IMG/VR virus record: IMGVR_UViG_3300042901_002340
Origin: a virus
Lineage: Duplodnaviria > Heunggongvirae > Uroviricota > Caudoviricetes
DNA length: 64,000 bases
Strand: one strand, 5' to 3'
Position 1 is the first letter of the stretch; the number at the start of each line of letters is the position of its first letter. The translations under genes were made by a program, and so were the position numbers. Below, piece after piece: positions 1 through 64,000 of this stretch. The notes beneath the pieces were generated by a model, which saw nothing but the letters and a program-made list of their open reading frames with translations, was not told the origin of the DNA and ran no database searches.

Positions 1-358
1 GAGTTATTGTGACATGAACATTTATATTATTCCCCTTCCTTATTGTTTGGTTAGGTACGTGACCTCTACCTGGGCTCCAGAAGTTACCAAAATCTGCGTT
101 CTGGAATGGATTTCCCTGATTTGTTCCCCCCCAATTAAAGCTTCCGCTAAAAGGATTTGGGTTATCATACTTTGCTTTTTTTTCCGTGTCGGAAAGTACT
201 TCATATGCCTCATTAACCTCCTTAAATCTTGATTCAAGTTCAGGATCATTTCCGGTTTTATCCGGATGATATTTAACAGCTAATTTTCTATATGCCTTTT
301 TTATGTCATCTGCTGTTGCATTTCTATCCAGACCCAGCGTTTTATAGTGATCAGTCAT
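1..358 (-). CDS. dnaJ: DnaJ co-chaperone, 5' part (runs off the left edge; missing from the ORF track)
   Basis: Manual translation from ATG at 358: [65 protein letters not shown]. This is a J-domain with HPD, followed by a G/F-rich linker and [13 protein letters not shown]. No stop before base 1. Confidence 0.93.
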
Positions 359-704
359 TATTCTGTATGGATTTAAAAATGTCCTTTATTTTTATGGATG
401 CCTCACCAGGATCTATAATTCCTCTATTCTCCCACTTGACTTTAAGAGGTTCCGAAAGATTCTTTATTTCTAGACATGTTTCATAATTCTCAACTCTCTC
501 CCAGTACTTCAGCATTCTATTTATAAATGAATCTATCTGATCCGGATTGTCGAAGACATAAACAAGATCACTCATTCTATCTCTCAGAGAATTTAAGAAT
601 ATGTCATGTATGGATCTTTCAACGTGTTTTTTTAATATTTCATATTGAGGATGCGTTGGAAATCCACCAATGCCTTGTCCATTAAAACTAATCATTCCCA
701 TCAC
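351..704 (-). CDS. hypothetical protein (weak UVR-like helix motif [11 protein letters not shown])
   Basis: 117 aa ORF overlapping its neighbours in the operon. Confidence 0.6.
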
Positions 705-921
705 CTTGCAATTTTTCTTTTATCTTGGAGAAAAATTCAAAATCTGATAGAAACAAAAAATCGGAAACAAGGGAATCTACCCTTTCCTTTCCAAAATTTT
801 CTATCAAATAATTGTATTTAACTTCCCCCTCTATAACTCTATCCAAGCTATATTTTATATCAGGATTATTTACATTATTAGATAATGAATCCTCAAATTC
901 CTGTATTACATTCTTGTTCAT
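688..921 (-). CDS. hypothetical protein
   Basis: 77 aa ORF overlapping both neighbours. Confidence 0.55.
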   Translation of the reverse strand: MNKNVIQEFEDSLSNNVNNPDIKYSLDRVIEGEVKYNYLIENFGKERVDSLVSDFLFLSDFEFFSKIKEKLQGDGND

Positions 922-1855
922 ATATTGGTAATTTTTTTTGCTCCATCATATCGAAATATCTCAATAGAGCTTTCTCTTTCATTTTTATTTCGAATTCTAT
1001 ATCGAATATAAGGTCATAAGTTTCGGGTCCTCTCCAAACCCAATCTGAGTGAGCAACCTCCTTAGCTGAAGCATCTTCGAATAATTTTTTAGAATCTGAA
1101 TAATGGGTTATCGCTGGTATTTCTTCAGGCCACGTTGATAAGCAAACTCTAAGTGATTCTTCTTCTGAAAGCGTCTCTGGAGGATTACATTCATTATGCA
1201 GATAATCAAACGTAACAGGTATTCCAATTTTAGAATAAACCATCCTGTGTAAGTCAACCGATGTATATTGTGACCTTTTATCATCAACCTCAACAACCAA
1301 TCTCGATCTAACAGAATCTGGTAAAAGTGAAAAGTTCTCACAGAATCTATTAGCTGCACTTTCCTTGTCTGGTTTTGTGGTATTAACGTGTATGTTTATT
1401 GGATAATAAACGGATCTATCCAATCCCATCATATCCATTATTTCACCGTGCTGCGATAATTCCTTTATAGCCTTAATGACCACATCAGGTCTTTCAGATG
1501 CAAGTACGCCATAAGGCGACGGATGGAAGGTTATTCTTTGATCCACAGATTTGGCAAATTCACCACACTCTTTTAATATCGCCAATATTTCCTCATAATC
1601 TTTAAGATGACTGATTTCATACTCAGAACACCAGGGAAACATATCACTAGACATCCTATACATTTTTATAGAATTAGCTTCGTTCCACTCCAATATGGTT
1701 TTAAGATCTTTTACATTCTGTAGTGAAAGATCTGAAACGTAATTCAATCCACGTTCAAGAAAAGTTTTCTTAACCATTCCCCTATTTGTAGTGACTTTAT
1801 TCTTACTCTCTGAGAGAGTCATGTTAATGCAGCAGTAACCTAATTTTCTATCCAT
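893..1855 (-). CDS. uvsE: UV damage endonuclease (UvsE/UVDE family)
   Basis: LGYCCIN, YRMSSDMFP, RITFHP, INIH, RLVVE-DD, FDYLH, HSD and EIKMKE motifs of the UVDE TIM barrel. Confidence 0.92.
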   Translation of the reverse strand: MDRKLGYCCINMTLSESKNKVTTNRGMVKKTFLERGLNYVSDLSLQNVKDLKTILEWNEANSIKMYRMSSDMFPWCSEYEISHLKDYEEILAILKECGEFAKSVDQRITFHPSPYGVLASERPDVVIKAIKELSQHGEIMDMMGLDRSVYYPINIHVNTTKPDKESAANRFCENFSLLPDSVRSRLVVEVDDKRSQYTSVDLHRMVYSKIGIPVTFDYLHNECNPPETLSEEESLRVCLSTWPEEIPAITHYSDSKKLFEDASAKEVAHSDWVWRGPETYDLIFDIEFEIKMKEKALLRYFDMMEQKKLPIYEQECNTGI

Positions 1856-1869
1856 GTTATTTTTTTATG

Positions 1870-1877
1870 CAAATATA
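1870..1877 (-). promoter_or_regulatory. Bacteroidota housekeeping-sigma -7 element (TAnnTTTG) upstream of uvsE
   Basis: Minus strand reads TATATTTGCA about 15 nt upstream of the ATG. Confidence 0.55.
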
Positions 1878-1904
1878 AATTATTTATTCGACATTAAAAA
1901 ATAA

Positions 1905-3689
1905 TTACATTGAACTTAGCCATTTTTTTCTTTCACTTGACAATTTACCGAATGCCATCTCTAGGTGTTTTTTTGTTCCTGCATCTTCTCTTAAAACTGT
2001 TACCCTTCTATTACTCATTACATGATCCCAATCCTCCAAGGATAAAGATCCAAGTCCCTTAAGATATCTAACGTTATTTTTATCCCCCTTAGACTTCTTA
2101 AATTCATCAAGTGAATAATAATATTTTTTAACTCTATCTCCAACAGTTACTAGTGGGGTATCCAAGAAATGTATTCTATTCTGTTTTATCATCCATGGAA
2201 ACCACGTATAGAATAGATTTATAAGAAGTGATGTGATATGTGCACCATCAGGATCCTGGTCAGTCGCAATAACAACCTTCTCAAATGGACAAGTTAAATT
2301 CTGTCCCTCCGGATCCAGGTTTAATATCTGCATTAGCTCTAATATCTCCCTATTGTCTGATAAATCAGAAAGACTTCTAGCATTCTTTATTTTACCCTTT
2401 AGTGCATAGACACCATCCTTTTTGGGATCTCTTTTCTGCAGTATTGATCCCATCGCACTTAATCCTTCAACTATAAAAAGATTCTCAGCCCTCATAGCTG
2501 TGGGTGGAAAATACTTATTAGAATTCTTTATTCTAATACCTTTCTTCTCTTTCCTAATTTTTTTAAGTTCTGATTCCTTCCTTCTGTCATCTACCGATTT
2601 TTTAATTTTCTTGTAAACATCGCTTTTAAAGAATTTATTCAAAACTGAATCAAAGTGTCTCATTATGGTCGGTTCAACCTCTTCCCTTTTTGAAACAAAC
2701 TTCGTTTTATTCTGATCACCAAATCTAACTATACTTGGAGACATATTTAAAATGATTAGGGTGTCATAAAAATGATGACCCAAGGTATCGTCAAGTTCTA
2801 TGTTTATTTTGTCCTGTATAATCTTTTGATGTATTCCCGTACAAAGTGCACTATTAACAAAAGAAAAAGTTCCAGATTCAGGTTTTTTTTCCCATATTAG
2901 GATCTCTCCGATATTTGCTTTCGCAGACCAATCTGGTTTAAGACCTGATTGTATCGTTTCACTTTTACCATTCCATATGAATTCTATCTTGAGGGAAGCT
3001 GTTTTCTCTTCAGTTTCAAGAACTCTCTTTTTTAAACAAAGATATGATATTATGGTTGAATAGTCCCATTTTGAGTTATCAAATACGGATGAATTTGGTA
3101 TAAATGAAACTCTGGTACCAGTTTTTGTTCCCTTCTTTTTTGTAGTTATTGTTGGGGTATTTGATTTGAAAGATTTCCAGGTTTGCAGATAGGTTTCTGT
3201 CGAGTTGGTTGTTTCAATTTCGAAAGTATTGGAGAGTGCATTAACCAGAGATACACCCATACCATTAGTACCCACTATTGATTCAGCTATGTCATCATTA
3301 TCAAAATTTGATCCAGCTCTAAGCATAGAAACTGCAGTCTCTATATTTGTCAACTTACTTTTCTTGTTAATAACTGATCCGTTATTAAAGCCATCACCAG
3401 TATCAGTTATGGAAACAAGATTCTCTTTGCTATCTACTTCGACGATTATCGTCTTCATCGGCGTAGACATCCTTTTCGCTTCGTCTACGGAATTTGCAAA
3501 CACCTCATCGAACAATTTATACATTCCGATGGAATGTTCCTTATTCACTGCCTTAATGAAGCCATCGCCTATTATGGGTAATGTTTCCTCACTCTTCTTA
3601 ACAGATCCGACATACATGGTCGGTCTTTTTATGATGTGCTCAAAATCTGTAAGTACCTCTATAGTTTTATTGACCTTCTTATTATCCAT
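1905..3689 (-). CDS. type IIA DNA topoisomerase large subunit (GHKL ATPase + TOPRIM; T4 gp39/60-, GyrB/ParE-like)
   Basis: EHIIKRPTMYVGS, EVFANSVDE, DTGDG, GTNGMGVSLVNALS, VEGLSA, ALKGKIKN, TDQDPDGAHI, RYLKGLGS. Confidence 0.95.
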   Translation of the reverse strand: MDNKKVNKTIEVLTDFEHIIKRPTMYVGSVKKSEETLPIIGDGFIKAVNKEHSIGMYKLFDEVFANSVDEAKRMSTPMKTIIVEVDSKENLVSITDTGDGFNNGSVINKKSKLTNIETAVSMLRAGSNFDNDDIAESIVGTNGMGVSLVNALSNTFEIETTNSTETYLQTWKSFKSNTPTITTKKKGTKTGTRVSFIPNSSVFDNSKWDYSTIISYLCLKKRVLETEEKTASLKIEFIWNGKSETIQSGLKPDWSAKANIGEILIWEKKPESGTFSFVNSALCTGIHQKIIQDKINIELDDTLGHHFYDTLIILNMSPSIVRFGDQNKTKFVSKREEVEPTIMRHFDSVLNKFFKSDVYKKIKKSVDDRRKESELKKIRKEKKGIRIKNSNKYFPPTAMRAENLFIVEGLSAMGSILQKRDPKKDGVYALKGKIKNARSLSDLSDNREILELMQILNLDPEGQNLTCPFEKVVIATDQDPDGAHITSLLINLFYTWFPWMIKQNRIHFLDTPLVTVGDRVKKYYYSLDEFKKSKGDKNNVRYLKGLGSLSLEDWDHVMSNRRVTVLREDAGTKKHLEMAFGKLSSERKKWLSSM

Positions 3690-3740
3690 CTTTAATTTTT
3701 ATGTTTAATATTATATGCTTTTTCAAAAATTAATTTCAAT

Positions 3741-3771
3741 AAAAAACCCTCAATGTTTATTGAGGGTTTTT
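3741..3771. terminator. intrinsic terminator hairpin (bidirectional-type)
   Basis: AAAAACCCTCAAT-GTTT-ATTGAGGGTTTTT perfect inverted repeat with A/T tails, just downstream of 3788..4324. Confidence 0.85.
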
Positions 3772-3787
3772 AATTATGTTATTCGTA

Positions 3788-4324
3788 TTAAGAATAAAAA
3801 ACTTCTTCTATTTGTTTAGGTTCAATGAAAGTTGAAAAATAAGAAACTGATTCAGGGGAAGAAAAAGCTTCCTTTTTCTTGGATGAAGGTATTCCTATTA
3901 TATAATCAATACCATCTAAATTAGTAACACCAGTAACTATATACTCGCTGTCTATGAATAGATTTCTACCCTCTCCACCGTATATATTATCATCCGGTGC
4001 AACATCAGCAGCTTCAACCCTGCTACCTCTAATAGCGTATTGTTCCTTCTCTATTCTTTTTCTTTCTGCATCAAGAGTATCGATGATATGCTGAGGTGCT
4101 TTTTTTCCCTGTGTTGGTAGATCTACAATCATGCTGATTTCCTCCAACTGACCAGTTTTTTGCTGATCTAATAAATCGCTTATATATGAAAATATTTTCG
4201 TTGTTGATACCTCATCTTCAGGATCATTAGAAGGACTTCTTCTAAAATCATCGGCGTTATAAACAGGTATACCGGCCTCATCCAATCCCTCATAGGATTC
4301 AAATTCTAGTAGGTGCTTCATCAT
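3788..4324 (-). CDS. hypothetical protein, putative head-internal protein (leader MMKHLLEFESYEGLDE)
   Basis: 178 aa ORF with the shared N-terminal motif, its own GATATATA element and a terminator. Confidence 0.7.
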   Translation of the reverse strand: MMKHLLEFESYEGLDEAGIPVYNADDFRRSPSNDPEDEVSTTKIFSYISDLLDQQKTGQLEEISMIVDLPTQGKKAPQHIIDTLDAERKRIEKEQYAIRGSRVEAADVAPDDNIYGGEGRNLFIDSEYIVTGVTNLDGIDYIIGIPSSKKKEAFSSPESVSYFSTFIEPKQIEEVFYS

Positions 4325-4338
4325 TTAACTTTTTATTC

Positions 4339-4346
4339 TATATATC
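4339..4346 (-). promoter_or_regulatory. GATATATA putative phage late promoter
   Basis: Recurrent 8-mer shortly upstream of start codons (11 such copies in the window). Confidence 0.65.
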
Positions 4347-4356
4347 TAGAATTTGA

Positions 4357-5622
4357 TTACTTTTTTTTATTGTTAGCTTTATCAGCCTCCATTTTAGTAA
4401 TCTGCGCATGCTTGGCTTTCTCGTGTGCTCCCTTTTTATAGAACTCCATATTTTTTAGTAATCTGTTTTGTTCATCACTCGGAAGAGTTTTAAAGAAAGG
4501 TGCAGTTATGATGGCATTGGTTTTTTCCATAGCTATTTCAGGATTTCCTATATAATGAGCTGCTAACGAGTACTCGTCAAGCAATCTCCATTGCCATATC
4601 TCTGCTTCTATGAAAAGTATATCCTGAGTCCCTCTAGTTTTTATTCCAATGTCTCCGTACGCAAAGGCAATAAGAAATCTTTTTTGCTCTCTATATTTCC
4701 TCATGGTGTGGAAAAGAGCCTCCAATCTAGATGGTCTATATTCCCAAGCTCTCGAATAAAGATTAGTAACTTCCTCTATAGGAGCACCCATTCTTTCCTT
4801 CATCTTAGCAATCATATACATGGAGTAGTAAACTTCCTCTTCCCAGCCACCCATGGCAATTCTCTTATTGTATGCTTCTATAGATTTTTCCAACTGATCA
4901 GAATCTCTGTAACTCTGAGCAAGATAAAACATATATCTGTCATTATCAGGTTCCTTTACAAGAGCTTCCTCTAATATTACTGCATCCTTTGAGTATTTTT
5001 CTTCCAATGAAGCGGCTCTCTTAAGAGGTGAGATATCAGCCATAACAAAGGCATTTGGAACGGGAGCTTGGTATATCTGCTCTTTTTTTTCATCCAGGTG
5101 CAGGTACTCATGCAGAACCCCCTTATATACCCAGTTCTGATCAGATTTAACAATCTGTGCTCTATGGTATTGAAGATTATTCAGCTTATATAAGATCTGA
5201 TAGCAATCGGGAAATTTGTCAAGCCCAGCAAAAGGATTAACATTTGGATTTTCCTGTATGAATGTATCATCCGCATCTATAATCCATCTATAGTCGCATT
5301 TACCCTTTGCTAAATTTAAACTTTCAGTTCTATTGACTTCAAAGTTTACCCAAGGTCTCTGGTGTAATTCTCCAGGAATTCCCAAGGATTCCATAGTTTT
5401 ATTGATAACCTCCAAGGTATTATCACTTGATCCTGTGTCTACGATGACCCAATATTTAATATACGGAGCAACCGCTCTAAGACATCTTTCCATAGTGTCT
5501 TCCTCGTCTTTTACAATCATAACCAGACAAAGGTCTATTACCTGAATGTTATTATGTACGGGTCTAGCTACATTAATCGGAGCAGCTACCTTTTTTTGTT
5601 TCTTTTTATTCTTAACAGCCAT
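4357..5622 (-). CDS. GT2 family glycosyltransferase with C-terminal TPR repeats
   Basis: LVMIVKDEE, VDTGSSDNT, WVNFEVNR, IIDADD, GVLHE; TPR-like helices (RYMFYLAQSYRD, AIEAYNKRI-like SIEAYNKRI, RPSRLEAL). Confidence 0.9.
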   Translation of the reverse strand: MAVKNKKKQKKVAAPINVARPVHNNIQVIDLCLVMIVKDEEDTMERCLRAVAPYIKYWVIVDTGSSDNTLEVINKTMESLGIPGELHQRPWVNFEVNRTESLNLAKGKCDYRWIIDADDTFIQENPNVNPFAGLDKFPDCYQILYKLNNLQYHRAQIVKSDQNWVYKGVLHEYLHLDEKKEQIYQAPVPNAFVMADISPLKRAASLEEKYSKDAVILEEALVKEPDNDRYMFYLAQSYRDSDQLEKSIEAYNKRIAMGGWEEEVYYSMYMIAKMKERMGAPIEEVTNLYSRAWEYRPSRLEALFHTMRKYREQKRFLIAFAYGDIGIKTRGTQDILFIEAEIWQWRLLDEYSLAAHYIGNPEIAMEKTNAIITAPFFKTLPSDEQNRLLKNMEFYKKGAHEKAKHAQITKMEADKANNKKK

Positions 5623-5655
5623 TTAAAACTTTTTAGTTATTATAGTTTAGTTATC

Positions 5656-6294
5656 CTATTTTGCTCCCTTTTTTTTCGATATTTTTATCGATTCAACTTC
5701 ACCGACCGGATCAAATTTTATATATGATGTATATTTTTCATCCAGTTCTCTTTTTATACCTCTTCTATTTCTACTTACGTTTATTAAAGGGATCTCATAT
5801 TTACTAAAGAATACGCCATCAAAAACCCAAACCTTAATATTAAAATATTTATTCTCATATAAACCGTAATCTACTGAGCCAATCTTCAAAAAAAATCTAC
5901 ATTCGAATATATGTTTACCTCTAAGATACAATTCAATAAATATCCAATTATTATCGTGTGGCGAAGATAATATATTCTGTCCGAAATTAACGCAATATAT
6001 TATTTTTTTACTATCAAGATCCAAAATCTTATACTCCAATCCAGCCAAATCAAATATAGATTTTATCAGCTCTGGTATATCATCAGCTTCGCTATATAGA
6101 TTCAGAAAGCAACTAAGCTCGCCGGATTCAAATTTTTTCTGACTTTTGATTTCTACCTCGTCATCCTCCCTTACCAATGAAGAAAAATAATCCAGAGAAT
6201 CATGTAATAGATTTCTCTGGATTATTTCTATATTCTTCTGCTGATTTACTTTTTCTTTTACCGATTTTACAAAATCCTCGCTAGATTTTTTCAT
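5656..6294 (-). CDS. hypothetical protein
   Basis: 212 aa ORF overlapping the adk stop. Confidence 0.65.
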   Translation of the reverse strand: MKKSSEDFVKSVKEKVNQQKNIEIIQRNLLHDSLDYFSSLVREDDEVEIKSQKKFESGELSCFLNLYSEADDIPELIKSIFDLAGLEYKILDLDSKKIIYCVNFGQNILSSPHDNNWIFIELYLRGKHIFECRFFLKIGSVDYGLYENKYFNIKVWVFDGVFFSKYEIPLINVSRNRRGIKRELDEKYTSYIKFDPVGEVESIKISKKKGAK

Positions 6295-6949
6295 CCTTTT
6301 TCTTTTTAATCACCTTAAGTCCTAATTTTTTTACTATAGATTTAAGTACGCCTTCCATACCAAGATCAGCATCGATTTTTATTAATTTTCTACTCTTCTT
6401 GTAAAAATCGATAAGTGGAAATGTCTTCTCGTTGTATTCGGCAAATCTTTTATCTATAACTTCATCACTAGCATCATCTTTTCTATTCTCCTTTTTAGCT
6501 CTATTTCTTATTCTTTCCTTAGCCTTATCCTCGGGAAGATCCATAAAAATTGCATGATTTAAACCAAGACCCAACTTACCAAGTAAAGAATCAAGTTTTC
6601 TTGCTTGCTTTATAGTTCTAGGATAACCGTCAAAAATTATACCCTTATTCAGATCAAGTTTTTTAAGCTCTTTTCTAAGCATTTTAAGCATCATCTCATC
6701 AGAAATGAACTTTCCACCTTCAACTATTTTTTTTAATTCCGGATCATCAGACTTTCTTATCAAATCGCCAGTAGAAATATGATTAATACCAAATTTCTCA
6801 TTTAATTGCTTCGATAAAGTTCCTTTACCCGATCCAGGAGCTCCTAGCATAACTAGTACATCGCCTTGAGAATCGGGAAGCTCTCTTTCATTTAAGAATT
6901 CGTCGAATTTTTTTACAACTTCATCACTAAACCATTTTTTGTTCTCCAT
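6281..6949 (-). CDS. adk: adenylate kinase (short-LID type) with a ~25 aa N-terminal extension
   Basis: GAPGSGKGT P-loop, HISTGDLIR, FDGYPRT, R-DD LID region. Confidence 0.93.
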   Translation of the reverse strand: MENKKWFSDEVVKKFDEFLNERELPDSQGDVLVMLGAPGSGKGTLSKQLNEKFGINHISTGDLIRKSDDPELKKIVEGGKFISDEMMLKMLRKELKKLDLNKGIIFDGYPRTIKQARKLDSLLGKLGLGLNHAIFMDLPEDKAKERIRNRAKKENRKDDASDEVIDKRFAEYNEKTFPLIDFYKKSRKLIKIDADLGMEGVLKSIVKKLGLKVIKKKKDEKI

Positions 6950-6963
6950 TATAATTTATTTTT

Positions 6964-9456
6964 TTAAGAACCGCACATTTCACAATCTTCGGGATTGTCA
7001 AGGCTACAAGTAACTCCAGAAAGTACATCCTCAGCAGCTTTGCTTAATTCCTCACTAGTCATACCATTAATTGTTACATTAGCTGGTCTGGTTGTTTCAG
7101 TAGGAACTATCTTTGATTCAGATTCTTTCATTGAATTTTTAACTTTCTCCATATCTATACCAAGTCCTACGAGAGCATCAACTGCTGATTTAGTTCTTAG
7201 ATAGTACATTCCAGTTTTAAGTCCAGCTTTCCAGGAGTAAAAGTGGGCAGATGTTAGTTTTGCTGAATTCACATTCTCTATAAATAAATTTAAAGATTGG
7301 GATTGACATATAAATTTACCTCTTCCTGCCGACATATCTATAAGATCTTTTTGTTTTATCTCCCAAACAGTCTTATAAACTTCACGAATATTCTCAGGTA
7401 TTTGTTCTATAGCTTGAACTGATCCTTTATTCAGAACGATTAAATTCTTCATATCCTCGCTCCATAATCCTAATGAAATAAGATCTTTTACTAGATGCTT
7501 GTTTATTATTATAAACTCACCACTTAGAGTTCTTCTTGTGTATATATTCGAAGTGAATGGTTCAAATGCTTCATTGTTACCCATAATCTGTGCTGTTGAT
7601 GCAGTTGGCATCGGAGCTAACAATAAAGAATTTCTTGCTCCATTTTTTATAACATCCTTTCTAAGTTTAGCCCAATCCCATCTTCCAGATAATTGTTCAT
7701 CATTAAATCCCCACATATTGAATTGGAATTCACCCTTAGATAGAGGTGAACCCTGAAATGTCTCATATGCACCTTCTTTCTTAGCAAGTGACATCGAAGC
7801 GGACATTGAAGCAAAATATATTGTTTCAAATACTTCCTCGTTAATTCTTTTAGCTTCGGGAGAAGCAAAAGGAATACCGAGTATCGCAAATAAATCAGCA
7901 AGACCCTGAATACCTATACCTATTGGTCTATGTCTCATATTGGATTTTTTAGTCTCCGGAGTTGGGTAATAATTAACATCTATAACCTTATTAAGGTTAA
8001 GTGTTGTCTGATATGCAACATCATAAAGAGCCTGGTGATCCACCTCACATCTTCCCTTAGATATCTTAGAAGTTCTATTATCTGTGGATTTAAGAAATTT
8101 ATTGACAGGTATAGAAGCAAGGTTACAAACAGCTTGCTCGTCCTTATCAGTATATTCCATAATCTCCGTACATAGATTGGAACTTTTAATGGTACCTAAA
8201 TTTTTCTGGTTTGATTTTTTATTAGCAGCATCCTTGTATAAAATGTAGGGTGTACCATTCTCAATTTGTGCGTCGAGTATTCTAGTCCAAAGATCTCTAG
8301 CTTTCATTGTCTTCCTAGCTTTACCCGATGCTTCAGCAGCTTCGTATGCAGCTTCAAATTCGTCTCCGTATAATTCCCAAAGTCCAGGAACATCAGAAGG
8401 CGAGAATAAGCTCCAATGCTTGTCTTCCTCCACCCTTTTCATGAATAAATCAGGAGTCCATAATGCTAAGAAAAGATCTCTAGCTCTAAATTCCTCCTTA
8501 CCGTGATTTTTTCTAAGCTCTATAAAATCCTCGATATCAGAATGCCAAGGTTCAATATAGATAGCAAAAGATCCCTTTCTTTTACCCCCACCCTGATCAA
8601 CGTATCTAGCTGTTTCGTTAAAAACTTTAAGCATAGGAATTATTCCATTGGAAGTACCATTTGTACCTCTAATATAAGAACCAGTACCTCTCACGTTATG
8701 TACTGCAAGACCAATACCTCCTGCATTCTGAGATATAGCAGCAACATCAGAAAGGGTTTTATAAATACCAGGAATTGAATCATCCGACATCATCAATAGG
8801 AAGCATGAAGATAGTTGAGGTTTCTTTGTACCTGCATTAAATAATGTTGGTGTAGCGTGAGTCATCATGTGATTCGATAAGAGCTCATATGTTTTAATAA
8901 CACTCTTTATATCCTCACCCCATATTCCCGCGGCTACACGCATGTACATATGCTGTGGTGATTCGCAAACTTGACCATTGGTTTTAAGTAAATAGCTTTT
9001 TTCAAGTGTTCTAAATCCGAAATATTCAAAATCAAAATCCCTCTCGTGTATAATAGCGCCATCGAGTTTTTGCTTATTTTTCATAACAACCTCATAAGTA
9101 AGATCATTAATAAGACCAGCAGGTTCATTAGTTTCGGGATTTATATAGTCATAAAGGTCCTGTATAGTTTCGGAGAATTTCTTCTTTGTTGTTTTATGCA
9201 ATCTTGAAACTGCTATTCTTGATGCCAATATAGAATAATCAGGATGTCTAGGAATAAGGGAAGCTGCGGTTTCCGCTGTAAGGTTATCAAGCTCTTGAGT
9301 TGTTATACCATCATAAATACCTGCAATAACTTTCTGAGCTACTTCCATAGCGTCCACGTAATCGGTATTTAAACCATAGGTCATCTTTCTTATTCTATTC
9401 GATATCTTTTCAAATCTAACAGCCTCTCTCGAGCCATCTCTTTTAGTTACAAACAT
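6964..9456 (-). CDS. nrdA: ribonucleotide reductase class Ia alpha subunit with ATP cone
   Basis: VTKRDG ATP cone, ATPTLFNAG, QLSSCFL, SNLCTEI, CNLASI, APMPTAST, KTGMYYLR, C-terminal CEMCGS. Confidence 0.97.
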   Translation of the reverse strand: MFVTKRDGSREAVRFEKISNRIRKMTYGLNTDYVDAMEVAQKVIAGIYDGITTQELDNLTAETAASLIPRHPDYSILASRIAVSRLHKTTKKKFSETIQDLYDYINPETNEPAGLINDLTYEVVMKNKQKLDGAIIHERDFDFEYFGFRTLEKSYLLKTNGQVCESPQHMYMRVAAGIWGEDIKSVIKTYELLSNHMMTHATPTLFNAGTKKPQLSSCFLLMMSDDSIPGIYKTLSDVAAISQNAGGIGLAVHNVRGTGSYIRGTNGTSNGIIPMLKVFNETARYVDQGGGKRKGSFAIYIEPWHSDIEDFIELRKNHGKEEFRARDLFLALWTPDLFMKRVEEDKHWSLFSPSDVPGLWELYGDEFEAAYEAAEASGKARKTMKARDLWTRILDAQIENGTPYILYKDAANKKSNQKNLGTIKSSNLCTEIMEYTDKDEQAVCNLASIPVNKFLKSTDNRTSKISKGRCEVDHQALYDVAYQTTLNLNKVIDVNYYPTPETKKSNMRHRPIGIGIQGLADLFAILGIPFASPEAKRINEEVFETIYFASMSASMSLAKKEGAYETFQGSPLSKGEFQFNMWGFNDEQLSGRWDWAKLRKDVIKNGARNSLLLAPMPTASTAQIMGNNEAFEPFTSNIYTRRTLSGEFIIINKHLVKDLISLGLWSEDMKNLIVLNKGSVQAIEQIPENIREVYKTVWEIKQKDLIDMSAGRGKFICQSQSLNLFIENVNSAKLTSAHFYSWKAGLKTGMYYLRTKSAVDALVGLGIDMEKVKNSMKESESKIVPTETTRPANVTINGMTSEELSKAAEDVLSGVTCSLDNPEDCEMCGS

Positions 9457-9482
9457 ATTTTAGGTTAATTTTTTTTTAATTT

Positions 9483-10466
9483 TTAAAAGTCATCATTCAT
9501 TTCGAACGTATCTGAATTCTTATTCATTATACCAGATTTCTGATATTCACCAGTTCTTTTTTCGAAGAAATTAGTTTTTCCTTGTAAAGCAATATTCTCC
9601 ATGAAGTCAAAAGGACATGTGGAATTATAAACTTTTGAACAACCTAGATCAACCAATAGTCTATCTGCAACGAACTCGAGATATTGTTTCATAAGATCTT
9701 GGTTCATACCAATCAATCTAACAGGAAGAGATTCTGTTATAAATTCTTTCTCTATTTCTAATGCACTAGTTATTATCTCCTTTATTCTTTCCTCCGAAAC
9801 TTTATTAGCTAGGTGTTCATTGTGCAGTAATACCGCAAAATCACAATGCATACCTTCATCTCTAGAGATCAACTCATTGGAGAAACATAGACCAGGTAAT
9901 AAACCTCTCTTCTTCATCCAAAATATGGAGCAGAAAGAACCACTAAAGAATATACCCTCTACAGCAGCAAATGCAATAAGTCTCTCCTGGAAGCTTGCAT
10001 TAGATATCCAATTTAGAGCCCATTCGGCTTTCTTCTTAACTGCAGGGATCGTGTCAATCGCATTAAACAATCTATCCTTCTCAGCTGGATCCTGGATATA
10101 GGTATCAATAAGCAAAGAATAAGTTTCAGAATGGATATTCTCCATCATTATCTGAAACCCATAGAAAAATTTAGCTTCAGCATATTGAACCTCTCCAACA
10201 AAGTTTTCAGCAAGATTCTCATTAACGATACCATCTGATGCAGCAAAGAAAGCTAGCACATTCTTGATAAAGTATCTTTCATCGTCATTTAGTTTGTTTC
10301 TCCAGTCATTAAGATCCGCAGAAAGATCTATCTCCTCCGCTGTCCATATACAGGCTTCTTGTTCCTTATATCTGTTCCATATATCATGGTGTTCTATCGG
10401 AAAAATGACGAATCTGCCTGGGTTATTCGCCAAAATTGGTTCTGGTAAAGAGTATCTTCCTTCCAT
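9483..10466 (-). CDS. nrdB: ribonucleotide reductase class Ia beta subunit
   Basis: [50 protein letters not shown]. Confidence 0.97.
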
Positions 10467-10480
10467 TGTTTTAGTTTTTT

Positions 10481-10948
10481 TTAATAATTGTTTTGTTGTC
10501 TTCTCCTGTTTTCCAGGTTTTTGCTCATGTACATATTGTACATTTCAGATGGCGTCATGCCTATAGATATTGCATAATTCATAAAGAAATGAAGCATATC
10601 TATTACTTCAAATTTACATTCAAGTTGATCGTTTTGTGAAAGATCCGAGAATTTTTTCGCTCCATAAGTATCATAAGCGGATTTCCATTTTTTCCAGATC
10701 GCATTACCGTTACCATCCTTGATTCCACCCAGTGCATCGGTTGCTTCATGAATCTCATCTACCATTGCGTGAGTATTCATATGCCAAAATCCCATAACAT
10801 CCCGGAGTGTCATTTCTTCAAAGTTATAACCATAAACATTTTTCTGCGTGTCAGCCTGTAAATTCAGTATGTCCCCAAGAGTGTCACTACTTTTTGAATA
10901 GAGATCTTCTATATTTAACTCAGAGCAACTGTTGTCAATGTTAGCCAT
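10481..10948 (-). CDS. all-alpha dimeric dUTPase/dCTPase (T4 gp56-like NTP pyrophosphatase)
   Basis: DEIHEA...WKKWK...EVIDMLHFF...[16 protein letters not shown], typical of the dUTPase_2/gp56 family; next to nrdB. Confidence 0.8.
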
Positions 10949-10980
10949 TTTTATTTAGTTTTTGTTAATTTTTAATTCTC

Positions 10981-11047
10981 ATTACTAGACTCTAGATCTC
11001 CCTGGGTTTTTATATATCAACCAGGATTCGGATCTATCGAGAGTAAT
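10981..11047. other. long imperfect stem-loop with GATATATA in its loop
   Basis: Nested inverted repeats ATTACT/AGTAAT, CTC/GAG, TAGATC/GATCTA, CCTGG/CCAGG around TTTATATATC (motif at 11011-11018). Confidence 0.65.
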
Positions 11048-11050
11048 ACG

Positions 11051-12457
11051 TTAATTTTTTGCTTTCTCTAATTGTTTTTTTAAAACATCAATTTCTAGCT
11101 CTAATTCAAGCATTTTATCCTTGGTTTTTCTTCTCCTCGAATATAGATCCTTGATTATTATTTTAAGTATTGGGTTTTCGTCATCATTACCAAAGTAAGC
11201 TCCAGAAGCGCACTTTATCCAAGAATCCTTGGGATTCAATAGATTCTTTCCTTTATATGATTCTGGAGAAATTCCCCACTGAACCATGGCGTTAGGATAC
11301 AGAGAAGCAAAGTCATAACATGCTACCCAACCATGTAATCCCTTTATTGGGTCCTTAACATAACCACCAGCAAATTTAACATGTACCTCCTCTTTTTTCT
11401 CAGCAGTAAGAACCTGTTTTCTTTCAAGAAACTTTTTCATCATCATAACCTCAGTTGACCAGACAGGAGAAAGACATCTGTTTATTTCAACTCCCGATAT
11501 CATGGCAATCTTAAAGAAAGTTTGCATGGTCTTAAGTTTCTGGTCTATGTAATGTACAAGAGCACAATCGACAGCATTATAGTAGATAAAATCCTCGAAA
11601 TTAGATTGGTATAAATCTCTAAGTGTTCCATCATAAGCTATTTTTTTAAAACCAACCGCTTTTTCTGCAACATAATCAAGTCTATTACTTTCCTTAATCT
11701 TAATAACTCTATCCCATTTTTTATAGATTTCCAAATAGTCAAACATCAGAAGATGCTGTGGTAATTGTCCCTTTCCTATAAGTGTTTTTCCCGGAGAGAT
11801 AATCTTAGGATCTATACCGAGTCTTTTAGCTCTATTCAATAGATAGGGCCAGTCATACCCAAGCCAGTTCCATCCGGTCATTGTTGCCATCTTGGGACCA
11901 AGTTCTCTAAAGAATGTGTACATCATATCGTACTCGGTTTCAAATTGTTTATATTTGAAACTCCATTCGTCACCGGTTTTTTCGAAGTATTTGTTTATTT
12001 TATCATAGATACTTCCCTGCTGTTCAGGGGTTAGTGGATCAAGACCAAGAATTAATATCTTTCTTTTATCTGTTCCTATACCTATGGAGAGTACCCTATT
12101 TTTAGCATTTTCCGTATCAAGTGATGCTGCCTTGTCTTCCGTTATCTCAACCTCTATATCGACAAAGTATTTCTTAGGTTCTTGATATTCCCATAATGGT
12201 TTAGTTAATTCTTCAGGTGCTTCTATTAGGATCTGTGCCATCCTATATTTGTCATATCTCTCGGTCTTCACCTTTTTTATTGGTTCGCCCTTCCAGTTTG
12301 CCCATTCCTTATCTCTTTTGGGATCCCCTGGATTGCATCTTTCCCAATTAAATCTTTCTTCCTCGGGTATCGGAACACGAAGGAATGCAAGTTCCCCTTC
12401 GGGACCAAAGTGAGATACATTTAAGTAGCTTCCTTTATTCTCTATATCAATAATCAT
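11051..12457 (-). CDS. family B DNA polymerase, N-terminal subunit only (3'-5' exonuclease + motif A + first finger helix); split polymerase
   Basis: ExoI FVDIEV, ExoII GWNWLGYDWPY, ExoIII YNAVDC, GGYVKDP, motif A YDFASLYP. Ends in a coiled helix with no KxxxNSxYG or YGDTDS. Confidence 0.9.
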   Translation of the reverse strand: MIIDIENKGSYLNVSHFGPEGELAFLRVPIPEEERFNWERCNPGDPKRDKEWANWKGEPIKKVKTERYDKYRMAQILIEAPEELTKPLWEYQEPKKYFVDIEVEITEDKAASLDTENAKNRVLSIGIGTDKRKILILGLDPLTPEQQGSIYDKINKYFEKTGDEWSFKYKQFETEYDMMYTFFRELGPKMATMTGWNWLGYDWPYLLNRAKRLGIDPKIISPGKTLIGKGQLPQHLLMFDYLEIYKKWDRVIKIKESNRLDYVAEKAVGFKKIAYDGTLRDLYQSNFEDFIYYNAVDCALVHYIDQKLKTMQTFFKIAMISGVEINRCLSPVWSTEVMMMKKFLERKQVLTAEKKEEVHVKFAGGYVKDPIKGLHGWVACYDFASLYPNAMVQWGISPESYKGKNLLNPKDSWIKCASGAYFGNDDENPILKIIIKDLYSRRRKTKDKMLELELEIDVLKKQLEKAKN

Positions 12458-12512
12458 CCAGAAATATTTTAATGTATATGTTTTACACCATAATAAACTT
12501 ATGTTCCGGTCA

Positions 12513-12520
12513 GATATATA
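12513..12520 (+). promoter_or_regulatory. GATATATA putative late promoter (plus strand)
   Basis: GATATATAAATAATATG immediately before 12527; motif orientation follows the gene strand. Confidence 0.65.
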
Positions 12521-12526
12521 AATAAT

Positions 12527-12832
12527 ATGAAAAATTTAAAAAAATTTGAGGGTTTTATTAATGAGTGGTTGGATTCACCAGGAAGTATCGATGTTCCAGG
12601 CCAATCTTACGAGACCCGAGTAAACAGAAGAAATTATCAAACTGCAGATCCAACAATGCCCGAAACAATAGATGCAATGTATGAAGCAGCTTACTTCCAT
12701 GATTTTCTTGACGAAAGTGGAAAATCTGAAGAATTTAATAAATTTCTAGACGGAGAAAAAAAGACAGGTTCTGATATAACAGAATATCTAAAAACCGCAT
12801 TTCAGAAAAAAAATTCAAAAAAGGAATCATAA
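12527..12832 (+). CDS. hypothetical protein, putative head-internal protein (leader MKNLKKFEGFINE)
   Basis: 101 aa; shared leader motif; stop/start overlap with the next gene. Confidence 0.7.
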   Translation: MKNLKKFEGFINEWLDSPGSIDVPGQSYETRVNRRNYQTADPTMPETIDAMYEAAYFHDFLDESGKSEEFNKFLDGEKKTGSDITEYLKTAFQKKNSKKES

Positions 12833-13815
12833 TGAGGAACGTACAAAAATTCAATGGTTGGGTAAACGAAGCAAGATTAACCATAAATGTTGACGTCGAA
12901 GAAATTGAGAAAATATACAAACCAGAAAATATAGTTTTTCCTAGTTTATTATTAAAATATTTCGACAATGTAAAAATAGAAGAGATCAAAAAAAATTGTG
13001 CGGATCTTCTCGCAAAAGAATATGATAATAGACTTAACGAGGAACTTAAATGGTTAAAATTTCCAGACAAAGTAGCAACTGGCTATCCCATAATGGAGGC
13101 ACATTTCAAATTTATGGGTAAATTTTATCCCCTCAACGTCGATGTTCCTGCAAATCTAAAAACTGAACAGAAAGGAAAAGAAGGAAATCAGATTTATATA
13201 CCAATAATAGAAAACATCGCAAGAAGTATAAGAATTTTCAAAGACGATGAATCACATGAGGATATTAACAAATCAATAGAATTTCATGCAGGATTAAGTA
13301 AGGTAAAATATGACGAGGAGAAGCTTAAATATATCATAACAAAGCCTAAGGACAACTACGATTATAAAATAGTTATTCAAACGGACGGTAGTGTTCTTAC
13401 AGAGGAGGAATCGAAAAAAGTACCAAAAGAAAATATAGGTATGGATAACTCCAAAATAAAAACATACAACCTTAAACAGGGTAAACCTATAAAATTCGCT
13501 TCAAAATTAGGTGAAGATGGGTTTATTACAGGTAAAGTTTTTAGAATTATAAACAAAAAATTTAAAAAGTTCGGTAGAAGTGATAATTGGGCCATCTTTG
13601 ACGACCACATAGAGATGGATCTTGAATTCGAGAGGGACGGAAAAAACCTAAAGGTTCATAAAACTTTTAAACCGGGCGACATAATTTATTTACCTCTTGG
13701 TGAAAATAAGAAATTTATAAGATGCGAGGTTGCAAAACCTTTCTATGTTGCAAACCCAGTACTTAAAGAACCAATAAATCTAAGGGTAAAAATATCAAAA
13801 CAGGACAGCATCTAA
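12832..13815 (+). CDS. hypothetical protein, putative head-internal protein (leader MRNVQKFNGWVNE)
   Basis: 327 aa, Lys-rich; shared leader motif; TAATG coupling to the previous gene. Confidence 0.7.
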   Translation: MRNVQKFNGWVNEARLTINVDVEEIEKIYKPENIVFPSLLLKYFDNVKIEEIKKNCADLLAKEYDNRLNEELKWLKFPDKVATGYPIMEAHFKFMGKFYPLNVDVPANLKTEQKGKEGNQIYIPIIENIARSIRIFKDDESHEDINKSIEFHAGLSKVKYDEEKLKYIITKPKDNYDYKIVIQTDGSVLTEEESKKVPKENIGMDNSKIKTYNLKQGKPIKFASKLGEDGFITGKVFRIINKKFKKFGRSDNWAIFDDHIEMDLEFERDGKNLKVHKTFKPGDIIYLPLGENKKFIRCEVAKPFYVANPVLKEPINLRVKISKQDSI

Positions 13816-14184
13816 GTAAGCTCTAAGTTTGCTATCAGTTGGCTTTATATCGAGATTACCATTAACAAATATCTCCCAGGATTCATTACCATATATTCCT
13901 ATTCCTGGTAGTTCGGTAACTCGGGTAAAGCCTTCTTTGTATCCCTTGCTCATATCTACTATCCTTCTAGCCTTCATGTTATACAAGCCTGTTGTTTTTA
14001 TGATCGCTGCTAGACGTTCAACGTCGCAATTGATTGCAGAATGGTAATCAGGAATAAGATCAAATACGGCGTCTAAAATCGGTCGTACAGATTTATTATG
14101 GGTCTGGTTTAGAAGTATACAACAAACTAGCATCTTCCATGGATCATTAGGATAATTCTCTTGTATTAGTATTTCTCTGGTCAT
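13795..14184 (-). CDS. HhH-GPD DNA glycosylase, MBD4-like
   Basis: DPWKMLVCCILLNQT, GLYNMKA, HhH LPGIGIYG, catalytic-Asp segment PTDSKL; no FeS cluster motif. Confidence 0.82.
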   Translation of the reverse strand: MTREILIQENYPNDPWKMLVCCILLNQTHNKSVRPILDAVFDLIPDYHSAINCDVERLAAIIKTTGLYNMKARRIVDMSKGYKEGFTRVTELPGIGIYGNESWEIFVNGNLDIKPTDSKLRAYLDAVLF

Positions 14185-14225
14185 CTTTTTAAAATTTTAT
14201 CGCAATTTAAAAAATATTTCCGGAT

Positions 14226-14254
14226 AAAAAAAATCTCCAGATTGGGAGATTTTT
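14226..14254. terminator. intrinsic terminator hairpin
   Basis: AAAATCTCC-AGATTG-GGAGATTTT with an A-run (U tail on the minus strand), at the end of the 15753->14253 operon. Confidence 0.75.
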
Positions 14255-14726
14255 ATTTTTTCTTTTTCTTTCTATTTCTATCAACGAATTCCTTATATGA
14301 AATCATCTTCTTTTTGCCCTTTCCTTTTTTATTAGCTGCTCCCGTTCCAACAGTCAACGTGCTAAATTTGTCACCACTTCCGTTCTTTGAGTTATCATAG
14401 AAACCGGAATTTGTACCACCATTAGTAGGGGATATTGGATTTCCCATGCCACCAACATTATCTAGTGTTGCAAGTCCAGCGGCAGGAGGAGCCGATCCAC
14501 CATCCATATCCTCATCTAGTTTCTGTAAGGTAAACCCCTTGCCTTTAAGATAATCCTTTAGTTGCCATTTCTCAACACAGTAATCATTTTGGTCCAACCA
14601 ATTTTCTACACAATTACACGATTCATTACAATTACAACCATTAACGCAGGAGTCAATATTTTTTCTTTCATCTTCAATACAAACTAGATTTCTACCATTT
14701 GTACTATTACCTGTCGGATAAAACAT
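14253..14726 (-). CDS. hypothetical protein (Cys-rich N-half, Gly-rich C-half, basic tail)
   Basis: 157 aa; CVNGCNCNESCNC; C-terminal KMISYKEFV resembles the leader motif. Confidence 0.65.
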   Translation of the reverse strand: MFYPTGNSTNGRNLVCIEDERKNIDSCVNGCNCNESCNCVENWLDQNDYCVEKWQLKDYLKGKGFTLQKLDEDMDGGSAPPAAGLATLDNVGGMGNPISPTNGGTNSGFYDNSKNGSGDKFSTLTVGTGAANKKGKGKKKMISYKEFVDRNRKKKKK

Positions 14727-14727
14727 A

Positions 14728-14955
14728 TTATTCTAATATTTCTTTTATATTCTTGGCAAATATTCTAACTATATTGCCAGATTCATTCTTTGTTACGTAA
14801 CCTATTATATCATTATAAGTATCATATATTGGGCTATCAATAAGTAATTTTCTTCCCATATTATCAACAATCCAAGAATTTAATATTTTACTAACTTCCT
14901 TGCTATGAGTCATGTTTCTGATCTCTGTAGCATTTGGTGATCCACATCCACACAT
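14728..14955 (-). CDS. hypothetical protein (N-terminal MCGCG)
   Basis: 75 aa ORF tightly packed in the operon. Confidence 0.6.
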   Translation of the reverse strand: MCGCGSPNATEIRNMTHSKEVSKILNSWIVDNMGRKLLIDSPIYDTYNDIIGYVTKNESGNIVRIFAKNIKEILE

Positions 14956-14957
14956 AA

Positions 14958-15383
14958 TTATCTATAGTCTCCTCTAGCCTCTTTCCTCTTTAGATATTGC
15001 CAAAGAAAGTTTAATCCTTTAGCGTAATCCTTAGCAGATTTAAAAGGGTCCGAGAATTTTTTTATATCGTTACCGTTTCCTTCTTTTACTTCCTTGGACT
15101 TTATTGGATTATATCTCCTCACTGTACCTGAGGGATGTATGGTATAGAAAACATCACCATGCCCAAGTTCTTTTTGTTTCTTAACACTTCTCACAAACTT
15201 CATTGTGTTATTTAGCTCTTGCTGATGTGAAGTGTCCTCATCAAAACCAAGAGCCAATAGTCTTCTATACTCCCTAGATTTTCTTACCCTATCCAATTCA
15301 ATTTCTCTTCTATACTCGGTTTTATATTCATATTCAGGAGAATATGATTTAAAGTCAAGAAGATGTTTCATCTGCTTCTTCAT
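14958..15383 (-). CDS. hypothetical protein, putative head-internal protein (leader MKHLLDFKSYSPE)
   Basis: 141 aa; shared leader motif. Confidence 0.65.
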   Translation of the reverse strand: MKKQMKHLLDFKSYSPEYEYKTEYRREIELDRVRKSREYRRLLALGFDEDTSHQQELNNTMKFVRSVKKQKELGHGDVFYTIHPSGTVRRYNPIKSKEVKEGNGNDIKKFSDPFKSAKDYAKGLNFLWQYLKRKEARGDYR

Positions 15384-15384
15384 A

Positions 15385-15753
15385 CTATTTATCGGAAAGC
15401 CAGTCTCTATAATCTTTAAGATTCGATAGATTCTTTTTTCCTTTCTTTGTTTGTTTTGAATCTGGGTTCAAAAATGGAACTATCTTACCCGGTCCTTTAG
15501 GTTGAAATTTTGGCATTGCCGAAGATCCAATAGGTTCAAGACTAATCGGAAGATCTGCCTCATCAACATGATCCGGAAGTTTCTTATGTTTAGTCGAAGC
15601 ATAAGCTTTAAGTTCCTTCTCAGTCATACTCTTGGATAACTTAACTATTTCGTCTCTATATTTGGGATTAAGTTTGGATGGTGACAATTCACCGATCCTA
15701 ACTGCATATGCTTGTCCAAAAAGAGATTGTTGGGATTTACTAACCGCTGGCAT
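15385..15753 (-). CDS. DUF3008-like protein
   Basis: MPAVSKSQQ...RIGEL...SMTEKELKAYASTKHKKLP matches the DUF3008 pattern. Confidence 0.7.
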   Translation of the reverse strand: MPAVSKSQQSLFGQAYAVRIGELSPSKLNPKYRDEIVKLSKSMTEKELKAYASTKHKKLPDHVDEADLPISLEPIGSSAMPKFQPKGPGKIVPFLNPDSKQTKKGKKNLSNLKDYRDWLSDK

Positions 15754-15772
15754 ATCAATAATTTAATTTCTA

Positions 15773-15780
15773 TATATATC
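15773..15780 (-). promoter_or_regulatory. GATATATA putative late promoter
   Basis: Motif 20 nt upstream of the 15753 start, directly after a terminator. Confidence 0.65.
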
Positions 15781-15784
15781 CAAC

Positions 15785-15820
15785 AAAAAAAAGGACTTAT
15801 AAATATAAGTCCTTTTTTTT
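15785..15820. terminator. intrinsic terminator hairpin
   Basis: AAAAAAAAGGACTTAT-AAAT-ATAAGTCCTTTTTTTT perfect inverted repeat overlapping the stop of 15797..16057. Confidence 0.8.
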
Positions 15821-16057
15821 CTTCTGCCATTCAGAGTCTGACATTGGTTTCTTATTAAGATCCCAATTTTTATCAGGATTGATTATCTTCTTCTTACTCT
15901 TGTACCAATCTCCAAATGTCCATATAAATCTATTATATCCCTTACCTACAGTAGCAAATCCAGTGTCTCCTGGTTGTATAGCTATTGGTGATTGGGGTGG
16001 AACATAGGAATCAGTGTTTGAGGATTTAGATGGAGTCTTCATATCTTTCTTTGTCAT
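15797..16057 (-). CDS. hypothetical protein
   Basis: 86 aa ORF in the operon. Confidence 0.55.
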   Translation of the reverse strand: MTKKDMKTPSKSSNTDSYVPPQSPIAIQPGDTGFATVGKGYNRFIWTFGDWYKSKKKIINPDKNWDLNKKPMSDSEWQKKKKDLYL

Positions 16058-16259
16058 AGATGACAGTTTCTATTTTTGTTTTTGTGACTTGTATCGTCTC
16101 AAAGTCTCCCAGAGTTCCCTCCATATAAGATGCAACTTTCGTTTCCACATCTAATACAGATTCCGCTGAAACTAGAAATTGTGATATAGTGTAAACCGGA
16201 TCACCGTTCTTTTTAACCTCTCCTGACTCAAATCTTACTTTTGCTAAGTAGTAGCTCAT
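16026..16259 (-). CDS. DUF4494-like protein (Bacteroidota-associated family)
   Basis: YYLAKVRF...NG...QFLVSAESVLDVETKV...FETIQVTKTKIETVI resembles the DUF4494 repeat unit. Confidence 0.65.
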   Translation of the reverse strand: MSYYLAKVRFESGEVKKNGDPVYTISQFLVSAESVLDVETKVASYMEGTLGDFETIQVTKTKIETVIYDKERYEDSI

Positions 16260-16284
16260 GTTATGTTTTTTTAAAAGTTAGTAA

Positions 16285-16464
16285 TTATGCCGCTTTGTTT
16301 TTAGAATCCTGTACTTCGGTTCTTACTTCTTGTGCAAGTGCTTTTAATTCTTGCATAGCTTTTCTAACTCTAGTACCAGCTGCACTGTTACCTTTACTGA
16401 AGAATTTTTCAGCATCACCTTGTGTTTGCTCTAATAGAGCCTTGATTTGTTCGAATTTTTCCAT
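16285..16464 (-). CDS. histone H1-like protein (Hc1 family, Bacteroidota type), 59 aa; missing from the ORF track
   Basis: Manual translation MEKFEQIKALLEQTQGDAEKFFSKGNSAAGTRVRKAMQELKALAQEVRTEVQDSKNKAA with the KGNxAAGTRxRK signature. Confidence 0.88.
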   Translation of the reverse strand: MEKFEQIKALLEQTQGDAEKFFSKGNSAAGTRVRKAMQELKALAQEVRTEVQDSKNKAA

Positions 16465-16517
16465 TTTAAATTTAATTTTAATTTATTATTATATCAATGA
16501 TTTCACAAAAAGTTCCC

Positions 16518-17063
16518 TTATCTACTTATAATTAATGATTTTTCACTTGAGCCAGTTTGAACCGACCAATTTTTGCCGAGTTGAGACACACATATCGACT
16601 TCATATACTCTATGTATTCACCCTTACCTTTATATTCCAAATTGTCTTGCAAATTATCATACATCCTTACAACCTTAGGATTGAAAGAAAGGTAATCCAG
16701 AACACATTTGAATATCTGCTCCATGAGTCTAGATAGCTCATTTCCATCAACAAGAAATTCAGAACTACTAACCGAAGGTATATCCTCCTTATCAACTGCT
16801 ATATCCTCTATAAGTTCATGGCCTATTTGGTTTATGTTAAGCACACAATAAGAATTTTTAGCACCCTCTATAGGCTCATTCTCAGAATATTTACCTATTA
16901 TAAGATGGTATCCCATTTCATGTTCCTCGTCTTCGCTATCAAGACTGAAGAAATAATGATATACATCACTTACTTTCTTCATCAGGAATGGTGATGTACC
17001 AAATCCGTCATTCTCATTAACCGGACTTGTAAATTGATCAAATGATGCAATAAACTTTTTCAT
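16518..17063 (-). CDS. hypothetical protein, putative head-internal protein (leader MKKFIASFDQFTSPVNE)
   Basis: 181 aa; shared leader motif; last gene of the 20604->16518 operon. Confidence 0.65.
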   Translation of the reverse strand: MKKFIASFDQFTSPVNENDGFGTSPFLMKKVSDVYHYFFSLDSEDEEHEMGYHLIIGKYSENEPIEGAKNSYCVLNINQIGHELIEDIAVDKEDIPSVSSSEFLVDGNELSRLMEQIFKCVLDYLSFNPKVVRMYDNLQDNLEYKGKGEYIEYMKSICVSQLGKNWSVQTGSSEKSLIISR

Positions 17064-17065
17064 TT

Positions 17066-19099
17066 TTATTCTTGGTTATTTTTTTCCATTTCTTCATGAA
17101 TTTCAGATTCCGTTATAAGTTCCGAATTTTCAAATTCACCCTCGTCTTCCTCCTTAATTCCAGTACCTTTCTGTGCATCTATTAATGAATTATAAACATT
17201 GGCAACAGCCTGAGGTACAAGCTTTTTGAACCCAACATAATCTTCGGATTCTATTTTCTTTCTAACGTCACTACCACTCGACGATCTTTTAGTTTGTATT
17301 ATCTTTATATCTTCAGGGAAATCACCACCTGCCTTTTTGAGGTAGTCAGCTTGTTTATTGTAGTCCTCTATCCTATCGTCACCAGCCCCTATGGTTTTAG
17401 GAATAAATCCATGTTCCTTAGCCTTTCCGTATATAGGTCCAAGAAGACCCCTATTGACAACAAAATAACCAGAAATCTTTCCAGGATTATCTTTAACTAT
17501 TCCCTCCATATAGCGGGATATTAATTTCTCATCGTATGGGGATTTACCAGATTTATTATGTCCCGGATGAACTACAGCAATAATACTAGGCAGGTCATTC
17601 TCCTTGTATAACTGATCAACCATTTTTAAATGTCCATTATGAAAAGGTTGAAATCTACCAACAAGTAGATTAACAGGTTGGAGCTTTTTTTCTTCCTTGT
17701 CGCTGTCCTCGTTGATTTCTTTTGATTTATCTTTCTTGCTAGTGTCTATCGTTTCTAAAGCTGAAATAAATTCGTTGTAAGAATAAAAAGGATCGTCAGT
17801 ATCAGATTCCTCAGAATTATCAGATTCGCTAGTAACATAATCTATTTTCTTGGAAGATAGATTATTTTTCTTGAAATCCATAAATGATGGTATAGCTTCA
17901 GATTCCTGTATAGCGGGTTTGGTTTCCTTAGCAACAACTCTTTCTATATCGCTAACAACTATATTAAATTGATCTATTATACCAGAAGTTATTATTCCAC
18001 TGGCTCTTTTTCTTATCTTTCTAAATGAGTTAAGCATAAGTTTAAATAGGGACTCGTAGGAATCGTCGGTATCAAGATATTTAAGAACTCTTTTATCCTT
18101 TATCATATCAAGATTCAACCTAAATTCATCTTTCTTCAAGTAATCAGGCTCTTGAAAATCAGCTCCCCTGTATTTATAGGCATATTCACCTAGAAATTTA
18201 ACGAAAACGTCAGACATAAAAGAAATGTATCTCTCGTCGTCAGTATTACCCGAAACGTTAAACGACTCAACACCTTCCTCCAATATGAAATTCATAATAT
18301 CCATTATAGTAAGACCAAGAAAATCGCTAGGTTTTTCATCAGATCTTCTGCTATATTTTTCCTTTGCCATTTCCGTGAATACTGGATCCACCATCTTGGA
18401 TAATATTGGTTCCTTCCCATTATCTTCCTCACCGAATCTAAAAACTATTCCCTCTATCGGTTTATCAAGATCGTTATTAAGTGCACTAGTCTTAGCTTCT
18501 GGATTAAGAACACCAATTATGTACCTAACAAAACTTTTAGTTTTAAATTCGGAAACTAATTGATCAAAAGGAGTTCGAAGAAAATCGAGGATCTGATTTT
18601 TCTGATCCTCGGTTAGCATACCCTGGAATATTATGGGAGGTCTTTCAACACCAAGAATATCAGCCCAGTTATCAAGTTGTTCCTGATCCTGTATTGTCGA
18701 AGCTGGTTTACCATTTTCGTTTTTGGTGTGTATATATGAAAGTATCAGATTGTTCTTAGGCAATCTATCATAAGCAATCTCCACAGGTTGATTATTTGAA
18801 AAATACTCAAGACCGAATCTCCATCCTCTAGGAATCTCATTAAGTATATGCGGAGGAAGTGATTCTATATAATTTATAGGCTTCTCGTAATATTTCATAA
18901 GGGTACGATCAACAAGAGTTATTGGATATCTCTGATCTCTCTTATAAAAATTAAATCTACCAGTTTCTGAATTTCTTTCAAAAACAAAAGCAGAACCGTC
19001 CATTTTTTCATTAATGGTCACATAGGAGTTAAAGAGATTATCGATGAAATCCTTACCCTTTTTGTTATAAATATCATATAAATGACTAATCCCTGCCAT
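17066..19099 (-). CDS. fusion: ATP-dependent (RNA) ligase-like nucleotidyltransferase + HIGH-family (cytidylyl/NMNAT-like) nucleotidyltransferase
   Basis: N-half: motif I NEKMDGS, GLEYF, IEGIVFR, LSKMVD. C-part: VGRFQPFHNGH, GAGDDR, SGSDVRKKI. Acidic linker between them. Confidence 0.78.
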   Translation of the reverse strand: MAGISHLYDIYNKKGKDFIDNLFNSYVTINEKMDGSAFVFERNSETGRFNFYKRDQRYPITLVDRTLMKYYEKPINYIESLPPHILNEIPRGWRFGLEYFSNNQPVEIAYDRLPKNNLILSYIHTKNENGKPASTIQDQEQLDNWADILGVERPPIIFQGMLTEDQKNQILDFLRTPFDQLVSEFKTKSFVRYIIGVLNPEAKTSALNNDLDKPIEGIVFRFGEEDNGKEPILSKMVDPVFTEMAKEKYSRRSDEKPSDFLGLTIMDIMNFILEEGVESFNVSGNTDDERYISFMSDVFVKFLGEYAYKYRGADFQEPDYLKKDEFRLNLDMIKDKRVLKYLDTDDSYESLFKLMLNSFRKIRKRASGIITSGIIDQFNIVVSDIERVVAKETKPAIQESEAIPSFMDFKKNNLSSKKIDYVTSESDNSEESDTDDPFYSYNEFISALETIDTSKKDKSKEINEDSDKEEKKLQPVNLLVGRFQPFHNGHLKMVDQLYKENDLPSIIAVVHPGHNKSGKSPYDEKLISRYMEGIVKDNPGKISGYFVVNRGLLGPIYGKAKEHGFIPKTIGAGDDRIEDYNKQADYLKKAGGDFPEDIKIIQTKRSSSGSDVRKKIESEDYVGFKKLVPQAVANVYNSLIDAQKGTGIKEEDEGEFENSELITESEIHEEMEKNNQE

Positions 19100-19120
19100 A
19101 AGTAGCTTTTTTAATGTTTA

Positions 19121-20053
19121 TTATTGTATTCTGTTAATCTCTGTAGGTATTTCTAGTCCAACCCTCTGTAAAAATTCCACAAATCTTTCCTTTATTTCTG
19201 GTAATTTGTTTATAAGTTCAAACTCAGGAGAAGTTATTATTTTAAATAACTGTTCAAAAGTTTTAACATCATCAGTAGTATAACCTTTACCTAAAGCAAA
19301 ATCTATAAATTCCTGAGGATCATTAGTAACAAATCTTTCGCTTCCTTCTATTTTCTTAGGATTCTTTAATCTGTCTTTTATCTTCCCTCTGTAAGATTTT
19401 GTATGCCAATATAGACCATCGCTTAAAATAAGAACAGGTGTGTTATAATCCAAGACCTCACCAATTTCATTTCTCTCCATAATCTCCTTCCTTGCCGACA
19501 ATATCGCGGCTAGTAACCAGTTTCTATGTGCCGATTTATATTTACTTTCCCTCGTTTTGTAATTTGGTGAATAATATATAAAATCTGCCCATTTCATGTC
19601 TGACAGTGGTATAAGATCAAGTTGAACTAATCCATTATTCTTGTCACCATTTATTGGCCACCCCAGACTAACTATATTGAGACCCTTCAGATAATTTATC
19701 TCAGTAGTAAATCCAAGAATATCGCCAATACCATTTTTTATTTTATCGTAAATAAACCCAGAACATTCCTTTCTTTCTATCCCATTATCCAGAGAGTACC
19801 AAGTTGCATCATAACCAATATCCAAATCTCCCGATGTATCATCAGGATTTTCTTTCTTCCCTATGCTACCAATGATAACATACTGATCATTTATTTTGTT
19901 TGGGTCTATACCGATGAGAGGAAAAAGATTTTCCTGAATACTTTTTAGCGTTTCGGAAAATTCGTCCTCCCTTATTCTTCTAGAAGTTTTTATAGCTGCC
20001 CCTCCCTCGAATATTGAACTAAATCTAGCAAAATCGATAATCCTATTACTCAT
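19121..20053 (-). CDS. Pol-beta superfamily nucleotidyltransferase
   Basis: IGSIGKK...SGDLDIG (GS + DxD) and third Asp in VQLDLI; leader MSNRIIDFARFSSIFE. Confidence 0.75.
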   Translation of the reverse strand: MSNRIIDFARFSSIFEGGAAIKTSRRIREDEFSETLKSIQENLFPLIGIDPNKINDQYVIIGSIGKKENPDDTSGDLDIGYDATWYSLDNGIERKECSGFIYDKIKNGIGDILGFTTEINYLKGLNIVSLGWPINGDKNNGLVQLDLIPLSDMKWADFIYYSPNYKTRESKYKSAHRNWLLAAILSARKEIMERNEIGEVLDYNTPVLILSDGLYWHTKSYRGKIKDRLKNPKKIEGSERFVTNDPQEFIDFALGKGYTTDDVKTFEQLFKIITSPEFELINKLPEIKERFVEFLQRVGLEIPTEINRIQ

Positions 20054-20604
20054 TATCTTTTTTTCCTAGTTTTTTTATAATATGAATTCATTACATCCTT
20101 TAGATAATCTCTGTATATTTCCTCATCCTTGGATTTAGGATTTTGAGGTGAAAAATCATCACCAAAATATTTTTTACCTCTCAGAACACCAGACTTATAA
20201 AATTCCTCAGCATCCTGCTCAGTCACATTTTTATTCTCTATATGCTCAGCTTCCCATTTTTTAATAATCTCATCTTTTCTTCTTCTTATTTCGTCCTTGT
20301 CAAGATCCTTCCAAGATTTAGTATCTTCACCAGGGGAAAGAAAATCTATAAAGGAAGCAGTTCCTTTTGCAACAGCTCCTGTAACAACAGCAATTGCGCG
20401 GGAAGCACTTTTCATACTGGAAAGGTTAGGATCAGAATCGCTATAATAGCTGCTATATCCGCTATCACCAATACCTATCTGATTTCCAATTTTTCTAAGC
20501 CATCTTGTGAAAGATGTTTTTCCGTGAGCATCATAATATTCAGAATTTCCATATGATTCTTGGATATTAGATTTATTGAATTCATCAAAAGATTTTATAG
20601 TCAT
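20053..20604 (-). CDS. hypothetical protein, putative head-internal protein (leader MTIKSFDEFNKSNIQE)
   Basis: 183 aa; first gene behind a GATATATA element. Confidence 0.65.
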   Translation of the reverse strand: MTIKSFDEFNKSNIQESYGNSEYYDAHGKTSFTRWLRKIGNQIGIGDSGYSSYYSDSDPNLSSMKSASRAIAVVTGAVAKGTASFIDFLSPGEDTKSWKDLDKDEIRRRKDEIIKKWEAEHIENKNVTEQDAEEFYKSGVLRGKKYFGDDFSPQNPKSKDEEIYRDYLKDVMNSYYKKTRKKR

Positions 20605-20622
20605 TAGTAAAAAATGTTTTTC

Positions 20623-20630
20623 TATATATC
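20623..20630 (-). promoter_or_regulatory. GATATATA putative late promoter
   Basis: Motif about 19 nt upstream of the 20604 start. Confidence 0.65.
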
Positions 20631-20641
20631 CTTAATATAAA

Positions 20642-21580
20642 TTAAAGTTTAACGTTGTATATCTTATATTCAAAACCTTCCTTCTTATAAATCTCTATTC
20701 TTTCGATGCTATGTTTAGCAAGATAGCTCTTATATTTTCTTGTACTAAAATCATCAACAAAATCTATGACATTAACCTTTTCCTTACCCTCCATCTTTCT
20801 CATTCCCCTACCCAAACTTTGTTTTATAAGGATTTCGCTCTTGTATGACTCGACAAGAAATATATTATGCAGATTGTTTATTGATATCCCAGTGGAGAAT
20901 GTTCCGTACGTCGCAATTAGGACCTTATTAGAGCCGATTGACATTCTTCTCTTATATTCCTCTCTCAAAGCCTCACTAGTGTCGCCATCAACATAAAACA
21001 CCTCTCTATCGCCATTTAATTCTCTGAGAAGATTCCATATCTGCTTACCGTACTCCTCCTTAACAGATTGGAATAAAACCAGGGAGTTTTTAGATGTCTT
21101 ATTTATGAATTCAGTAACATAATTCAGACGTTTTCTACTTTCAATAACTAACTTTCTTTCAAGATTATAAATCTCGTTACCTTCAACGTTATTATCACTA
21201 AGTTTAAGGTCGGCTAATTTTTCTTTATAGACAGGGTCTAACCAATCCATAGTAACTACCTTTATGGAAACAGGAGTTGCATACCCATTATCAAAAAGAA
21301 AACTGGGTGGGATCTCCATCACAAGGGGTCCAAGAAATTGTTGTATAGTCAAATAGTCAGCAGTTCCCTTTTTGGTCAGAGTTCCTGTTAATCCAAATCT
21401 CCATTTGGAATGCATACATTGGGAAACTATCTTCTTTATCGAGGTACTATTTGTATGATGACAATTACTAACAAGAATTCCATTAGCTATATAATTGTGA
21501 TTTAATCCATCATCCGATAATATCCTGAGATTGTATACATTATCCGATGTTTCTATTTTGCTAATTTTTTTTATCTTCAT
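20642..21580 (-). CDS. uvsW: UvsW-like SF2 helicase, C-terminal part, fused to C-terminal split-intein fragment
   Basis: First 39 aa are IntC, then CHH..., RFGLTGT (III), VFYVDG, ATYGTFSTGISI (V), QSLGRGMR (VI). Confidence 0.92.
   Translation of the reverse strand: MKIKKISKIETSDNVYNLRILSDDGLNHNYIANGILVSNCHHTNSTSIKKIVSQCMHSKWRFGLTGTLTKKGTADYLTIQQFLGPLVMEIPPSFLFDNGYATPVSIKVVTMDWLDPVYKEKLADLKLSDNNVEGNEIYNLERKLVIESRKRLNYVTEFINKTSKNSLVLFQSVKEEYGKQIWNLLRELNGDREVFYVDGDTSEALREEYKRRMSIGSNKVLIATYGTFSTGISINNLHNIFLVESYKSEILIKQSLGRGMRKMEGKEKVNVIDFVDDFSTRKYKSYLAKHSIERIEIYKKEGFEYKIYNVKL
21464..21580 (-). mobile_element. split intein C-fragment (IntC, 39 aa)
   Basis: MKIKKISKIE...VYNLRI (block F)...HNYIANGILVSN (block G) followed by +1 Cys. 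Confidence 0.92.
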
Positions 21581-22397
21581 AATTTTTTATTTTTATAGCT
21601 TTTTCAATTCTGTTAGCTATTTTATCAGATTCTGGTTGTCCATTCAATAAATCCCTTCTATAATTAGCGGAAATCCAATTCTCGTCTATATAGTTGAATT
21701 TATACCCGTTTATTTTACACCATTCGTCTGCTGCATACATCTTATCTAAACAATCCTCCTTCTTATTACGTGGCTTAATCTCATATATTATTTTTTTATC
21801 CATATCACAAAAATCTACTATATAATTGCGTAATTTATTCTTTTTTGAATCAAGGTACTCTATTCTTATGTTCTCATATAGAAAATCGGGATTTATAATA
21901 TAAAATAAAGCTTCCCATGAGGATCTAACTTTAACTATTTTATTTTTTATTAGTACTTCTATTTTTCCACCATAGAGAGAATTATTTACACCAGGCGTAA
22001 AGATCCCACATTTTATTTTCTTTCTAACAATTGAGGATAATTTAATTTTCATTGAATTTTTACTCTCATCCGTCATTCTATGCGACGTGTTATTTAATTT
22101 CTGTTTTTCAGAAAAATCCGCATCCGCACAATTTCTGCAACAGAAATCATTAAGAATCCACTTTCTTCCTGATTTTATTTTTTTTTTATTTTTACATCCA
22201 TTAAATTTGCATATACCATTATCAGGATCACAATAGATTAATAGATCATATAATGTTTCGATGTAATAGGGAATGTCAAATAGATTTGTATTTTTGACAT
22301 TAGTAACAATCCTAGTATTAAAATCAGGGATTTCCCTAACTTTTAATATGGAGAGTCTTCTTGAATTTTCATAAAGATACAGATAAAGTGGATTCAT
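21561..22397 (-). mobile_element. free-standing putative homing endonuclease (Cys-rich/Zn region + TnsA/gp4-like PD-(D/E)XK domain)
   Basis: CKFNGC...FCCRNC; VRSSWE...YEN..IEY...YIVDF...YEIKP; located between IntN and IntC. Confidence 0.78.
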
Positions 22398-22420
22398 ATG
22401 TTTGTATGATGAGGTTTGTT

Positions 22421-23431
22421 TTATATATCAAAAAGCTCATCGTAATAATTAAGAGCATCGACTCTTTTCCATTCACCATTTTTTAATTTAACCTTATGAT
22501 TTCCGGTTACCTTAAGAATCTTTCCACATTCTGTCTCTATCTTGTACATTTGTTTATCTTTATTTAGATTTTTATATACAAATTCCACGGTTCTTTTCTC
22601 CTGCCCATTAGTAATATCGTTAATAGTTAATACGGAATCTCCAATATTAACATCAGATATTTTTTTATAACCGCCATCAGCCATACTTACCAATGAATCC
22701 GGAGATAAACACTCATCTATAAATACGCAATCAACCTCGTCAAAAAAATCAGATTCTCTTTTAACCAGGGATTGGTATGTACCTATTATTATATCGCAGC
22801 CATCCTTGATCTTACTTCCACCACCTATCTGCTGAATCTTCACACCGTCTAATTTATCAAGTCCATATTCCTCAAAATCATCATTACCCTGGAATACAAG
22901 ATTGGAATTGGGTACGATCATAAGGATCTTTCTTACCATTCCTTTTGATTTTAGATATGCAAATATCATAAACGATATAAGTGTCTTACCTGATGAGGTT
23001 GCAACCTCAGAAACTGAATACCTATACCTCAATATCTTCCATGCGGTCTCTATTTGGTAATCTCTAGGCATCTTATCTGGATTACCACCTATACCCCCCT
23101 CGAAAAATTCATTAACCCACTGAGTAAATTCATCAAGCTTAACGTCGTCAGTTACGACGCTGTTTAATCCTTCTATTTTTATATCAATTCTGTATTTCTC
23201 GCCGATATCCAATAATTCCCTCCAGAGACCTATTGGAACTTTCCAGAATCCACCTCTCTTCTCTATGAAACATATAGATCCATCCCAAATCTTTTTCTTG
23301 ACTAGAGGATGGAAAAAATGATTATGTATTTTTTGAGTCAGCGAGATCTCGACTTGCTTTTTCTCAACCTCATCAAGTGCTTCCAAGAGAAGCATCCATT
23401 GATGATCATCAGTTACTCTAAATTTTAACAT
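22421..23431 (-). CDS. uvsW: UvsW-like SF2 helicase, N-terminal part, fused to N-terminal split-intein fragment
   Basis: PRDYQ Q-motif, ATSSGKT Walker A, IVPNSNLV, GTYQSL, VFIDE then IntN. Confidence 0.92.
   Translation of the reverse strand: MLKFRVTDDHQWMLLLEALDEVEKKQVEISLTQKIHNHFFHPLVKKKIWDGSICFIEKRGGFWKVPIGLWRELLDIGEKYRIDIKIEGLNSVVTDDVKLDEFTQWVNEFFEGGIGGNPDKMPRDYQIETAWKILRYRYSVSEVATSSGKTLISFMIFAYLKSKGMVRKILMIVPNSNLVFQGNDDFEEYGLDKLDGVKIQQIGGGSKIKDGCDIIIGTYQSLVKRESDFFDEVDCVFIDECLSPDSLVSMADGGYKKISDVNIGDSVLTINDITNGQEKRTVEFVYKNLNKDKQMYKIETECGKILKVTGNHKVKLKNGEWKRVDALNYYDELFDI
22422..22429 (-). promoter_or_regulatory. GATATATA putative late promoter for the endonuclease, overlapping the IntN stop codon
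   Basis: Minus strand TTT GAT ATA TAA encodes F-D-I-stop and contains GATATATA, 25 nt before the endonuclease ATG. Confidence 0.6.
22424..22711 (-). mobile_element. split intein N-fragment (IntN, 96 aa)
   Basis: CLSPDSLVSMADG (block A), KISDVNIGDSVL, LKVTGNHKV (block B TxxH), WKRVDAL, then stop. Confidence 0.92.
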
Positions 23432-23440
23432 TCTATAATT

Positions 23441-23884
23441 TTATTTTACCGTGGAACCTCTTAGGTAGTCCTCCAGAGCTATTCTCTGACGAACGCCATA
23501 AAGCATATGATCCACTGTTTGTATGGTCTGGTCTATAAACTTACGATGATTCTCCACCAATTCCATTTTTTCCGATATTTCAACCAGATCACCTTCTATC
23601 AGCAACATCTTTTCAGTTGCTCCGTATCTAACATTCATTTGTTCCGAATACTCCCTCATCTTTCTTGCTTTGTCGGACTTGTATTTGGAGCTCAGCTTGG
23701 AAACTATTCCAGCTAGCTTATAGCTATACTCCAAAAGTACTTGCCTGTAGCTGAACATGTCAACTTGAGCTTTTGCTAAGGTTTTTATATCCTTCATGTT
23801 CAATGAAAGAACCTGTATTTTTTCTTTCCATTCCTCCCTTTCGGTTTCGAAAACCTTCCCGAAATCTGTTTTTTGCTCAGACAT
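23441..23884 (-). CDS. UvsY-like recombination mediator
   Basis: 147 aa all-helical protein directly upstream of uvsW; C-terminal pattern FIDQTIQTVDHMLYGVRQRI resembles UvsY. Confidence 0.55.
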   Translation of the reverse strand: MSEQKTDFGKVFETEREEWKEKIQVLSLNMKDIKTLAKAQVDMFSYRQVLLEYSYKLAGIVSKLSSKYKSDKARKMREYSEQMNVRYGATEKMLLIEGDLVEISEKMELVENHRKFIDQTIQTVDHMLYGVRQRIALEDYLRGSTVK

Positions 23885-23885
23885 A

Positions 23886-24131
23886 TTAAAATAGTTTTGG
23901 TTTGTTTTTAGATCCTCTCTTTTTGGGTAGATCTAAAACTTTAATTTCATTTTTATTTTCTACGATCTTTTTTTCAACTGGTTCATTTATTTTAGGCTCC
24001 TCAAAATCTATATCAATATTCAAAGAATCGTCACCAGAAACTATTATAGGAAATTTTATCTTAGATTTCTGATTTCTAGTTATCTCATTCTCCCAATTGT
24101 CTATTAAATTTTGCTGATCAATCTTAGTCAT
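23886..24131 (-). CDS. hypothetical protein (likely start MTKIDQ at 24131)
   Basis: ATG overlaps the primase stop (AATGACTAA); the longer ORF-track start overlaps primase by 77 nt. Confidence 0.55.
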   Translation of the reverse strand: MTKIDQQNLIDNWENEITRNQKSKIKFPIIVSGDDSLNIDIDFEEPKINEPVEKKIVENKNEIKVLDLPKKRGSKNKPKLF

Positions 24132-25188
24132 TGATAAAATATCTGAGGTCAAGTATATCATTCGTAAAATAGTTATCCATCCTTTTAACCTTTTTTCCAA
24201 TTGCTCTTAAGTGTATAACAAGATCATTAAGATCCCATTTTCTATTCTTGGTTATACCGTTCTCCTCGAGAAATTTACCCCAGTTAAAAACGGTCTCTCC
24301 CTTACTTAAAAGATCCATGCTTTTTCCTATTCCTGCTTTATCCCAGTCATAGAAGTATTTTTTGTTTTCGACATCAAAAGGAAATCTGTTCTCAAGCGAA
24401 CATAAACCAACAGAATTTGGCCAAAAGAAAGAATCCATTGGTCCTTCGAAAACTGTTATTTCGTGAGAGAAGTCAAGATTACCGATACCGAAAACATTTG
24501 ATATTGGATCGACATCCCTCGCTCTATCCAAAATGGATTCGTCAGTAATATTAAGTAACTTCTCGTATATTCCACTGAGCTTATAGGTTAAATATTTAGA
24601 ACTTCCTTTTATGGAGTTCATATTTCTAACCTGAAGCCCGATTATTTTCTCATCAGGAGTTAGATTGAACAGAAAGAGTCTTTCCTTTCTTGGATCCCAA
24701 GCAAATTTCATATCTGGCTTTTGGTGTCTCCTAGTAATATACCTATGTATAGAAGATCCGAAGACTTCCTGCAATCTAAGTTTTTTAATGAAATCCGCTC
24801 TAGATATTAATAGATCACTTATATCGTTATCAAAGAAATAAGTTATGTCTATCTTTCCTATGGCTGATCTTCTTTTTGTTTTATTTGTATCTATTATGGA
24901 CCTTAATTCCTCACGCTCCTCCCCACTAAATCTTGAATAGAGGGAAAAATCCTTAAAGAACGAAATTGAATCCTTGTAAATTCCACATCCACCATTATAA
25001 CATTTGTATGCCATAGTATCCATGTAGAAATTACCTCTTTTCTTTCTAGCATCATTCGAGTCTCCACAATAAGGACACGAGAAATTCAAACGATTCCCCG
25101 CTTTATAAACTATCTGTTTATTTGGATCTCTAGAAAATTCCTTTGCTAGAACGTCCCTTACTGCTCTTTCGATTTTATCTAGTTGCAT
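24124..25188 (-). CDS. DNA primase (T4 gp61-like)
   Basis: Zn finger NFSCPYCGDS...YKCYNGGC; TOPRIM VFEGPMDS and YDWD; DLND. Confidence 0.9.
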   Translation of the reverse strand: MQLDKIERAVRDVLAKEFSRDPNKQIVYKAGNRLNFSCPYCGDSNDARKKRGNFYMDTMAYKCYNGGCGIYKDSISFFKDFSLYSRFSGEEREELRSIIDTNKTKRRSAIGKIDITYFFDNDISDLLISRADFIKKLRLQEVFGSSIHRYITRRHQKPDMKFAWDPRKERLFLFNLTPDEKIIGLQVRNMNSIKGSSKYLTYKLSGIYEKLLNITDESILDRARDVDPISNVFGIGNLDFSHEITVFEGPMDSFFWPNSVGLCSLENRFPFDVENKKYFYDWDKAGIGKSMDLLSKGETVFNWGKFLEENGITKNRKWDLNDLVIHLRAIGKKVKRMDNYFTNDILDLRYFIND

Positions 25189-25198
25189 CTTTACAAAA

Positions 25199-25234
25199 TA
25201 AAAAGGGACAACTCGTCTAAGGAGATGTCCCTTT
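25199..25234 (-). terminator. intrinsic terminator after the SSB gene
   Basis: AAAGGGACA...TGTCCCTTT stem with an inner CTC/GAG pair and an A-run. Confidence 0.75.
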
Positions 25235-25245
25235 ATTTCTAATTA

Positions 25246-26226
25246 TTATAGGTCGTTATAAAGATCCTCTAATGAATTTGTTGAACTAGGAGCGCTAGTA
25301 GCTGAAGCAGCGGTATTTGCATACCCACTTACTTTAGTGTTACTAACTTCATCATATAGATCGTTAGCAGCATTACTTGTTTCTGGAGCGGGTTGTCTAG
25401 CAGGTGCTGATTGAGGAGCTGGTCTGGAAGGAGCTGAAGCAGCACCACCTAAGATTTCGTTAAGAACTCTTTGCTCTGGAACGCTGTTTCTGATAACCCC
25501 CATAACTTTCTCAGTAAGATCGTCATCCCAATCCTTATAATCAAAGCTTGTTAGATTCTTAGGTCCTTCGTTTAAATAAGCAAGAATAACCTCCATGTCC
25601 TTTTGGTTTTTCTCCATACCTTTACCATTAACCTTGATTGATGTTTTTTCACCAACGAAAGAGCAAAGGTCATAGTTATTCCACTCGCCAACTTTTCTTA
25701 CACTTACCGAAAATTCTCTTCCTTCAAAAAGATCGAAAGGATTGCAGGGAGCACCATATTCAGGTTGCAATTGAGCCTCGATCATATCGTTAAGCTTTTT
25801 ACCAAACTTGAAGATCATAATCTTCCCTTCTAATTCTGGTCTATTCTTATCTTGTACGATTTGAACTAAAGAATAGAAATCCTCCTTCCTTGCGAAGTTT
25901 TTAGATAACTCCTGATCAGCAGCAGAATGTGAATTCTTAAGTTTCCAGAATAAATCCTTTAATACCGATTTTTTACCAACAGTTGAAGGACAATCTGCAG
26001 AAAACCCGTCACCACTTACTGGATCTTTTAAATATACATAATATTTATGGATTTTTGATTTTGCTGGATTCTCCGGATTTGGTAAGAATCTAATCAATGA
26101 TTTATATACACCATCTTTACCATCCTCTGGATATGGTTTATAAAAATCATCTTTGTCTCCTCCTGTTGTTGGAACTTTTGTTACGAATGCCTCTGCATCC
26201 AAATTGAAAATGTCTAAATTACTCAT
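25246..26226 (-). CDS. single-stranded DNA-binding protein (T4 gp32-like)
   Basis: IRFLP, CPSTVG, FKFGKKL, NPFDLFEG, NYDLCSF, Pro/Ala linker and acidic tail LEDLYNDL. Confidence 0.88.
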   Translation of the reverse strand: MSNLDIFNLDAEAFVTKVPTTGGDKDDFYKPYPEDGKDGVYKSLIRFLPNPENPAKSKIHKYYVYLKDPVSGDGFSADCPSTVGKKSVLKDLFWKLKNSHSAADQELSKNFARKEDFYSLVQIVQDKNRPELEGKIMIFKFGKKLNDMIEAQLQPEYGAPCNPFDLFEGREFSVSVRKVGEWNNYDLCSFVGEKTSIKVNGKGMEKNQKDMEVILAYLNEGPKNLTSFDYKDWDDDLTEKVMGVIRNSVPEQRVLNEILGGAASAPSRPAPQSAPARQPAPETSNAANDLYDEVSNTKVSGYANTAASATSAPSSTNSLEDLYNDL

Positions 26227-26302
26227 CTTTCTTAATTTTTTTAATTTGTTTTTTAATTTGTTTTTAATTCTTTAAATTTTACTTTTGTTTTTACTTTTGT
26301 TT
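26227..26302 (-). repeat. A-rich tandem repeats in the SSB 5' leader
   Basis: Minus strand (AAACAAAAGTAA)x2 then (AAACAAATTAAAA)x2-3 right before the ATG. Confidence 0.7.
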
Positions 26303-26459
26303 CCTCTAATCTTATAATATTACATTTTTTTATTTTTATGGTGAATATCAAACAGCAAAAATACACCAGATAATTATTACCTAGTGTCAAATTGTATATG
26401 ATAAAATATTGATTGCGTGTTCTATGAATTGGGAAGACTCAGACAGAGCCAATAGGACA

Positions 26460-27182
26460 TTACCCCAATTTCTTTGTAGTTTTTTTACTTTTTGATTTTC
26501 CTTTAATAACCTCATTATTTCCTCTTAATTCCTCTTTTAAATACAAATTGACCCAAGTTGAATCGACAACGTCATCTATCGGCTTATTTATTGCCTTAGC
26601 TGGTGTTATCCATTCTGTTTTATTCTCTTCTAATATCTTACAGAATACATTTAAGTTTGTTTCATCCTCTCTTAAATTATATAAGGAGTGATATAATTCA
26701 TCCTTTTTTGCGTTACCCTTTACTGCGAATTTTTTTAAAGTTGTTGGTGAAAAAACATAAAAGTTTTCACTTCCAATTCTATCCATTATTCTTTCTCTCA
26801 GTAAGGCTGTCGCCATAGATATATCTACAAGTGAGTTGCCATTAGACGAAAAACTTAGACCCTCCATTGCTACGTGGAATGGTTCATCGCCCATAACTTC
26901 TAATATAGAACTCCAAAGAACTTCAACAACTTCTAAGAAGTAATCCATTTTTTCTCTTTCCCTAGCAGAATATTCTGTGGTAAATTCTTGTTTTTTTAAT
27001 ACCTTTATAACAAAGCTATCATCAGAATCAAGTATAAAATATGGTTTTTTCTTATTCTTTAATAAAGATTCAAACGTTCTGTCCGATCTTGAAACTGATC
27101 CCCATATATATCTATTATTCTTGAAACAGCAGAATGCGGGGGAGTTCAGAGAAAAGTCGATGCCAACGCAACGTAAATTCAT
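26460..27182 (-). CDS. RuvC-like Holliday junction resolvase
   Basis: GIDFSLNSPA, AMEGLSF, PTTLKKFAVKGNAKKD, DDVVDS. Confidence 0.8.
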   Translation of the reverse strand: MNLRCVGIDFSLNSPAFCCFKNNRYIWGSVSRSDRTFESLLKNKKKPYFILDSDDSFVIKVLKKQEFTTEYSAREREKMDYFLEVVEVLWSSILEVMGDEPFHVAMEGLSFSSNGNSLVDISMATALLRERIMDRIGSENFYVFSPTTLKKFAVKGNAKKDELYHSLYNLREDETNLNVFCKILEENKTEWITPAKAINKPIDDVVDSTWVNLYLKEELRGNNEVIKGKSKSKKTTKKLG

Positions 27183-27193
27183 ATAATTATTTG

Positions 27194-27430
27194 TTACTGG
27201 TTAATATCCTGTTTTTGTCCAACCGAATTTGTTGTTCCATAAACTTTAGATAATTTACCGAAACAGGTCTTAACTTGCTCCTCAGTAAGACAATCTATAA
27301 TATCGTCAAGGACTCTTCTATCGTTACCACAAGCTGCGATAAGTAGATTTTTCATATGATCTTTCTCACCATATAGCGGTTGACCATATTTTGCTTCATT
27401 TAATTCTTTTAAATCGGAGAATGTTTTCAT
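27194..27430 (-). CDS. hypothetical protein, putative head-internal protein (leader MKTFSDLKELNE)
   Basis: 78 aa; leader very close to T4 internal-protein leaders; GATATATA upstream. Confidence 0.65.
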   Translation of the reverse strand: MKTFSDLKELNEAKYGQPLYGEKDHMKNLLIAACGNDRRVLDDIIDCLTEEQVKTCFGKLSKVYGTTNSVGQKQDINQ

Positions 27431-27449
27431 TTTAATTTGTTTGTTTAAG

Positions 27450-27457
27450 TATATATC
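27450..27457 (-). promoter_or_regulatory. GATATATA putative late promoter
   Basis: Motif 20 nt upstream of 27430. Confidence 0.65.
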
Positions 27458-28005
27458 TACTTTGCTTCCAGAACTATATCAAGATAGTTACATTTGAAAC
27501 CAAGTGTAAATGGGGTAAATTGATTTGTGTTTGATGCATAACTTAATTGTAACTCGGAATATGATGTTAATATTACTTCCTTAAATGTTACAGAAGTTAC
27601 TATATTACCTTCATTGTCCATTATTCTTAGGGGCAAATCAGGTAATCTTAACTGATCATTTTTAAAATTAAGAAAATTCAATATTGTATCCAGCATAATA
27701 AAATAGTTTATGAAACCATCAACATTTTTAAATCCAATACTAAAATCATGAGAAAATAAATCCTGGACGTTAGTTGAGCTTTTATATGATATCTTTTTTC
27801 CAAGATTTCTGATCTGCTCTACTGAGTCTATAGTCATATTAGGAAATCCTATCGTTTGTATAGTACTATTCATATAGTCATTTATATTATCAAACGGTAT
27901 TGGTTGTTTCTTAATATATGGTAAATATTTATCCACTACCTTAGGAGGAAAAAATCCTCTAGGAAAAACAAAATAAAAACTATTACCTTTTGGGTTTAAT
28001 AACAT
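27457..28005 (-). CDS. tail tube-family protein (T4 gp3/gp19-like tail completion)
   Basis: IQTIGFPNM..., FSIGF..VDGFINY, LRIMDNEG..VTF...TSYSELQLSY...FTLGF pattern; 182 aa. Confidence 0.55.
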   Translation of the reverse strand: MLLNPKGNSFYFVFPRGFFPPKVVDKYLPYIKKQPIPFDNINDYMNSTIQTIGFPNMTIDSVEQIRNLGKKISYKSSTNVQDLFSHDFSIGFKNVDGFINYFIMLDTILNFLNFKNDQLRLPDLPLRIMDNEGNIVTSVTFKEVILTSYSELQLSYASNTNQFTPFTLGFKCNYLDIVLEAK

Positions 28006-28020
28006 AACAAATTATTTGAT

Positions 28021-30369
28021 TTAGAGTCCTAGTAAGTTAAGGTTTCCGAAAGAACCTCCCCTTAATTTTCTAATTGTTGCAGGTGCTAATATTCCCTTAC
28101 CTGCTTTAATTACATCATCCTTAGTGATGTTAGGATACTTAATTCTTCCAGGTTTACCAGGTCTAAGGAAATAACTAACAATAGTTCTATCTGCCCATCC
28201 AATAGCTTTATAACCTCTCATTTCTGCACTTATAGCAGCTATTTTAGCAGAACCTAATAATACCTGATTTGTTGAAGCAACTGCAGGGGTTTGTACACCA
28301 ACGGTTCCAGAAGCTCCAGGAGAAGCAGGAAGTATCGATTTTATAGACGGACTAGGTGCATTAACCTGCTCGGTTATTGGTGCTCCTGTTGATCCAGTAG
28401 ATCCAGCAGAAACAGGGACACTTGTTGATCCGGTAACTCCAGTAGAAAAATCTTCCTCACCATTCTTTTTCCAGTATCCCCAATACATAACAGAATTTGA
28501 GTTATTAACGGGGGTTAGTATATTATTATTAGCAGCGGTATTAGTGAAATTATTTGCTCCACTTATTGCATTACTTGCATCTCTTCTATCAGAAATTACA
28601 GACTCTATAGATTTCTCCAAAACGTTATTGGTTGTACCTGCATTAACCGTAATTGTACTTTTATCAGCAGCAGAAAGAGTGGTTTGATTTATAGAAACAC
28701 CATTAGTTATAAAGAATCTTCTATCGTTTATCTGTAGAATTCTAGTAGCTGCGGATTCATCAATCTTGAATGCAATTTCACCTAATGCTGGATTTGCTAT
28801 CGTGTTATCTTTAAGTGAAGGAATCTGTATTTTACCACCACTAAGATCTATAAAAGATATATTAAATTCACCGGAACTTGTGAGATCCACTGAGACAGGG
28901 TCATCTGATGGACCGCTCTTAATGAATTTGAACTTTAAATAAGTATCAAAGGGAGAAATAGCTATGGTTAATTTTCCGCTCCCCATCGCAATAGTTGTCG
29001 ATGCACCAGTATCTATTCTTAATGAATTATTACTAAAGTTAAGACTGTTCACCGAAGCAGTAACATAATTCTGATTTATAAAAACATTCGTATATTTCAC
29101 TATTTCCCTTGGTGTAGGATTATTGCTACTCATGTTTATTGTTGGTTGTGAATATATTCTGTTGTATATCTTCTGAACCTGCGGAAAATTACTTAGTTGT
29201 ATTGGTTTTATCTTTAAGCCCCATTCTGCTGGGCTAGATGATGTATATGAGGATATCCTTATCGTTCTACTCTGATCCACACTATTTATTAGCGTCATTG
29301 TGTATCTAAGGGTAAAACTAGCAGCAACAGATGCATTTCTAACTATGGGTCTGTAATAATTTGGTGAGTCATAAGCTGTTGTCTGAATAGAATCAAAATG
29401 AGATGTTCTTATTAGTGATGCACCAATCTGCTCAAGAATCTCTATTTGGTGACCGATATAATACGAATTACCAAGGGAGTTTTGGAATAATATAAAATCC
29501 TCAATAAACCCCTCATTATCAGTTGCATAGAATTCAAAAAATTCCCCCCTATCGGAAGGTCTTATTGTTGCACCTATATTAGCAAACTGATCCTCCTGTT
29601 CTAGTGAAAGTGTAGCTATCTTGGATGATTCATATCTAGCATACCCAGCATAATCAACTGTGCTTTGAACCTGCCAAGCAGATATTCTAATTGGTGAATT
29701 ATAGATGAACCCAAACCCACTATGACTTATAAGTCCAGCTAGAGTCTGTGGCTTAAATACTGAGGATGAAGCTTGATATTTATTATTCATATCCCTAAGA
29801 TTAGGAATCTTTATCTCTATGTACTTATCATAAATATTTGAACCTATGGTAACAGGACTAGGATTAAGATTATAATCATCGCTTGTTCCTTTCTTTATAA
29901 GAATTTGAGAAACAGTTACTGGAGTATTATCGACATCAGCATATTCTATCGACATTATAAGACCATCAATATTTCCAAGATTATAACCTGCTCTTATGTG
30001 ATATCTAACAGTATCATAAACAACCAAAAGATTGGATGGGAAATCTATGGGCAAATTGACAGTATTTGTTAATTCGTCTGTATAATCATTAAAAGGTATA
30101 ATGAGATTAGAATCAAGAGTAACAAAAGAGTTTTCGCTTATTCTAACGACACTGTTCTGTGTGGTATTATGAGTTATGAAATAATCCCCATTAGGGTTGA
30201 ATATTTGAACCTCACCAGATCTAAATCCATTTATAAGTTTATCGTAACCAACCGTTGATGGACCGGTATTAACAAAATATGTTTCCGGTTGTGGTTGATC
30301 CGCATACATGTATTCCATAAGTAAATATGGAGTTATCTGAACGAACTTAGAAGATGTGCTAAATGCCAT
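28021..30369 (-). CDS. putative virion structural protein
   Basis: 782 aa, beta-rich and S/T/N-rich, within the structural block. Confidence 0.55.
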   Translation of the reverse strand: MAFSTSSKFVQITPYLLMEYMYADQPQPETYFVNTGPSTVGYDKLINGFRSGEVQIFNPNGDYFITHNTTQNSVVRISENSFVTLDSNLIIPFNDYTDELTNTVNLPIDFPSNLLVVYDTVRYHIRAGYNLGNIDGLIMSIEYADVDNTPVTVSQILIKKGTSDDYNLNPSPVTIGSNIYDKYIEIKIPNLRDMNNKYQASSSVFKPQTLAGLISHSGFGFIYNSPIRISAWQVQSTVDYAGYARYESSKIATLSLEQEDQFANIGATIRPSDRGEFFEFYATDNEGFIEDFILFQNSLGNSYYIGHQIEILEQIGASLIRTSHFDSIQTTAYDSPNYYRPIVRNASVAASFTLRYTMTLINSVDQSRTIRISSYTSSSPAEWGLKIKPIQLSNFPQVQKIYNRIYSQPTINMSSNNPTPREIVKYTNVFINQNYVTASVNSLNFSNNSLRIDTGASTTIAMGSGKLTIAISPFDTYLKFKFIKSGPSDDPVSVDLTSSGEFNISFIDLSGGKIQIPSLKDNTIANPALGEIAFKIDESAATRILQINDRRFFITNGVSINQTTLSAADKSTITVNAGTTNNVLEKSIESVISDRRDASNAISGANNFTNTAANNNILTPVNNSNSVMYWGYWKKNGEEDFSTGVTGSTSVPVSAGSTGSTGAPITEQVNAPSPSIKSILPASPGASGTVGVQTPAVASTNQVLLGSAKIAAISAEMRGYKAIGWADRTIVSYFLRPGKPGRIKYPNITKDDVIKAGKGILAPATIRKLRGGSFGNLNLLGL

Positions 30370-30393
30370 TTTTGTTTTATACTTTTTTACGAA

Positions 30394-30906
30394 TTAGTTA
30401 ATAACACCAACAGATGTCAGAATAAGACCAATTATAGCTAATGAACCAAGACCTCCACCAATAATCATCTTGGTTTTCAATTTTCCTAATTGCTTATCCT
30501 TCTCGTCTATTACATCTTGTCTATTAGCCAATTGTTTTTCGAGAATGCTATTTCTTTTCATCCACCCAAGTATTTCACCCTGAAGGGACTCTATTTTTTC
30601 ATCCTTAACTAATAATTGACCCTCTTGTTTACTCACGGTTAAATTCAATTTAGCAATTACGACGTCCTTTTCCGATATAACCTTAACACACAAGTTCTCG
30701 TATTCCTTCATCTTTATATCCTGAGCTTCGAATTTCTCCAATAGATCGGAATTATTATTAAGCTTCATTGCCTGTGGTATAGTCATCACTATAACTTTCT
30801 TCCCAAGAGAATCAGTCTCAAATCTAGGGTACTTAATTTCAGGGGTTACTTGGGAAAACACACTAGTCAAAACTAGGGTCATCAAAATTGTAAAAAAACT
30901 TCTCAT
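30394..30906 (-). CDS. secreted coiled-coil protein with C-terminal hydrophobic helix (spanin-like candidate)
   Basis: Signal peptide MRSFFTILMTLVLTSVFS|Q, coiled coil, C-terminal MIIGGGLGSLAIIGLILTSVGVIN. Confidence 0.5.
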   Translation of the reverse strand: MRSFFTILMTLVLTSVFSQVTPEIKYPRFETDSLGKKVIVMTIPQAMKLNNNSDLLEKFEAQDIKMKEYENLCVKVISEKDVVIAKLNLTVSKQEGQLLVKDEKIESLQGEILGWMKRNSILEKQLANRQDVIDEKDKQLGKLKTKMIIGGGLGSLAIIGLILTSVGVIN

Positions 30907-30913
30907 TTTTATT

Positions 30914-31372
30914 TTAATTCATTTTTTTAATTAGAGCCTCTAAAAGCTCATTGTCACTCAAACTTGGTGGATTTTTCTTAAGATACTCTATCTCCCTTCT
31001 ATTCTCCGAAATTCCGGATTGAAGTTTATCCAAATCATGTTTGGATTTTTTAGCTTTATCCTCAGCTGCTTTGGTAGCAGACTTTAGTCTAGATACCTCA
31101 AGCTCTAGCTGTTTATCCCTCTTGTCGGCATCCTCGTATTTACTTTTCCAATCAGCAATCTCTGAATCAGCGGCAACTTTATCTTTTTCAAGCTTTTTAA
31201 ATTCTGTTTCCAGTTGTTTAATTTTCTCCTTCGAAACGTCGCTTCCGCCGAAAAACCACATAGAACCAAATACCATACTCATAAGAAGGAGTATGATTAT
31301 CAGGATGGTTTTAAGGTCAAATTTATCAGCGAATTTAAACTGCAGGTTAGTCGATTTTTCAGGTGTTTCCAT
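30914..31372 (-). CDS. membrane-anchored coiled-coil protein (i-spanin-like candidate)
   Basis: N-terminal TM ILIIILLLMSMVFGSMWFF followed by ~110 aa coiled coil. Confidence 0.55.
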   Translation of the reverse strand: METPEKSTNLQFKFADKFDLKTILIIILLLMSMVFGSMWFFGGSDVSKEKIKQLETEFKKLEKDKVAADSEIADWKSKYEDADKRDKQLELEVSRLKSATKAAEDKAKKSKHDLDKLQSGISENRREIEYLKKNPPSLSDNELLEALIKKMN

Positions 31373-31619
31373 CTATAGTCTCTTTTTTCCAGGTTAGCGT
31401 AAGTGGATCTAAAGTCCCGTTACCATATTTTTGCGTTAAGTCTTTTATGAAATCTTTCTCAGAGTTTCTACATTTCTCCAATTCATTAATTAATTTACCC
31501 GATTTTTCATTCATTAATCTCATCGTGTCTTCTATTTTGAAGATGTCCTGATGAACCTTTATGAATTTTTTAGATAATCTTAATAATCTCTCTTTTTCCT
31601 GATCTGTTAGGTCTTTCAT
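31359..31619 (-). CDS. hypothetical coiled-coil protein
   Basis: 86 aa, ending LTQKYGNGTLDPLT. Confidence 0.6.
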   Translation of the reverse strand: MKDLTDQEKERLLRLSKKFIKVHQDIFKIEDTMRLMNEKSGKLINELEKCRNSEKDFIKDLTQKYGNGTLDPLTLTWKKETIDGNT

Positions 31620-31634
31620 AGTTTATATTTTTAT

Positions 31635-31642
31635 TATATATC
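31635..31642 (-). promoter_or_regulatory. GATATATA putative late promoter
   Basis: Motif about 16 nt upstream of 31619. Confidence 0.65.
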
Positions 31643-31662
31643 AAAAATTTTATTCGATGACA

Positions 31663-34600
31663 TTAACCTTGGATATCGCTATTAACTAATCCACTATTTT
31701 CTGATACGGTAGAACAATCTATCAGATAACTAAATCCTGAAGCTACTACAACAGGCGTAGGGTTAGCGAAGTTATTCGATGTTACATTAGCTCCATATAG
31801 AGTCTGAGCAAACGCAACTACTTCCTGCCCAGTGGAAAGTGAGGTTCTTATTATTCTCAACTCAGCAGAAGCACCAACGAAAACTCCGCTATTACCGCCC
31901 GATGAAACTGAAGCAAATATTCTATCACCCACCGAATAAGGCAAGGTTCCACTTCCTGAGGTTGTTCTATCAATAAGTCGATTTGTAGTTCCTGTCCCAT
32001 TTTTGAATATACTACAAGATCCAGTTTGATCTTTTCCAAACTGCCAAGTAACGGTCGGACTCTGACCTGCAGTTATTGTAGGTAGGATTGAAGCAGTAGG
32101 AAGTCCGTTAGCGCCAAAGTCAACATAACCACCATATCCATCACAGGTTTTATAGAAAAGCCTTGGGCTTCCAATATTTGCAGTGCTTGTTTTAGAAACC
32201 CACATAAGATCCACATACTGACAACCAGTTGCTCCAGTTGAGGTATTAGTAATAGTTCCACCAGAAGAAAGGATCTCGCCGGTTGAGAAATTAATATAGG
32301 AGGTCACTGCTGTCGGCAGTCCTGTATCAAAAACAAGTCCTCTTATATAGCGAAGTTTTGGGTTATCTGAGCGATCATTGAGAAACACCCTGTAGTTTGT
32401 TGTTGTACCGTCAGTATAAACTGGAATATAATCACGTGATAATGATGATGGAACTTTTAGATAAACAGCTCCAGCTGACAGTGGGTCAGGAAATACGGAA
32501 TTTAAAAATCCACCAACATAAGTAATGGTATAGTTACTTGATATGTTAAATCCATATATTTTTTTAACAAGACCAACGGAGTATTTATATGATGGTACAA
32601 TTGTCTCTGGCCCGATTATATTATGGTATATCGAAGCAGTAGAATCTATACTTCCGTCCGTATTAAGTCTTATAATACCTGGACAGGTGATTCCCTTATA
32701 TCTACTAAACCTTCCACCAACATACACCTTATTTGCAAAACCAGGAGGAGTAATTGGGCTATAAATATCATAAACTGTATCATTAAATCCATTAGCATCT
32801 CTAAAATTGGTATTAGCAAATGGCGATAACTGATGTCCTCCACTCGAAGTATTATCATAAAAAGTAACAATCCTTCTAAAAAAGCCACCATTTATCTCAA
32901 TAAAATTACCGCCAGCCCAATAACTGCCTGTGGCAAAATTAAATCCTACTGTCATGAAAGCAAATTCAGCTAGGCTTGTGAGGGAATACGTAACGGTGGA
33001 AAATCCAATTGTAGTAATCTTAAGTCCTGTAGTTGAATCTATCTCTATCATGTGTTTGATTGGGAAATCTGTAGCACCTGTGGTATTCCTATATGCCGTG
33101 AAAGTACCTCCAACCATCAAATCACCAGTATTTCCGAAACACAAACAATATGGTTGATGATTGGGTCCAACAAAACCCGGTCCATTAGCGGTAGGGGTTA
33201 ATGACGGGAATGTACTTACACATTTACCTATATTACTTCCTCTCGCATGAATTTTTATAATTTTATTTCTAATTCTTGTAGTACTAGGCATCTCTTCATA
33301 TGTGGTAAAGGTACCAACAGCATATATAGAACTATCATCATCATATATAGCATTAAATACCGTTGAATTCGCAGAAAATCCAGACCTTTGATTAGCGCTA
33401 AAATTAAAGTCTTCCGTACCAAATAGTGAATCCAGACAAACGATTCCATATCGATTTAATCCGGGTGAAGTAATCACACTTCTCCATGCAAAGTTTCCAT
33501 ATACAAAAATTCTATCATTGTTACCATCATAAAGTATACCATTAACAGAGTTGACGTAACGCACATTCAATTGTGCAAGGTATCCTCTGAATTCCAAATC
33601 CATCTCTCCCGTTTGGTTAACCTTACATATACCTAGATTAGCCGTTGGATTTATCCCGACAGGAACACCATTATAATATTTAAAATTACCAACGAATATC
33701 ATACTTCCATCGTTTGTTTGTACCGCGCCATTTACAACAGCATTAAAACGATCATTACCCGTTAGAGAATTTGAAAATCCACTACCAAATATATTTAACG
33801 CTGATAAATAATCAAGACTCATATCAACAGCACCAACTTTATAACTACCTATAGTATCATCAGAAGCGCTACTATAAGCGGTTGGTGTTGCAATTATCAT
33901 ATCATTCTCCCAAACCGTATTTGAGGAAATATCAAAAACATCCCTTAGAGTTTCGGGTGCAAGAGATGTTCTATATTTTCTGGCGCTCAGACTCGTTGTT
34001 GGTTGTCTTACCTCATTTACTTTTCTAACGTGATAAGAAAAAGGTCCACCAGTTCCGCCTGTAAATCCTCCACTTGTACCAAAAACTGTCTGAGCCATAT
34101 TTCCACTGGAAACAGATCCCGACGGCTTTCCATATAAAACTGGATTTCCTGTATAATCATTAAATTCAAATGTTCTTATTGCATTAGAGGTTGTTCTAAT
34201 TGATATTCCATTCTCGTATGAGGGTGAGGTAGGATTTGAAGTCAATATGTACGTTGATGTTAGAGGGGAAGTTATGGTTACACCTCCCGTGTGATTAAAT
34301 GAACTACCATTTATCCGAAGATTCCCTGTTGCTACATCCAGAATACCGCCAACTCCAATACTTACATTACTAGAAAATACAAAATCTCCATTTCCATAAA
34401 TTCTAAAATCCCCCTGATTGTTTCTAAATGTGCAATAATCCGATGAAATAATAGTTCTAGCAAGACCACTATCTATTAGAAAATCATCATTGGCTGTTAT
34501 ATAGAATGATCCACCACTATCGAATTTTAATCCTGGATTATTACCAGTTGAATTCCAATAGAATGATGGGACATCACCAGAAATTGCTCCATTTTTGGAA

Positions 34601-35142
34601 AATGCCATCACTGGTCTATCAACCTGATCCAACGTTGAAACCAAAACCTTGGAATTATTAGGATTTGATTGTGAAGGGATAAGATCAATATCATTTATCA
34701 GAAGTGAAGTATTAGATGCACCTGTTATACCACCAGGATTCTTGAATCCTATGACGGACTTGTCATTTATACCACCAGGTCCCAGTATATTTGAATAGGA
34801 TTGGAAATATCTGGAATTTAAAAAAGAATAACCAGTATTAACCCAATTTAAGCCATCATAAATTTTTATATCACCATCACTTACCGAGTTATCTATCCAA
34901 ACATCATTTATAAATCTGATTGGTTCGGTTGGTTGTTTATACCACTGGGAAGCTCTGGATCCAGTATTACCCATTGCTCCTCTTTTACCTGCAGGTCCAT
35001 ATATGCCAGTTGCACCTCTAGGACCAGGATGTCCATCAGGTCCTATCGCAAAAGATAGAATCTGATCAAAATTATAATTGATTTTTCCTATTATCTCCTT
35101 CTCGGTGTCACCCTTAAATATGTATTTAGTATTAAAATGCAT
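31663..35142 (-). CDS. tail fibre/receptor-binding protein: collagen-like segment + delta-60-like beta-propeller insert
   Basis: GD..KINYNF N-terminus, Gly-X-Y run, repeats such as FNDTVYDI..KVYVGGRFSRYKG..IIRLNTDGSID. Confidence 0.7.
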   Translation of the reverse strand: MHFNTKYIFKGDTEKEIIGKINYNFDQILSFAIGPDGHPGPRGATGIYGPAGKRGAMGNTGSRASQWYKQPTEPIRFINDVWIDNSVSDGDIKIYDGLNWVNTGYSFLNSRYFQSYSNILGPGGINDKSVIGFKNPGGITGASNTSLLINDIDLIPSQSNPNNSKVLVSTLDQVDRPVMAFSKNGAISGDVPSFYWNSTGNNPGLKFDSGGSFYITANDDFLIDSGLARTIISSDYCTFRNNQGDFRIYGNGDFVFSSNVSIGVGGILDVATGNLRINGSSFNHTGGVTITSPLTSTYILTSNPTSPSYENGISIRTTSNAIRTFEFNDYTGNPVLYGKPSGSVSSGNMAQTVFGTSGGFTGGTGGPFSYHVRKVNEVRQPTTSLSARKYRTSLAPETLRDVFDISSNTVWENDMIIATPTAYSSASDDTIGSYKVGAVDMSLDYLSALNIFGSGFSNSLTGNDRFNAVVNGAVQTNDGSMIFVGNFKYYNGVPVGINPTANLGICKVNQTGEMDLEFRGYLAQLNVRYVNSVNGILYDGNNDRIFVYGNFAWRSVITSPGLNRYGIVCLDSLFGTEDFNFSANQRSGFSANSTVFNAIYDDDSSIYAVGTFTTYEEMPSTTRIRNKIIKIHARGSNIGKCVSTFPSLTPTANGPGFVGPNHQPYCLCFGNTGDLMVGGTFTAYRNTTGATDFPIKHMIEIDSTTGLKITTIGFSTVTYSLTSLAEFAFMTVGFNFATGSYWAGGNFIEINGGFFRRIVTFYDNTSSGGHQLSPFANTNFRDANGFNDTVYDIYSPITPPGFANKVYVGGRFSRYKGITCPGIIRLNTDGSIDSTASIYHNIIGPETIVPSYKYSVGLVKKIYGFNISSNYTITYVGGFLNSVFPDPLSAGAVYLKVPSSLSRDYIPVYTDGTTTNYRVFLNDRSDNPKLRYIRGLVFDTGLPTAVTSYINFSTGEILSSGGTITNTSTGATGCQYVDLMWVSKTSTANIGSPRLFYKTCDGYGGYVDFGANGLPTASILPTITAGQSPTVTWQFGKDQTGSCSIFKNGTGTTNRLIDRTTSGSGTLPYSVGDRIFASVSSGGNSGVFVGASAELRIIRTSLSTGQEVVAFAQTLYGANVTSNNFANPTPVVVASGFSYLIDCSTVSENSGLVNSDIQG

Positions 35143-35150
35143 CTTTTTTA

Positions 35151-36833
35151 TTAATTTGCTATTGAATTATAAGTTGATATAACCCCACATTGTGGTGCGT
35201 TTAAAGTTCCTCCCCATGCTGAATAATAAACTCTGAACCATCTATTAGCAATAGACGTACCTCCAGATCCGGTCATATTTATTAAGGTTATATCAATATT
35301 TGCTGCATACCCATTTAATATCACTTCAGATTGATATCCTAGTGTTGAAGGAGGGGTTTGTTCCAGGTAATCAGTATTTAAGCCTATATATTTAAAGCAA
35401 CTTCCCGTTGCTCCTGGATTATCACTTCTAACAGTAAAACTTATAGCCTCGTAATTATCCAAAATATTTAACCATCCACCATTTTCACCACCAAGATAAC
35501 CACCGGTAGATGGGGTGAATATGGATATTCCTCTATTTCCAGGGGATGCAGACGGGGATTTTCCTATTATATAATCAGCACCATTATTAACATAAAAGCA
35601 TCCATTAATAAATCCGGTCGATGTTATGGATGGCACAATTGAAACCCAATTAACTGTACCTACTGATGTTGAACTACTTCCACTCTGTGTTAATTGTTGA
35701 GGTACCTGAACTGGTTTAACAATCTTATCCATATATGTTACACCATCACCGGTAACAGTAAATAGCTGATAATATGGTGAGTTTTGATATACATTCATAA
35801 GAACCGTATCTCTGACACCGGGTGAATTGTAGACATATCTAAGATTACCAGAATTTGTATCGCTCGAGATCAAATCCAAAGCATATCGACTCTCCGATGA
35901 TCTTGTTGTTACGTTTAATGAGGTATTTAGATAAAATCTATTAACATTCCATGCTACGTTTCTGGTTGAAAATAGGGCTTTACCTGTTCCAAGATCAAAA
36001 ATTATATTTTCCTTGGAGGTAAAACTTACCACATTTGGGGATGATGAAAGATAATTGAAACCAATCGAATTTATTAAGAATCTACCGGTGTTAGATTTTA
36101 TAGAGAAATATCCATTTGATGTCCCGGTTCCTCTTAGATTTATGTTAAGATAATCATTCTTCCATAATAAACCATAGGGTCCTCTTTCCGCGGTTGGTCC
36201 AGGATTCCAAAGAATTCTAGGAGTTCTTGCAGTGAAATTCGCATCACCTGCATAATCACCCTTGCTAAACTCCAGAAGATTCTTAGATGTATTGAGACTG
36301 TCTGTCGCAATTACGAATTTGGAATACTGAGGATTTGCATAGGAATTTTCCGAACCTGGTGAACCACTGGATAGATCAGTATCACTTATAACAACAGTAC
36401 AGCTAATTGGTGTTTGTGATGATATAAAATACCCCTTAAACGCACTTATTCCGTTTAAAGTTGATAATGGACCAAAAACGTCAAACAAGTCGGTTGATTT
36501 TATATTAAATCCGTAGTAATTCCACCCGGAATTTGATGAAAATTGATAAACAAGATTTTCGTCATTTACATCAAGCCAATAGTCTCCATCTATGGAAGAT
36601 GATATTGATGGCTGGCAAACACCAACGGTCCATATGGTTCCTCTGATACCCGAATTGCCATATGACCCAACCGGTCCAGGTGGTCCTTTTGGTCCAGGTG
36701 GTCCTTTTGGTCCAACCCTACCATATGGACCTCCACCAAAGGAAACCAATCTTTCAAAGTTGTAATTTAGCTTATCAGTTAGATTTTTTTGAGAATCACC
36801 GTCCTCTATTCTTAATAGTTTTATGAGAGCCAT
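35151..36833 (-). CDS. tail fibre-like protein with collagen-like segment (paralog)
   Basis: GDSQ..KLNYNF, GPKGPPGPKGPPGPVG, RGTIW, GDYW. Confidence 0.7.
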   Translation of the reverse strand: MALIKLLRIEDGDSQKNLTDKLNYNFERLVSFGGGPYGRVGPKGPPGPKGPPGPVGSYGNSGIRGTIWTVGVCQPSISSSIDGDYWLDVNDENLVYQFSSNSGWNYYGFNIKSTDLFDVFGPLSTLNGISAFKGYFISSQTPISCTVVISDTDLSSGSPGSENSYANPQYSKFVIATDSLNTSKNLLEFSKGDYAGDANFTARTPRILWNPGPTAERGPYGLLWKNDYLNINLRGTGTSNGYFSIKSNTGRFLINSIGFNYLSSSPNVVSFTSKENIIFDLGTGKALFSTRNVAWNVNRFYLNTSLNVTTRSSESRYALDLISSDTNSGNLRYVYNSPGVRDTVLMNVYQNSPYYQLFTVTGDGVTYMDKIVKPVQVPQQLTQSGSSSTSVGTVNWVSIVPSITSTGFINGCFYVNNGADYIIGKSPSASPGNRGISIFTPSTGGYLGGENGGWLNILDNYEAISFTVRSDNPGATGSCFKYIGLNTDYLEQTPPSTLGYQSEVILNGYAANIDITLINMTGSGGTSIANRWFRVYYSAWGGTLNAPQCGVISTYNSIAN

Positions 36834-36857
36834 CTATACAGTTTAATTATCTTAGAC

Positions 36858-36865
36858 TATATATC
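36858..36865 (-). promoter_or_regulatory. GATATATA putative late promoter
   Basis: Overlaps the TGA of 36864..38462, 25 nt upstream of 36833. Confidence 0.6.
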
Positions 36866-38462
36866 AAACTGTGAAAGATCCTCCAGAAGATCCTCCAGTT
36901 GGTCCAAATTGACCATAAGCCCTATAATAAACTGTTGTGGTACTTCCAGTTGCTCCTTTAATTATTGTGAAATCCACAGAAGTAGCTGGATTGTTACTCA
37001 TATCTACCTTTAAAACCACACCCGATGTTGTACCAACTCCAATCTTAGTAAATAAAGTATTATTACCGCTATTATACATGCCGTTATAAATCGGTATGTC
37101 AGGACTAGCATATACACTTATATCTATGGATTGTCCATTTTCAATTCCTCCTGGACCCCATAGGGATGATGATGGATCACTAAATAAACCAATTCCCCTT
37201 CCGTTATATCCTGATCCTAAAGATATTATGAAAGTGTTACCATTTCTAATAACAGAAGATTGAACTGGTCCTCCAGGTCTGGATATGAAATACCATTGTG
37301 AACCTGAACCATCAGGAAGGCCTCCAGAGTTCTGAAATGTGGGACTTTGATAACTTTGATATGTTACTCCACTTTTAATTTTTTTTGTTCTTATTTTACC
37401 CTTTGTGTTTATATAGAATTCTCTATCAGTTGCTGTTTCAAGAGAAACGTTATAAACATTTTTTGATATCGTATTAAATGTGTCAGCGGTTCTTTGTGTC
37501 CTTAACCCTGCAGTACCGCCAAAATTAATATCCACCGAAGGAAGGTTTCCAGTTGGATCTCCATTTACATCAACAGTACTTTTAAATGATGCATGGCCAC
37601 CCGTTATGCTTATATTATCACTAAGTATATTAAAATCGCCAATAGCTGGGGTTAATGACTGCATTTTAATTCCACCAGTAGCAGATATACCGGATCCTGA
37701 AGTAGCCCCATAATTTATATCAATTCCCGATCCAGTAGAAACATCGAAATTTTGGGAGCTGGAAGAAAAACCACCAGATGCACCTACTAGTAGTGAGCCA
37801 CCGGGAACATCAAACTTTAAACCATTGTCGGTTGGTGCCGAACTGGACCAAGAAAAAGTTGGGTGTAATGCATAATTACCAGGGTTAGCCAATATGATAT
37901 CACTTTTCATAAATTCAAGAAGCGCAGAAGGGTCCCCAGCACTATCAGTTGATATTAAGAATTTTGCTAATTTTTCATTTATTATACCAGACTCTGGAGA
38001 CCTATCAGAAATTATAAAAGTACAATTTTCTGGGGTTGGTTGATCAAATTTAACAGAAATTCCAGTTCCCCCGTTGGTAAAATATGAATCTACGTCATTG
38101 AATATGTTACCTGAAGACGATAAGCTATACCCACTATCGATCCATCCGGATGGACCAAATTGATAGATTTGGCTATCTGTATTATTTACCCAATAATCCC
38201 CGTAAACAACGGAATTACCTGATCCAAAAGGTGAAGATGGAGCTAAATCCTGTATAAACCATCTTGTTCCTCTAGGTCCATCATTACCAGTTGAACCAAT
38301 TGGCCCATTACTTCCAATTGCTCCTCTATCCCCACTTGGTCCAGTCTCACCAACTGATCCCCCATGAGACTCGACAATTTCGTCAAAATTGTTATTAATC
38401 TTATCTATAGCAAGATTCTGGCCGTCGCTATAATTTATAAATCTTATATTGGTTACTGGCAT
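36864..38462 (-). CDS. tail fibre-like protein with collagen-like segment (paralog)
   Basis: SDG..KINNNF, Gly-X-Y run, RGTRW, GDYW; same architecture as the two downstream genes. Confidence 0.7.
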   Translation of the reverse strand: MPVTNIRFINYSDGQNLAIDKINNNFDEIVESHGGSVGETGPSGDRGAIGSNGPIGSTGNDGPRGTRWFIQDLAPSSPFGSGNSVVYGDYWVNNTDSQIYQFGPSGWIDSGYSLSSSGNIFNDVDSYFTNGGTGISVKFDQPTPENCTFIISDRSPESGIINEKLAKFLISTDSAGDPSALLEFMKSDIILANPGNYALHPTFSWSSSAPTDNGLKFDVPGGSLLVGASGGFSSSSQNFDVSTGSGIDINYGATSGSGISATGGIKMQSLTPAIGDFNILSDNISITGGHASFKSTVDVNGDPTGNLPSVDINFGGTAGLRTQRTADTFNTISKNVYNVSLETATDREFYINTKGKIRTKKIKSGVTYQSYQSPTFQNSGGLPDGSGSQWYFISRPGGPVQSSVIRNGNTFIISLGSGYNGRGIGLFSDPSSSLWGPGGIENGQSIDISVYASPDIPIYNGMYNSGNNTLFTKIGVGTTSGVVLKVDMSNNPATSVDFTIIKGATGSTTTVYYRAYGQFGPTGGSSGGSFTV

Positions 38463-38464
38463 AA

Positions 38465-41400
38465 TTATATTTTAGTTATTGCTAGATTAAATATTAATGA
38501 ATATAGATAATTATTATCAAGATTATATTCGAATGTATATATTAGATTACTTGATTTTGTTAATCTAAAATCAGACTCCTGATAATACTCATCCTCGTAT
38601 TTGGATGATGTTGTTATGTCACCTCTAACTAATAAAACATTATTAATTTGTTGCGCATTATTGACTGCCTCCTTTTTGCTATATAGATCCATATTTTCTC
38701 CCATATATAACGGTGAAACATTATTCATTATATAATCGGTAACATCATCGTCTATGGAATCAGGATTGCCAACACCAAATTCTGATATAATATTATCTAT
38801 AAAAATTTGTTTTATTCCGTCGTTAATTAGGTATCTAGTAAGCATCCTATCTAATCTTATTATACCTCTGACCTTATTTATATCAGGAAAATACTGCCAA
38901 ACTAATTCAGCATTAGGAAAAAGATTTAGATCTAGCTTATCATAATCTACCCCCGATGAATATGGATCAGGTCTTCCTATTCCGGTTCCAGAATTTGTAG
39001 TATCTATATATTGAACAGGTTTTATATATGAGTCTATCTGTGAATTTATAAGTGCAACGTCGGATGTACCATAACCTGATCCATTTCTAACTATCTCAAG
39101 AGTTATATAATTATCAAACTCTAAAGAATCCGGGGTTTTCATTATTTTTGATCCTAGAAATCCTTTATATTCCTTCATTGACCTGGTTCCAGCAACTCTC
39201 TCATACACGGTTGGACCTGTGAATCTTTCATAATACCCAGGATCCCAGGAGGAAGAGAAAACATTAAAATCCTTTCTCCATATCGGAGATTGTCCAACAA
39301 GTGGATAAACTGGACCTTCCGGTAGGTTCTGACTCAATGATAATATATTCTGATCGTTTGCAACCTTAGTAAAGGAAAGATTTCTAGATATACCAAAGTA
39401 TCTCTTATCCGGTGCAAAGTTACAATTTCTGAAAGATAAATCAAAAAAAGACGGATCATAGGAAACCTGTGATATTGTATCTGATTTATCCCTATCGAAA
39501 TGTATTATTTTTCTAAAGATAGGCTCATATCCACCAGAATATCTAAGAAGAGTTGATGGCAGATTCAAATTGGATTGTATAGTATATGCGGTAGGAACCG
39601 ATTCTCCTAGAGTTTGCGGACCTCCGTAATATTTACTTGATTTGGAACCTTTAGATTTTACTATTCTTGATGGTTTATCCATGCGTAATTCAAAATCATT
39701 ATAAATAATACCGCTGTCCTTGTGTGTTTCATATTGAATATATGATGATCCAGAATTTATTCTGGTAGAAATACCAGAAAGGGATATTCTCTGCAATATT
39801 GAACTATAATAACTAAACCCACCTGCTTTCTGAAAAACTGGTTTATTCCTGTATATTGACTGAGGACCAACAGGTATTATAACAGGATCAACAGCAGAGA
39901 AGCCCACAGTAAAGCTATACTCAGGTTTATATGGAGGGTCCGAACCAAAAATAGGAGTCTGTGGAGGAACTATTTTAGCAAAATCTAAATAATTTGGACC
40001 AACTCCAATCGGCCAAGGATATGTTACATACGGAGTAAATTTGGTAATATAAAAGCTAGCAGGTCCCGTAGCCGATGGACCCACAGTAGCGTCTGATGAA
40101 TTTTCACTATAGAATGTATGTATTTCTTCCCTTAAATCTGTGTCATATGTCGAACTTGGGATTATATTTATTCTTCCTCCCGTTGTTGTATTAACAACCG
40201 AGCCGGAACCAACAGAAAGATCCAATGCTGAACTTAATTTAATATCAGATATTTCATATAATCTAGAACCGCCAACCATAGGATACACCAATTTCTCCTT
40301 ATTATTAACTGAGTAAAGTAGAGTATAATCCAAAATTGGATCACCACCGGTTCCACCTGTGTAACCAACTCCCAGAGATTTATAATCTCTCATAACAATA
40401 TCACAAACAAATAGTATAAATCTTTGGCTCTGATTTTCTATTATTCTATATTTAACAGGATCCTGTATATTATCATCATCCTCCGATATTGGTCTTAATA
40501 TCGCAGCAAATTTATAATCCTCATAATTTCTATATTTCGGAATATATTTATCCAACGAATCTGCGACGCTATTAGAGAGATTTGACCTTTTTTTAAGAAT
40601 AATCTTAGCTCCCCTGAAAAGAGTCTCGTAGAAGCCACTAGATTTGTTATACGTGAACGTAGTAAACAATTCTTTGGTGTATGATCTATCATCTCTAAAT
40701 TCTTCAGGATAATCTGATGGTTCCACCGTAAAATATGATGCTAAATAATTGCCCGGACCCACAGCCTGTTCGAGATCTATCTTTCCGGGAAGATAACTAT
40801 TCTGATTCTTCATATATTCAATAGGAAAATTCCTAGGTGGCTGTTCAAGTAAAAACCACTCATGAGTAAGATATCTAGAATCGGCAATATCCTTATCAAA
40901 ACTTGGAGAAAAATTAGTTGGCGAAAAGGCAGGACTAGAATTCAATCTATACTGATTTCCTCTTGCGTCTATTCCATCGCTATAAGCCCACTTATTAATA
41001 AATGGAACTATCCTGGAAACATTAGATATATCAGGGCTGTAATTTTCATTGAGATACTCATACTCGGTCCCAAGTTTACCTCTATTAAATATTTCTATTT
41101 TTGATGCACCTGCACTGACAGGGTTTGGTGAGATGTCCTGGATTCCTATAAATCCATTGAATGTATCCAGGTCCCTATTGTATCCAACAGGACTTCCAGT
41201 AGCACCACCGTATATAATACTCGAACCTCTTGATGTATCTGATTGTGGAATATAAGAAATATCTGAGTACTCTGCGGGAATAACTACGAGCTCCTTAAAT
41301 AAATCAGGTCTAGCATTTTTTATTGATGTATATCCACTAGCACCATAAAAAAGATTGGAAGTTACCACAACTCCTGATTCTGCCTGTTGAGGATAAATCT

Positions 41401-44053
41401 GATCAGCATATTCAACCTGTCCTTGCTTAACTATATATGGCACATTCTCTTTTATAATTCCGGTTACACCCACCGGTATCTGGTAATATTTATAAGTCTC
41501 CGGAGTTGGTGCATAACCATACTCGGAGCTCCAAAAATCAAAATCAAATTCCTTCACATCAAAAAATGTAAAGACACCTATATTCATTTTTGCTGATTTA
41601 TAGACATTAAATGATCTATCATATCCCAAATCAATCTCTATATTATCATCTATATTCAGAACACTGCTATATGTGAAGTTTTCAAATCCTGTTATTTTTC
41701 CAATTATTGGATCACTTTGCGGGCTATCAACATATTTAGTTAACGAATTTACTTTAGTATATCCAGCTTTGGTGTTTATGAAATCACCAGGTTTTATAAA
41801 ATCTAAATATTCACTAGGGAATATTAATCTACTATTTGCTGTTTTAGTACCACCGATGAAATTAACAGATCCATATAATGTTGACGCATCAGAGCCATTA
41901 ATCTGAACATATCCACCACTAGAAACGGTATAATATGGTTCCCAATTAGTGGGATTATCGGAAAATATAGGAGGATCGTATGAGGGTGAAATTGTAGAAA
42001 TAGCACCATAATAATTTCCCATATATGCAACAATATCTGACGGAAAGTATGTTTCGCTGTTTGACCATACACCTCTAAATTTGGAAGTGAAATATTCATA
42101 ATCATCAAATACTGCGATGGAGTACGAATCATTTCCATATGTCCCAAAATCTCTAAGACGAATAACGGTGGAATCTAAATTTACCCCCGCATCCCAAGTT
42201 ACACCATCAACATCATTAATGGCACCAGCAAAAGCGCTAGCAACCTCACCAGTTTCACCCATTGATGCATTAAAGTAAAATGAAGACCCGGTAGAATAGT
42301 AAGATCCGTCTATCCAAACAAGAACAGCTGCAAGATCAGCTGATTCTATAACATCATATCTTCTGCTACCTTCCTTATTACCACCATTCGGCCAGTATAA
42401 TCTAAAAGTTAATGGCTTTGGTTTATCATAAATTTTAAGGAATCTAATTTCACTATATGCCCTACCTGGGGTTGTTGCATAATCAGAAGGGATCGTTGAT
42501 ATCTTTTCAGTTATTCCAGTAAAATCCAGAATATCAATTTTAGTATTTTGTAAAACCAAACTACCAGTCGTGGATGTAAAATTAGACCCAGTTGTGCCAA
42601 AGGTTTCCGTTAATGCGTCATATGGTCCGTAAGAATATTTTGGAGAGTTTCCACCAAAATTAATATATCCTTCATCCCTCTTAAGACTATAGAAATTACC
42701 ATTCTTGTCAGTCACATAATATAATTTATTGGAATCAAGTATATTAACGTTATCAGATCCAGGCAAAAGACCAGGCGTATAAACACCGGAAACATCCTTC
42801 TCGTAGAATAATCTAACTCCGGAATCCGCTGTTATCCCATAAGATTCGTTACTATAATAGTACCCAAATGCATCTCTAGTTGGCTTTGGTAAATTTTCAT
42901 TACCATCGAGATCTCTAAATTTATAATAAAACTCACCATTAGATCTCAATTCATTAAGGTCATTTCTAGAAACATACATCCCAAAATATCTATTTATAGA
43001 ATACTCGTCAGCATCGTCATCATCAAAAAGAAATTCTAGATTTAATATATTTGGTGGAATTACACCGTTTCTTGAAAATCCATTGGTCATATAGGTTTCA
43101 AAATCAATCATCCTATCAGAGGAATCACTTGAAAAATATCCGGAAAGAATCTCACCCTTTCTTGTGTATATTCCTTCAGCAATCGAGGCACCATTATAAT
43201 ATGTATATGAATTTGGACCCCAGCTAACATTAATCGGAGAATCTGTAAAATTCTTATCAGATACTATATTTCTTATGTATTTACCAATCTTGGAAGATTT
43301 AGTAAGATCAAATGTTTTAATAGCTAAACAATTTGGTAATATTTTATTCTTAAAAGTTGAAGCTACGTCATCAACCATATTAATATTGTGTAGCTCATCG
43401 AAGATACAAACTATACCATTTCCACTAACAATTTCATAGGACTGATATTCACTAGAGCCTGTAAATATAGATCCGCTATTTATGAGTATTGGCTCACCTG
43501 CTCCAGTTTTACCGTAAGATATTACAAAATCACTATCACTATCGTAATTCTTTACAATCTTATATTTAACATCTGGATTTATTACGGTTTCATTTTTTGA
43601 ATAAATATAACTTAAGGGGCCAGGTATCTTAAATATAACAAAATAATCCGGTATCTCACTTTTTATCCAAAGGGGAGCAAAGTAACTAAAAGACTCATCA
43701 TAATTTTTATCAGCAAGAGCTGATGCACCACTAGCATAGAAAAAGTCATACTGCCCGGAAAATTTTTTGGAAACCTCTCTATCTCCTCTAGTAAATCTTG
43801 CAGTATCAAATATTATGTTATTAGAAAGCTTTCCTTTATCAAAAAAATTAAAAATGTCAAGAGCAAATGAATTTTCACCAGTTATATTAAAATTCTTAAA
43901 TCTATCATTACTAAGAGTTTGATTTGCATTCATGGAATTAAACGAAACCCCGTCGGAGGAATCCACTGTTATTCTTAGATTTCCAGTTATTCTTGGATTC
44001 GTTCTTATTACTGAAAACGAAGAATTATAATCAAAAAGTTTTGATTTGGACAT
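38465..44053 (-). CDS. large virion structural protein (tail/baseplate region)
   Basis: 1862 aa uninterrupted ORF in the structural block; short W..Y...DIV.Y carbohydrate-binding-like segment (FRGVWSNSETYFPSDIVAYMGNYY). Confidence 0.6.
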   Translation of the reverse strand: MSKSKLFDYNSSFSVIRTNPRITGNLRITVDSSDGVSFNSMNANQTLSNDRFKNFNITGENSFALDIFNFFDKGKLSNNIIFDTARFTRGDREVSKKFSGQYDFFYASGASALADKNYDESFSYFAPLWIKSEIPDYFVIFKIPGPLSYIYSKNETVINPDVKYKIVKNYDSDSDFVISYGKTGAGEPILINSGSIFTGSSEYQSYEIVSGNGIVCIFDELHNINMVDDVASTFKNKILPNCLAIKTFDLTKSSKIGKYIRNIVSDKNFTDSPINVSWGPNSYTYYNGASIAEGIYTRKGEILSGYFSSDSSDRMIDFETYMTNGFSRNGVIPPNILNLEFLFDDDDADEYSINRYFGMYVSRNDLNELRSNGEFYYKFRDLDGNENLPKPTRDAFGYYYSNESYGITADSGVRLFYEKDVSGVYTPGLLPGSDNVNILDSNKLYYVTDKNGNFYSLKRDEGYINFGGNSPKYSYGPYDALTETFGTTGSNFTSTTGSLVLQNTKIDILDFTGITEKISTIPSDYATTPGRAYSEIRFLKIYDKPKPLTFRLYWPNGGNKEGSRRYDVIESADLAAVLVWIDGSYYSTGSSFYFNASMGETGEVASAFAGAINDVDGVTWDAGVNLDSTVIRLRDFGTYGNDSYSIAVFDDYEYFTSKFRGVWSNSETYFPSDIVAYMGNYYGAISTISPSYDPPIFSDNPTNWEPYYTVSSGGYVQINGSDASTLYGSVNFIGGTKTANSRLIFPSEYLDFIKPGDFINTKAGYTKVNSLTKYVDSPQSDPIIGKITGFENFTYSSVLNIDDNIEIDLGYDRSFNVYKSAKMNIGVFTFFDVKEFDFDFWSSEYGYAPTPETYKYYQIPVGVTGIIKENVPYIVKQGQVEYADQIYPQQAESGVVVTSNLFYGASGYTSIKNARPDLFKELVVIPAEYSDISYIPQSDTSRGSSIIYGGATGSPVGYNRDLDTFNGFIGIQDISPNPVSAGASKIEIFNRGKLGTEYEYLNENYSPDISNVSRIVPFINKWAYSDGIDARGNQYRLNSSPAFSPTNFSPSFDKDIADSRYLTHEWFLLEQPPRNFPIEYMKNQNSYLPGKIDLEQAVGPGNYLASYFTVEPSDYPEEFRDDRSYTKELFTTFTYNKSSGFYETLFRGAKIILKKRSNLSNSVADSLDKYIPKYRNYEDYKFAAILRPISEDDDNIQDPVKYRIIENQSQRFILFVCDIVMRDYKSLGVGYTGGTGGDPILDYTLLYSVNNKEKLVYPMVGGSRLYEISDIKLSSALDLSVGSGSVVNTTTGGRINIIPSSTYDTDLREEIHTFYSENSSDATVGPSATGPASFYITKFTPYVTYPWPIGVGPNYLDFAKIVPPQTPIFGSDPPYKPEYSFTVGFSAVDPVIIPVGPQSIYRNKPVFQKAGGFSYYSSILQRISLSGISTRINSGSSYIQYETHKDSGIIYNDFELRMDKPSRIVKSKGSKSSKYYGGPQTLGESVPTAYTIQSNLNLPSTLLRYSGGYEPIFRKIIHFDRDKSDTISQVSYDPSFFDLSFRNCNFAPDKRYFGISRNLSFTKVANDQNILSLSQNLPEGPVYPLVGQSPIWRKDFNVFSSSWDPGYYERFTGPTVYERVAGTRSMKEYKGFLGSKIMKTPDSLEFDNYITLEIVRNGSGYGTSDVALINSQIDSYIKPVQYIDTTNSGTGIGRPDPYSSGVDYDKLDLNLFPNAELVWQYFPDINKVRGIIRLDRMLTRYLINDGIKQIFIDNIISEFGVGNPDSIDDDVTDYIMNNVSPLYMGENMDLYSKKEAVNNAQQINNVLLVRGDITTSSKYEDEYYQESDFRLTKSSNLIYTFEYNLDNNYLYSLIFNLAITKI

Positions 44054-44073
44054 ATGTCATCTATTATTTATTA

Positions 44074-47000
44074 TTAATTACTACTAAGTCCGCTATCGAA
44101 ATTAGGTGCAACCAATGTATCATTTTTATAAGATCCAGTAACTTGTATATCAAACGAGAATGAATCCTCATTTTGAACCTGCAGATCAATACCAATTTTC
44201 TTTGTGTATGTCACATTGGATAAATTTCCTGATTTTCTCCATCCTCCTATAAAACCAAGTTTATCTACTGCTCTAAATTGAAATATTATAGGAACGTTTA
44301 TGGCATTAGTTTCCCCTGTTCCTAGAGAAAGTGTGGACAGAGAGGTTGTTCCTGAAACCTGAATTGCAGAACCTGACTGTGGAGCAATGTACAAATATGC
44401 ACCACAAGAATATTTACCTATAAGAAATTGGTCATTAACAGTAAATCCGAGCTTATCTGGATACATCGAATCCGTTCTTGTCACAGTTGAGCTTATAGCA
44501 AAAGGACCGGGTTGTCTATATGATTGTTGAACCCAATAATAATTAAGAGTCGTATCACCCCAGAAAGTTTGGGTGTGTCTAAAGGGAGGATAAACCTTAC
44601 CACCATCAACAAAAGGTTTAACCATATCCTGATAATTCGTATATCCATCAGTATTACCTACAACAAGTAAATATGGATGGTCTTTATGGATACAGAATTC
44701 AGTTATATAGCCTCCACCCTGAGGAGATCCGCCGGTTACACCTGAATATGAACCATTCCATATTGCACTATTAGTGGACCCAGATTCTGGTGGGGGAGTT
44801 GGAAGTTGAGGATTATACGGTATCATAAATGTTCCACTTTGAGGATATGTCGAGGTAACTCCATCCTTAGTAATACCAAAATTTGTTGCATTAACATCAC
44901 CATCATATATTGGACTCTCAGCAGGAGTATTGAAATAGGTACCAAATAAAGTGGGATCACTCTGGTATAACGGAAGATCATACCCAACAGTTTTAAATCT
45001 AGGATAAACATATTGTGAATATGCATTTGCAGAAGCAAAAGGAGGTGCCTGTCTAAACGAAGTATTGTTTACTATTGATTGATCAGAAAGGGTTAATGAT
45101 GTTAAAGATATAGGGCAGTCACCATATCTAAGATTTTCATTATACCCAACAGGGAATGATGAACTTACACTTGAAGGTGCTCTTTGAGCTAAACCCCCTG
45201 GTATAATGGAAGCAAGTTCAACACTGGAAGCCTGCTGGTTAAAAAGCTGAAGATTATATGTAAATGAAGCTGTTCTACCTGCATCAAATCCAAGCGGATC
45301 AGAGAATATATCCGAATAAAATCCTGCTGTGATCTTAACAGTAGATCCTTTAGAAACTTTAATCTTATTATTATTAGAATCCAGAATGTAAACCTCAAGC
45401 ACACCTCTAGCATTAGAAAGCTGAGCAGTAAGTAGGGTTATCTGATTCTGTAAATCTGTTATTTTATCAAAAAGATTTATAACAGTTCCGCTGCTAGTAA
45501 AAAATCCACTAGCTATACCTTTTGTGTCGTGATAGTAAGTATTTTCTCCTGATGTAAATTGCTGAGATAAATGAGAAGGTAAACCTTGTGAATCAAGGGC
45601 TCTCTGCATTTTAACTACCGCAGCATCCTGGGTGTTTGCATTCAACGTATCAGCAACTCCAGTTACAGATAAACTATCCGGAAATTGTATAATAACGGAA
45701 TCAGAAAAATCAGAAACCAAAGGATTTTCTGGCCATCCTGCCTCGGATATGGAAGAAATTTGTATTTCCACTCTTTCACCCTTTGTTATCGCTATATCAA
45801 GTTGATTAACATTCTGGACATTAGCATCGGAGGTAACCTCCGCTGACCAAACGTAGATTCCTCTAGTTTCATCATATACTTTTTTTCTAATGTCAGTTTT
45901 ATACTCAGTCCAGTTTGAAAATGCAGCATTTTTCTTTACACCGTCATTATCAACAAATTCTATCTGTTCTGCAGGCTGAGAAGCTCCGCCGTCACTAAGA
46001 TATCTGTACCTAACATTAAATTGGATAACCTCCTGAGCACCTGTAGTCGGATCAATCTTAGGAGCAGGAAAAGGCCAAAATCCTCTGACTCTATATTTTG
46101 GAGCTTCTATTATCTGCGGAACATCCTTAACCAGAACATTGACCTCGTCAACAAGAGAAGCATACAATTGAGCTTTCTTTGTTCTTTCATCAATTAAACT
46201 GTTTAGACTTGCTCTTATTGAAGCAACATCAGTTCCAGGGGGAGAAGTTATATTACTATTTGTTACAATATTATCATAATTTCTATTAGGAACATTTATA
46301 CCATTATCGTTATCACCACCGAATTGAGTGGAATCACTTATGGAAGCTCTAGGTGTTCCAGAACGGGTAACGTTTCTAGATAAACCTGCATTTAATTCGA
46401 GTCTTGTCTCAGAGATAGCTTGATCTAATGCATCAATCTCGCTTTTTAGAGTTGTTTTAAGGTTTAATTTATCTTCAACAACCTTAACTGATGTTGAATC
46501 AGTAACCTGCTTGTTTATCTGAACCACCTTAAAACTATCAAGAGTTACTAGAGGTGCATCTGGTATAAGTCCCTGTATAGCTGGTATTTTATTTTCCTTA
46601 GCTGTACCAAGAAAAACCTTACCCAGATCAGAAACCTCATTAAGATAGTAGGTTTCAAGAGTTACTAATTCACCATTTGAATTTTTAGTTTTTAATTCAT
46701 TGCTCCAAAAAACAATACCAGTTGACCAATCAGCACTTACTATATTGAAATTATCATCAATTGTTTTAAAGAATACACCTTGTCTTTCATTATAACCAAC
46801 ATTTACTTGAACATATCTAGGTCCAAAGTCAGTGGATGAAATTGATATACTATTTGCACCAATCTGAATAGGTTGGTATCCAGAAACTCTTTTAGCCTGT
46901 ATTGATGCTTGATCTCTATTGACAGATGTTATCTGATACAAACTTCCATCTTGAGTTGAAATTTTATCACCTACGTCCAGACTCTTTCCATCCTTTATAT

Positions 47001-47760
47001 TTGTTAATGTGTCAGTATATGCTATTTTATCTAATTTGTAATTTCTTCTAGTCTCTTGAAAGGAATTACCATTCTGATCTGTTGATGTAATTGAATCATC
47101 ATAATAACTTATAACCCCAAAATTTCCGATATATCTTATGGTTCTTAATGGAAGTTGAACTATATCCTCATCAACAAAATATCCGATTCCATTATCGCCT
47201 AATAGACCAAGATATTGGTTATAAGTTAGATCATTTCTACCTTTTATGCTAGAATCAAAATATGCTTTCTGCTCATCGGTTTGAGTGTTAGCTATTACTC
47301 TTTTAACAACTATTCTGTCTGCACTCTCTGATATTTGACCCGTTACATTTATATTAATGTAAAGTAATGGACTTAAAAAACTTTCAAAAAACCAATTATC
47401 CTTAACTGAAAATGTACTAGGAACAGCAAGATTTGATAAGCTAGGAGGATTTTTTAAAGTTTCAACCTTAAAAACTTGGGAATATGTTCCATCTGGATTT
47501 CTAACTGTTGATGAAGAATCACCTATACCAGCAAGGGATTTTATATTATTATCCAATCTGTCTATTTCTCCTCTAAGAAATCCATAGGAAGGTATATTCG
47601 CAGTTTTAGGTAAACCCTGTTCATCAAGAACTTCTATCGAAACGGTATCATTTGTTGACACTGCAACCTGATTCAATCCATTAATTATCTCAAGAGAATT
47701 TTTTTGAAGTCTTAAAAACTGAGCTACTAAAGAACTTATTGTATTTTGTGTTCCGGCCAT
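44074..47760 (-). CDS. large virion structural protein
   Basis: 1228 aa; beta-rich with coiled-coil stretches. Confidence 0.6.
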   Translation of the reverse strand: MAGTQNTISSLVAQFLRLQKNSLEIINGLNQVAVSTNDTVSIEVLDEQGLPKTANIPSYGFLRGEIDRLDNNIKSLAGIGDSSSTVRNPDGTYSQVFKVETLKNPPSLSNLAVPSTFSVKDNWFFESFLSPLLYININVTGQISESADRIVVKRVIANTQTDEQKAYFDSSIKGRNDLTYNQYLGLLGDNGIGYFVDEDIVQLPLRTIRYIGNFGVISYYDDSITSTDQNGNSFQETRRNYKLDKIAYTDTLTNIKDGKSLDVGDKISTQDGSLYQITSVNRDQASIQAKRVSGYQPIQIGANSISISSTDFGPRYVQVNVGYNERQGVFFKTIDDNFNIVSADWSTGIVFWSNELKTKNSNGELVTLETYYLNEVSDLGKVFLGTAKENKIPAIQGLIPDAPLVTLDSFKVVQINKQVTDSTSVKVVEDKLNLKTTLKSEIDALDQAISETRLELNAGLSRNVTRSGTPRASISDSTQFGGDNDNGINVPNRNYDNIVTNSNITSPPGTDVASIRASLNSLIDERTKKAQLYASLVDEVNVLVKDVPQIIEAPKYRVRGFWPFPAPKIDPTTGAQEVIQFNVRYRYLSDGGASQPAEQIEFVDNDGVKKNAAFSNWTEYKTDIRKKVYDETRGIYVWSAEVTSDANVQNVNQLDIAITKGERVEIQISSISEAGWPENPLVSDFSDSVIIQFPDSLSVTGVADTLNANTQDAAVVKMQRALDSQGLPSHLSQQFTSGENTYYHDTKGIASGFFTSSGTVINLFDKITDLQNQITLLTAQLSNARGVLEVYILDSNNNKIKVSKGSTVKITAGFYSDIFSDPLGFDAGRTASFTYNLQLFNQQASSVELASIIPGGLAQRAPSSVSSSFPVGYNENLRYGDCPISLTSLTLSDQSIVNNTSFRQAPPFASANAYSQYVYPRFKTVGYDLPLYQSDPTLFGTYFNTPAESPIYDGDVNATNFGITKDGVTSTYPQSGTFMIPYNPQLPTPPPESGSTNSAIWNGSYSGVTGGSPQGGGYITEFCIHKDHPYLLVVGNTDGYTNYQDMVKPFVDGGKVYPPFRHTQTFWGDTTLNYYWVQQSYRQPGPFAISSTVTRTDSMYPDKLGFTVNDQFLIGKYSCGAYLYIAPQSGSAIQVSGTTSLSTLSLGTGETNAINVPIIFQFRAVDKLGFIGGWRKSGNLSNVTYTKKIGIDLQVQNEDSFSFDIQVTGSYKNDTLVAPNFDSGLSSN

Positions 47761-47773
47761 TTTTGGTTATTTT

Positions 47774-49990
47774 TTATTGATTATTTGTTAAGCTTTTTCC
47801 TATTACATCAACCTGAAATTTAAGATTAGCCTCGTCTATACAGACGATATCAAAAACAGGTTCGTAATCATGTACAGCAAATATATCCTCGGTCAAAGAT
47901 ATTATTATCGTTGAATAAGGAGAAGAAGTTGGATTAATAATAGGATATTTACCAAGAGAATTAGTTAAAACCTTTATTATATAATTGCCTGGATATATCT
48001 TATCACCAAAGGATAATCTAAATCTTTGGCCATTTTTCCAATTTATCGTTCCGTCATTAATTCTTATTGTCAAATCACCAGTCAACGTCAGAGGATTTGA
48101 ATTATTCACATGTTTATAGTAATTAGAAAAATCAAGGAGATTGATTATATTATCACCGTTCTGTGTAAACGTTCCAACACCAAGAGTATCTAACATATTG
48201 AAATCCTGACTTGAGTTAACAACAGTAACTTGGTTAGGTGTAGATCTATCAAGAATAACACCAGGTCCCTGTTTTAATAAATCCAGATTATATGAAACTT
48301 CCACACTCGTCTGATTATTAATAATGGCCCTTACTAGATCATAGTTTTGATTTATAAGTCCCATTACAGCCTGAGTGTTATTAAAAAGTGCTTGATTAGC
48401 TGCAAATGCTTGCTCCAGCTGAGTTATTCTTCTATCTATATTTGTCGACGTTGAAGATGATAACGTTATATTTTCCAAGCTAGTCACTCTATTGCTTAGA
48501 TCTATAAATTCCGTTGCAGCATTATTTAAAGTTGAGCTAGCATCCTGTAGAACGTTCATAGAGTCCATAAACATCGACAGCGAGAAAGGAGAATAGTCAT
48601 TTATCGCTTGCTCAACCCCGGTTTGATCTATATCAGTATCAAATTTAAGATTTATCTTAAATCCATAGGAGTTACCATTTAATTTTGTTACTGGATTGGG
48701 TCTATGTTTATCTAATCTAGGTATAAAAACATCACCACTTGAAATATTAACATCATCCAAGAATAAAACGCCATAGAGATTCGTTGCAAAGCTCGATGGT
48801 GTAGCAGGATCGTACACGTCATAATATATAAGAACCGCATTAAATTCAAAATCCTTAGAATCCGCAGTTGCGTTAAATTCCTCAAGAGTTGATATATTTG
48901 GATTACTAATTATTCCTTGATATGAGTTTGGATCGAAATCTATACCTATAGAATCAAGTTTGCTTCTAACATAATTGACATCAACAAGACCATTAGTTTT
49001 ATTTATTACGTAATTAGACGGATCTGTAAATGATGATTGTGAATCAGTAAAATAAGTATTTGCAGTATCTCTCGGTGAGTACCAATTACCAGCATAGCTT
49101 GTACCTGTGTATGTGTCAATGTAAGAAGCTATAGGAGATCCCAAGACATCGTCATCAAATATGGCAAGATTAGTAAGTCCACTTGGATTTGTCTCATTGT
49201 AATTTCTACCAAATAGATATTCGTCATTCAGCGGATTTGGTGGATTGTTAGTCCATTGGTAATCTGGATAATAGTTAGTATCTACTATATTTTTAAATAA
49301 AACTGTTGGTGAATTACCATCCTTTGTAGGAATATAAACATAAACCTCAGAATATGTGTTTGTTGAATTTTTAACTGAGTTAACTATGTCAAGATTACCA
49401 ACATACTGTACAACTCTACTATATTTAGCTCCAGTCATTCCATAGGAACCAGTGGTGCCTATTGGCTCATCACCTTCAACATATCTTTTTTGTGTTATTG
49501 GCAAACCTGCAGAATCGTAGGTTACATTTATTTGATTAAGAGCGCCGGAAACCTCGCTGGAATTTGCATTCCTCCATCTCATTGCTCCAATTTCTTTTAG
49601 CCATTTAAAGAAAACTCTTTCAGAAACATTCTGTTTAAGAGAGGAATCATATTCATCAGATCCTGTTATAGTTGATTCCACATTCAAACAATAACTCTGA
49701 AAACTCTGAGAAAAATCTATATTTCCATTCCCAGTTATGATTATACCAGCACTAGTTGCGTAATCAAGAAAAGCACTATCCGGTCCATTAAGTTTAACAT
49801 AATTGGAAAATGCTCCAGTTGTTCCTGTACCATCATCAAAGTCGGGAATATTAAGGAGCGCAAATTTAGAAAATCTAAATTTATTAGATGTGTTATTGAA
49901 TGTAAACGAAAGATCTTCTGCCGAGGAAGAGAATGTATAGAAAGTTCCACCCTGTACCTGCAAAGGTCTAATAAATGGGGTTTTTGCCAT
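47774..49990 (-). CDS. virion structural protein
   Basis: 738 aa; N-terminal IRPLQVQGGTFYTF, short coiled coil. Confidence 0.6.
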   Translation of the reverse strand: MAKTPFIRPLQVQGGTFYTFSSSAEDLSFTFNNTSNKFRFSKFALLNIPDFDDGTGTTGAFSNYVKLNGPDSAFLDYATSAGIIITGNGNIDFSQSFQSYCLNVESTITGSDEYDSSLKQNVSERVFFKWLKEIGAMRWRNANSSEVSGALNQINVTYDSAGLPITQKRYVEGDEPIGTTGSYGMTGAKYSRVVQYVGNLDIVNSVKNSTNTYSEVYVYIPTKDGNSPTVLFKNIVDTNYYPDYQWTNNPPNPLNDEYLFGRNYNETNPSGLTNLAIFDDDVLGSPIASYIDTYTGTSYAGNWYSPRDTANTYFTDSQSSFTDPSNYVINKTNGLVDVNYVRSKLDSIGIDFDPNSYQGIISNPNISTLEEFNATADSKDFEFNAVLIYYDVYDPATPSSFATNLYGVLFLDDVNISSGDVFIPRLDKHRPNPVTKLNGNSYGFKINLKFDTDIDQTGVEQAINDYSPFSLSMFMDSMNVLQDASSTLNNAATEFIDLSNRVTSLENITLSSSTSTNIDRRITQLEQAFAANQALFNNTQAVMGLINQNYDLVRAIINNQTSVEVSYNLDLLKQGPGVILDRSTPNQVTVVNSSQDFNMLDTLGVGTFTQNGDNIINLLDFSNYYKHVNNSNPLTLTGDLTIRINDGTINWKNGQRFRLSFGDKIYPGNYIIKVLTNSLGKYPIINPTSSPYSTIIISLTEDIFAVHDYEPVFDIVCIDEANLKFQVDVIGKSLTNNQ

Positions 49991-50007
49991 TTTTTTCTTT
50001 TTTTATT

Positions 50008-50913
50008 TTATAGTATCATATTGCTATTACCCAGAACCACCCAAGAACCATTTTGTGTTGCCTGTCCCAGACCTACTCTAGGTTCCCATTGCAATGTTAT
50101 TGAGGATCTATAAGCTAGTCCTGCAGAAGCAGTTATACCAAGGGTGTCAAAGCCACCTACTAAGGAAGCAGTATTAAATCCAGTGTAATACGAGGGAGAT
50201 CCTGTTACACCAGTTACTATTTTAGCTGCTCCTGATGTTGTATTGATTATTGTTATTCTTGTTCCTGGTGCTATACTTGGAACTGTACCTCCTACTGGAG
50301 ATACACCGTCACATACCTTCATATAAAAACCAGAACTGGAACAATTTGCATAGATAACATCCTCCAGACCAGTTATTGCATAGGGTGAATTTACCGATGT
50401 AGCTACACCACCACCACCTAATGAAGCGGAAGGAAATGCTTGTCCAGCAGTAGCACCATTAACATAGGTTGTATTTTGACTCATAATTCTACCCTGAGGT
50501 CCAAGAGAAATAGCACCATTTGCTCCCAATTGGCCATTAAAAGAAGCAGTTCCACCAGAGGTAAAGCTAGATCCAGCTCCAAGTGTTATTGTTCCATTTG
50601 CAACTAAAGCACCAGATGCAGTGAAGGTTGTTGTTTGTACACTAGCGAATGTTGCTGCTCCTGCAGCACTAACTGATGCTGTTGCTGTTCCGCTAGAGGG
50701 AAGAGATAATGAATCAAATCTACCAATTTTTGCCTGAACTTTCCCAGTGGAAGCAGCAGAAAGATCCAATATTCCATTCGTTGTGTCTATTCCAAAAACA
50801 CTAACATAACCATTTATCCAGTTTTGGAGTATAAGAAAGTTAGAATTTATGGTTACTCTGGATCCCGAAATAGAATCGGATCCTAAGATTTCATTAATGT
50901 TTACTGTAGCCAT
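50008..50913 (-). CDS. Gly/Ala/Ser/Thr-rich fibre-like protein
   Basis: N-terminus ILGSDS..SRVTINSNF resembles the fibre paralog N-termini. Confidence 0.6.
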   Translation of the reverse strand: MATVNINEILGSDSISGSRVTINSNFLILQNWINGYVSVFGIDTTNGILDLSAASTGKVQAKIGRFDSLSLPSSGTATASVSAAGAATFASVQTTTFTASGALVANGTITLGAGSSFTSGGTASFNGQLGANGAISLGPQGRIMSQNTTYVNGATAGQAFPSASLGGGGVATSVNSPYAITGLEDVIYANCSSSGFYMKVCDGVSPVGGTVPSIAPGTRITIINTTSGAAKIVTGVTGSPSYYTGFNTASLVGGFDTLGITASAGLAYRSSITLQWEPRVGLGQATQNGSWVVLGNSNMIL

Positions 50914-50942
50914 TTTTCTTTTTATTTGTTTTTTATGTGAAA

Positions 50943-50950
50943 TATATATC
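50943..50950 (-). promoter_or_regulatory. GATATATA putative late promoter heading the large structural operon
   Basis: Motif 30 nt upstream of 50913. Confidence 0.65.
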
Positions 50951-51023
50951 TATGTTCAAATCAACACTACAAACCTCAGTGTTATTTGAAAAAGTTCTTA
51001 TTAATTAAATAAAACAAAAACAA

Positions 51024-51797
51024 ATGCCAAGAAAAAAAGCAAAAAACGAACCAATTCCGATCAAAACGGAGAAAAAGCAACCAAAATCAACAAAAACTTC
51101 AAAGGTTGACAGCTTACCAAAAGGACCAATTCTACAAAAAGAGGATTTCAATCACATTAAATTTACTGATTCACAATTGAAATTTTTCAAAACGATCGAA
51201 AATAATTTTCTAACAGTTTGCACTGGACCAGCGGGTACTGCAAAAACTTTCGTGGCATGTTACGCAGCACTGGATCTCATAAGAAAGGGCGAGCATTCAA
51301 AAATAATATTAGCGAGACCCGCAGTAGAATCGGGAGAAAATCTAGGATTTCTACCCGGATCTGTTGACGAAAAAATAGCTCCATATATGGAAGGATATAT
51401 TTCCAATATGGAAAAAATATTAAAAGCCAAGGAAAAAATAAAACTCATGACAGATACAAAAACTATCGATATGCAACCATTAGCTTTCATGAGAAGTAGA
51501 ACATTCGATGATACCATACTAATTCTAGATGAAGCCCAAAATGCAGATCTCAGACAAATAATGTTGGTTGTAACCAGAATGGGTCAGAACTCAAGAATAA
51601 TTATATGTGGGGATGTAACACAGTGGGATCTCAAGGCAAGGAAAAAAGATCTACTCACATTTTCAGAAAAAATAGCAAAAGGGGTAGATCAATGTGGTGC
51701 TTTCGTTTTCACAAGGGAAGATATAGTTAGAAATCCTATACTCATACAACTCACAGATAACTACGAAAAATACAAGGAAGAAAATAATCTAGATTAA
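51024..51797 (+). CDS. phoH: PhoH family ATPase
   Basis: GPAGTAKT, ARPAVE..GENLGFLPG, PLAFMRSRTF, ILDEAQN, TRMG, GDVTQWD, DIVRNP. Confidence 0.95.
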   Translation: MPRKKAKNEPIPIKTEKKQPKSTKTSKVDSLPKGPILQKEDFNHIKFTDSQLKFFKTIENNFLTVCTGPAGTAKTFVACYAALDLIRKGEHSKIILARPAVESGENLGFLPGSVDEKIAPYMEGYISNMEKILKAKEKIKLMTDTKTIDMQPLAFMRSRTFDDTILILDEAQNADLRQIMLVVTRMGQNSRIIICGDVTQWDLKARKKDLLTFSEKIAKGVDQCGAFVFTREDIVRNPILIQLTDNYEKYKEENNLD

Positions 51798-54700
51798 TTA
51801 CCCATCCTTTCTAAATGTTGCGTCCGGGTTATTATAAACAATAAATCCGGAAGAAAAAGGAATAGTTTCACTTCTTAATATAGCAGCCTGCTCTTCTGCA
51901 AGATCCTTAGATAATTTATCAACCTGATAATCTCTACCAGGAAATACCTCAGGCTCTCCATAATCAAAAGAGTTAACAAAATCCGGACGTCTATCGTCCG
52001 GATTTTTTTGTTTATGATTAATAACCTCAATGTATCCTGGATTGGTTCGTACGTACACGTTACCTGCCGCGTCTTCCACGCTATTGTAAATTGTATAGTT
52101 ACCAGGGGCTGTAAAAGTATAGATGAAATAAGGGGTGTCTTTTACGTTTAAGATCTCCTCCTCTGTTATGGAGTTACTAAGTATCCATTTATTATTTTTC
52201 TTACCATATATGTTTGAAGCGTAATTATTAAAAACAACCGTTGTCATAAGTGGTATCTGCATACCACTATCAGTCGAGTGAACATCACACCAAGTCCATG
52301 CACCAGATCCAGGTCTAGATATGATTTGTCCCATATTGATTCCAAGATCCGCTTTATATCTTTTAGATAATACACCAAATCCAGTACCATTTTCTATAAA
52401 TATATACGAATCCCCATCAGCATCGGTTGAAGGATTTGAATAATAACCTCCCATAAATAAGTTTCCGTCATCATCAGAAGTCATAGTAAAAGTATTTATT
52501 GATGCACTACCAAAATTAATTGTGGATAGAACCCTTCCACTAAGATCCGTTTTAGAAACATAATTAAATGGTGGATCTATAAAATTTCTGGAAGATTTCT
52601 TATAGCTTATATAATATTGATCAGATAAAGATAACTGAACATCGCTTAAAGATGTCGCGGAGGAAGAAAGATTAAATGATGATTCAAAATATGTTTTAGG
52701 AGTTCCCTGTTCAGTTAAACCAACAGTAAGAAAATAAGTTTTTAATGCCGAATCAGCAACAAAATTATTTCCGAAATAATTACCAGATTCACCAAAAGTA
52801 GTTGTTAAATAATACATCGATTGATTGTTCGTAGCTTTTGGGATGAATGAATTACCTGATTTTCCACTCAGATACCCGCCAGCTATACCAACGCCTCTAT
52901 TGTCAACTATAAGATAGAATTGTTCATATAAGCTCTCCGTAGTGGAAGGAAAGTATACCCCACCCATGGTAAATGTTCTATTTGAATTTCCTGTTATTAT
53001 AGTACTAGAATCATTATTCATAGATTTACAGCTACCTATATTTTTAATAGATTGTGTGGATGAACCAATCTGTGAAGTTGTTGAATTAATAGTAGCCATA
53101 AGCGAAAGATCATCCGAGGATAACCTAACATAAGAAAGTACGGAGTCACTACTCCATGTTTGTGATATCGGATATGTAGTACCTAATATTACATCGGATG
53201 TATAATAGCCGTCATTTGTTCTATTCCATAAATTTTTTAATGTGGAAACATCGGCAGTTTTTATAACTGATCTATTTGAAGAAAGGTTAACCGCTGATTT
53301 AACAGTTAAATCTATCGAATATTTGGTAACATCAAGTTTTGTTTCCTTTATATCCCCTCTTGTGGACATATATTTTGCAGGAAAATGTCTAAAACCAAGA
53401 CCTCTATAAGATTTTCTAACATCACTAATATAATCAGATCCGTTCCCTCCAAGACCACTAAATGATGTTACACTACCCAAATCTCTTCCTATTTTAGCAA
53501 CAAATGGACTATTACATAATATTCTATTTGTATTCCAGTATTGGGTTCTGGAATTAATTCCCCTAATCCCAGGGAAAACCCCAATTTTAGTCTCATTGAA
53601 TGTAAAATTACCGGTCTCTCCATCATCCAATGGGAATGGACCAGTAGTTCCAGTTGCATATTCTACAAAAAATTTAAGGCCCGATAGATTGCTTAAATTC
53701 TCTATATCTGTTATTATATAAGACGTATTAAAAGAACCGCCTGTTATATCTATAACATTCCCAGTAACAATCGACTGAAGAGTTGAAGTTTGATCTCCGT
53801 TAATATCACCATAATTAAAAACAAAATATTCAGCATTCTCCAATAAGGAATTAGATCCAAAATCAGCATAAAAACCAGGATCAGTTGGCGGCGAAGATAA
53901 CATATATTCCCACGCACCTGTTCCTATAGTGTTATTAGCAGAGACCCATGGAAATTCAGATAAGTTCTCATTGTAATAATTAACATTGGTTAATCCAGCA
54001 GGAGCTCCTGTCGGACCTCCTCTTAATGCATTCTCACTTTCAAGGGAGTCCCAAATATATGGTCCATCCTCGATATATCTAGAAAAGTAACCAGACACTG
54101 CAACAAAATTATCGTCCTCCGAAGGAGCAATATCCTGAACATATGTTCTATATCCTCTAAAAGGTATTATAGCTTCAACCGAGCCATATTCACTATAACT
54201 AACAACAAATCCCATGGTATTACCATCACGAGAATTTGAAGGGTAATTGGAGTAATTTATAGATCCACCAAAAGTGGGATTTAGATTCCTTATACTTGCA
54301 ACATTGCCCACACTATCATAACCAAAATTAGCCTCAACATTACCGGTTAGAAATCCACCAAGATAGTATTTTATACCATTCCTAGTTTTTATTGAAGTTG
54401 AACATGTTACATTAATACTACCTGAAGTGTTAAGTGGAGATAATTGTGTTAGAGTTATTATATCTCTGAAATATGTTGACTGTATCAAATTTGACTCCTG
54501 CTTATCATCAAAAGTTTCAATTGGCCAATTGTTCCAATATTCTTGCTTTCCAGCTCTTCCATCAGCAATATCACTTAGCTTAGTTGTAAGAAAAAGATTT
54601 CTTTCATCCAATCCAGGAAATCTACTAGCCAAATAATCATCCTGATATACTCTCCATTCTGGATAAGACCATGTGTATTTATTAACCTTTGGTAAGGGAA

Positions 54701-55907
54701 TATTATTTAATCCTGCGGTCTCATTAAAATATGTAAAATTCCATCCGGTCGCACCAGCATGTTTAGAAGATGCGTATATATGAGGTTGATCATAATTAAA
54801 GGAGGATAGAGCATTATAACATAGTACCCATAACGAATTCTCATATAGAGTTAAGCTACCCTGCTTTACATTATTTTTTATTAATTTAATATCGAGAACA
54901 TCATTATTCTCTATATAGGTTTGGCTCGAGCTCGGAAGTCCTGTTCCATCTGTAAATCGATCAAGGGTGGTACCATTAAAATGCCAAAATCCACTACCCT
55001 GACGTAATTCTCCATCACCAAAAGTTAAAAAAACGTGACCATTAGGTCTAGACACAACCTTAGTTACAGGCCCAGCAAAACTCTCAGTACCATCAGGAAA
55101 AAAGAAAGAATTTGGGAAATTCCAGAATTTTTTACCATTGAAAAAAGATAGACCCTGATCCGTACCTATCCACAGGTTACCGTCCTCATCAAGATCTATG
55201 GAATATATGTTATCAGATAGTATTTCTGATGTTTTTGTATTATAAACCTCAACCTGCTCTATAATTTCTCCCACACCTCTAAGATACTGAACCTCTTGAG
55301 TTCCCTGTGGCATAATAAATAGTCCTTCAGATGTTGCAACATAGTAAAAGTAATCCTTTCCCTCATATCCTTTAGCCTTTATGTCATAAATATGTGGCCA
55401 AGTATAACCAGGAACAGTTTCTTGCCATTTGTCAATTTCTTTAAGATAATAGAAAAGCCTACCACCAGTAACACCGTTAATTTCGGTGTACCCTGTAGTT
55501 CCTGTTCCACCTATACCATTAAGAGGTGTTGAAAATGCAAGTATATCGTCACCGAAAGGGCACGCATACACTAGCGATATTTCTTGAGGTTCATTGAAAA
55601 CCCCAAGATCGGAGAATTTCCAATTTTTACCTATTGATACATCGTTTGTATCCATCGAAAAAACAGCAAACTCGTTCAAACCTGCAACTGGACCTTGAGC
55701 AACACCGCACCATAAGAAATCATCCTTATCAATATCTATACTTCTGGTATCTAAAAAATATGGAAATCCACTAGGCACTGCGGAATTAGTATAATCATAA
55801 TATTCCCACGCTTCACCATTAAATCTTCTAATGTCCTGACCACAGCCCCAAACATAAGATTCCCTATCCAGAGCTATTTGATTCATTATTAAACCGTAAC
55901 TTGCCAT
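51798..55907 (-). CDS. putative virion protein with beta-propeller (Reg_prop-like) repeats and a C-terminal PKD/Ig-like domain
   Basis: SDNIYSIDLDEDGNLWIGTDQGLSFFNG, SIDIDKDDFLWCG, TSDDDGNLFMGGY, YTFTAPGNYTI. Confidence 0.65.
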   Translation of the reverse strand: MASYGLIMNQIALDRESYVWGCGQDIRRFNGEAWEYYDYTNSAVPSGFPYFLDTRSIDIDKDDFLWCGVAQGPVAGLNEFAVFSMDTNDVSIGKNWKFSDLGVFNEPQEISLVYACPFGDDILAFSTPLNGIGGTGTTGYTEINGVTGGRLFYYLKEIDKWQETVPGYTWPHIYDIKAKGYEGKDYFYYVATSEGLFIMPQGTQEVQYLRGVGEIIEQVEVYNTKTSEILSDNIYSIDLDEDGNLWIGTDQGLSFFNGKKFWNFPNSFFFPDGTESFAGPVTKVVSRPNGHVFLTFGDGELRQGSGFWHFNGTTLDRFTDGTGLPSSSQTYIENNDVLDIKLIKNNVKQGSLTLYENSLWVLCYNALSSFNYDQPHIYASSKHAGATGWNFTYFNETAGLNNIPLPKVNKYTWSYPEWRVYQDDYLASRFPGLDERNLFLTTKLSDIADGRAGKQEYWNNWPIETFDDKQESNLIQSTYFRDIITLTQLSPLNTSGSINVTCSTSIKTRNGIKYYLGGFLTGNVEANFGYDSVGNVASIRNLNPTFGGSINYSNYPSNSRDGNTMGFVVSYSEYGSVEAIIPFRGYRTYVQDIAPSEDDNFVAVSGYFSRYIEDGPYIWDSLESENALRGGPTGAPAGLTNVNYYNENLSEFPWVSANNTIGTGAWEYMLSSPPTDPGFYADFGSNSLLENAEYFVFNYGDINGDQTSTLQSIVTGNVIDITGGSFNTSYIITDIENLSNLSGLKFFVEYATGTTGPFPLDDGETGNFTFNETKIGVFPGIRGINSRTQYWNTNRILCNSPFVAKIGRDLGSVTSFSGLGGNGSDYISDVRKSYRGLGFRHFPAKYMSTRGDIKETKLDVTKYSIDLTVKSAVNLSSNRSVIKTADVSTLKNLWNRTNDGYYTSDVILGTTYPISQTWSSDSVLSYVRLSSDDLSLMATINSTTSQIGSSTQSIKNIGSCKSMNNDSSTIITGNSNRTFTMGGVYFPSTTESLYEQFYLIVDNRGVGIAGGYLSGKSGNSFIPKATNNQSMYYLTTTFGESGNYFGNNFVADSALKTYFLTVGLTEQGTPKTYFESSFNLSSSATSLSDVQLSLSDQYYISYKKSSRNFIDPPFNYVSKTDLSGRVLSTINFGSASINTFTMTSDDDGNLFMGGYYSNPSTDADGDSYIFIENGTGFGVLSKRYKADLGINMGQIISRPGSGAWTWCDVHSTDSGMQIPLMTTVVFNNYASNIYGKKNNKWILSNSITEEEILNVKDTPYFIYTFTAPGNYTIYNSVEDAAGNVYVRTNPGYIEVINHKQKNPDDRRPDFVNSFDYGEPEVFPGRDYQVDKLSKDLAEEQAAILRSETIPFSSGFIVYNNPDATFRKDG

Positions 55908-55927
55908 TTATCTATTTTTATTAATTT

Positions 55928-57850
55928 TTATAATGATCCGCCAATTTTCCAACCTCTAAAATAATTGTTATGAGAAGAGGAAGGAACAGTTATTTTGGAA
56001 GGAAGTCCTGTCCAGGATGCCATACCTGAACCAGATGCATTTATATCAGAAGCAAATTTGGAAGTTGGAAATTGGCCAGAATCCCTTCTAACATCATTCA
56101 AAAAATCCTGCATTTGTGAACCCCACATTATCTCCATGGAGTGTATATAACTATTAGAATATGTTGAACTAGTCAGTGGATCCTTTATCGACATCTTAAG
56201 TCCTCCAAAAAATTGATTATACACATAAATACCCTCAGCCCCACCATTGTAATAGGGAGAAAGATTAAAATCAACTTCAAATATTATGTTATCTGAGAGA
56301 CCACCAGGTCTTGCTGCTATACCTGCATTAATCAAAGTAGCTATTCCTGAAAAATTTCCGAATTCAGTGTCACATGCACTTATCATATATAAATCGGGAG
56401 TATTTCCAGTATTACCAGAAGAGGAAACGACAGATTCAAATTCAGTTATTGTGGATCCATCTGAATCACTTAGTATTATTCTTACATCTACATTTACCCC
56501 TCCCTGTCCATACGCCTCCTCGATGAAAGCGCTTGTTGGTATACAAATTCCATGATAGAAATCAAGAGAATCAGCATATCCATCTTCCTCTGCCCATCCG
56601 CCGTCCCATAGGTACCCGAGATATTCGTTCTTATAACCTATACCTGAAGCAAGATCAGCAAATGGGGGTCTTCCACCTCCACTAAAGGTCTTATAATATC
56701 CACCAAGTTCTATAAATTTGCTTGATCCAGAAAGATAGTATTTATTTTCTATAAAATCATTAACAGCAAGTGTATTCCATTCTCTTAGACCGTCGACTAA
56801 TCCAGTAAATGTATTACTAGCTAGATTATCACTCATATAGAATCTATTGTTAAATTGGGAAGAAACGTCACTAGGTGCTATATAATTACCCGTCATAATT
56901 CTAGGAGATGCAGTGTATCCCCCAGTCATGCCAGCGGAGGATAAAGCGGAACCGCTGAGTATAATATTTGTCTTTATTGGTGAATACGTTTTAGATATAT
57001 CTGGACTATTTGGCCAAATATAAACAGCCTCTTGGGTCGAATGAAAACTTGTATTATTCCATCTTGGTGAATATGGACCAAAATCAATTTTAAATACTAA
57101 AGAATTCCCACCCAAACCTAATACTGATGTTCTCTGTGATAACGTCGAAACATTGTAGTATTTACCAGAAGTTGCATATGTCCCAGATGACCTATAATTT
57201 ACTGACTCCTCCACACCAATCTTTCTAAAATTAACATTACGTCCTAATGATACCGCGTTACCCACCGTTGATGAAATTTTAAGTCCAACGGCTACGACAT
57301 AGGAAGAATTCGGAGCTCCCAAATAAGTTCCAGTCAATGTATACCAATCCGTACATGCATAACTTACTGAGGATAAAGTTGTTCCTGAGGTTAGACCAAG
57401 CTGAGGTATCCTCCAATTGTATGATGCATATCCACTACTTGCCGATCCACCAGCAGCGTACGTCAGGGTTCTTCCCATTGGGCTATCTGGCGTACTAGTG
57501 GAACCAGGGGAACCTATGGCACCATAACCACTTCCTGACCCGCCAGTTATTACTATGGCAGGATTAAATATTTCGGGATAAACGACAATTATATTTGGTT
57601 TGTATGCAGCAGCAGTTATACCGCCAGGTCCTGTTATAACAAGTCCAGTGCTATAGCCGGTATAATTAACACCATAGTATCTTATTTCTGGTCCATATAC
57701 GGTACTGGTATTAGGTGTTCCACCTTGGAAGTTCCAAGTTCTGCTAACCCCACCCGTGCTAAGATCATAATAATAAACACGGTCACCCTGATTTATACCT
57801 ATTTTCTCATAATAAATAATATCCACCTGATCTATACCTATTCGCGCCAT
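55928..57850 (-). CDS. putative virion protein with N-terminal PKD-like domains
   Basis: GDRVYYYDLSTGG..RTWNFQGGTPNTST..P.I.Y; second unit ASYNWRI. Confidence 0.65.
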   Translation of the reverse strand: MARIGIDQVDIIYYEKIGINQGDRVYYYDLSTGGVSRTWNFQGGTPNTSTVYGPEIRYYGVNYTGYSTGLVITGPGGITAAAYKPNIIVVYPEIFNPAIVITGGSGSGYGAIGSPGSTSTPDSPMGRTLTYAAGGSASSGYASYNWRIPQLGLTSGTTLSSVSYACTDWYTLTGTYLGAPNSSYVVAVGLKISSTVGNAVSLGRNVNFRKIGVEESVNYRSSGTYATSGKYYNVSTLSQRTSVLGLGGNSLVFKIDFGPYSPRWNNTSFHSTQEAVYIWPNSPDISKTYSPIKTNIILSGSALSSAGMTGGYTASPRIMTGNYIAPSDVSSQFNNRFYMSDNLASNTFTGLVDGLREWNTLAVNDFIENKYYLSGSSKFIELGGYYKTFSGGGRPPFADLASGIGYKNEYLGYLWDGGWAEEDGYADSLDFYHGICIPTSAFIEEAYGQGGVNVDVRIILSDSDGSTITEFESVVSSSGNTGNTPDLYMISACDTEFGNFSGIATLINAGIAARPGGLSDNIIFEVDFNLSPYYNGGAEGIYVYNQFFGGLKMSIKDPLTSSTYSNSYIHSMEIMWGSQMQDFLNDVRRDSGQFPTSKFASDINASGSGMASWTGLPSKITVPSSSHNNYFRGWKIGGSL

Positions 57851-57870
57851 CTATTAATTTTTATTCAGAT

Positions 57871-57878
57871 TATATATC
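57871..57878 (-). promoter_or_regulatory. GATATATA putative late promoter
   Basis: Motif 21 nt upstream of 57850. Confidence 0.65.
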
Positions 57879-57899
57879 TAAATAAAATAGGTACAAAAA

Positions 57900-58865
57900 C
57901 TATTGAGAATTTCTTTTTTCTCTTGCGTATAATATTGCCTGGACGTAGTTATATGAATTGTGATTTTTGTCAATCCCACTAAAATCATGGTCCCATGGTG
58001 CAGTGTTTATAAAATCTCCCTTATAAAAAACTTTTCCGTCCATATTATTAGTAATACCTGCATTATGCATGATTTTATATTTATACCATTCTGTTGTTCC
58101 ATATGAGCTACCCCAACTAAAGCCAAGTTCATCAGATATTCTAACATCATTACCCCTTTTAATCCCACACCATAAAACAGCCCACATATCAGCACACCAT
58201 TTTTGTATTGGATTATAATCTTTAAGATCCGAATCATCCAATGTACTTCTTTCAATTTGTTCCCGATCACTCATATACTTATAGAGATCGAGAGAAAGAA
58301 ATTCAACCTCCTTCCAAAAATCGCCATCTATCCCCTTCATAAGATATTGAGCACCTCCAGAGTTTTTATTATTTTCGGAGATGATATCCGGATCAACCCC
58401 GGCGATTTCACACATTTCATTAAAGAGATCAACGGATTTACTTTTTATATAATCTGAACCTATATAGGAAACAGTATCACTAAGATACCAAGTTTTATCT
58501 CCGGTTAATATATCAAAGTTTGGTAGCTCCCTGAATATTATATCTGAATCATGGTAGAATATATTTTCATCAGATAGCTCCGGATATCTAGTAAAATGTT
58601 TATAAAGTATATTTGGTCTTACTATCGGGATGTATCCGTAATTTTCGATTGCATCCTTTTTATAAAAGAAAACCCTGACATACGGGTATTTTTTAGCCAA
58701 GTTCATTCCCTCGCGAGATGGAGAATTATCATATCCAAATATTATTTCTATCCAGTTTGGATTTATCCCACTTTTCATTGCATTATGTATGAAAACCTCC
58801 ACTTGCCAATGAAAATATGGCACGTCAGGCTGTGCGCAAATGAAAACAATCTTATTCTGCATCAA
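57900..58865 (-). CDS. GT-A fold glycosyltransferase resembling GT96/GT95 peptidyl O-glycosyltransferases (SGT1/HPAT-like)
   Basis: PYFHWQVEVFIHNAMKSG, YIPIVRP, DxD FYHDSDIIFR, GGAQY, WCADMWA, IMHNAG; ATG probably at 58862. Confidence 0.68.
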   Translation of the reverse strand: MMQNKIVFICAQPDVPYFHWQVEVFIHNAMKSGINPNWIEIIFGYDNSPSREGMNLAKKYPYVRVFFYKKDAIENYGYIPIVRPNILYKHFTRYPELSDENIFYHDSDIIFRELPNFDILTGDKTWYLSDTVSYIGSDYIKSKSVDLFNEMCEIAGVDPDIISENNKNSGGAQYLMKGIDGDFWKEVEFLSLDLYKYMSDREQIERSTLDDSDLKDYNPIQKWCADMWAVLWCGIKRGNDVRISDELGFSWGSSYGTTEWYKYKIMHNAGITNNMDGKVFYKGDFINTAPWDHDFSGIDKNHNSYNYVQAILYAREKRNSQ

Positions 58866-58906
58866 TCAAATTTTAATCATTATAGAATAATAAATTTAAT
58901 TTGTTT

Positions 58907-59833
58907 CTAAGAACATCCAATATATTGGTTACCCTCAGTTTTGAAATTTAGAAATATTGCACCATCACCATCAATTGCTCCTCTACTATATGAAAATGGA
59001 CCGACAAAAGCAGTACATGATGGGTAATTCACATTAGAGGTAATACTAGGATTACCACAATATGCCATAAGGTTTAAACAAGTTGTTTCTATTCCAGTTA
59101 GTGCTGCACCAAAACTAATTCCTTGAAGCGAACCAGTAAGATAAGCACCAATCCATAGGGTATTTCCATTTGGAACTGTAATATTATATTGGTTAGCCGA
59201 ACTAAAGGAAGTTCCCAAAATAGCACCATTGACAACCACTTGCCAGGTTGCTCCAAAATCCTCACTTTTTACAATAGTAACATTGGAATCACCAGGTGAG
59301 GAAGAAATAGATCCTGATCTCTTAGCGTATATGGTTACATTCCTAAGATTGTCACATGGACTATCGTAAGCGAAATCCCCAGCACCGTCCCAGAACCAAA
59401 TACTTGTTCCGTCGGAATAATAACCAGGCTCAGCAAAATAACCAATCCCACCACAAGGATCAGTAGGTTCATAAATATAGAGGTTTGTACCACCAAAATA
59501 ATAATCGGTAGGTGCAAAGAAATAATTATCACATGCAAGCTGAGGTTCAGATGGATCATATCCATAAATTACTCCTGAACACCCTAGGGTTGTTGTTGTT
59601 GTCGTCGTCGTAGTTATACCAGATATTGGTATTGTTATCTGATTTGTACAATTAGTGGTGTTTGATTTTACTACAAAACTAGTAGCTGCATCAGGAACAA
59701 CTATGGGATACCCACTTAGTAAGGAAGCTCTACTAACACCAGTTACAATGGGTGTAACCAAATCAAGATTTGTAAAAATCGAAAAACTACCTGTGTCTAT
59801 ACCAGCTGTTGTTAATTGTATTGTTACTGTCAT
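58907..59833 (-). CDS. putative virion protein with a poly-Thr (T9) linker and Cys-containing small domains
   Basis: 308 aa; ISGITTTTTTTTTLGC; PGYYSDG repeat-like module. Confidence 0.65.
   Translation of the reverse strand: MTVTIQLTTAGIDTGSFSIFTNLDLVTPIVTGVSRASLLSGYPIVVPDAATSFVVKSNTTNCTNQITIPISGITTTTTTTTTLGCSGVIYGYDPSEPQLACDNYFFAPTDYYFGGTNLYIYEPTDPCGGIGYFAEPGYYSDGTSIWFWDGAGDFAYDSPCDNLRNVTIYAKRSGSISSSPGDSNVTIVKSEDFGATWQVVVNGAILGTSFSSANQYNITVPNGNTLWIGAYLTGSLQGISFGAALTGIETTCLNLMAYCGNPSITSNVNYPSCTAFVGPFSYSRGAIDGDGAIFLNFKTEGNQYIGCS
59588..59614 (-). repeat. poly-Thr coding tract (9 codons, mixed ACT/ACG/ACA/ACC)
   Basis: Read directly from the sequence. Confidence 0.9.
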
Positions 59834-59846
59834 TTTTTATTACATT

Positions 59847-62800
59847 TTAAGTTGATACTGTTATTGCATATGAATACTGAATTTGTCCTGGTGCAGCATT
59901 AAGAGTTGCCACATATACTGGAGCTGCGTACGTAAAATTAACAGGACCAATAAGACTACCACCACCTAATGAGGCTTTACTAAATGTACCTATACCTGTA
60001 CCCTGAAACCTAATAACGAAATTACCACCGGTTGTTGGTAAAAAATTACTATTCATAGGAAGTTCAACAACCCCATTATTGGGTATTGTTGCAAACCCAG
60101 CTGATATATCGCTACGAGGAACGGATTCATAGAAAATCTGCCATGTTCCAGTCACAGTATTACCAGTCGTGTTATAAACAGTGAATGTTCCGAAAGGAGA
60201 TACAGTAGTGGTTGTTGTTGTTGATGTTGTTGTCGGATAATTAACAACAGCAGTACCTGATAGGATACAATCAAAAGGAGGAGCAGTCGTGGTGGTTGTT
60301 GTAGTAGGGGCCAACGTTGTCGTTGTTGTCGTACTAGTCGTTGTTGTCGTTGTTGTAGTACTAGTCGTTGTTGTCGTACTAGTCGTTGTTGTTGTTGTCG
60401 TAACAGGAGAACCACCAGTGTAACCAAAATCAGGAATTAATAACGCACTACCACCAATCAATGAAGGTGGCGCATAATATGGGCCATTGACTAGAATTGC
60501 ATTATTCACAGCAGTATTTATAGGACCCACAGTGGCTAATAAAGATCCAGCATCATTAGGTATTACCCTATAATGGAAATTTCCTATATTTTCGAGACCA
60601 GAGTTATTAAGTTGTGATGCTGCAGTAGCAAGTGTTAACACACGGAATTTACCAAGGCCAAAGAAAATAAGGGTTCCTGGGAATGGATAAGTTTCGTTAC
60701 CTGTTGATATTTTTAGAGTGTCAAGATTTCTCAGAGAGTGCAATTCATATCCACCCAACCAATCATTATTAAATTCATAATCGTACCAGGAATGTGCATA
60801 CCCATCATCCCATGTGCTTTCGTTGAATATCTGCCAGCATAATCTTTTTGTTCCCCAATATTTAAGATTAGGATTCGGATATTCCTCGATATTCTCATCC
60901 CAATAAACATAGAAATCCTCAGAATTAACTCCACCAGTAAGAGATGCTGAAACCGAAAGTATATTAATAGATCCGCTCTCCTCAACCCTTAGAGGAACAC
61001 CATTCTGATCAGCACCAAGTTCACTTGGTGCATATATTGTAATAGTAACAGGATCTTCCTGTGGGTTTTCACACGAAGCAAAGTAATCAGGATATGTTCT
61101 AAGAGAGTTTATTGCTGATGTTATTTCATTGGCACTGTTGTACAGACTATCGCCAGTCTCGCTATATCCTATAAGTCTATCACCTACATAAACTGATAAA
61201 TTTCCACCACCAAGGATCCTTTGTGATCCATAGATAGAGGTATCGACATAAAGCTTTTGCGGAGATATGGTTTGTAATAAAACACCACTCCATATGGATT
61301 CTAGAGTTATTGGTATATAAAATGTAAATTCATCAACGACCATTGCGTACCATCTCCCATTAATCTGTGGTATACTTCCAGTGATGGTTACTTCGTCACC
61401 ATCGGAAAGATCATGGAATATAGTTGTTGTAACGTTTGCATATCCATACTGACCTGTGGTAATCTCCAAAGATTCAATAGCGGATACTGTAAGTGTTTTC
61501 TGATTCAATGTTATGGTACCATACGCCCCGTTTGGTGGTTGTGTCGTTCTAACATAAACATCCTGTCCGTCGTCAGCCTTATTACCATACGTAGCAAAAT
61601 CAAGAATCTCGGATGGTATTGCCTTTTTAAGTTCATCCATCGTAGATCCCTCGGAAGGGTATTCCCATATTGAGTCATATTCTCTCCATTCCCTATCAAC
61701 ATTGTTCCAAAGATAATTTTCAACCTCTCTATATCTAGCCCAAGAATCAATATCAACCGTTTTTGGATCGACAAAAATTGAAGAGTTTTTAATAACACTA
61801 GTCTTTGCATTAAAAGCGTCATACGTGTTGCATATGACTTGATATTCTCCAGTGTAAGGTAAGAAGTGGGCTAGCTTATAATAATCAACTATGGATCCTC
61901 TAAATTCGAAATGATACGGTGTACCTGATTGGGTAGCAGATTTATTTACAATCCATTCAATTTCCATCATATTGGAGAAATCCACGTTCTTCCAATTTAA
62001 CATGGAATAATTCTGAACGTCCGAATATAATTCAGTATCACCAAAAATTCCAGTTGTTGAGTCATCGAGTGCTATCTCATAATCACCACTACTATAATAA
62101 ACAGCTGTAACTGTACCGAATATTCCGGTTGACTTAACTCTCACTCTGTCTCCTGGTCTATATGTGGGTATTAGTAGGGCATCCCAATCTATATTCAATT
62201 CATCCCATTCCCATCTATCTGGGGAAAGCTCCAGTATTACTGGCATTCCAACAGGGGTTTCGTACATTTCTCCAGTTACTGGATCCGTATATGCGGGAGG
62301 ATCTAGTTTTCCATCACCAAGCTCTATTATCTTGCCATTTTGCTTAAGATTGTAGAATTCAGCAATAGCAGATAGGAGAGATTCGTTTTGAACCGGTGTG
62401 TAATTTTGTTGAGAATCCAGGGGGTTTATAATATTACCGAGATCCGACAATGTTGCAGGAACTATTTGTATTAGACCCGACATCGATGTTGGATTTGTTT
62501 TGGAATAATATCGTATAGTACCAGATGCCTCAGGAGCTATGTACCACTGCATAGAATATCCACCAGTTGCTCCATTATTAACTATACCAGTAGGAACATT
62601 AAGAGGCCACTGTAGGGGTGAATTTGGATAACCGGAGAAAGATGTTATATTGAAACTAGCTCCAGTTGAATTGGGATCCTTAACATTGAAGGTGTAGGAT
62701 TTTCCAGCTTGCAATTTTAGAATTGGATTATCTCCAGTAACACCATATGGTATATACCCATTAAATCTTATAGCACTCCCAGTACCACCAGGGAAAGAAA

Positions 62801-64000
62801 CATCCAAGGAATACGAATTATCATACGTGCTAGGAATCTGTATATAATTAGGATTGGGTCTTATATTAAAATTTCTAAGATCCTCTATGAATCCAAAATC
62901 TGGATTTGGGAAGAAATCAAAATCATAACCTATGTTTATATCAGATCTTAACATCTGATCAGTCCAAGATCTTGTGTTTTGTATCATGAAATAAACACCC
63001 TCACCAGTAATGTCTATTATCCTAGCATTTAAAGGTAAATAGTCTCTCTTTAATCTTTCCTTTAAAGCAAATATTTTTATAAGTACTTCCTCTTGTGTAA
63101 ATTTAAAAGCATCAACAACAACAGGGTAACCATATTCGTCAGTGTCACCAGTAACCTTATTAAGATCGTAATAAAGGCCAAATAATGATGTTTTCTTTAT
63201 GGATTTACTAGGAAGTTGTGAATTTTCCGAGGTAACATTAAGAACATAATTTCCCTTCCCGTCAGGCCCGTATGTCTGTGTAAGCTTATATTTACCAGAA
63301 TTTGGATTATCTAATACGTCCCCGATATTATAAGACTGCGAATATCCATTCTTAGATTGCTCAGTTTTTATTTTATTAAGAAAAGATTGATTCTGTTGTA
63401 GAGGCGATTCTAATTTTAGGTTTTTATAGTTTAGATTTAACCAGTATTCCTTTATCCTCATGTCCTGATATCCGAAGAACTTAAGGGCATTAATAAGACC
63501 TTTATAACTACCTATATAAGGAAATATATCCTCGCCAGCTATAAGTAGCTCTTTTCTCTTTTCATTGATCTCTAGAAAGTTTGGAACTGGTTCAGCAGGA
63601 TCATGATCCCTAAGTATCACAGAATCACTATTATAAAAAGATCTCCCTATATTCTCCAGAAGAACCTTAAATCTTTCATCCTCACCTATAGTTTGTCCAT
63701 AGAAATCAACCTCCATAATCTTCTGGGGAGTTCCTGTTGTTATGTCCTCTACGATAAGTTTTCTTTCATAGACATTGTCCAAATCATCCGGTGAATTTAA
63801 GGCAACGTTTATTGCTACTGCATCGGAAATAACATTCTCAGTAACTATTAAACCATTAGAATAGTAGTCATTAATATCGGAATCTATAGGAATTACCATA
63901 TTCGGATAACTAATAATCAATGGCTCACCATCTCCTCCAGGCAATTGATCTTCTATGGTATATGTGAATATTATTTCGGAAACGTCAACATCGCCATAGT
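59847..64000 (-). CDS. large baseplate/tail structural protein with a C-terminal mucin-like Thr tract (5' end beyond the window)
   Basis: Frame is open to base 64000 (YGDVDVSEIIFTYTIEDQL), so the 63944 start is an artefact; IGSYKGLINALKFFGY is baseplate-wedge-like; long Thr/Ser/Pro tract near the C-terminus. Confidence 0.7.
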   Translation of the reverse strand, partial: YGDVDVSEIIFTYTIEDQLPGGDGEPLIISYPNMVIPIDSDINDYYSNGLIVTENVISDAVAINVALNSPDDLDNVYERKLIVEDITTGTPQKIMEVDFYGQTIGEDERFKVLLENIGRSFYNSDSVILRDHDPAEPVPNFLEINEKRKELLIAGEDIFPYIGSYKGLINALKFFGYQDMRIKEYWLNLNYKNLKLESPLQQNQSFLNKIKTEQSKNGYSQSYNIGDVLDNPNSGKYKLTQTYGPDGKGNYVLNVTSENSQLPSKSIKKTSLFGLYYDLNKVTGDTDEYGYPVVVDAFKFTQEEVLIKIFALKERLKRDYLPLNARIIDITGEGVYFMIQNTRSWTDQMLRSDINIGYDFDFFPNPDFGFIEDLRNFNIRPNPNYIQIPSTYDNSYSLDVSFPGGTGSAIRFNGYIPYGVTGDNPILKLQAGKSYTFNVKDPNSTGASFNITSFSGYPNSPLQWPLNVPTGIVNNGATGGYSMQWYIAPEASGTIRYYSKTNPTSMSGLIQIVPATLSDLGNIINPLDSQQNYTPVQNESLLSAIAEFYNLKQNGKIIELGDGKLDPPAYTDPVTGEMYETPVGMPVILELSPDRWEWDELNIDWDALLIPTYRPGDRVRVKSTGIFGTVTAVYYSSGDYEIALDDSTTGIFGDTELYSDVQNYSMLNWKNVDFSNMMEIEWIVNKSATQSGTPYHFEFRGSIVDYYKLAHFLPYTGEYQVICNTYDAFNAKTSVIKNSSIFVDPKTVDIDSWARYREVENYLWNNVDREWREYDSIWEYPSEGSTMDELKKAIPSEILDFATYGNKADDGQDVYVRTTQPPNGAYGTITLNQKTLTVSAIESLEITTGQYGYANVTTTIFHDLSDGDEVTITGSIPQINGRWYAMVVDEFTFYIPITLESIWSGVLLQTISPQKLYVDTSIYGSQRILGGGNLSVYVGDRLIGYSETGDSLYNSANEITSAINSLRTYPDYFASCENPQEDPVTITIYAPSELGADQNGVPLRVEESGSINILSVSASLTGGVNSEDFYVYWDENIEEYPNPNLKYWGTKRLCWQIFNESTWDDGYAHSWYDYEFNNDWLGGYELHSLRNLDTLKISTGNETYPFPGTLIFFGLGKFRVLTLATAASQLNNSGLENIGNFHYRVIPNDAGSLLATVGPINTAVNNAILVNGPYYAPPSLIGGSALLIPDFGYTGGSPVTTTTTTTSTTTTTSTTTTTTTTSTTTTTTLAPTTTTTTTAPPFDCILSGTAVVNYPTTTSTTTTTTVSPFGTFTVYNTTGNTVTGTWQIFYESVPRSDISAGFATIPNNGVVELPMNSNFLPTTGGNFVIRFQGTGIGTFSKASLGGGSLIGPVNFTYAAPVYVATLNAAPGQIQYSYAITVST
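60204..60401 (-). repeat. mucin-like Thr-rich repeat region
   Basis: TTTTTTTSTTTTTSTTTTTTTTSTTTTTTLAPTTTTTTTAPP...PTTTSTTTTTT; DNA unit GTACTAGTCGTTGTTGT occurs three times. Confidence 0.9.

Follow-up and report, generated by a model that had tools for sequence, protein, structure and literature searches.

Why should unrelated proteins of one phage begin alike? In T4 the capsid targeting sequence (CTS) is the MKTYQEFIAE of IPII and IPIII, the IPI and Alt propeptides are related to it, and other T-even phages have polymorphic internal proteins that carry a CTS. The question was raised here by a window of 64,000 nucleotides (the whole stretch of DNA analysed), which is contained in a complete IMG/VR phage genome of 430,120 bp. 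The phage is uncultured and of T4 type, and its host probably belongs to the Bacteroidota. Its genome encodes a protease of the T4 gp21 type (Peptidase_S77, PF03420, scoring above the Pfam cut-off), a gp23-like capsid protein whose alignment to T4 gp23 begins at residue 5, portal and sheath proteins, and a gp55-like late factor. A 9-kb portion of the window, compared by megablast with the phages in GenBank, gave no match; at least 80 related loci are present in IMG/VR. The first-pass annotation had reported nine similar N-termini in the window, and an ORF check found each of them at the frame named (the positions given were the low ends of the ORFs, so that in a gene on the minus strand the leader is encoded at the opposite, high-numbered end). 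Its claim of a shared N-terminal leader on unrelated proteins was borne out, and the set proved larger than had been noted, with some 50–60 leader genes among the approximately 633 obtained by simple longest-ATG-ORF calling of the whole genome.

The leader has the consensus M-x-x-[ILV]4-x-x-F7-x-x-[FYW]10-[IL]11-N-E13. The pattern [LIVM]xxFxx[FYW], when made to begin at residue 4, was found in 27 genes versus 0.77 expected from internal positions (P about 4e-32), and the fixed-register enrichment of the core pattern was about 35-fold. In 1000 shuffles of residues 2–25, the pattern occurred in 6.2 ± 2.6 genes (maximum 16), versus 45 genes with the N-termini unshuffled. An iterated position matrix found 57 genes at 9 bits or more, where less than one was expected; its most informative columns are F7, [FYW]10, [IL]11 and E13, and a few true signal peptides among its matches were excluded. 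Like a T4-type capsid targeting tag, the motif is right at the N-terminus and keeps a constant register relative to Met1. A putative cut site, [ILVF]xE within 14 residues after F7, is present in 36 of 50 leaders (P = 4e-12; the frequency is 23% in other N-termini and 20% in internal windows) and is absent from the other 14. At the 36 sites, P3 is Ile (16), Leu (13), Val (4) or Phe (3), P2 is Asn in 19, P1' is mainly Ala, Ser or Gly, and the Glu is most often residue 13. The F7 and F10 codons are a mixture of TTT and TTC near the genome-wide ratio, which places the conservation at the protein level, and a nucleotide-level signal was rejected because synonymous codons vary at the conserved residues.

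The nine leader genes of the window had been said to lie nearly all in units headed by the box GATATATA; in fact all nine are in such same-strand units. On the minus strand, a box at 4339..4346 heads a gene for a 178-aa protein (3788..4324; MMKHLLEFESYEGLDE then A) that has no Pfam or PHROG match. The adenylate kinase gene adk (6281..6949, minus strand) encodes an N-terminal extension bearing the leader, ..VVKKFDEFLNE then RELPD, with the Pfam ADK domain starting at residue 34. The leader occupies residues 11–21 of the longest ATG frame (MENKKWFSDEVVKKFDEFLNE), and in most orthologues it is at the very N-terminus. The box for this unit, at 11011..11018 (minus strand), also heads a dUTPase-like gene and two genes that, from the first residues of their frames, we take to encode ribonucleotide reductase. 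On the plus strand, a box at 12513..12520 heads a gene for a 101-aa protein (12527..12832; MKNLKKFEGFINE then W), which has the top leader score within the window, and a gene for a 327-aa protein (12832..13815; MRNVQKFNGWVNE then ARL), for which the ESM Atlas gave no usable lead. The remaining units are on the minus strand. A box at 15773..15780 heads a DUF3008 gene followed by the gene for a 141-aa leader protein (14958..15383; MKKQMKHLLDFKSYSPE). A box at 20623..20630 heads four genes: that for a 183-aa leader protein (20053..20604; MTIKSFDEFNKSNIQE then S), which opens the unit, that for a 310-aa leader protein resembling PolX/Pol-beta nucleotidyltransferases (19121..20053; MSNRIIDFARFSSIFE then GGAAIK), that for an untagged 677-aa protein (RNA-ligase/cytidylyltransferase-like), and finally that for a 181-aa leader protein (16518..17063; MKKFIASFDQFTSPVNE then N). 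A box at 27450..27457 heads the gene for a 78-aa protein (27194..27430) with a short variant of the leader (MKTFSDLKELNE then A), in which an aromatic at residue 4 and Leu at 7 are in the T4 CTS register. Eight window cargo proteins and two others gave no PHROGs match.

Genome-wide, GATATATA is the nearest upstream intergenic promoter motif for 51 of 60 leader genes versus 162 of 573 others (P = 7e-18); a host-type TAnnTTTG box precedes 2 of 50 leader genes versus 88 of 583 others. GATATATA is found directly upstream of the sheath, head-closure, portal and protease genes and of an endolysin gene, and it also directly precedes three large window genes, which from N-terminal resemblance are probable tail fibre genes. 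Judged by its position, the box that precedes leader genes appears to be a late-type promoter common to head and tail genes. Because adk is in a ribonucleotide-reductase operon behind GATATATA, the box may not be strictly late.

The gp21-type protease is part of a 654-aa protease-scaffold protein (phrog_207, head maturation protease, E = 1.4e-38). This protein begins ..NLNE12, and its C-terminal part consists of 13 repeats with an exact 14-residue spacing, each with Y[LIV][AG]E. It is alone in the genome in having three [IL]NE[ASG] sites (P = 1e-4). No sequence match to it was found among solved structures, and sequence similarity to gp22 was not detectable. The capsid protein N-terminus, MKLINE..WSP[IL]IE..HSLNE then SAGAY, is identical in every one of the 46 relatives listed, except for the I/L of the middle site, and the sites LINE6, LIE18 and SLNE43 are conserved. 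The [IL]xE sites of capsid, protease and scaffold thus look like the same putative cut motif as that of the leaders. One leader protein encoded next to the capsid gene is all-helical, long-helix and scaffold-like. This protein and the 13 regular repeats with (L/I/V)-x-E recall T4 gp22 and gp67/gp68, and would be consistent with a core that is processed to small fragments, like T4 gp22. The difference from gp22 is that the scaffold repeats are here fused to the protease; the same fusion is annotated in the cultured relative Tenacibaculum phage PTm1.

By mutagenesis in T4, targeting was assigned to CTS residues 4 and 7 and processing to residues 8 and 10 (PMC9026906). T4 YQEFIAE aligns with F-E-x-F-I-N-E of the present leader, three residues later, and so the four conserved leader positions correspond one-to-one to the four mutationally defined targeting and processing residues of T4, shifted by three, which supports a T4-type tag. 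Scored with this phage's matrix, the T4 CTS gave -9.2 in the same register and 7.9 when shifted by three residues. The negative same-register score, the 14 of 50 leaders without a nearby [ILVF]xE and the leaderless 45 kb of PTm1 (below) are observations that run against the T4 reading. The two phages share an extreme N-terminal tag of 10–20 residues on otherwise unrelated proteins, a pair of aromatic or hydrophobic positions at a spacing of three with (I/L)-x-E immediately after them, a gp21-type protease with the same cut motif in capsid and core proteins, and tagged genes scattered outside the head cluster behind promoters that here appear to be of late type. They differ in several respects. 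Here the predicted tag is one helical turn longer, its T4-like core being preceded by M-K-x-[ILV]-K-x. Asn is the usual P2 residue, the distance from helix to cut site varies from 0 to about 10 residues, sizeable enzymes are among the cargo, and the host is probably one of the Bacteroidota. There are also about 55 tagged proteins versus about 4–8 in T4; that some 9% of genes would be cargo, far above T4's handful, counts against the T4 reading.

The phiKZ-like giant phages (phiKZ, 201phi2-1 and SPN3US) are reported to have heads with tens of proteins, many of which are cut after Glu by a T4-related prohead protease and then ejected (PMC7411985, PMC10052503). The likeness is that of giant myoviruses whose head and ejection proteins have propeptides cut by a prohead protease. 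The phiKZ-like phages cut at (S/A/G)-x-E, and their long, dissimilar propeptides are not known to have one short leader in common, whereas the present phage has I/L/V at P3 and uses one compact consensus leader again and again. The leaders do not match the phiKZ-type cut motif: in place of a small P3 the 36 leader sites have I, L, V or F.

The leader is conserved in the manner of a propeptide. In the stretch ahead of a near-invariant GGAAIKTSRRIREDEF, nothing but F8, F11 and E16 is retained across 118 homologues of the 310-aa protein; Adk orthologues retain ..F..F[LI]NE then RELPD; and orthologues encoded near the capsid gene keep both leader elements through indels. Leader genes directly after the capsid gene are kept in 41 of 41 relatives. 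Of three cargo families searched, two gave hundreds of homologues and the third only nine; for the 327-aa protein, 9 close homologues were found, and the leader was kept in the four read (P0242, P0244, P0247 and P0249). This propeptide-like pattern across orthologues supports the reading of the leader as a removable tag. Further away, the distant huge phage LR756500 has a weak trace of the leader only, the distant huge phage Lak-A2 has a different repeated N-terminus, and no leader was seen in the last 45 kb of PTm1. Close to the capsid gene, leader genes vary no more between relatives than the genes beside them (median gene in 36 versus 40 of 40 other loci), which fits poorly with a pool of pure arms-race cargo.

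Beyond the leader, 60 leader proteins fell into 55 BLAST clusters with different Pfam domains, and paralogy was rejected as the source of the leader on these grounds. The cargo proteins are up to 492 aa in size, and most have no Pfam match. Five have peptidoglycan-related domains (SLT, CHAP, glucosaminidase-like, OmpA-like and Tlde1/YkuD); the others that can be named are adenylate kinase, a second P-loop kinase, a RimK-like ATP-grasp enzyme, a ferritin-like protein, the PolX-like nucleotidyltransferase and the scaffold-like helical protein. There is no obvious reason for packaging housekeeping-type enzymes such as the two kinases and the ATP-grasp enzyme, which speaks against the T4 reading. 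Mature cargo proteins are not unusually basic or acidic (median pI 5.97 versus 5.82); T4 internal proteins are. The AlphaFold model of the 310-aa protein has an overall pLDDT of 87.8, with leader residues 1–17 below 50 and unstructured, and none of the fold matches takes in residues 1–17. Foldseek against the PDB gave weak Pol beta/lambda matches only (best E = 5e-3), and VIA-align to family X polymerases gave Z = 9.0–9.4; PolX-like is an assignment of the modelled fold, not of function.

We consider it probable, at roughly 0.7, that the leader is a T4-type capsid-targeting propeptide removed by the phage protease. The steps of docking, cleavage, packaging and ejection that we infer are as follows. 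The amphipathic N-terminal segment (hydrophobic residue 4, Phe 7, aromatic 10) would dock a newly made late protein onto the prohead scaffolding core. After shell assembly, the gp21-type serine protease would cut after the Glu of [I/L]-x-E, usually [I/L]-N-E before Ala, Ser or Gly. The mature protein would be released inside the head and could exit with the DNA at infection. The tag would have been placed on about 55 mostly unrelated proteins, with at least one gain by spread of a promoter-plus-leader cassette. The first-pass annotation had proposed a T4-like targeting and cleavage signal, and this core was supported by every computational test run (protease, [IL]xE in head proteins, promoters of apparently late type, unrelated cargo, propeptide-like conservation and T4 residue match). 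Its further proposal, that the tagged proteins are injected and are a likely pool of anti-defence and takeover factors, gained no support from the nameable cargo, in which no recognised anti-defence protein was found.

The possibility to be weighed most seriously is that the leader is a protease-removed propeptide but not an address, keeping potentially harmful enzymes inactive or complexed until the head protease is active, with no say in packaging or injection. The cleavage half of the motif is indeed its best supported part, and the SLT, CHAP, glucosaminidase-like and Tlde1/YkuD cargo could harm the producing cell. We think this unlikely nonetheless: T4-type prohead proteases do not occur outside the prohead core, and so a substrate must be inside to be cut; the most conserved residues, F7 and F10, are upstream of the cut site and match T4 targeting rather than processing residues; and the AlphaFold leader is detached from the fold and does not occlude the active site. 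Less likely still is a capsid-unrelated role, either as a docking helix for a chaperone or other late complex or as a translation aid for leaderless or near-leaderless late mRNAs. In eleven genes, most of them leader genes, the distance from GATATATA to the ATG is just 4 bases, and the tag is found on Adk and other metabolic enzymes. However, the untranslated leader is at least 20 bases long in over half of the leader genes, the sheath, portal and probable fibre genes have the same promoter without the leader, synonymous codons are free to vary, and the terminal [IL]xE common to the capsid protein and scaffold would be left unexplained. The five peptidoglycan-related cargo proteins might suggest an unconventional export signal carrying cell-wall enzymes and others to the periplasm. 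This is improbable, given that cytoplasmic enzymes are tagged too, that the genome encodes a classical endolysin without the leader, and that the leaders are charged and amphipathic, their longest uncharged run being mostly 5 residues or fewer (maximum 9) versus 9–16 in the genome's real signal peptides. Sec, Tat and lipoprotein signal peptides were rejected because the leaders lack the uncharged hydrophobic stretch, about 10 or more residues long, that follows the basic N-region of such signals. That the common N-terminus is a remnant of paralogous-family ancestry or a chance pattern is scarcely credible, for although the members of one five-member family have a C-terminal domain in common and a weak relationship links one pair near the capsid gene, the 55 clusters and the enrichment at fixed register say otherwise.

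Proteins that enter the cell with phage DNA are active ahead of any phage gene expression, which makes them prime candidates for roles in counter-defence and host takeover. As a rule they come to light only through virion proteomics of cultured phages, and a tag that marks them would give a direct candidate list for a whole uncultured giant-phage clade. The T4 capsid-targeting code would be shown to be ancient and portable, and compact natural tags would be usable for loading foreign proteins into large capsids, as the T4 CTS already is. More tentatively, at chances we put a little short of even, the N-terminal targeting code aromatic-x-x-aromatic-[I/L]-x-E may be common to coliphage T4 and a large uncultured clade of giant phages, whose hosts are probably Bacteroidota, as a conserved feature. 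In that clade it would have been enlarged so that roughly one-tenth of the proteome is loaded into the head and delivered with the DNA, including cell-wall enzymes of T6SS-effector kinds, nucleotide kinases, an ATP-grasp enzyme and the PolX-like nucleotidyltransferase. In that case, sequence alone would be enough to read off which proteins uncultured T4-type phages inject. The nameable cargo suggests that such phages come equipped with cell-wall and nucleotide enzymes of their own, along with a PolX-like nucleotidyltransferase.

The first-pass annotation reported about nine window proteins sharing an N-terminal leader, hydrophobic-xx-F-xx-F and then [ILV]xE. All nine N-termini were found at their ORFs, and the leader proved much commoner genome-wide. 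The pattern [LIVM]xxFxx[FYW] occurred at residue 4 in 27 genes versus 0.77 expected from internal positions. In the comparison with shuffled N-termini, set beforehand as a test, 45 N-termini carried the pattern versus 6.2 +/- 2.6 in the shuffles. An iterated matrix, with the consensus M-[KE]-[HNR]-[IL]-K-x-F-E-x-[FWY]-[IL]-N-E-[A], placed 57 genes above a threshold at which fewer than one was expected. True signal peptides were then taken out and visible variants such as MKRIKTFxQLFE put in, giving a working set of 60 proteins that accounts for 9.9% of proteome residues. An [ILVF]xE site lies within 14 residues of F7 in 36 of 50 leaders, versus 23% of controls; in these 36 sites, P2 is Asn 19 times and P1' is mostly A, S or G. 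Within the first 25 residues, [IL]NE shows a 2.7-fold enrichment, most often with the Glu at position 13.

The window corresponds to bases 319,430-383,429, read on the reverse strand, of the genome, a 430,120-bp IMG/VR record with direct terminal repeats that is rated complete. G+C content is 35%, and a simple longest-ATG-ORF call gave 633 genes, which take up 91% of the sequence; one strand carries 566 of these genes. Judged by sequence, the phage is T4-type. It encodes a gp23-type major capsid protein, whose alignment to T4 gp23 begins at residue 5, together with portal and sheath proteins, a gp55-like late transcription factor, and a Peptidase_S77 (gp21-type) prohead protease within a 654-aa protein. 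In GenBank, capsid protein identity is highest to an uncultured 462-kb phage (45%), followed by the Lak megaphages of Prevotella (43%) and by phages of Tenacibaculum, Flavobacterium and Chryseobacterium (about 32%); at least 80 IMG/VR loci encode capsid proteins that are 70-96% identical. Because of the hosts of these relatives, and because the motif TAnnTTTG, which we take to be the Bacteroidota -7 promoter box, is common upstream of genes in this genome, the host probably belongs to the Bacteroidota.

Among upstream 8-mers, GATATATA was the most enriched: of its 93 genomic copies, 68 lie no more than 80 bases ahead of a gene start. It stands immediately before the genes for sheath, head closure, portal and protease, before a classical endolysin gene without the leader, and before three large window genes whose N-termini suggest tail fibres. 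All nine window leader genes, where the first-pass annotation had said nearly all, lie in GATATATA-headed units. Genome-wide, the box was directly upstream of 23/50 leader genes versus 46/583 other genes, and was the nearest upstream intergenic promoter motif for 51/60 versus 162/573 (P = 7e-18); the host-type TAnnTTTG box preceded 2/50 and 88/583, respectively. GATATATA may not be strictly late, because the box at window 11011-11018 heads a unit of a dUTPase-like gene, two frames whose first residues read as putative ribonucleotide reductase subunits, and adk. At eleven genes, mostly leader genes (e.g. L006:18760-18781, L011:1205-1225 and window 12513-12529; L006 to L020 denote stretches of this genome), the box ends only 4 bases from the ATG. 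Transcripts from T4 late promoters start about 6 bases past the box; with the same spacing here, the mRNAs of these eleven genes would be leaderless. Palindromic GATATATATATC boxes between divergent genes (L015:4140-4205, L006:480-545) look like two-way late promoters. Two adjoining portal-protein paralogues, L019:11968-13584 (538 aa, phrog_213 E = 2e-54) and L019:13589-15238 (549 aa, E = 2e-68), have GATATATA at the head of the first only.

Orthologue alignments showed which parts of the leader are kept. Across 118 homologues, the 310-aa window protein shows free variation over its first 13 residues at all positions but F8 and F11; E16 is invariant and is followed by a near-invariant GGAAIKTSRRIREDEF. 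Orthologues of adk mostly start M-E-x-I-K-x-F-x-x-F-L-N-E/RELPD (a slash marks the predicted cut after Glu); the window adk has ten additional residues ahead of the leader. One adk orthologue, P0015, is a natural deletion variant in which exactly the leader core is gone (..EVVKKFDEFLNER..) and the remainder is kept. In alignments of genes near the capsid gene, the F..F and [ILV][ND]E elements are both kept, and the stretch separating them carries indels of 0-10 residues. For the 327-aa window protein, nine close homologues only were found, with the leader kept in the four whose sequences were read. The tagged set therefore spans core as well as narrow-range genes. In two cell-wall enzyme genes (CHAP and glucosaminidase-like), nucleotide identity is 82% in the 40 bases upstream and 77% across the leader, and it falls to 24% right after INE. 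A promoter-plus-leader cassette has become attached to differing cargo.

The same sites occur in the head proteins. The capsid protein begins with MKLINE, then WSP[IL]IE, then HSLNE/SAGAY, and these sites are identical across all 46 relatives listed, except for I/L in the middle site. Cuts after the predicted Glu would leave new N-termini such as GGAAIK.., RELPD.. and ARLTINVD.. on leader proteins and SAGAYNS.. on the capsid protein. The protease N-terminus carries ..NLNE12, with [IL]xE kept there in relatives. In the 654-aa protein (L020:6176-8140, genome 286176-288140) a scaffold-like tail is fused to the prohead protease, whose domain spans residues 1 to about 230; this C-terminal part has 13 repeats (..YSEYLAENLDKxIx..) at an exact 14-residue spacing, and every repeat contains Y[LIV][AG]E, an (L/I/V)-x-E site. 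C-terminal to the repeats are three [IL]NE[ASG] sites, a number found in no other protein of the genome (P = 1e-4). A scaffold cleaved apart at (L/I)xE would be expected to look like this. The three genes directly downstream of the capsid gene start with a leader or a leader-like sequence; two occur in 41/41 relatives and the third, of 86 aa, in 24/41, and they diverge faster than the capsid protein (40-51% versus 79% identity). The predicted structure of the 384-aa post-capsid protein (pLDDT 79.7) is nearly all long helices, making it scaffold-like as modelled, and its conserved VNE/G site falls at the end of a low-confidence segment. In the Prevotella phage Lak-A2 (L111:8554, 37988, 39118; TAG read as Gln), three genes near the capsid gene share a different N-terminus, MNK[LQ]I[KR]xL[IL]E[NS]LFDD[IY]DD, which could be that clade's own equivalent of the leader or could reflect paralogy.

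Mutagenesis of the T4 capsid targeting sequence (CTS), MKTYQEFIAE, assigned residues 4 and 7 mainly to targeting and 8 and 10 to processing, and the CTS alone packages foreign proteins (PMC9026906). Against our matrix the T4 CTS scored -9.2 in the same register and +7.9 when shifted by three residues. The shift places T4 Y4, F7, I8 and E10 on F7, F10, I/L11 and E13; thus the four conserved positions of the leader are the four functional positions of the CTS, and the leader differs in having one extra turn in front of them. T-even internal proteins are described as diverse defence proteins with the CTS as their sole common part (PMC3012670). A literature search found no description of such a leader expansion in huge phages.

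Cargo behind the leader includes adenylate kinase, an SLT transglycosylase, a ferritin-like protein, CHAP, a glucosaminidase match under the Pfam cut-off, an AAA_33 kinase, an OmpA-like protein, Tlde1/YkuD, a RimK-like ATP-grasp enzyme and the PolX-like 310-aa protein; the remaining leader proteins had no Pfam or PHROG match. The 310-aa model is confident (pLDDT 87.8, pTM 0.81), with residues 1-17 below pLDDT 50. Foldseek matches were weak; the body of the protein aligned with family X polymerases at Z = 9.0-9.4 over 164-190 residues, the leader lying outside every alignment. The late-type unit of this protein also encodes, flanked by leader genes, a 677-aa protein without the leader (window 17066-19099, minus strand). 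It has a weak RNA-ligase match and what reads as a KMDG lysine motif at its N-terminus, and its C-terminal domain is cytidylyltransferase-like. A 468-aa family B DNA polymerase frame (window 11051-12457, minus strand), with two plus-strand leader genes directly upstream, encodes the exonuclease domain and no more than the beginning of the polymerase domain; the remainder of this split polymerase must be encoded elsewhere. On the minus strand at window 20642-23431, three frames follow one another: a ResIII/DEAD helicase frame with a Hint/intein N-part at its end (22421-23431), a separate gene for a TnsA-like endonuclease that has its own GATATATA (21561-22397), and a frame opening with an intein C-terminal-like motif (20642-21580). 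A free-standing endonuclease gene seems to have split an intein here.

Several readings of the leader were weighed. A propeptide without a targeting role is less consistent with the data, as is some other late docking or translation role; TTT/TTC usage at the leader Phe positions matches genome usage, and therefore selection is on the peptide. An export signal also fits less well. So does paralogy: with leaders removed, the 60 proteins fell into 55 BLAST clusters, in keeping with the earlier description of the leader-bearing window proteins as unrelated. Five leader proteins (genome starts 100584, 102820, 103611, 104366 and 174343; L011:584-5475, L014:14343-14921) have a common C-terminal domain of about 45-70 residues, and most of them carry the variant leader MK[RN]IKTFxQLFE. 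Three points count against T4-type loading and clipping: so many proteins are tagged, the cargo includes housekeeping-type enzymes, and 14 leaders have no site close by. In sum, the observation in the first-pass annotation stood and was extended, and its proposal of a T4-like capsid-targeting and cleavage signal is, by sequence logic, the best explanation: with a probability of roughly two in three, the leader proteins of this phage would be loaded into the head and clipped as in T4.

Follow-up and report, generated by a model that had tools for sequence, protein, structure and literature searches.

A UvsW-like helicase gene of a 430-kb phage carries the halves of a putative split intein around a free-standing TnsA-like nuclease gene

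Protein ligation relies mainly on naturally split inteins, and fractured phage genes are the source of the fastest known examples. Genes of this kind were described by Dassa, London, Stoddard & Pietrokovski (2009), who reported split inteins accompanied by a free-standing homing endonuclease, for example gp41-1, NrdJ-1 and IMPDH-1, with IntN segments of 88–105 aa, IntC segments of 33–54 aa and endonucleases of the GIY-YIG or Vsr-like (EDxHD) type (PMC2677866). The locus analyzed here lies in a window of 64,000 nucleotides, the whole stretch of DNA under analysis, from a phage with a 430-kb genome. A preceding sequence-only reading had assigned it to this known architecture, and the comparison upholds the assignment: two ORFs on the same strand encode extein halves with IntN and IntC, a nuclease ORF separates them at the site where inteins canonically carry an endonuclease, the DNA comes from a phage, the host enzyme acts in DNA metabolism, and the two segments (96 + 39 aa) fall within the reported ranges (PMC2677866). 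Two features are unlike the described systems: the listed hosts include no UvsW-type SF2 helicase (PMC2677866), and the nuclease belongs to neither the GIY-YIG nor the Vsr-like type, although the latter difference concerns nuclease type and not architecture. Our results make it very probable that the locus is a fractured gene, in which a free-standing nuclease gene interrupts a mobile class-1 intein of a UvsW-type helicase at the canonical endonuclease-insertion site, with trans-splicing presumably rejoining the helicase.

The three genes are tightly packed (Table 1). The nuclease ORF starts 23 nt downstream of the N-gene stop, and its final 20 nt overlap the start of the C gene. Its reading frame differs from that of the two helicase genes, which at this locus share one; the separate nuclease gene proposed to lie between the helicase halves is present as this 278-aa ORF. 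The lengths proposed for IntN and IntC were likewise reproduced by script from the ORF translations, and the predicted spliced helicase is 513 aa long.

Table 1. Positions of the genes and gene segments of the fractured helicase locus within the window
Feature	Position	Strand	Description
N gene (UvsW N half + IntN)	23431..22421	minus	336 aa
N-extein, UvsW-like helicase	22712..23431	minus	N-gene residues 1-240; Walker A ..SSGKT..; terminates in ..VDCVFIDE, the first half of motif II
IntN	22424..22711	minus	96 aa; CLSPDS (block A, Cys1 = C241), TGNH (block B), end ..DELFDI
Stop codon of N gene	22421-22423	minus	directly after ..DELFDI of IntN
Middle ORF (predicted free-standing endonuclease)	22397..21561	minus	278 aa; helical N-terminal region, Cys-rich zinc-ribbon-like segment, C-terminal PD-(D/E)xK domain
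C gene (IntC + UvsW C half)	21580..20642	minus	312 aa
IntC	21464..21580	minus	39 aa; MKIKK.. start, block F ..VYNL..NHNY.., block G ..GILVSN, terminal Asn
C-extein, UvsW-like helicase	20642..21463	minus	273 aa + stop codon; begins with the +1 Cys of DE/CH (CHHTN..); helicase domain 2

By similarity to T4 UvsW, the host protein appears to be a UvsW-type SF2 helicase, and because identity to T4 UvsW is modest we use the safe name UvsW-like. In phmmer searches, the N gene matched the T4 UvsW structures 1rif (E 9.7e-15) and 2oca (E 3.8e-14, residues 37–242 against 35–235), and the C gene matched 2oca (E 8.1e-27, residues 37–310 against 231–500). Together, the two halves cover T4 UvsW over its full length, so that its N-terminal domain, its two RecA-like domains and the DECH motif II are all represented. 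Profile searches matched the N-extein to ResIII (E 8.8e-15) and phrog_16259 'DNA helicase' (E 5.5e-38) and the C-extein to Helicase_C (E 4.7e-7) and phrog_9690 (E 1.8e-64). The 2oca match of the N gene stops at NDEC(H) 235 and that of the C gene opens at 231 (NDECH), so that the two meet at NDECH with zero residues missing across the break; the insertion is therefore exactly at DE/CH, inside motif II, in agreement with the earlier placement of the break in the DECH Walker B motif. Alignment to homologues without an intein gave the same picture, T4 UvsW being contiguous across the junction and the genes of Lak-B5 (..CDECHH..) and LR756500.1 being uninterrupted at DECH.

Profile scores identify both intein halves. 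The N gene was matched by Pfam Hint (E 2.6e-10, 40.7 bits against a cut-off of 29.7) and TIGR01445 intein_Nterm (35.3 bits against 24.5), with the Hint, Intein_splicing and TIGR01445 matches spanning residues 240–332, and the C gene was matched by TIGR01443 intein_Cterm (18.5 bits against 15.6). Positions 1–91 of the Pfam Intein_splicing profile are matched by IntN and positions 122–155 by IntC, which places the break between the N- and C-terminal splicing blocks; in the contiguous relative P0034, a few linker residues are all that is found at this point. IntC also aligns with the C-terminal end of the Spl DnaX mini-intein. Among inteins of solved structure, the Npu and Ssp DnaB mini-inteins are closest in sequence (4o1r, 1mi8; E 3e-5 for IntN) and are likewise class-1 with Cys1 and TxxH; however, they are contiguous, interrupt a bacterial replicative helicase at an unrelated site and have a penultimate His.

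Relatives came from protein-level searches, and conservation was counted over 79 related loci. Cys1, immediately after ..FIDE of the N-extein, occurs in 79/79, and the extein DE and the TGNH motif are equally invariant; within IntN, this corresponds to C241, T309, G310, N311 and H312 (22 homologues; 79 loci). The terminal Asn occurs in 78/79, and so does the +1 Cys. With Cys1, TxxH, Asn followed by Cys +1, HMM scores for both halves and an insert that is absent from orthologues, IntN and IntC together are, by sequence, a naturally split class-1 intein with every class-1 catalytic position. Block B (TGNH, residues 309–312), the terminal Asn followed by the extein's own Cys (..VSN/CHH) and the penultimate Ser of ..GILVSN had all been read correctly from the sequence. 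This Ser, in place of the penultimate His, is typical of the family, in which the final two residues of the intein are SN in 69/79 loci, AN in 6 and HN in 2. Npu DnaE likewise has a penultimate Ser. The penultimate His is also missing from known active inteins, so the Ser does not exclude class-1 membership. At a block-F position, IntC has Asn (VYNL) where the Spl DnaX intein has Asp (VYDI). The two non-consensus residues could slow the C-terminal steps, but they are probably tolerated because both are family-wide. The Met of IntC (MKIKK..) is the first possible start codon and is conserved across the family. Net charges are 0 for IntN and +1 for IntC, in which only the first 12 residues are clearly basic (+3); electrostatic complementarity of the DnaE split-intein type is weak, which counts against the splicing reading.

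The same intein also exists in contiguous form in relatives (L029, L068, L077 and P0034). L029 is a 139-aa contiguous mini-intein that is 55% identical to IntN and 69% identical to IntC of the 430-kb phage, and its alignment to 4o1r, the Npu DnaB mini-intein, spans the entire intein (E 1.9e-6, residues 3–138 against 6–141). At the level of sequence, these contiguous relatives confirm that IntN and IntC are parts of one intein. Characterized split inteins are distant, with phmmer E values for L029 of 1.5e-4 to NrdJ-1 and 0.59 to gp41-1.

The gene between the halves is predicted to encode a nuclease. Its product matched phrog_15427 'endonuclease' (E 5e-21) and, slightly below the gathering cut-off, PF08722 TnsA-like_N (E 4e-5, 24.5 bits against 26.5); a homologue in phage phiR1-RT scored 38.6 bits with PF08722. 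Searches with phmmer against PDB sequences gave nothing meaningful, and a Foldseek search of the AF2 model (pLDDT 93.9) against the PDB gave no match at E ≤ 0.001. The best fold match by VIA-align was TnsA (1t0f; Z 8.8, rmsd 3.6, 137 residues), whereas I-Bth0305I (3r3p) and Vsr reached only Z 5.2. Residues D195, E206 and K208, together with C68, C86 and C90, are invariant in 34 nuclease homologues, and C63 is present in at least 90%. These features point to a zinc-ribbon protein with a TnsA-like PD-(D/E)xK domain and predicted nuclease activity. The PD-(D/E)xK restriction-endonuclease-like core is shared with the N-terminal domain of Tn7 TnsA (1t0f/1f1z) and with I-Bth0305I. However, sequence identity to TnsA is ~11%, TnsA belongs to a transposon rather than to an intein or split-gene setting, and the phage protein has an additional N-terminal helical region and Cys-rich segment. 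A Vsr-like (EDxHD) identity was rejected, as D195, E206 and K208 are conserved across the 34 sequences and no His is; I-Bth0305I, an EDxHD homing endonuclease, has a His-containing site, in contrast to the canonical D..ExK triad found here. No GIY-YIG profile matched the ORF.

The locus is one member of a large and apparently undescribed family. At the DNA level, the only match in the phage collection was one of 177 nt, in Lak phages. In GenBank, the closest relative of the sequence pair is that of Lak-B4, with identities of ~50% for IntN and 54% for IntC. The same intein and nuclease also occur in a second helicase family, DinG/XPD-like, again at DE/CH. Among the relatives are empty sites, contiguous mini-inteins, split inteins with a nuclease, split inteins with a decayed nuclease and split inteins without one; 65 loci retain the fractured arrangement, and in 5 loci that are split without a nuclease 33–282 nt separate the halves. 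Salmonella phage S16 (gp114/gp114.1/gp115; NC_020416), like phages STP4-a and PM2, has an identical three-gene layout and insertion point (..NDE/C.., ..HN/CHL..), and its parts are homologous to those of the 430-kb phage (36% identity in IntN, 35% in the nuclease, 46% in IntC). In contrast to the intein described here, those of S16 and PM2 have a penultimate His, and S16 is a 160-kb enterobacterial T4-like phage. The GenBank annotation of S16, STP4-a and PM2 reads only helicase, hypothetical protein, helicase. Our literature searches on UvsW with an intein, a split intein or a split-gene homing endonuclease found no description of the element, and papers in the searched literature that mention both UvsW and inteins or homing endonucleases handle them separately. 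Thus, the claim of a new split-intein pair stands for the sequence pair and the searched literature, but not for the element as such, which is already present in GenBank in Salmonella phages S16 and STP4-a, Proteus phage PM2 and Lak megaphages, and in at least 80 IMG/VR contigs.

Closely related genomes with and without the element bear on its mobility. In Lak-B4, the element is inserted precisely at DE/C and adds 1.65 kb relative to the uninterrupted gene of Lak-B5. The flanks of the two are 98.6–98.9% identical, but identity in the adjoining 60 nt falls to 88% upstream and 62% downstream, and this pattern of precise insertion with divergent immediate flanks is as homing would leave it. Most pairs of loci are saturated (dS above 1), and dN/dS (NG86) is therefore quoted for few unsaturated pairs. 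These show that IntN, the nuclease and IntC are under purifying selection, with values of 0.05, 0.13 and 0.05, respectively, for the pair L047/L049 and 0.09, 0.10 and 0.17 for L051/L055. In L047/L049, dS is 0.2–0.4 in the element and 1.1–2.3 in the exteins, which also speaks for mobility, as does the presence of the intein and nuclease in DinG/XPD-like helicases.

These observations are consistent with a model in which the three genes are probably co-transcribed, since their strand lacks a terminator-like site and the nuclease ORF runs past the IntC start codon before it stops; promoter and terminator scans equalled the shuffled expectation and were uninformative. Two polypeptides would be produced, an N-extein–IntN of 336 aa and an IntC–C-extein of 312 aa, and association of IntN with IntC would form one HINT fold. 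Cys1 would then form a thioester, to be attacked by the extein's own +1 Cys, and cyclization of the terminal Asn would free the 513-aa helicase with its DECH box restored. During co-infection, the nuclease may cut intein-less UvsW alleles, and repair would then copy all 1.65 kb of the element along with short tracts on either side; this amounts to homing.

A model without splicing is the best-surviving alternative, although we consider it improbable. In this model, IntN and IntC serve as a tight non-covalent dimerization module and the helicase is a two-chain enzyme. Fragments of Aeh1 NrdA assemble non-covalently after insertion of a homing endonuclease, and split genes that function without splicing are reported from T4-like phages (PMC3045599). 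The departures of the penultimate Ser and the block-F Asn from consensus also favor this alternative. However, the catalytic positions (Cys1, TGNH, terminal Asn, +1 Cys) persist in 78–79 of the 79 loci over a range of 35–100% identity, and selection for binding alone would not maintain them. Moreover, a 135-aa HINT domain inside Walker B would part the catalytic Glu from the motif II His, and the contiguous relatives must splice for any helicase to exist.

Decay of the UvsW gene, with the nuclease insertion having killed it and left it non-functional, is more improbable still. Phage genomes this large tolerate selfish insertions. Yet exteins, intein halves and nuclease are all intact ORFs under purifying selection, with omega of 0.05–0.2 in the unsaturated pairs, and an arrangement kept in so many loci is also carried by the cultured, viable phages S16 and PM2. 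The family searches of the genome also showed no second UvsW-type match among their hits.

We give even less weight to bridging at the level of nucleic acid, whether through an intron with a nuclease ORF, read-through or frameshifting, which would make the intein contiguous with an embedded endonuclease. The shared frame of the N and C genes at this locus fits such a reading, as does the fact that group I introns with nuclease ORFs are common in T4-like phages. However, the two genes are in frame in only 25/73 split loci, which is the chance rate, a stop always follows IntN, IntC opens at its conserved Met, and the nuclease is in a third frame and overlaps the IntC start. A search of positions 20000–24000 against Rfam found no intron at E ≤ 1, the two matches being chance snoRNA-like ones outside genes, and the 5 split loci with a short spacer and no nuclease between the halves are equally at odds with bridging. 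That an assembly or sequencing artefact split a contiguous gene is effectively refuted, despite the source record being a metagenome assembly, because the layout recurs in an independent contig from another sample (L007, with IntN different at 1 residue), in dozens of divergent contigs and in finished genomes of cultured phages.

The fractured-gene interpretation has implications both for protein engineering and for the evolution of split inteins. If trans-splicing occurs, UvsW activity in these phages would depend on post-translational ligation. The locus and its ~80 relatives form a new, sequence-distant family with a native Cys +1 and mostly a penultimate Ser, offering dozens of natural variants for orthogonality screening. 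Empty, contiguous, split, decayed-nuclease and nuclease-free forms coexist in this one family, which includes the cultured phages S16 and PM2; the proposed route from a mobile intein to a fixed split one is therefore testable by crosses and proteomics, beyond metagenomic fragments. A broader reading, to which we give somewhat less than even chances, is that a large intein family, not yet formally described, targets DE/CH within Walker B in phage SF2 helicases of two unrelated kinds, the UvsW-like and the DinG/XPD-like. It would be driven by a zinc-ribbon plus TnsA-like PD-(D/E)xK protein, which would be a third type of homing endonuclease among fractured genes and whose family also splits gp17 terminase genes. 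Under this reading, the variants would preserve stages of the split-intein life cycle and may include re-fusion of halves into contiguous mini-inteins. The IntN+IntC tree is unrooted, with 135 columns, and therefore gives no direction for the change between split and contiguous forms. At the former break point, the contiguous inteins of L029 and L077 retain the initiator Met of IntC.

The locus is a real, cleanly built fractured gene, an architecture defined by Dassa et al. (2009; PMC2677866). Its 336-aa first ORF matches T4 UvsW over residues 37–242 (1rif, E = 9.7e-15; 2oca, E = 3.8e-14) and from residue 240 onward matches the intein models Pfam Hint (E = 2.6e-10) and TIGR01445 (35.3 bits; cut-off 24.5). 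The 312-aa third ORF opens with an intein C-terminal block (TIGR01443, 18.5 bits; cut-off 15.6) and from residue 37 matches T4 UvsW 231–500 (E = 8.1e-27). Because the N-half and C-half alignments converge on NDECH of T4 UvsW, the insert separates the Glu of helicase motif II from its Cys, and this Cys, part of the extein itself, provides the +1 nucleophile. The sequence-only reading, which had placed a 96-aa IntN and a 39-aa IntC with a penultimate Ser at the DECH motif of UvsW, proved right in all checkable details: alignment to intein-less T4 UvsW, covered by both halves, locates the same motif, and scripted lengths of the intein halves give the same sizes, with a predicted spliced helicase of 513 aa.

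Splicing residues are strongly conserved across related loci. A tblastn survey with the five parts of the window's element yielded 79 loci with both IntN and IntC. All of them keep the extein DE, Cys1 and TGNH, and 78 have Cys at +1. The intein ends in SN in 69 loci, in AN in 6 and in HN in 2 (the cultured Salmonella and Proteus phages S16 and PM2), and thus penultimate Ser is the norm of the family. It is one of two non-consensus positions; the other lies in block F, with an Asn in place of the Asp of the Spl DnaX intein. A contiguous 139-aa relative (L029; 55% identical to the window in IntN, 69% in IntC) can be aligned over its full length with the Npu DnaB mini-intein 4o1r (E = 1.9e-6), and a second contiguous form, P0034, has only a short linker in place of the window's stop codon, nuclease gene and start codon, which identifies the break as the canonical endonuclease-insertion site. 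By these sequence comparisons, IntN and IntC form one intein. The comparison with gp41-1 and Npu proposed in the earlier reading was made through L029, which is distant from the characterized split inteins (phmmer: NrdJ-1, E = 1.5e-4; Npu DnaE, ~0.04; gp41-1, 0.59). Charge complementarity is weak (IntN net 0, IntC +1, with its 12 N-terminal residues at +3). Function is indicated by low dN/dS in the locus pairs with least saturation: for IntN, nuclease and IntC it is 0.05, 0.13 and 0.05 (L047/L049) and 0.09, 0.10 and 0.17 (L051/L055), close to extein values.

The N gene, nuclease and C gene are presumably transcribed, and the two protein halves would then be joined by trans-splicing. Non-covalent assembly of the helicase without splicing would leave the retention of every splicing residue unaccounted for. 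Joining of the halves at the RNA level is unlikely: intron families gave no match over the locus at E ≤ 1, N and C genes are in the same frame no more often than chance predicts (25 of 73 split loci), IntC begins with a conserved Met at the earliest possible start codon, and in some split loci the halves are almost adjacent. The low dN/dS and the viable cultured phages with the same layout contradict a dead gene, and independent records of the same arrangement exclude an assembly artefact.

The window nuclease is a canonical PD-(D/E)xK enzyme, which would act as a homing endonuclease on intein-less UvsW alleles. Among 34 aligned homologues, D195, E206 and K208 are invariant, as are C68, C86 and C90, and C63 is kept in at least 90%. 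Its confident AlphaFold model (pLDDT 93.9) matches TnsA (1t0f; Z = 8.8 over 137 residues, rmsd 3.6), I-Bth0305I (3r3p; Z = 5.2) and Vsr (1cw0; Z = 5.2); Foldseek alone gave E = 0.015. The enzyme differs from the GIY-YIG or Vsr-like nucleases reported for fractured genes (PMC2677866). Its family numbers 2,766 cluster representatives at E ≤ 1e-3 (571 at E ≤ 1e-30), with members in Campylobacter phages and, in several T4-like phages, between halves of the large terminase gp17. There ~39 residues follow the terminase domain in the N half and ~107 precede it in the C half, which resembles the atypical split of the "Terminase" intein described by Dassa et al. (PMC2677866), although Pfam detected no intein in these halves at E ≤ 0.01. 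This distribution fits a homing endonuclease that colonized several conserved phage genes. The window's own genome has one full copy; a weak match elsewhere in it (E = 3e-5 and 2e-4), with a TAG inside, could be either a remnant or a PD-(D/E)xK gene of the head-completion type.

The element is widespread in public phage genomes, where it has gone unannotated. Finished genomes with this three-gene layout at DE/C are those of S16 (gp114, gp114.1, gp115), STP4-a and related Salmonella phages, PM2 and the Prevotella megaphages Lak-B2, B4, B7 and B8. PHROGs families exist for all three pieces, an IntN protein search returned 33 clusters of ~330-aa N fragments, and an IMG/VR scan found at least 80 loci. 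Sixty-five of the 79 surveyed loci are split with a homologous nuclease (a remnant in L058, L059 and L078), 8 are split without one, 5 of these with halves just 33–282 nt apart, and 6 are contiguous mini-inteins. In a few loci, unrelated ORFs replace the nuclease.

Several observations speak for mobility. The Lak-B5 gene is uninterrupted (..CDECHH..), whereas Lak-B4 carries a 1.65-kb element precisely at DE/C in flanks 98.6–98.9% identical to Lak-B5; identity falls to 88% upstream and 62% downstream in the 60 nt adjoining the insert, as a co-conversion tract would look. Lak-B5 (L091), the sister of Lak-B4, represents an empty site. Because the Lak-B4 IntC gene is open only when TAG codes for a residue, the element sits there in a stop-codon-recoded megaphage. 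Between L047 and L049, synonymous divergence is 0.2–0.4 in the element and 1.1–2.3 in the surrounding exteins, indicating that in this pair the element is younger than its host gene. In a second host, a DinG/XPD-like helicase (ResIII, four-Cys cluster, Helicase_C_2), DE/CH is also occupied by this intein, in most cases together with this nuclease, in contiguous (P0034, 693 aa) and split forms (N fragments P0028 and P0029; L082–L086). In an unrooted IntN+IntC tree, DinG-type hosts are scattered over at least three positions among UvsW hosts, and contiguous forms occupy three distinct positions among split ones. Contiguous L029 (..F-MKIKS..) and L077 (..K-MAQKG..) have Met exactly at the IntC start of split forms (compared with L072), which hints, the tree being unrooted, that they may be formerly split inteins re-fused after nuclease loss.

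The earlier claim of a new split-intein pair in UvsW holds for the sequence pair and for the host protein, which is absent from the host list of Dassa et al. (PMC2677866); the element itself is already spread through public genomes. Relative to those cases, the window locus combines a new host protein with a different nuclease family. We found no literature with both "UvsW" and "split intein", although the element may have been described in an intein registry or a subscription journal; papers with both UvsW and intein handle the two subjects separately. Specialists would expect such fractured genes. New split inteins can readily be drawn from the family, which, via S16 and PM2, also makes the split-intein life cycle amenable to experiment.

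The source virus record (430,120 bp, direct terminal repeats) is rated complete. Upstream of the UvsW genes lie a gp32-like single-strand DNA-binding protein and a primase. Neither small ORF beside the N gene has a PHROG match (E ≤ 1e-3 for the 147-aa ORF), the 147-aa ORF occupying the place of UvsY near uvsW in S16 and PM2. The same genome holds a second intein, classical and contiguous (Intein_splicing, E = 2.4e-9), in which a LAGLIDADG endonuclease domain is embedded (LAGLIDADG_3, E = 7e-5).

Locations of the fractured helicase gene, its neighbours and related features
Feature	Location	Strand	Remark
Fractured UvsW locus	window 23431..20642	minus	three ORFs (ORF calling)
147-aa ORF	window 23441-23884	minus	adjoins UvsW N gene
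104-aa ORF	window 23886-24200	minus	beside 147-aa ORF
Second intein	L004:877-2787 = G000:C1:396502-398412		outside window; in 637-aa open frame
Weak match to C-terminal nuclease domain	G000:C1:271538-271936 (L088/L089)		outside window
Prevotella phage Lak-B4	L003:6273-7250		one in-frame TAG within IntC coding sequence
Yersinia phage phiR1-RT g166, g167, g168	L092:1408-4257		nuclease family between gp17 halves
Shewanella phage Thanatos-2	L093:467-3567		nuclease family between gp17 halves
Intervening ORF, L053	L053:5565-7280		571-aa DUF7487 protein
Intervening ORF, L075	L075:4683-5414		243-aa protein without family
Intervening region, L028	L028:5470-9840		4.4 kb with several ORFs; IntN damaged

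Follow-up and report, generated by a model that had tools for sequence, protein, structure and literature searches.

Glycosylation of phage particles by the phage's own enzymes has, as far as we found in the literature, been shown for mycobacteriophages alone, and was reportedly the subject of work by Freeman et al. in 2023. In two publications (PMC12363180 and PMC12619734), the mycobacteriophages Che8, Corndog, and Myrna are described as glycosylating the C termini of their own capsid and tail-tube proteins with their own transferases. In mycobacteriophages, virion glycosylation alters antibody recognition. Giant viruses (PBCV-1 with A64R, mimivirus with its fibril) likewise employ viral GT-A enzymes to glycosylate virion proteins independently of host machinery; their hosts differ from those considered here, and the acceptors in PBCV-1 are Asn sequons. 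Several cellular enzymes of a GT8-like group also act on proteins: glycogenin (GT8), GlyE (GT8), which decorates Ser-rich repeats in the pneumococcal serine-rich-repeat protein pathway, the Skp1 alpha-galactosyltransferase AgtA (GT77), and UGGT (GT24). The plant and algal hydroxyproline O-arabinosyltransferase (HPAT, GT95) and the peptidyl-serine alpha-galactosyltransferase SGT1 (GT96) start O-glycans on runs of hydroxy amino acids in extended structural proteins. The plant GT95 and GT96 enzymes are Golgi membrane proteins, with a type II anchor in HPAT.

The locus described here resembles the mycobacteriophage systems in that a phage-encoded transferase is combined with candidate acceptors on virion proteins. 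We consider it roughly 80% probable, from sequence and its distribution among phages, that the enzyme family phrog_4417 comprises soluble, metal-dependent GT-A glycosyltransferases that O-glycosylate Thr (and Ser) runs of virion proteins; Thr as the acceptor residue is what we infer from the pairings reported below. In contrast to the mycobacteriophage systems, the candidate acceptor is a homopolymeric Thr run, the runs of the jumbo phage are internal linkers of baseplate-associated proteins rather than tails of capsid or tail-tube proteins, and the hosts belong to the Bacteroidota and Bacillota instead of the Actinomycetota. A tblastn search with the enzyme against 50,697 phage records yielded 77 matches, and the organism tallies of these records contained no Mycobacterium phage; the enzyme family thus differs from that of the mycobacteriophages. 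By the same tallies, no homology to Che8 gp110 or Corndog gp38 was found.

Genes and Thr runs of the locus

The window, which is the whole stretch of 64,000 nucleotides that was analyzed, belongs to a complete 430,120-bp phage. Gene calling in the window gave three consecutive minus-strand ORFs, separated by gaps of 13 and 41 nt, which are co-directional, late, and situated in the baseplate/fiber block of the genome. The most upstream ORF encodes a 1590-aa baseplate-associated protein, the C-terminal 1384 aa of which lie in the window (59847..>64000, minus strand, open at the window end), with the gene start outside it at 64619. It is followed on the same strand by the ORFs for a 308-aa protein (58907..59833), the second candidate acceptor, and for the putative glycosyltransferase (57900..58865). 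The latter reads 321 aa from a TTG codon; the probable start is an ATG at 58862, from which the product has 320 aa, as do the copies in the databases. These ORF calls confirm the preliminary description, which had reported a large Thr-tract protein, a T9-linker protein of 308 aa, and a DxD protein in consecutive, co-directional genes.

Its placement of the three genes in the structural block is also borne out by their surroundings. Genes for a hub (phrog_430), a gp25-like protein (phrog_261), and a gp6-like wedge protein (phrog_219, E 6e-32) lie directly upstream of the 1590-aa gene, and tail-fiber-like genes lie downstream of the set. The 1590-aa protein itself is assigned to phrog_28177 (unknown function), occupies the gp7 position after the hub, gp25-like, and gp6-like genes, and has no sequence match in the PDB. 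The nearest isolates, judged by ribonucleotide reductase and the wedge protein, were phages of Tenacibaculum, Cellulophaga, Chryseobacterium, and Flavobacterium and the Prevotella Lak phages, which makes the Bacteroidota host that had been suggested plausible. No nucleotide-sugar synthesis genes were seen adjoining the enzyme gene, so the sugar pool of the host would be needed.

The last 390 residues of the 1590-aa protein, encoded on the minus strand, consist of three Thr runs with a small domain at the very end. Run 1 (60315..60401) comprises 29 residues arranged as T7-S-T5-S-T8-S-T6, and the length and order of its sub-runs vary among relatives that are 95 to 99% identical. Run 2 (60285..60305) is a T7 followed by a Cys-containing segment of about 17 aa, run 3 (60204..60233) is a Thr/Ser run of 10 residues, and the terminal domain of about 118 aa (59847..60203) lies distal to the runs. 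In the 308-aa protein, a run scan located the T9 linker at 59588..59614 (minus strand). The structure model of this protein has an N-terminal beta-sandwich (residues 1 to 70), the T9 linker, and a beta-rich C-terminal part, with a pLDDT of 70.7 overall; the linker is predicted to be disordered, its pLDDT being below 50. The fold matched generic Ig-like domains only (Z of at most 6.5). A Thr run of 8 to 16 residues occurs at the same place in 12/12 homologues of the 308-aa protein, and its N-terminal domain together with a Thr run is also found upstream of enzymes that are only 40 to 45% identical.

When every stop-to-stop frame of 60 aa or longer in the whole genome was scanned for [TS]{6,} with at least five Thr, these four runs were the only ones in 430,120 bp, and all of them lie in the two genes directly upstream of the enzyme gene. 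The earlier statement that these are the only poly-Thr tracts in 64 kb is therefore true and extends to 430 kb. The run codons are mixed (ACA 21, ACG 10, ACT 9, and ACC 3); thus, the runs are no DNA microsatellite, and selection on the amino acid is indicated.

Fold and motifs of the enzyme

The enzyme belongs to phrog_4417 (E 1e-65) and is present in a single copy in the genome. It gave no Pfam match at an E value of 1 or less and no PDB sequence match, no precomputed Pfam domain was found among the 240 enzyme homologues listed, and we found no paper on the phrog_4417 family. All of the glycosyltransferase motifs that had been quoted for it (YFHWQ, KSG, Y....RP, DSDIIFR, and WCADMWA) are present in its sequence. 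Homologues show no or almost no variation at D106, D108, Q173, W223, M227, W228, H267, and K282. For D106-S-D108 (58542..58550, minus strand), the DxD metal/nucleotide-sugar motif, two sets of 54 and 81 homologues showed no variation at all, and conservation among 150 was 90% or more. By analogy with the GT8 pattern of a DxD plus a C-terminal His, H267 of the HNAG motif (58065..58067, minus strand) is likely the third metal ligand.

The AlphaFold model of the enzyme (pLDDT 96.9) is globular from residue 6, where the first strand begins (6 to 13), and contains no membrane segment. It shows the alpha/beta/alpha Rossmann-like domain of GT-A enzymes, with the DxD located past strand 101-104. Comparison of folds gave Z scores of 14.7 for glycogenin, 14.5 for AgtA, 13.9 for UGGT, 13.4 for LgtC, and 13.2 for GlyE, with WbbM also in the range of 13 to 14.7; all six are retaining enzymes. 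Glycogenin, AgtA, UGGT, and GlyE aligned over 213 to 243 residues at a sequence identity of 5 to 11%. Foldseek returned 237 PDB chains at an E value of 0.001 or less, the best of which were all GT-A transferases, with a probability of 1.00 for WbbM, UGGT, and AgtA. The giant-virus enzymes matched more weakly than the GT8 group (A64R, Z 10.3; mimivirus R699, Z 10.8). According to the model, the enzyme is a soluble glycosyltransferase of the GT-A type whose nearest folds are those of the retaining, GT8-like enzymes; with these it shares the DxD, a cytoplasmic or soluble nature, and probably the C-terminal His as a metal ligand, and several of them glycosylate proteins. The nearest folds suggest that its chemistry would be retaining, yielding an alpha-linked sugar.

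The family also has features of its own, namely, about 60 extra residues and the invariant motifs WQ, GGAQ, QxWCADMW, and HNAG. Among homologue representatives, 94/150 are at least 400 aa long, and their additional domains, namely transferase domains of the GT2/GT7C, GT6, and GT25 types, a methyltransferase domain, and a radical-SAM domain, are typical of glycan-building enzymes.

Since the LPS enzymes LgtC and WbbM are among the nearest folds, an acceptor other than protein has to be considered, such as the bases of phage DNA or a polymer of the host envelope (LPS, teichoic acid, or capsule). The roles in which phage glycosyltransferases are most familiar are, according to a review (PMC12619734), serotype conversion and the glucosylation of DNA, and the nearness to Thr-rich proteins would then reflect shared host-interaction modules. 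We regard this explanation as quite improbable. The gene lies inside structural operons of the late class and outside lysogeny or replication modules, and in small siphophages, it immediately follows a tail-tube or capsid gene; moreover, the enzyme lacks a membrane segment, unlike Gtr-type conversion systems. A non-protein acceptor would also leave unexplained both the enrichment of Thr runs next to the enzyme gene (p = 4e-33) and the absence of Thr tags from the capsid and tail-tube proteins of phages without the enzyme, both of which are described below.

Pairing of the enzyme with Thr runs across phages

Enzyme loci were dereplicated into 53 clusters, at most 80% identical to each other and 40 to 99% identical to the query. 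A Thr-run ORF was found at position -1 in 41/53 clusters and within two genes in 47/53, compared with 34/587 (5.8%) at other positions (Fisher p = 3.7e-33), it being noted that the loci are metagenomic, that related phages share ancestry, and that the 53 clusters are not fully independent events. The adjacency of the transferase to poly-Thr ORFs, which had been offered as a check of the preliminary description, holds in most of these clusters. The proteins at position -1 fall into at least 13 groups without BLAST similarity after masking of the runs. The reverse comparison started from 62 viral loci, chosen arbitrarily, that contain a Thr run of at least 8: 5/62 held the enzyme, in each case directly downstream of the tract gene, and the stretch covered in the other 57/62 showed no such enzyme. 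Together with the 6/53 clusters that had no strict Thr run within two genes, these loci indicate that neither partner is always accompanied by the other.

The highly stereotyped -1 arrangement, along with a small N-terminal domain common to several neighbor proteins, could be taken to mean that the pairing is a mobile two- or three-gene cassette without functional meaning, in which the enzyme is inactive or a structural component. This is very improbable in our judgment. Hundreds of homologues, down to about 35% identity, keep the catalytic motifs unchanged, and the neighbors come from at least 13 unrelated families. Furthermore, the tags of iLp84-type phages are carried by core genes for capsid and tail tube that belong to no cassette, and the mixed run codons speak for selection on the amino acid.

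Enzyme and Thr tracts are gained and lost together in two lineages. In the Lactobacillus phages iLp84 and R9.1, the enzyme occurs together with T7 to T9 tags on the C termini of the capsid and tail-tube proteins, and CL1, iLp1308, and R10.1 have neither enzyme nor tags. The capsid protein of iLp84/R9.1 is 95.7% identical to that of CL1/iLp1308, the difference being at the C-terminal Thr tag. In the iLp84 lineage, the tags are in separate genes, 0.5 to 3 kb from the enzyme gene, which makes simple hitch-hiking unlikely. In the lineage of the 430-kb phage, seven relatives have both enzyme and runs, and in a 434.5-kb relative, the runs are likewise confined to the two genes directly upstream of the enzyme. 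Both the enzyme and any ACNx7 run are missing from a complete relative of 289,651 bp (G042); in a complete relative without the enzyme, the 62%-identical homologue of the 1590-aa protein is 1402 aa long and free of Thr runs. The co-occurrence of transferase and poly-Thr ORFs, which had been named as a check across phage genomes, held in both lineages.

Whole genomes of cultured carriers from Bacillota had their Thr runs in the virion structural block, mostly near C termini. In iLp84, they were found in the major head protein, the major tail protein, and a small gene before the enzyme; in phiCTP1, in the portal, gp11, and the tail tube; and in VPE25 and SA2, in the major tail protein among others. 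VPE25 was an exception: an unplaced ORF of 76 aa, some 20 kb away, contains one further T7 run. Tags on the C termini of capsid or tail-tube proteins in iLp84, R9.1, phiCTP1, VPE25, and SA2 correspond to the sites modified in mycobacteriophages.

The enzyme might also glycosylate the same virion proteins on other residues or on the globular domains rather than on the Thr runs, whose role would then be that of simple flexible linkers or of a docking site. Being disordered by prediction, the runs would serve as mere spacers as well, and some enzyme loci are without strict runs. We nevertheless hold this to be improbable: the only feature common to the at least 13 unrelated neighbor families and the capsid, tail-tube, and portal proteins of the Bacillota phages is the Thr run, and the nearly identical capsid bodies of iLp84/R9.1 and CL1/iLp1308 differ at the tag.

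If the runs themselves are the acceptors, the enzyme would act in the cytoplasm late in infection, moving a sugar from a nucleotide sugar to Thr/Ser hydroxyls before or during virion assembly. In the 430-kb phage, the acceptors would be the two proteins encoded just upstream, i.e., the gp7-position protein and the 308-aa protein. Under dense O-glycosylation, the disordered runs could become mucin-like stalks, stiff and resistant to proteases, by which small domains are kept at a distance from the baseplate, with the terminal domain of about 118 aa as the tip of one stalk; this function of the glycan is one that we infer. A similar acceptor architecture, by analogy only, is known from animal mucin-type O-glycosylation (ppGalNAc-transferases, GT27) and from the Pro/Thr linkers of microbial glycoside hydrolases, in which Thr/Ser/Pro-rich runs between small globular domains (for the phage proteins, T6-AAP-T6-EAP is an example of such a run) become stiff glycosylated stalks. 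Enzyme family and cell compartment differ from those of GT27, and the phage enzyme has no lectin domain.

Taken more broadly, phrog_4417 plus a bare poly-Thr tag on any virion protein probably constitutes a minimal, portable glyco-tag system of Bacteroidota and Bacillota phages, from 31-kb siphophages to 430-kb jumbo phages, that builds mucin-like coats or stalks and represents a second form of virion glycosylation, far more widespread than that of the mycobacteriophages. The tag could be placed on the capsid, tail tube, portal, baseplate, or fiber. If this is true, many phages from the environment, the gut, and dairy would have O-glycosylated virions, and so would Enterococcus and Staphylococcus phages that are candidates for therapy, where virion glycans could affect immune recognition, stability, and adsorption. 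It would give a function to hundreds of "hypothetical proteins" and explain the poly-Thr runs of phage structural proteins. Phage display and glyco-engineering would gain a one-enzyme, one-tag system with an acceptor rule simple enough to engineer. The cultured carriers iLp84/PLE3, VPE25, SA2, phiCTP1, and MA9V-3 (a Chryseobacterium phage) make the reading directly testable.

Relationship to described glycosyltransferase families

The proposal that the transferase acts on the Thr tracts of its neighbors is supported by the GT-A fold, the adjacency, and the joint gain and loss, but the eukaryote-type GT95/GT96 kinship that had accompanied it is not. In kind, the proposed job is the same as that of HPAT and SGT1; however, the phage enzyme is soluble, whereas the plant enzymes are membrane proteins. 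The enzyme has no hydrophobic N-terminal segment, and the Golgi type II membrane anchor of GT95 is accordingly absent. HPAT (PF23452) matched neither the enzyme, its genome, nor 47 homologue-bearing records at an E value of 1 or less, although the controls of the genome searches included no known HPAT, leaving the sensitivity of those searches unproven. In a comparison of 54 family members, one matched HPAT at an E value of 0.23.

Grouping with GT8 would be an unfair refutation of GT95/GT96 kinship: we know of no solved GT95 or GT96 structure that could compete, and none was among the comparators, where the nearest solved folds were glycogenin, AgtA, UGGT, WbbM, and LgtC. Pfam GT8 (PF01501), which matched 6/14 control genomes, had no match in the genome at an E value of 10 or less, and neither did Pfam GT77 (PF03407, Nucleotid_trans). 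By fold, GT8 enzymes (glycogenin, LgtC, GlyE, and an Anaerococcus GT8) scored Z 13.2 to 14.7, with H267 conserved as the putative metal ligand; AgtA of GT77, at Z 14.5, is tied with them. The sole hint of a link to HPAT was an ESM-Atlas neighbor cluster, in which HPAT occurred on 10% of the members.

Three-gene locus and distribution of threonine runs

The window corresponds to the minus strand of positions 319430 to 383429 of a phage genome that is complete at 430,120 bp and bears direct terminal repeats. The GC content is about 34%. Three consecutive co-directional genes, placed in the structural block by the preliminary description, were recovered there on the minus strand, separated by gaps of 13 and 41 nt. 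Gene 1 runs past the window end and encodes a full product of 1,590 aa. Since it is preceded by genes with PHROG matches to a baseplate hub protein (phrog_430), a gp25-like wedge protein (phrog_261), and a gp6-like wedge protein (phrog_219; E = 6e-32), it was assigned to the gp7 position of the T4 gene order. Within the last 390 residues of its product are three Thr/Ser runs (29, 7, and 10 residues) together with a roughly 118-aa terminal domain; a search of the 1,590-aa protein against PDB sequences returned no match. Gene 2 encodes a 308-aa protein with a T9 run at residues 74 to 82. Gene 3 (57900 to 58865) encodes the DxD protein and likely starts at the ATG at 58862, giving 320 aa, the same length as the database copies. 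More large virion genes, three of them with tail-fiber N-terminal motifs, follow on its 3' side.

An operon is predicted on the sole basis of the short intergenic gaps (13 to 49 nt). Promoter-like sites were fewer than in shuffled sequences, and a terminator scan across the three genes detected none between them. The 49-nt gap past the transferase gene (57851 to 57899, minus strand) has TAGATATATAAT right ahead of the next virion gene; GATATATA has been read as a late motif in other descriptions of this genome.

The three-gene locus had been described as containing the only poly-Thr tracts in the window, and this holds for the entire genome. When all open frames of at least 60 aa were scanned for the pattern [TS]{6,} with at least five Thr, only four runs were found, all confined to the two genes immediately upstream of the gene for the DxD protein. 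The runs are encoded by a mixture of codons (ACA, 21; ACG, 10; ACT, 9; ACC, 3), which rules out a DNA microsatellite and indicates that they are maintained at the protein level. All 12 homologues of the 308-aa protein carried a Thr run of 8 to 16 residues at the same position, with the remainder of the sequence down to 39% identity. In the predicted structure of this protein, the run is disordered and flanked by beta-rich domains, for which the fold search yielded nothing beyond generic beta-sandwich matches (Z ≤ 6.5).

Fold and family of the DxD protein

The DxD protein matched phrog_4417 (E = 1e-65), a family labeled in PHROG as of unknown function. No Pfam family was matched at E ≤ 1, nor any PDB sequence. 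An exhaustive HMMER search retrieved 840 cluster representatives (E ≤ 0.001) and a word-indexed search 1,614 proteins, with no name on any homologue among the matches listed and no precomputed Pfam domain on the 240 listed homologues. AlphaFold2, run with 54 homologues, gave a model with a pLDDT of 96.9 and a pTM of 0.93, and on this model the protein adopts a GT-A glycosyltransferase fold. The best fold matches were glycogenin (Z = 14.7), the Skp1 alpha-galactosyltransferase AgtA (14.5), the UGGT catalytic domain (13.9), WbbM (13.8), LgtC (13.4), LARGE1 (13.4), and GlyE (13.2), and Foldseek agreed with them. Because all of these belong to the retaining, GT8-like group, the chemistry is predicted to be retaining. 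Homologues share an invariant D106-S-D108 after the fourth strand, along with invariant or nearly invariant residues at Q173 (GGAQ), W223, M227, and W228 (QxWCADMW), H267 (HNAG), and K282. Since the model is globular from residue 6 and has no membrane segment, the protein is probably cytoplasmic. The gene position in the Enterococcus phage VPE25 and the Lactobacillus phage iLp84 had suggested a major capsid protein; the GT-A model and separately annotated capsid genes exclude this.

The preliminary description had likened the enzyme to plant GT95 and GT96 transferases. The HPAT model gave this kinship no support, finding no match to the protein, in the genome, or in 47 records bearing homologues, and the sole pointer in that direction was an ESM-Atlas lead. 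Models of DUF7164, GT8, and GT77 found no match in the genome. Given the GT8-like fold, the failed sequence models, and the unsupported GT95/GT96 kinship, we filed phrog_4417 as an unclassified GT-A family, predicted to act in the manner of mucin-type O-glycosyltransferases or of those for serine-rich-repeat proteins. It resembles GT8-like retaining transferases in structure but does not match the GT8 and GT77 sequence models.

Among the 150 closest cluster representatives of the enzyme, 94 were two-domain proteins of at least 400 aa. Where recognizable, the extra domains were GT2/GT7C (at least 20 of 81), GT6, GT25, methyltransferase, or radical-SAM/SPASM, the company expected if the enzyme starts a glycan that others extend. 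The homologues P0150, P0125, and P0200 are fusions to radical-SAM/SPASM, methyltransferase, or GT6/GT61-like domains.

Co-occurrence of enzyme and threonine runs

The adjacency of transferase and Thr-rich ORFs, for which the preliminary description had proposed a comparison across phage genomes, was tested on viral loci. Eighty viral loci with enzyme homologues of 36 to 99% identity were fetched and dereplicated at 80% enzyme identity to 53 clusters. The co-directional ORF immediately upstream of the enzyme contained Thr/Ser runs in 41 of the 53, and a run-bearing ORF lay within two genes of the enzyme in 47. Elsewhere between positions -8 and +8, run-bearing ORFs accounted for 34 of 587 (5.8%; Fisher P = 3.7e-33 for enrichment next to the enzyme across the 53 clusters). 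When the runs were masked, the 41 upstream proteins (174 to 2,231 aa) fell into at least 13 groups without BLAST similarity to each other; many resemble beads on a string, with linkers of the T6-AAP-T6-EAP type joining small Cys-containing domains. Glycosylation could, less probably, fall elsewhere on the same virion proteins; against this, the Thr run is the only feature that the candidate acceptors have in common.

In the reverse direction, the enzyme was present in 5 of 62 arbitrary viral loci with an in-frame Thr run of at least 8 residues, directly downstream of the tract gene in all five. The other 57 (among loci L089 to L167, some of them giant-virus contigs) had no phrog_4417 gene in the fetched stretch, and their tracts must be served by other enzymes or by none. 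Taken together, the two tests mean that the enzyme strongly predicts tracts, while tracts only weakly predict a phrog_4417 enzyme.

The family was found in 77 phage records, with hosts among Lactobacillus, Enterococcus, Staphylococcus, Lactococcus, Clostridium, Arcanobacterium, and Chryseobacterium. All listed family records were annotated as hypothetical except three bearing the uninformative names "prophage pi2 protein 34" or "with lpxB motif". In the siphophages among them, the enzyme gene lies within the structural operon, straight after tail-tube or capsid genes. Whole-genome scans of four cultured carriers placed the Thr runs in the block of virion structural genes, for the most part at C termini; one exception was a T7 run of VPE25, in an unplaced ORF of 76 aa. 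In iLp84, T7-S-K ends both the major head and the major tail protein, and the gene before the enzyme encodes a small T-rich protein. Runs occur on the portal, gp11, and tail tube of phiCTP1; three residues short of the major tail protein end in VPE25 (T10), with additional runs in ORFs near capsid-region genes; and, in the Staphylococcus phage SA2, on the major tail protein, in an ORF that overlaps its gene, and on the product of a gene with the annotation assembly protease. In Chryseobacterium phage MA9V-3 and Lactobacillus phage Iacchus, the enzyme gene is immediately preceded by T-rich ORFs. Short T-rich ORFs in SA2 (MH356730.1, 51919 to 52197) and VPE25 (LT615366.1, 77908 to 78063) overlap or come after the 3' end of, respectively, the major-tail gene and a capsid-region gene; these may be frameshift or read-through extensions through which a fraction of the subunits would carry long Thr runs.

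Enzyme and tags were also gained and lost together. Among siphophages of the Lactobacillus casei group, iLp84 and R9.1 have the enzyme and Thr tags on capsid and tail-tube proteins. CL1 and iLp1308, whose capsid protein shares 95.7% identity with that of iLp84, lack the enzyme, and the proteins of their capsid and tail tube end in ...IPKP and ...GSGTGA, respectively; R10.1 has neither enzyme nor tags. A single insertion cannot account for the tags, because they lie in core genes at distances of 0.5 to 3 kb from the enzyme gene. In the lineage of the phage studied here, seven relatives of the 1,590-aa protein (62 to 95% identical) bear Thr runs and are accompanied by a second small tract protein and by the enzyme. 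The complete 289,651-bp genome G042 encodes a relative of 1,402 aa (62% identical) without runs, and no phrog_4417 family member and zero ACNx7 runs were found in the whole genome. In the 434,509-bp genome G044, all 12 ACNx7 matches lie within the two genes preceding its enzyme.

An enzyme acting on DNA or on a cell-envelope acceptor does not fit this co-variation, nor the location of its gene inside late structural operons, nor its lack of a membrane segment. Invariant catalytic motifs and the presence of tags outside any cassette contradict the idea that the Thr protein and the enzyme form a functionless selfish cassette. At positions 2792 to 2971 of the CL1 and iLp1308 loci is a 59-aa Ala/Thr/Ser/Val-rich ORF annotated as "major head protein"; the same site in iLp84 holds the T-rich gene and the transferase, and a decoration module may have been swapped there.

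Proposed activity and relation to known systems

The earlier proposal that the phage glycosylates its own virion is supported in its core by adjacency, co-variation, and the GT-A fold; its GT95/GT96 family assignment is unsupported. The enzyme would be produced late in the cytoplasm, draw on a host nucleotide sugar, and bind a divalent metal through D106, D108, and probably H267. Sugars would be placed, presumably in alpha linkage, on Thr hydroxyls of the disordered runs in virion proteins, giving a stiff, protease-resistant, hydrated stalk or coat. In this phage, two such stalks, glycosylated and each bearing a small end domain, would stand at the periphery of the baseplate.

The closest known biology is virion glycosylation in mycobacteriophages, which has the same logic as that proposed for phrog_4417; to our knowledge, its acceptor is not a poly-Thr run. 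Searches of phage records, including the 77 family records, detected no similarity of phrog_4417 to the mycobacteriophage enzyme family. The mycobacteriophage sites, as reported from Freeman et al. (2023) in PMC12363180 and PMC12619734, are capsid and tail-tube C termini. Such C-terminal sites are common to that system and the phrog_4417-associated Thr tags. A full-text literature search found nothing on the phrog_4417 family or on poly-Thr tags in phages, and relative to the searched literature the proposed system would be new.

The host is likely a member of the Bacteroidota, judging from sequence affinities. The ribonucleotide reductase has its closest counterparts in Tenacibaculum (57% identity) and Cellulophaga (50%) phages, and the wedge protein matched huge uncultured phages and Prevotella Lak, Tenacibaculum, Chryseobacterium, and Flavobacterium phages.

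Further genes of the window were recorded. A 421-aa GT2-family glycosyltransferase (4357 to 5622, minus strand; PF00535, E = 1.9e-7; phrog_13126, "beta-1,4-glycosyltransferase") is located among replication genes, 53 kb from the three-gene locus, and could extend the glycan or have another purpose. A 677-aa protein (17066 to 19099, minus strand) combines an RNA-ligase domain (residues 26 to 225) with a cytidylyltransferase-like domain (residues 478-515 onward). Three consecutive proteins of 1,159, 560, and 532 aa (31663 to 38462, minus strand) have in common a tail-fiber-type N-terminal motif at residues 25 to 122. A PhoH-like ATPase (51024 to 51797; phrog_170, E = 6e-64) is the sole plus-strand gene within the minus-strand virion block, and the 1,369-aa virion-block protein at 51798 to 55907 (minus strand) gave weak matches to Reg_prop beta-propeller and PKD domains.
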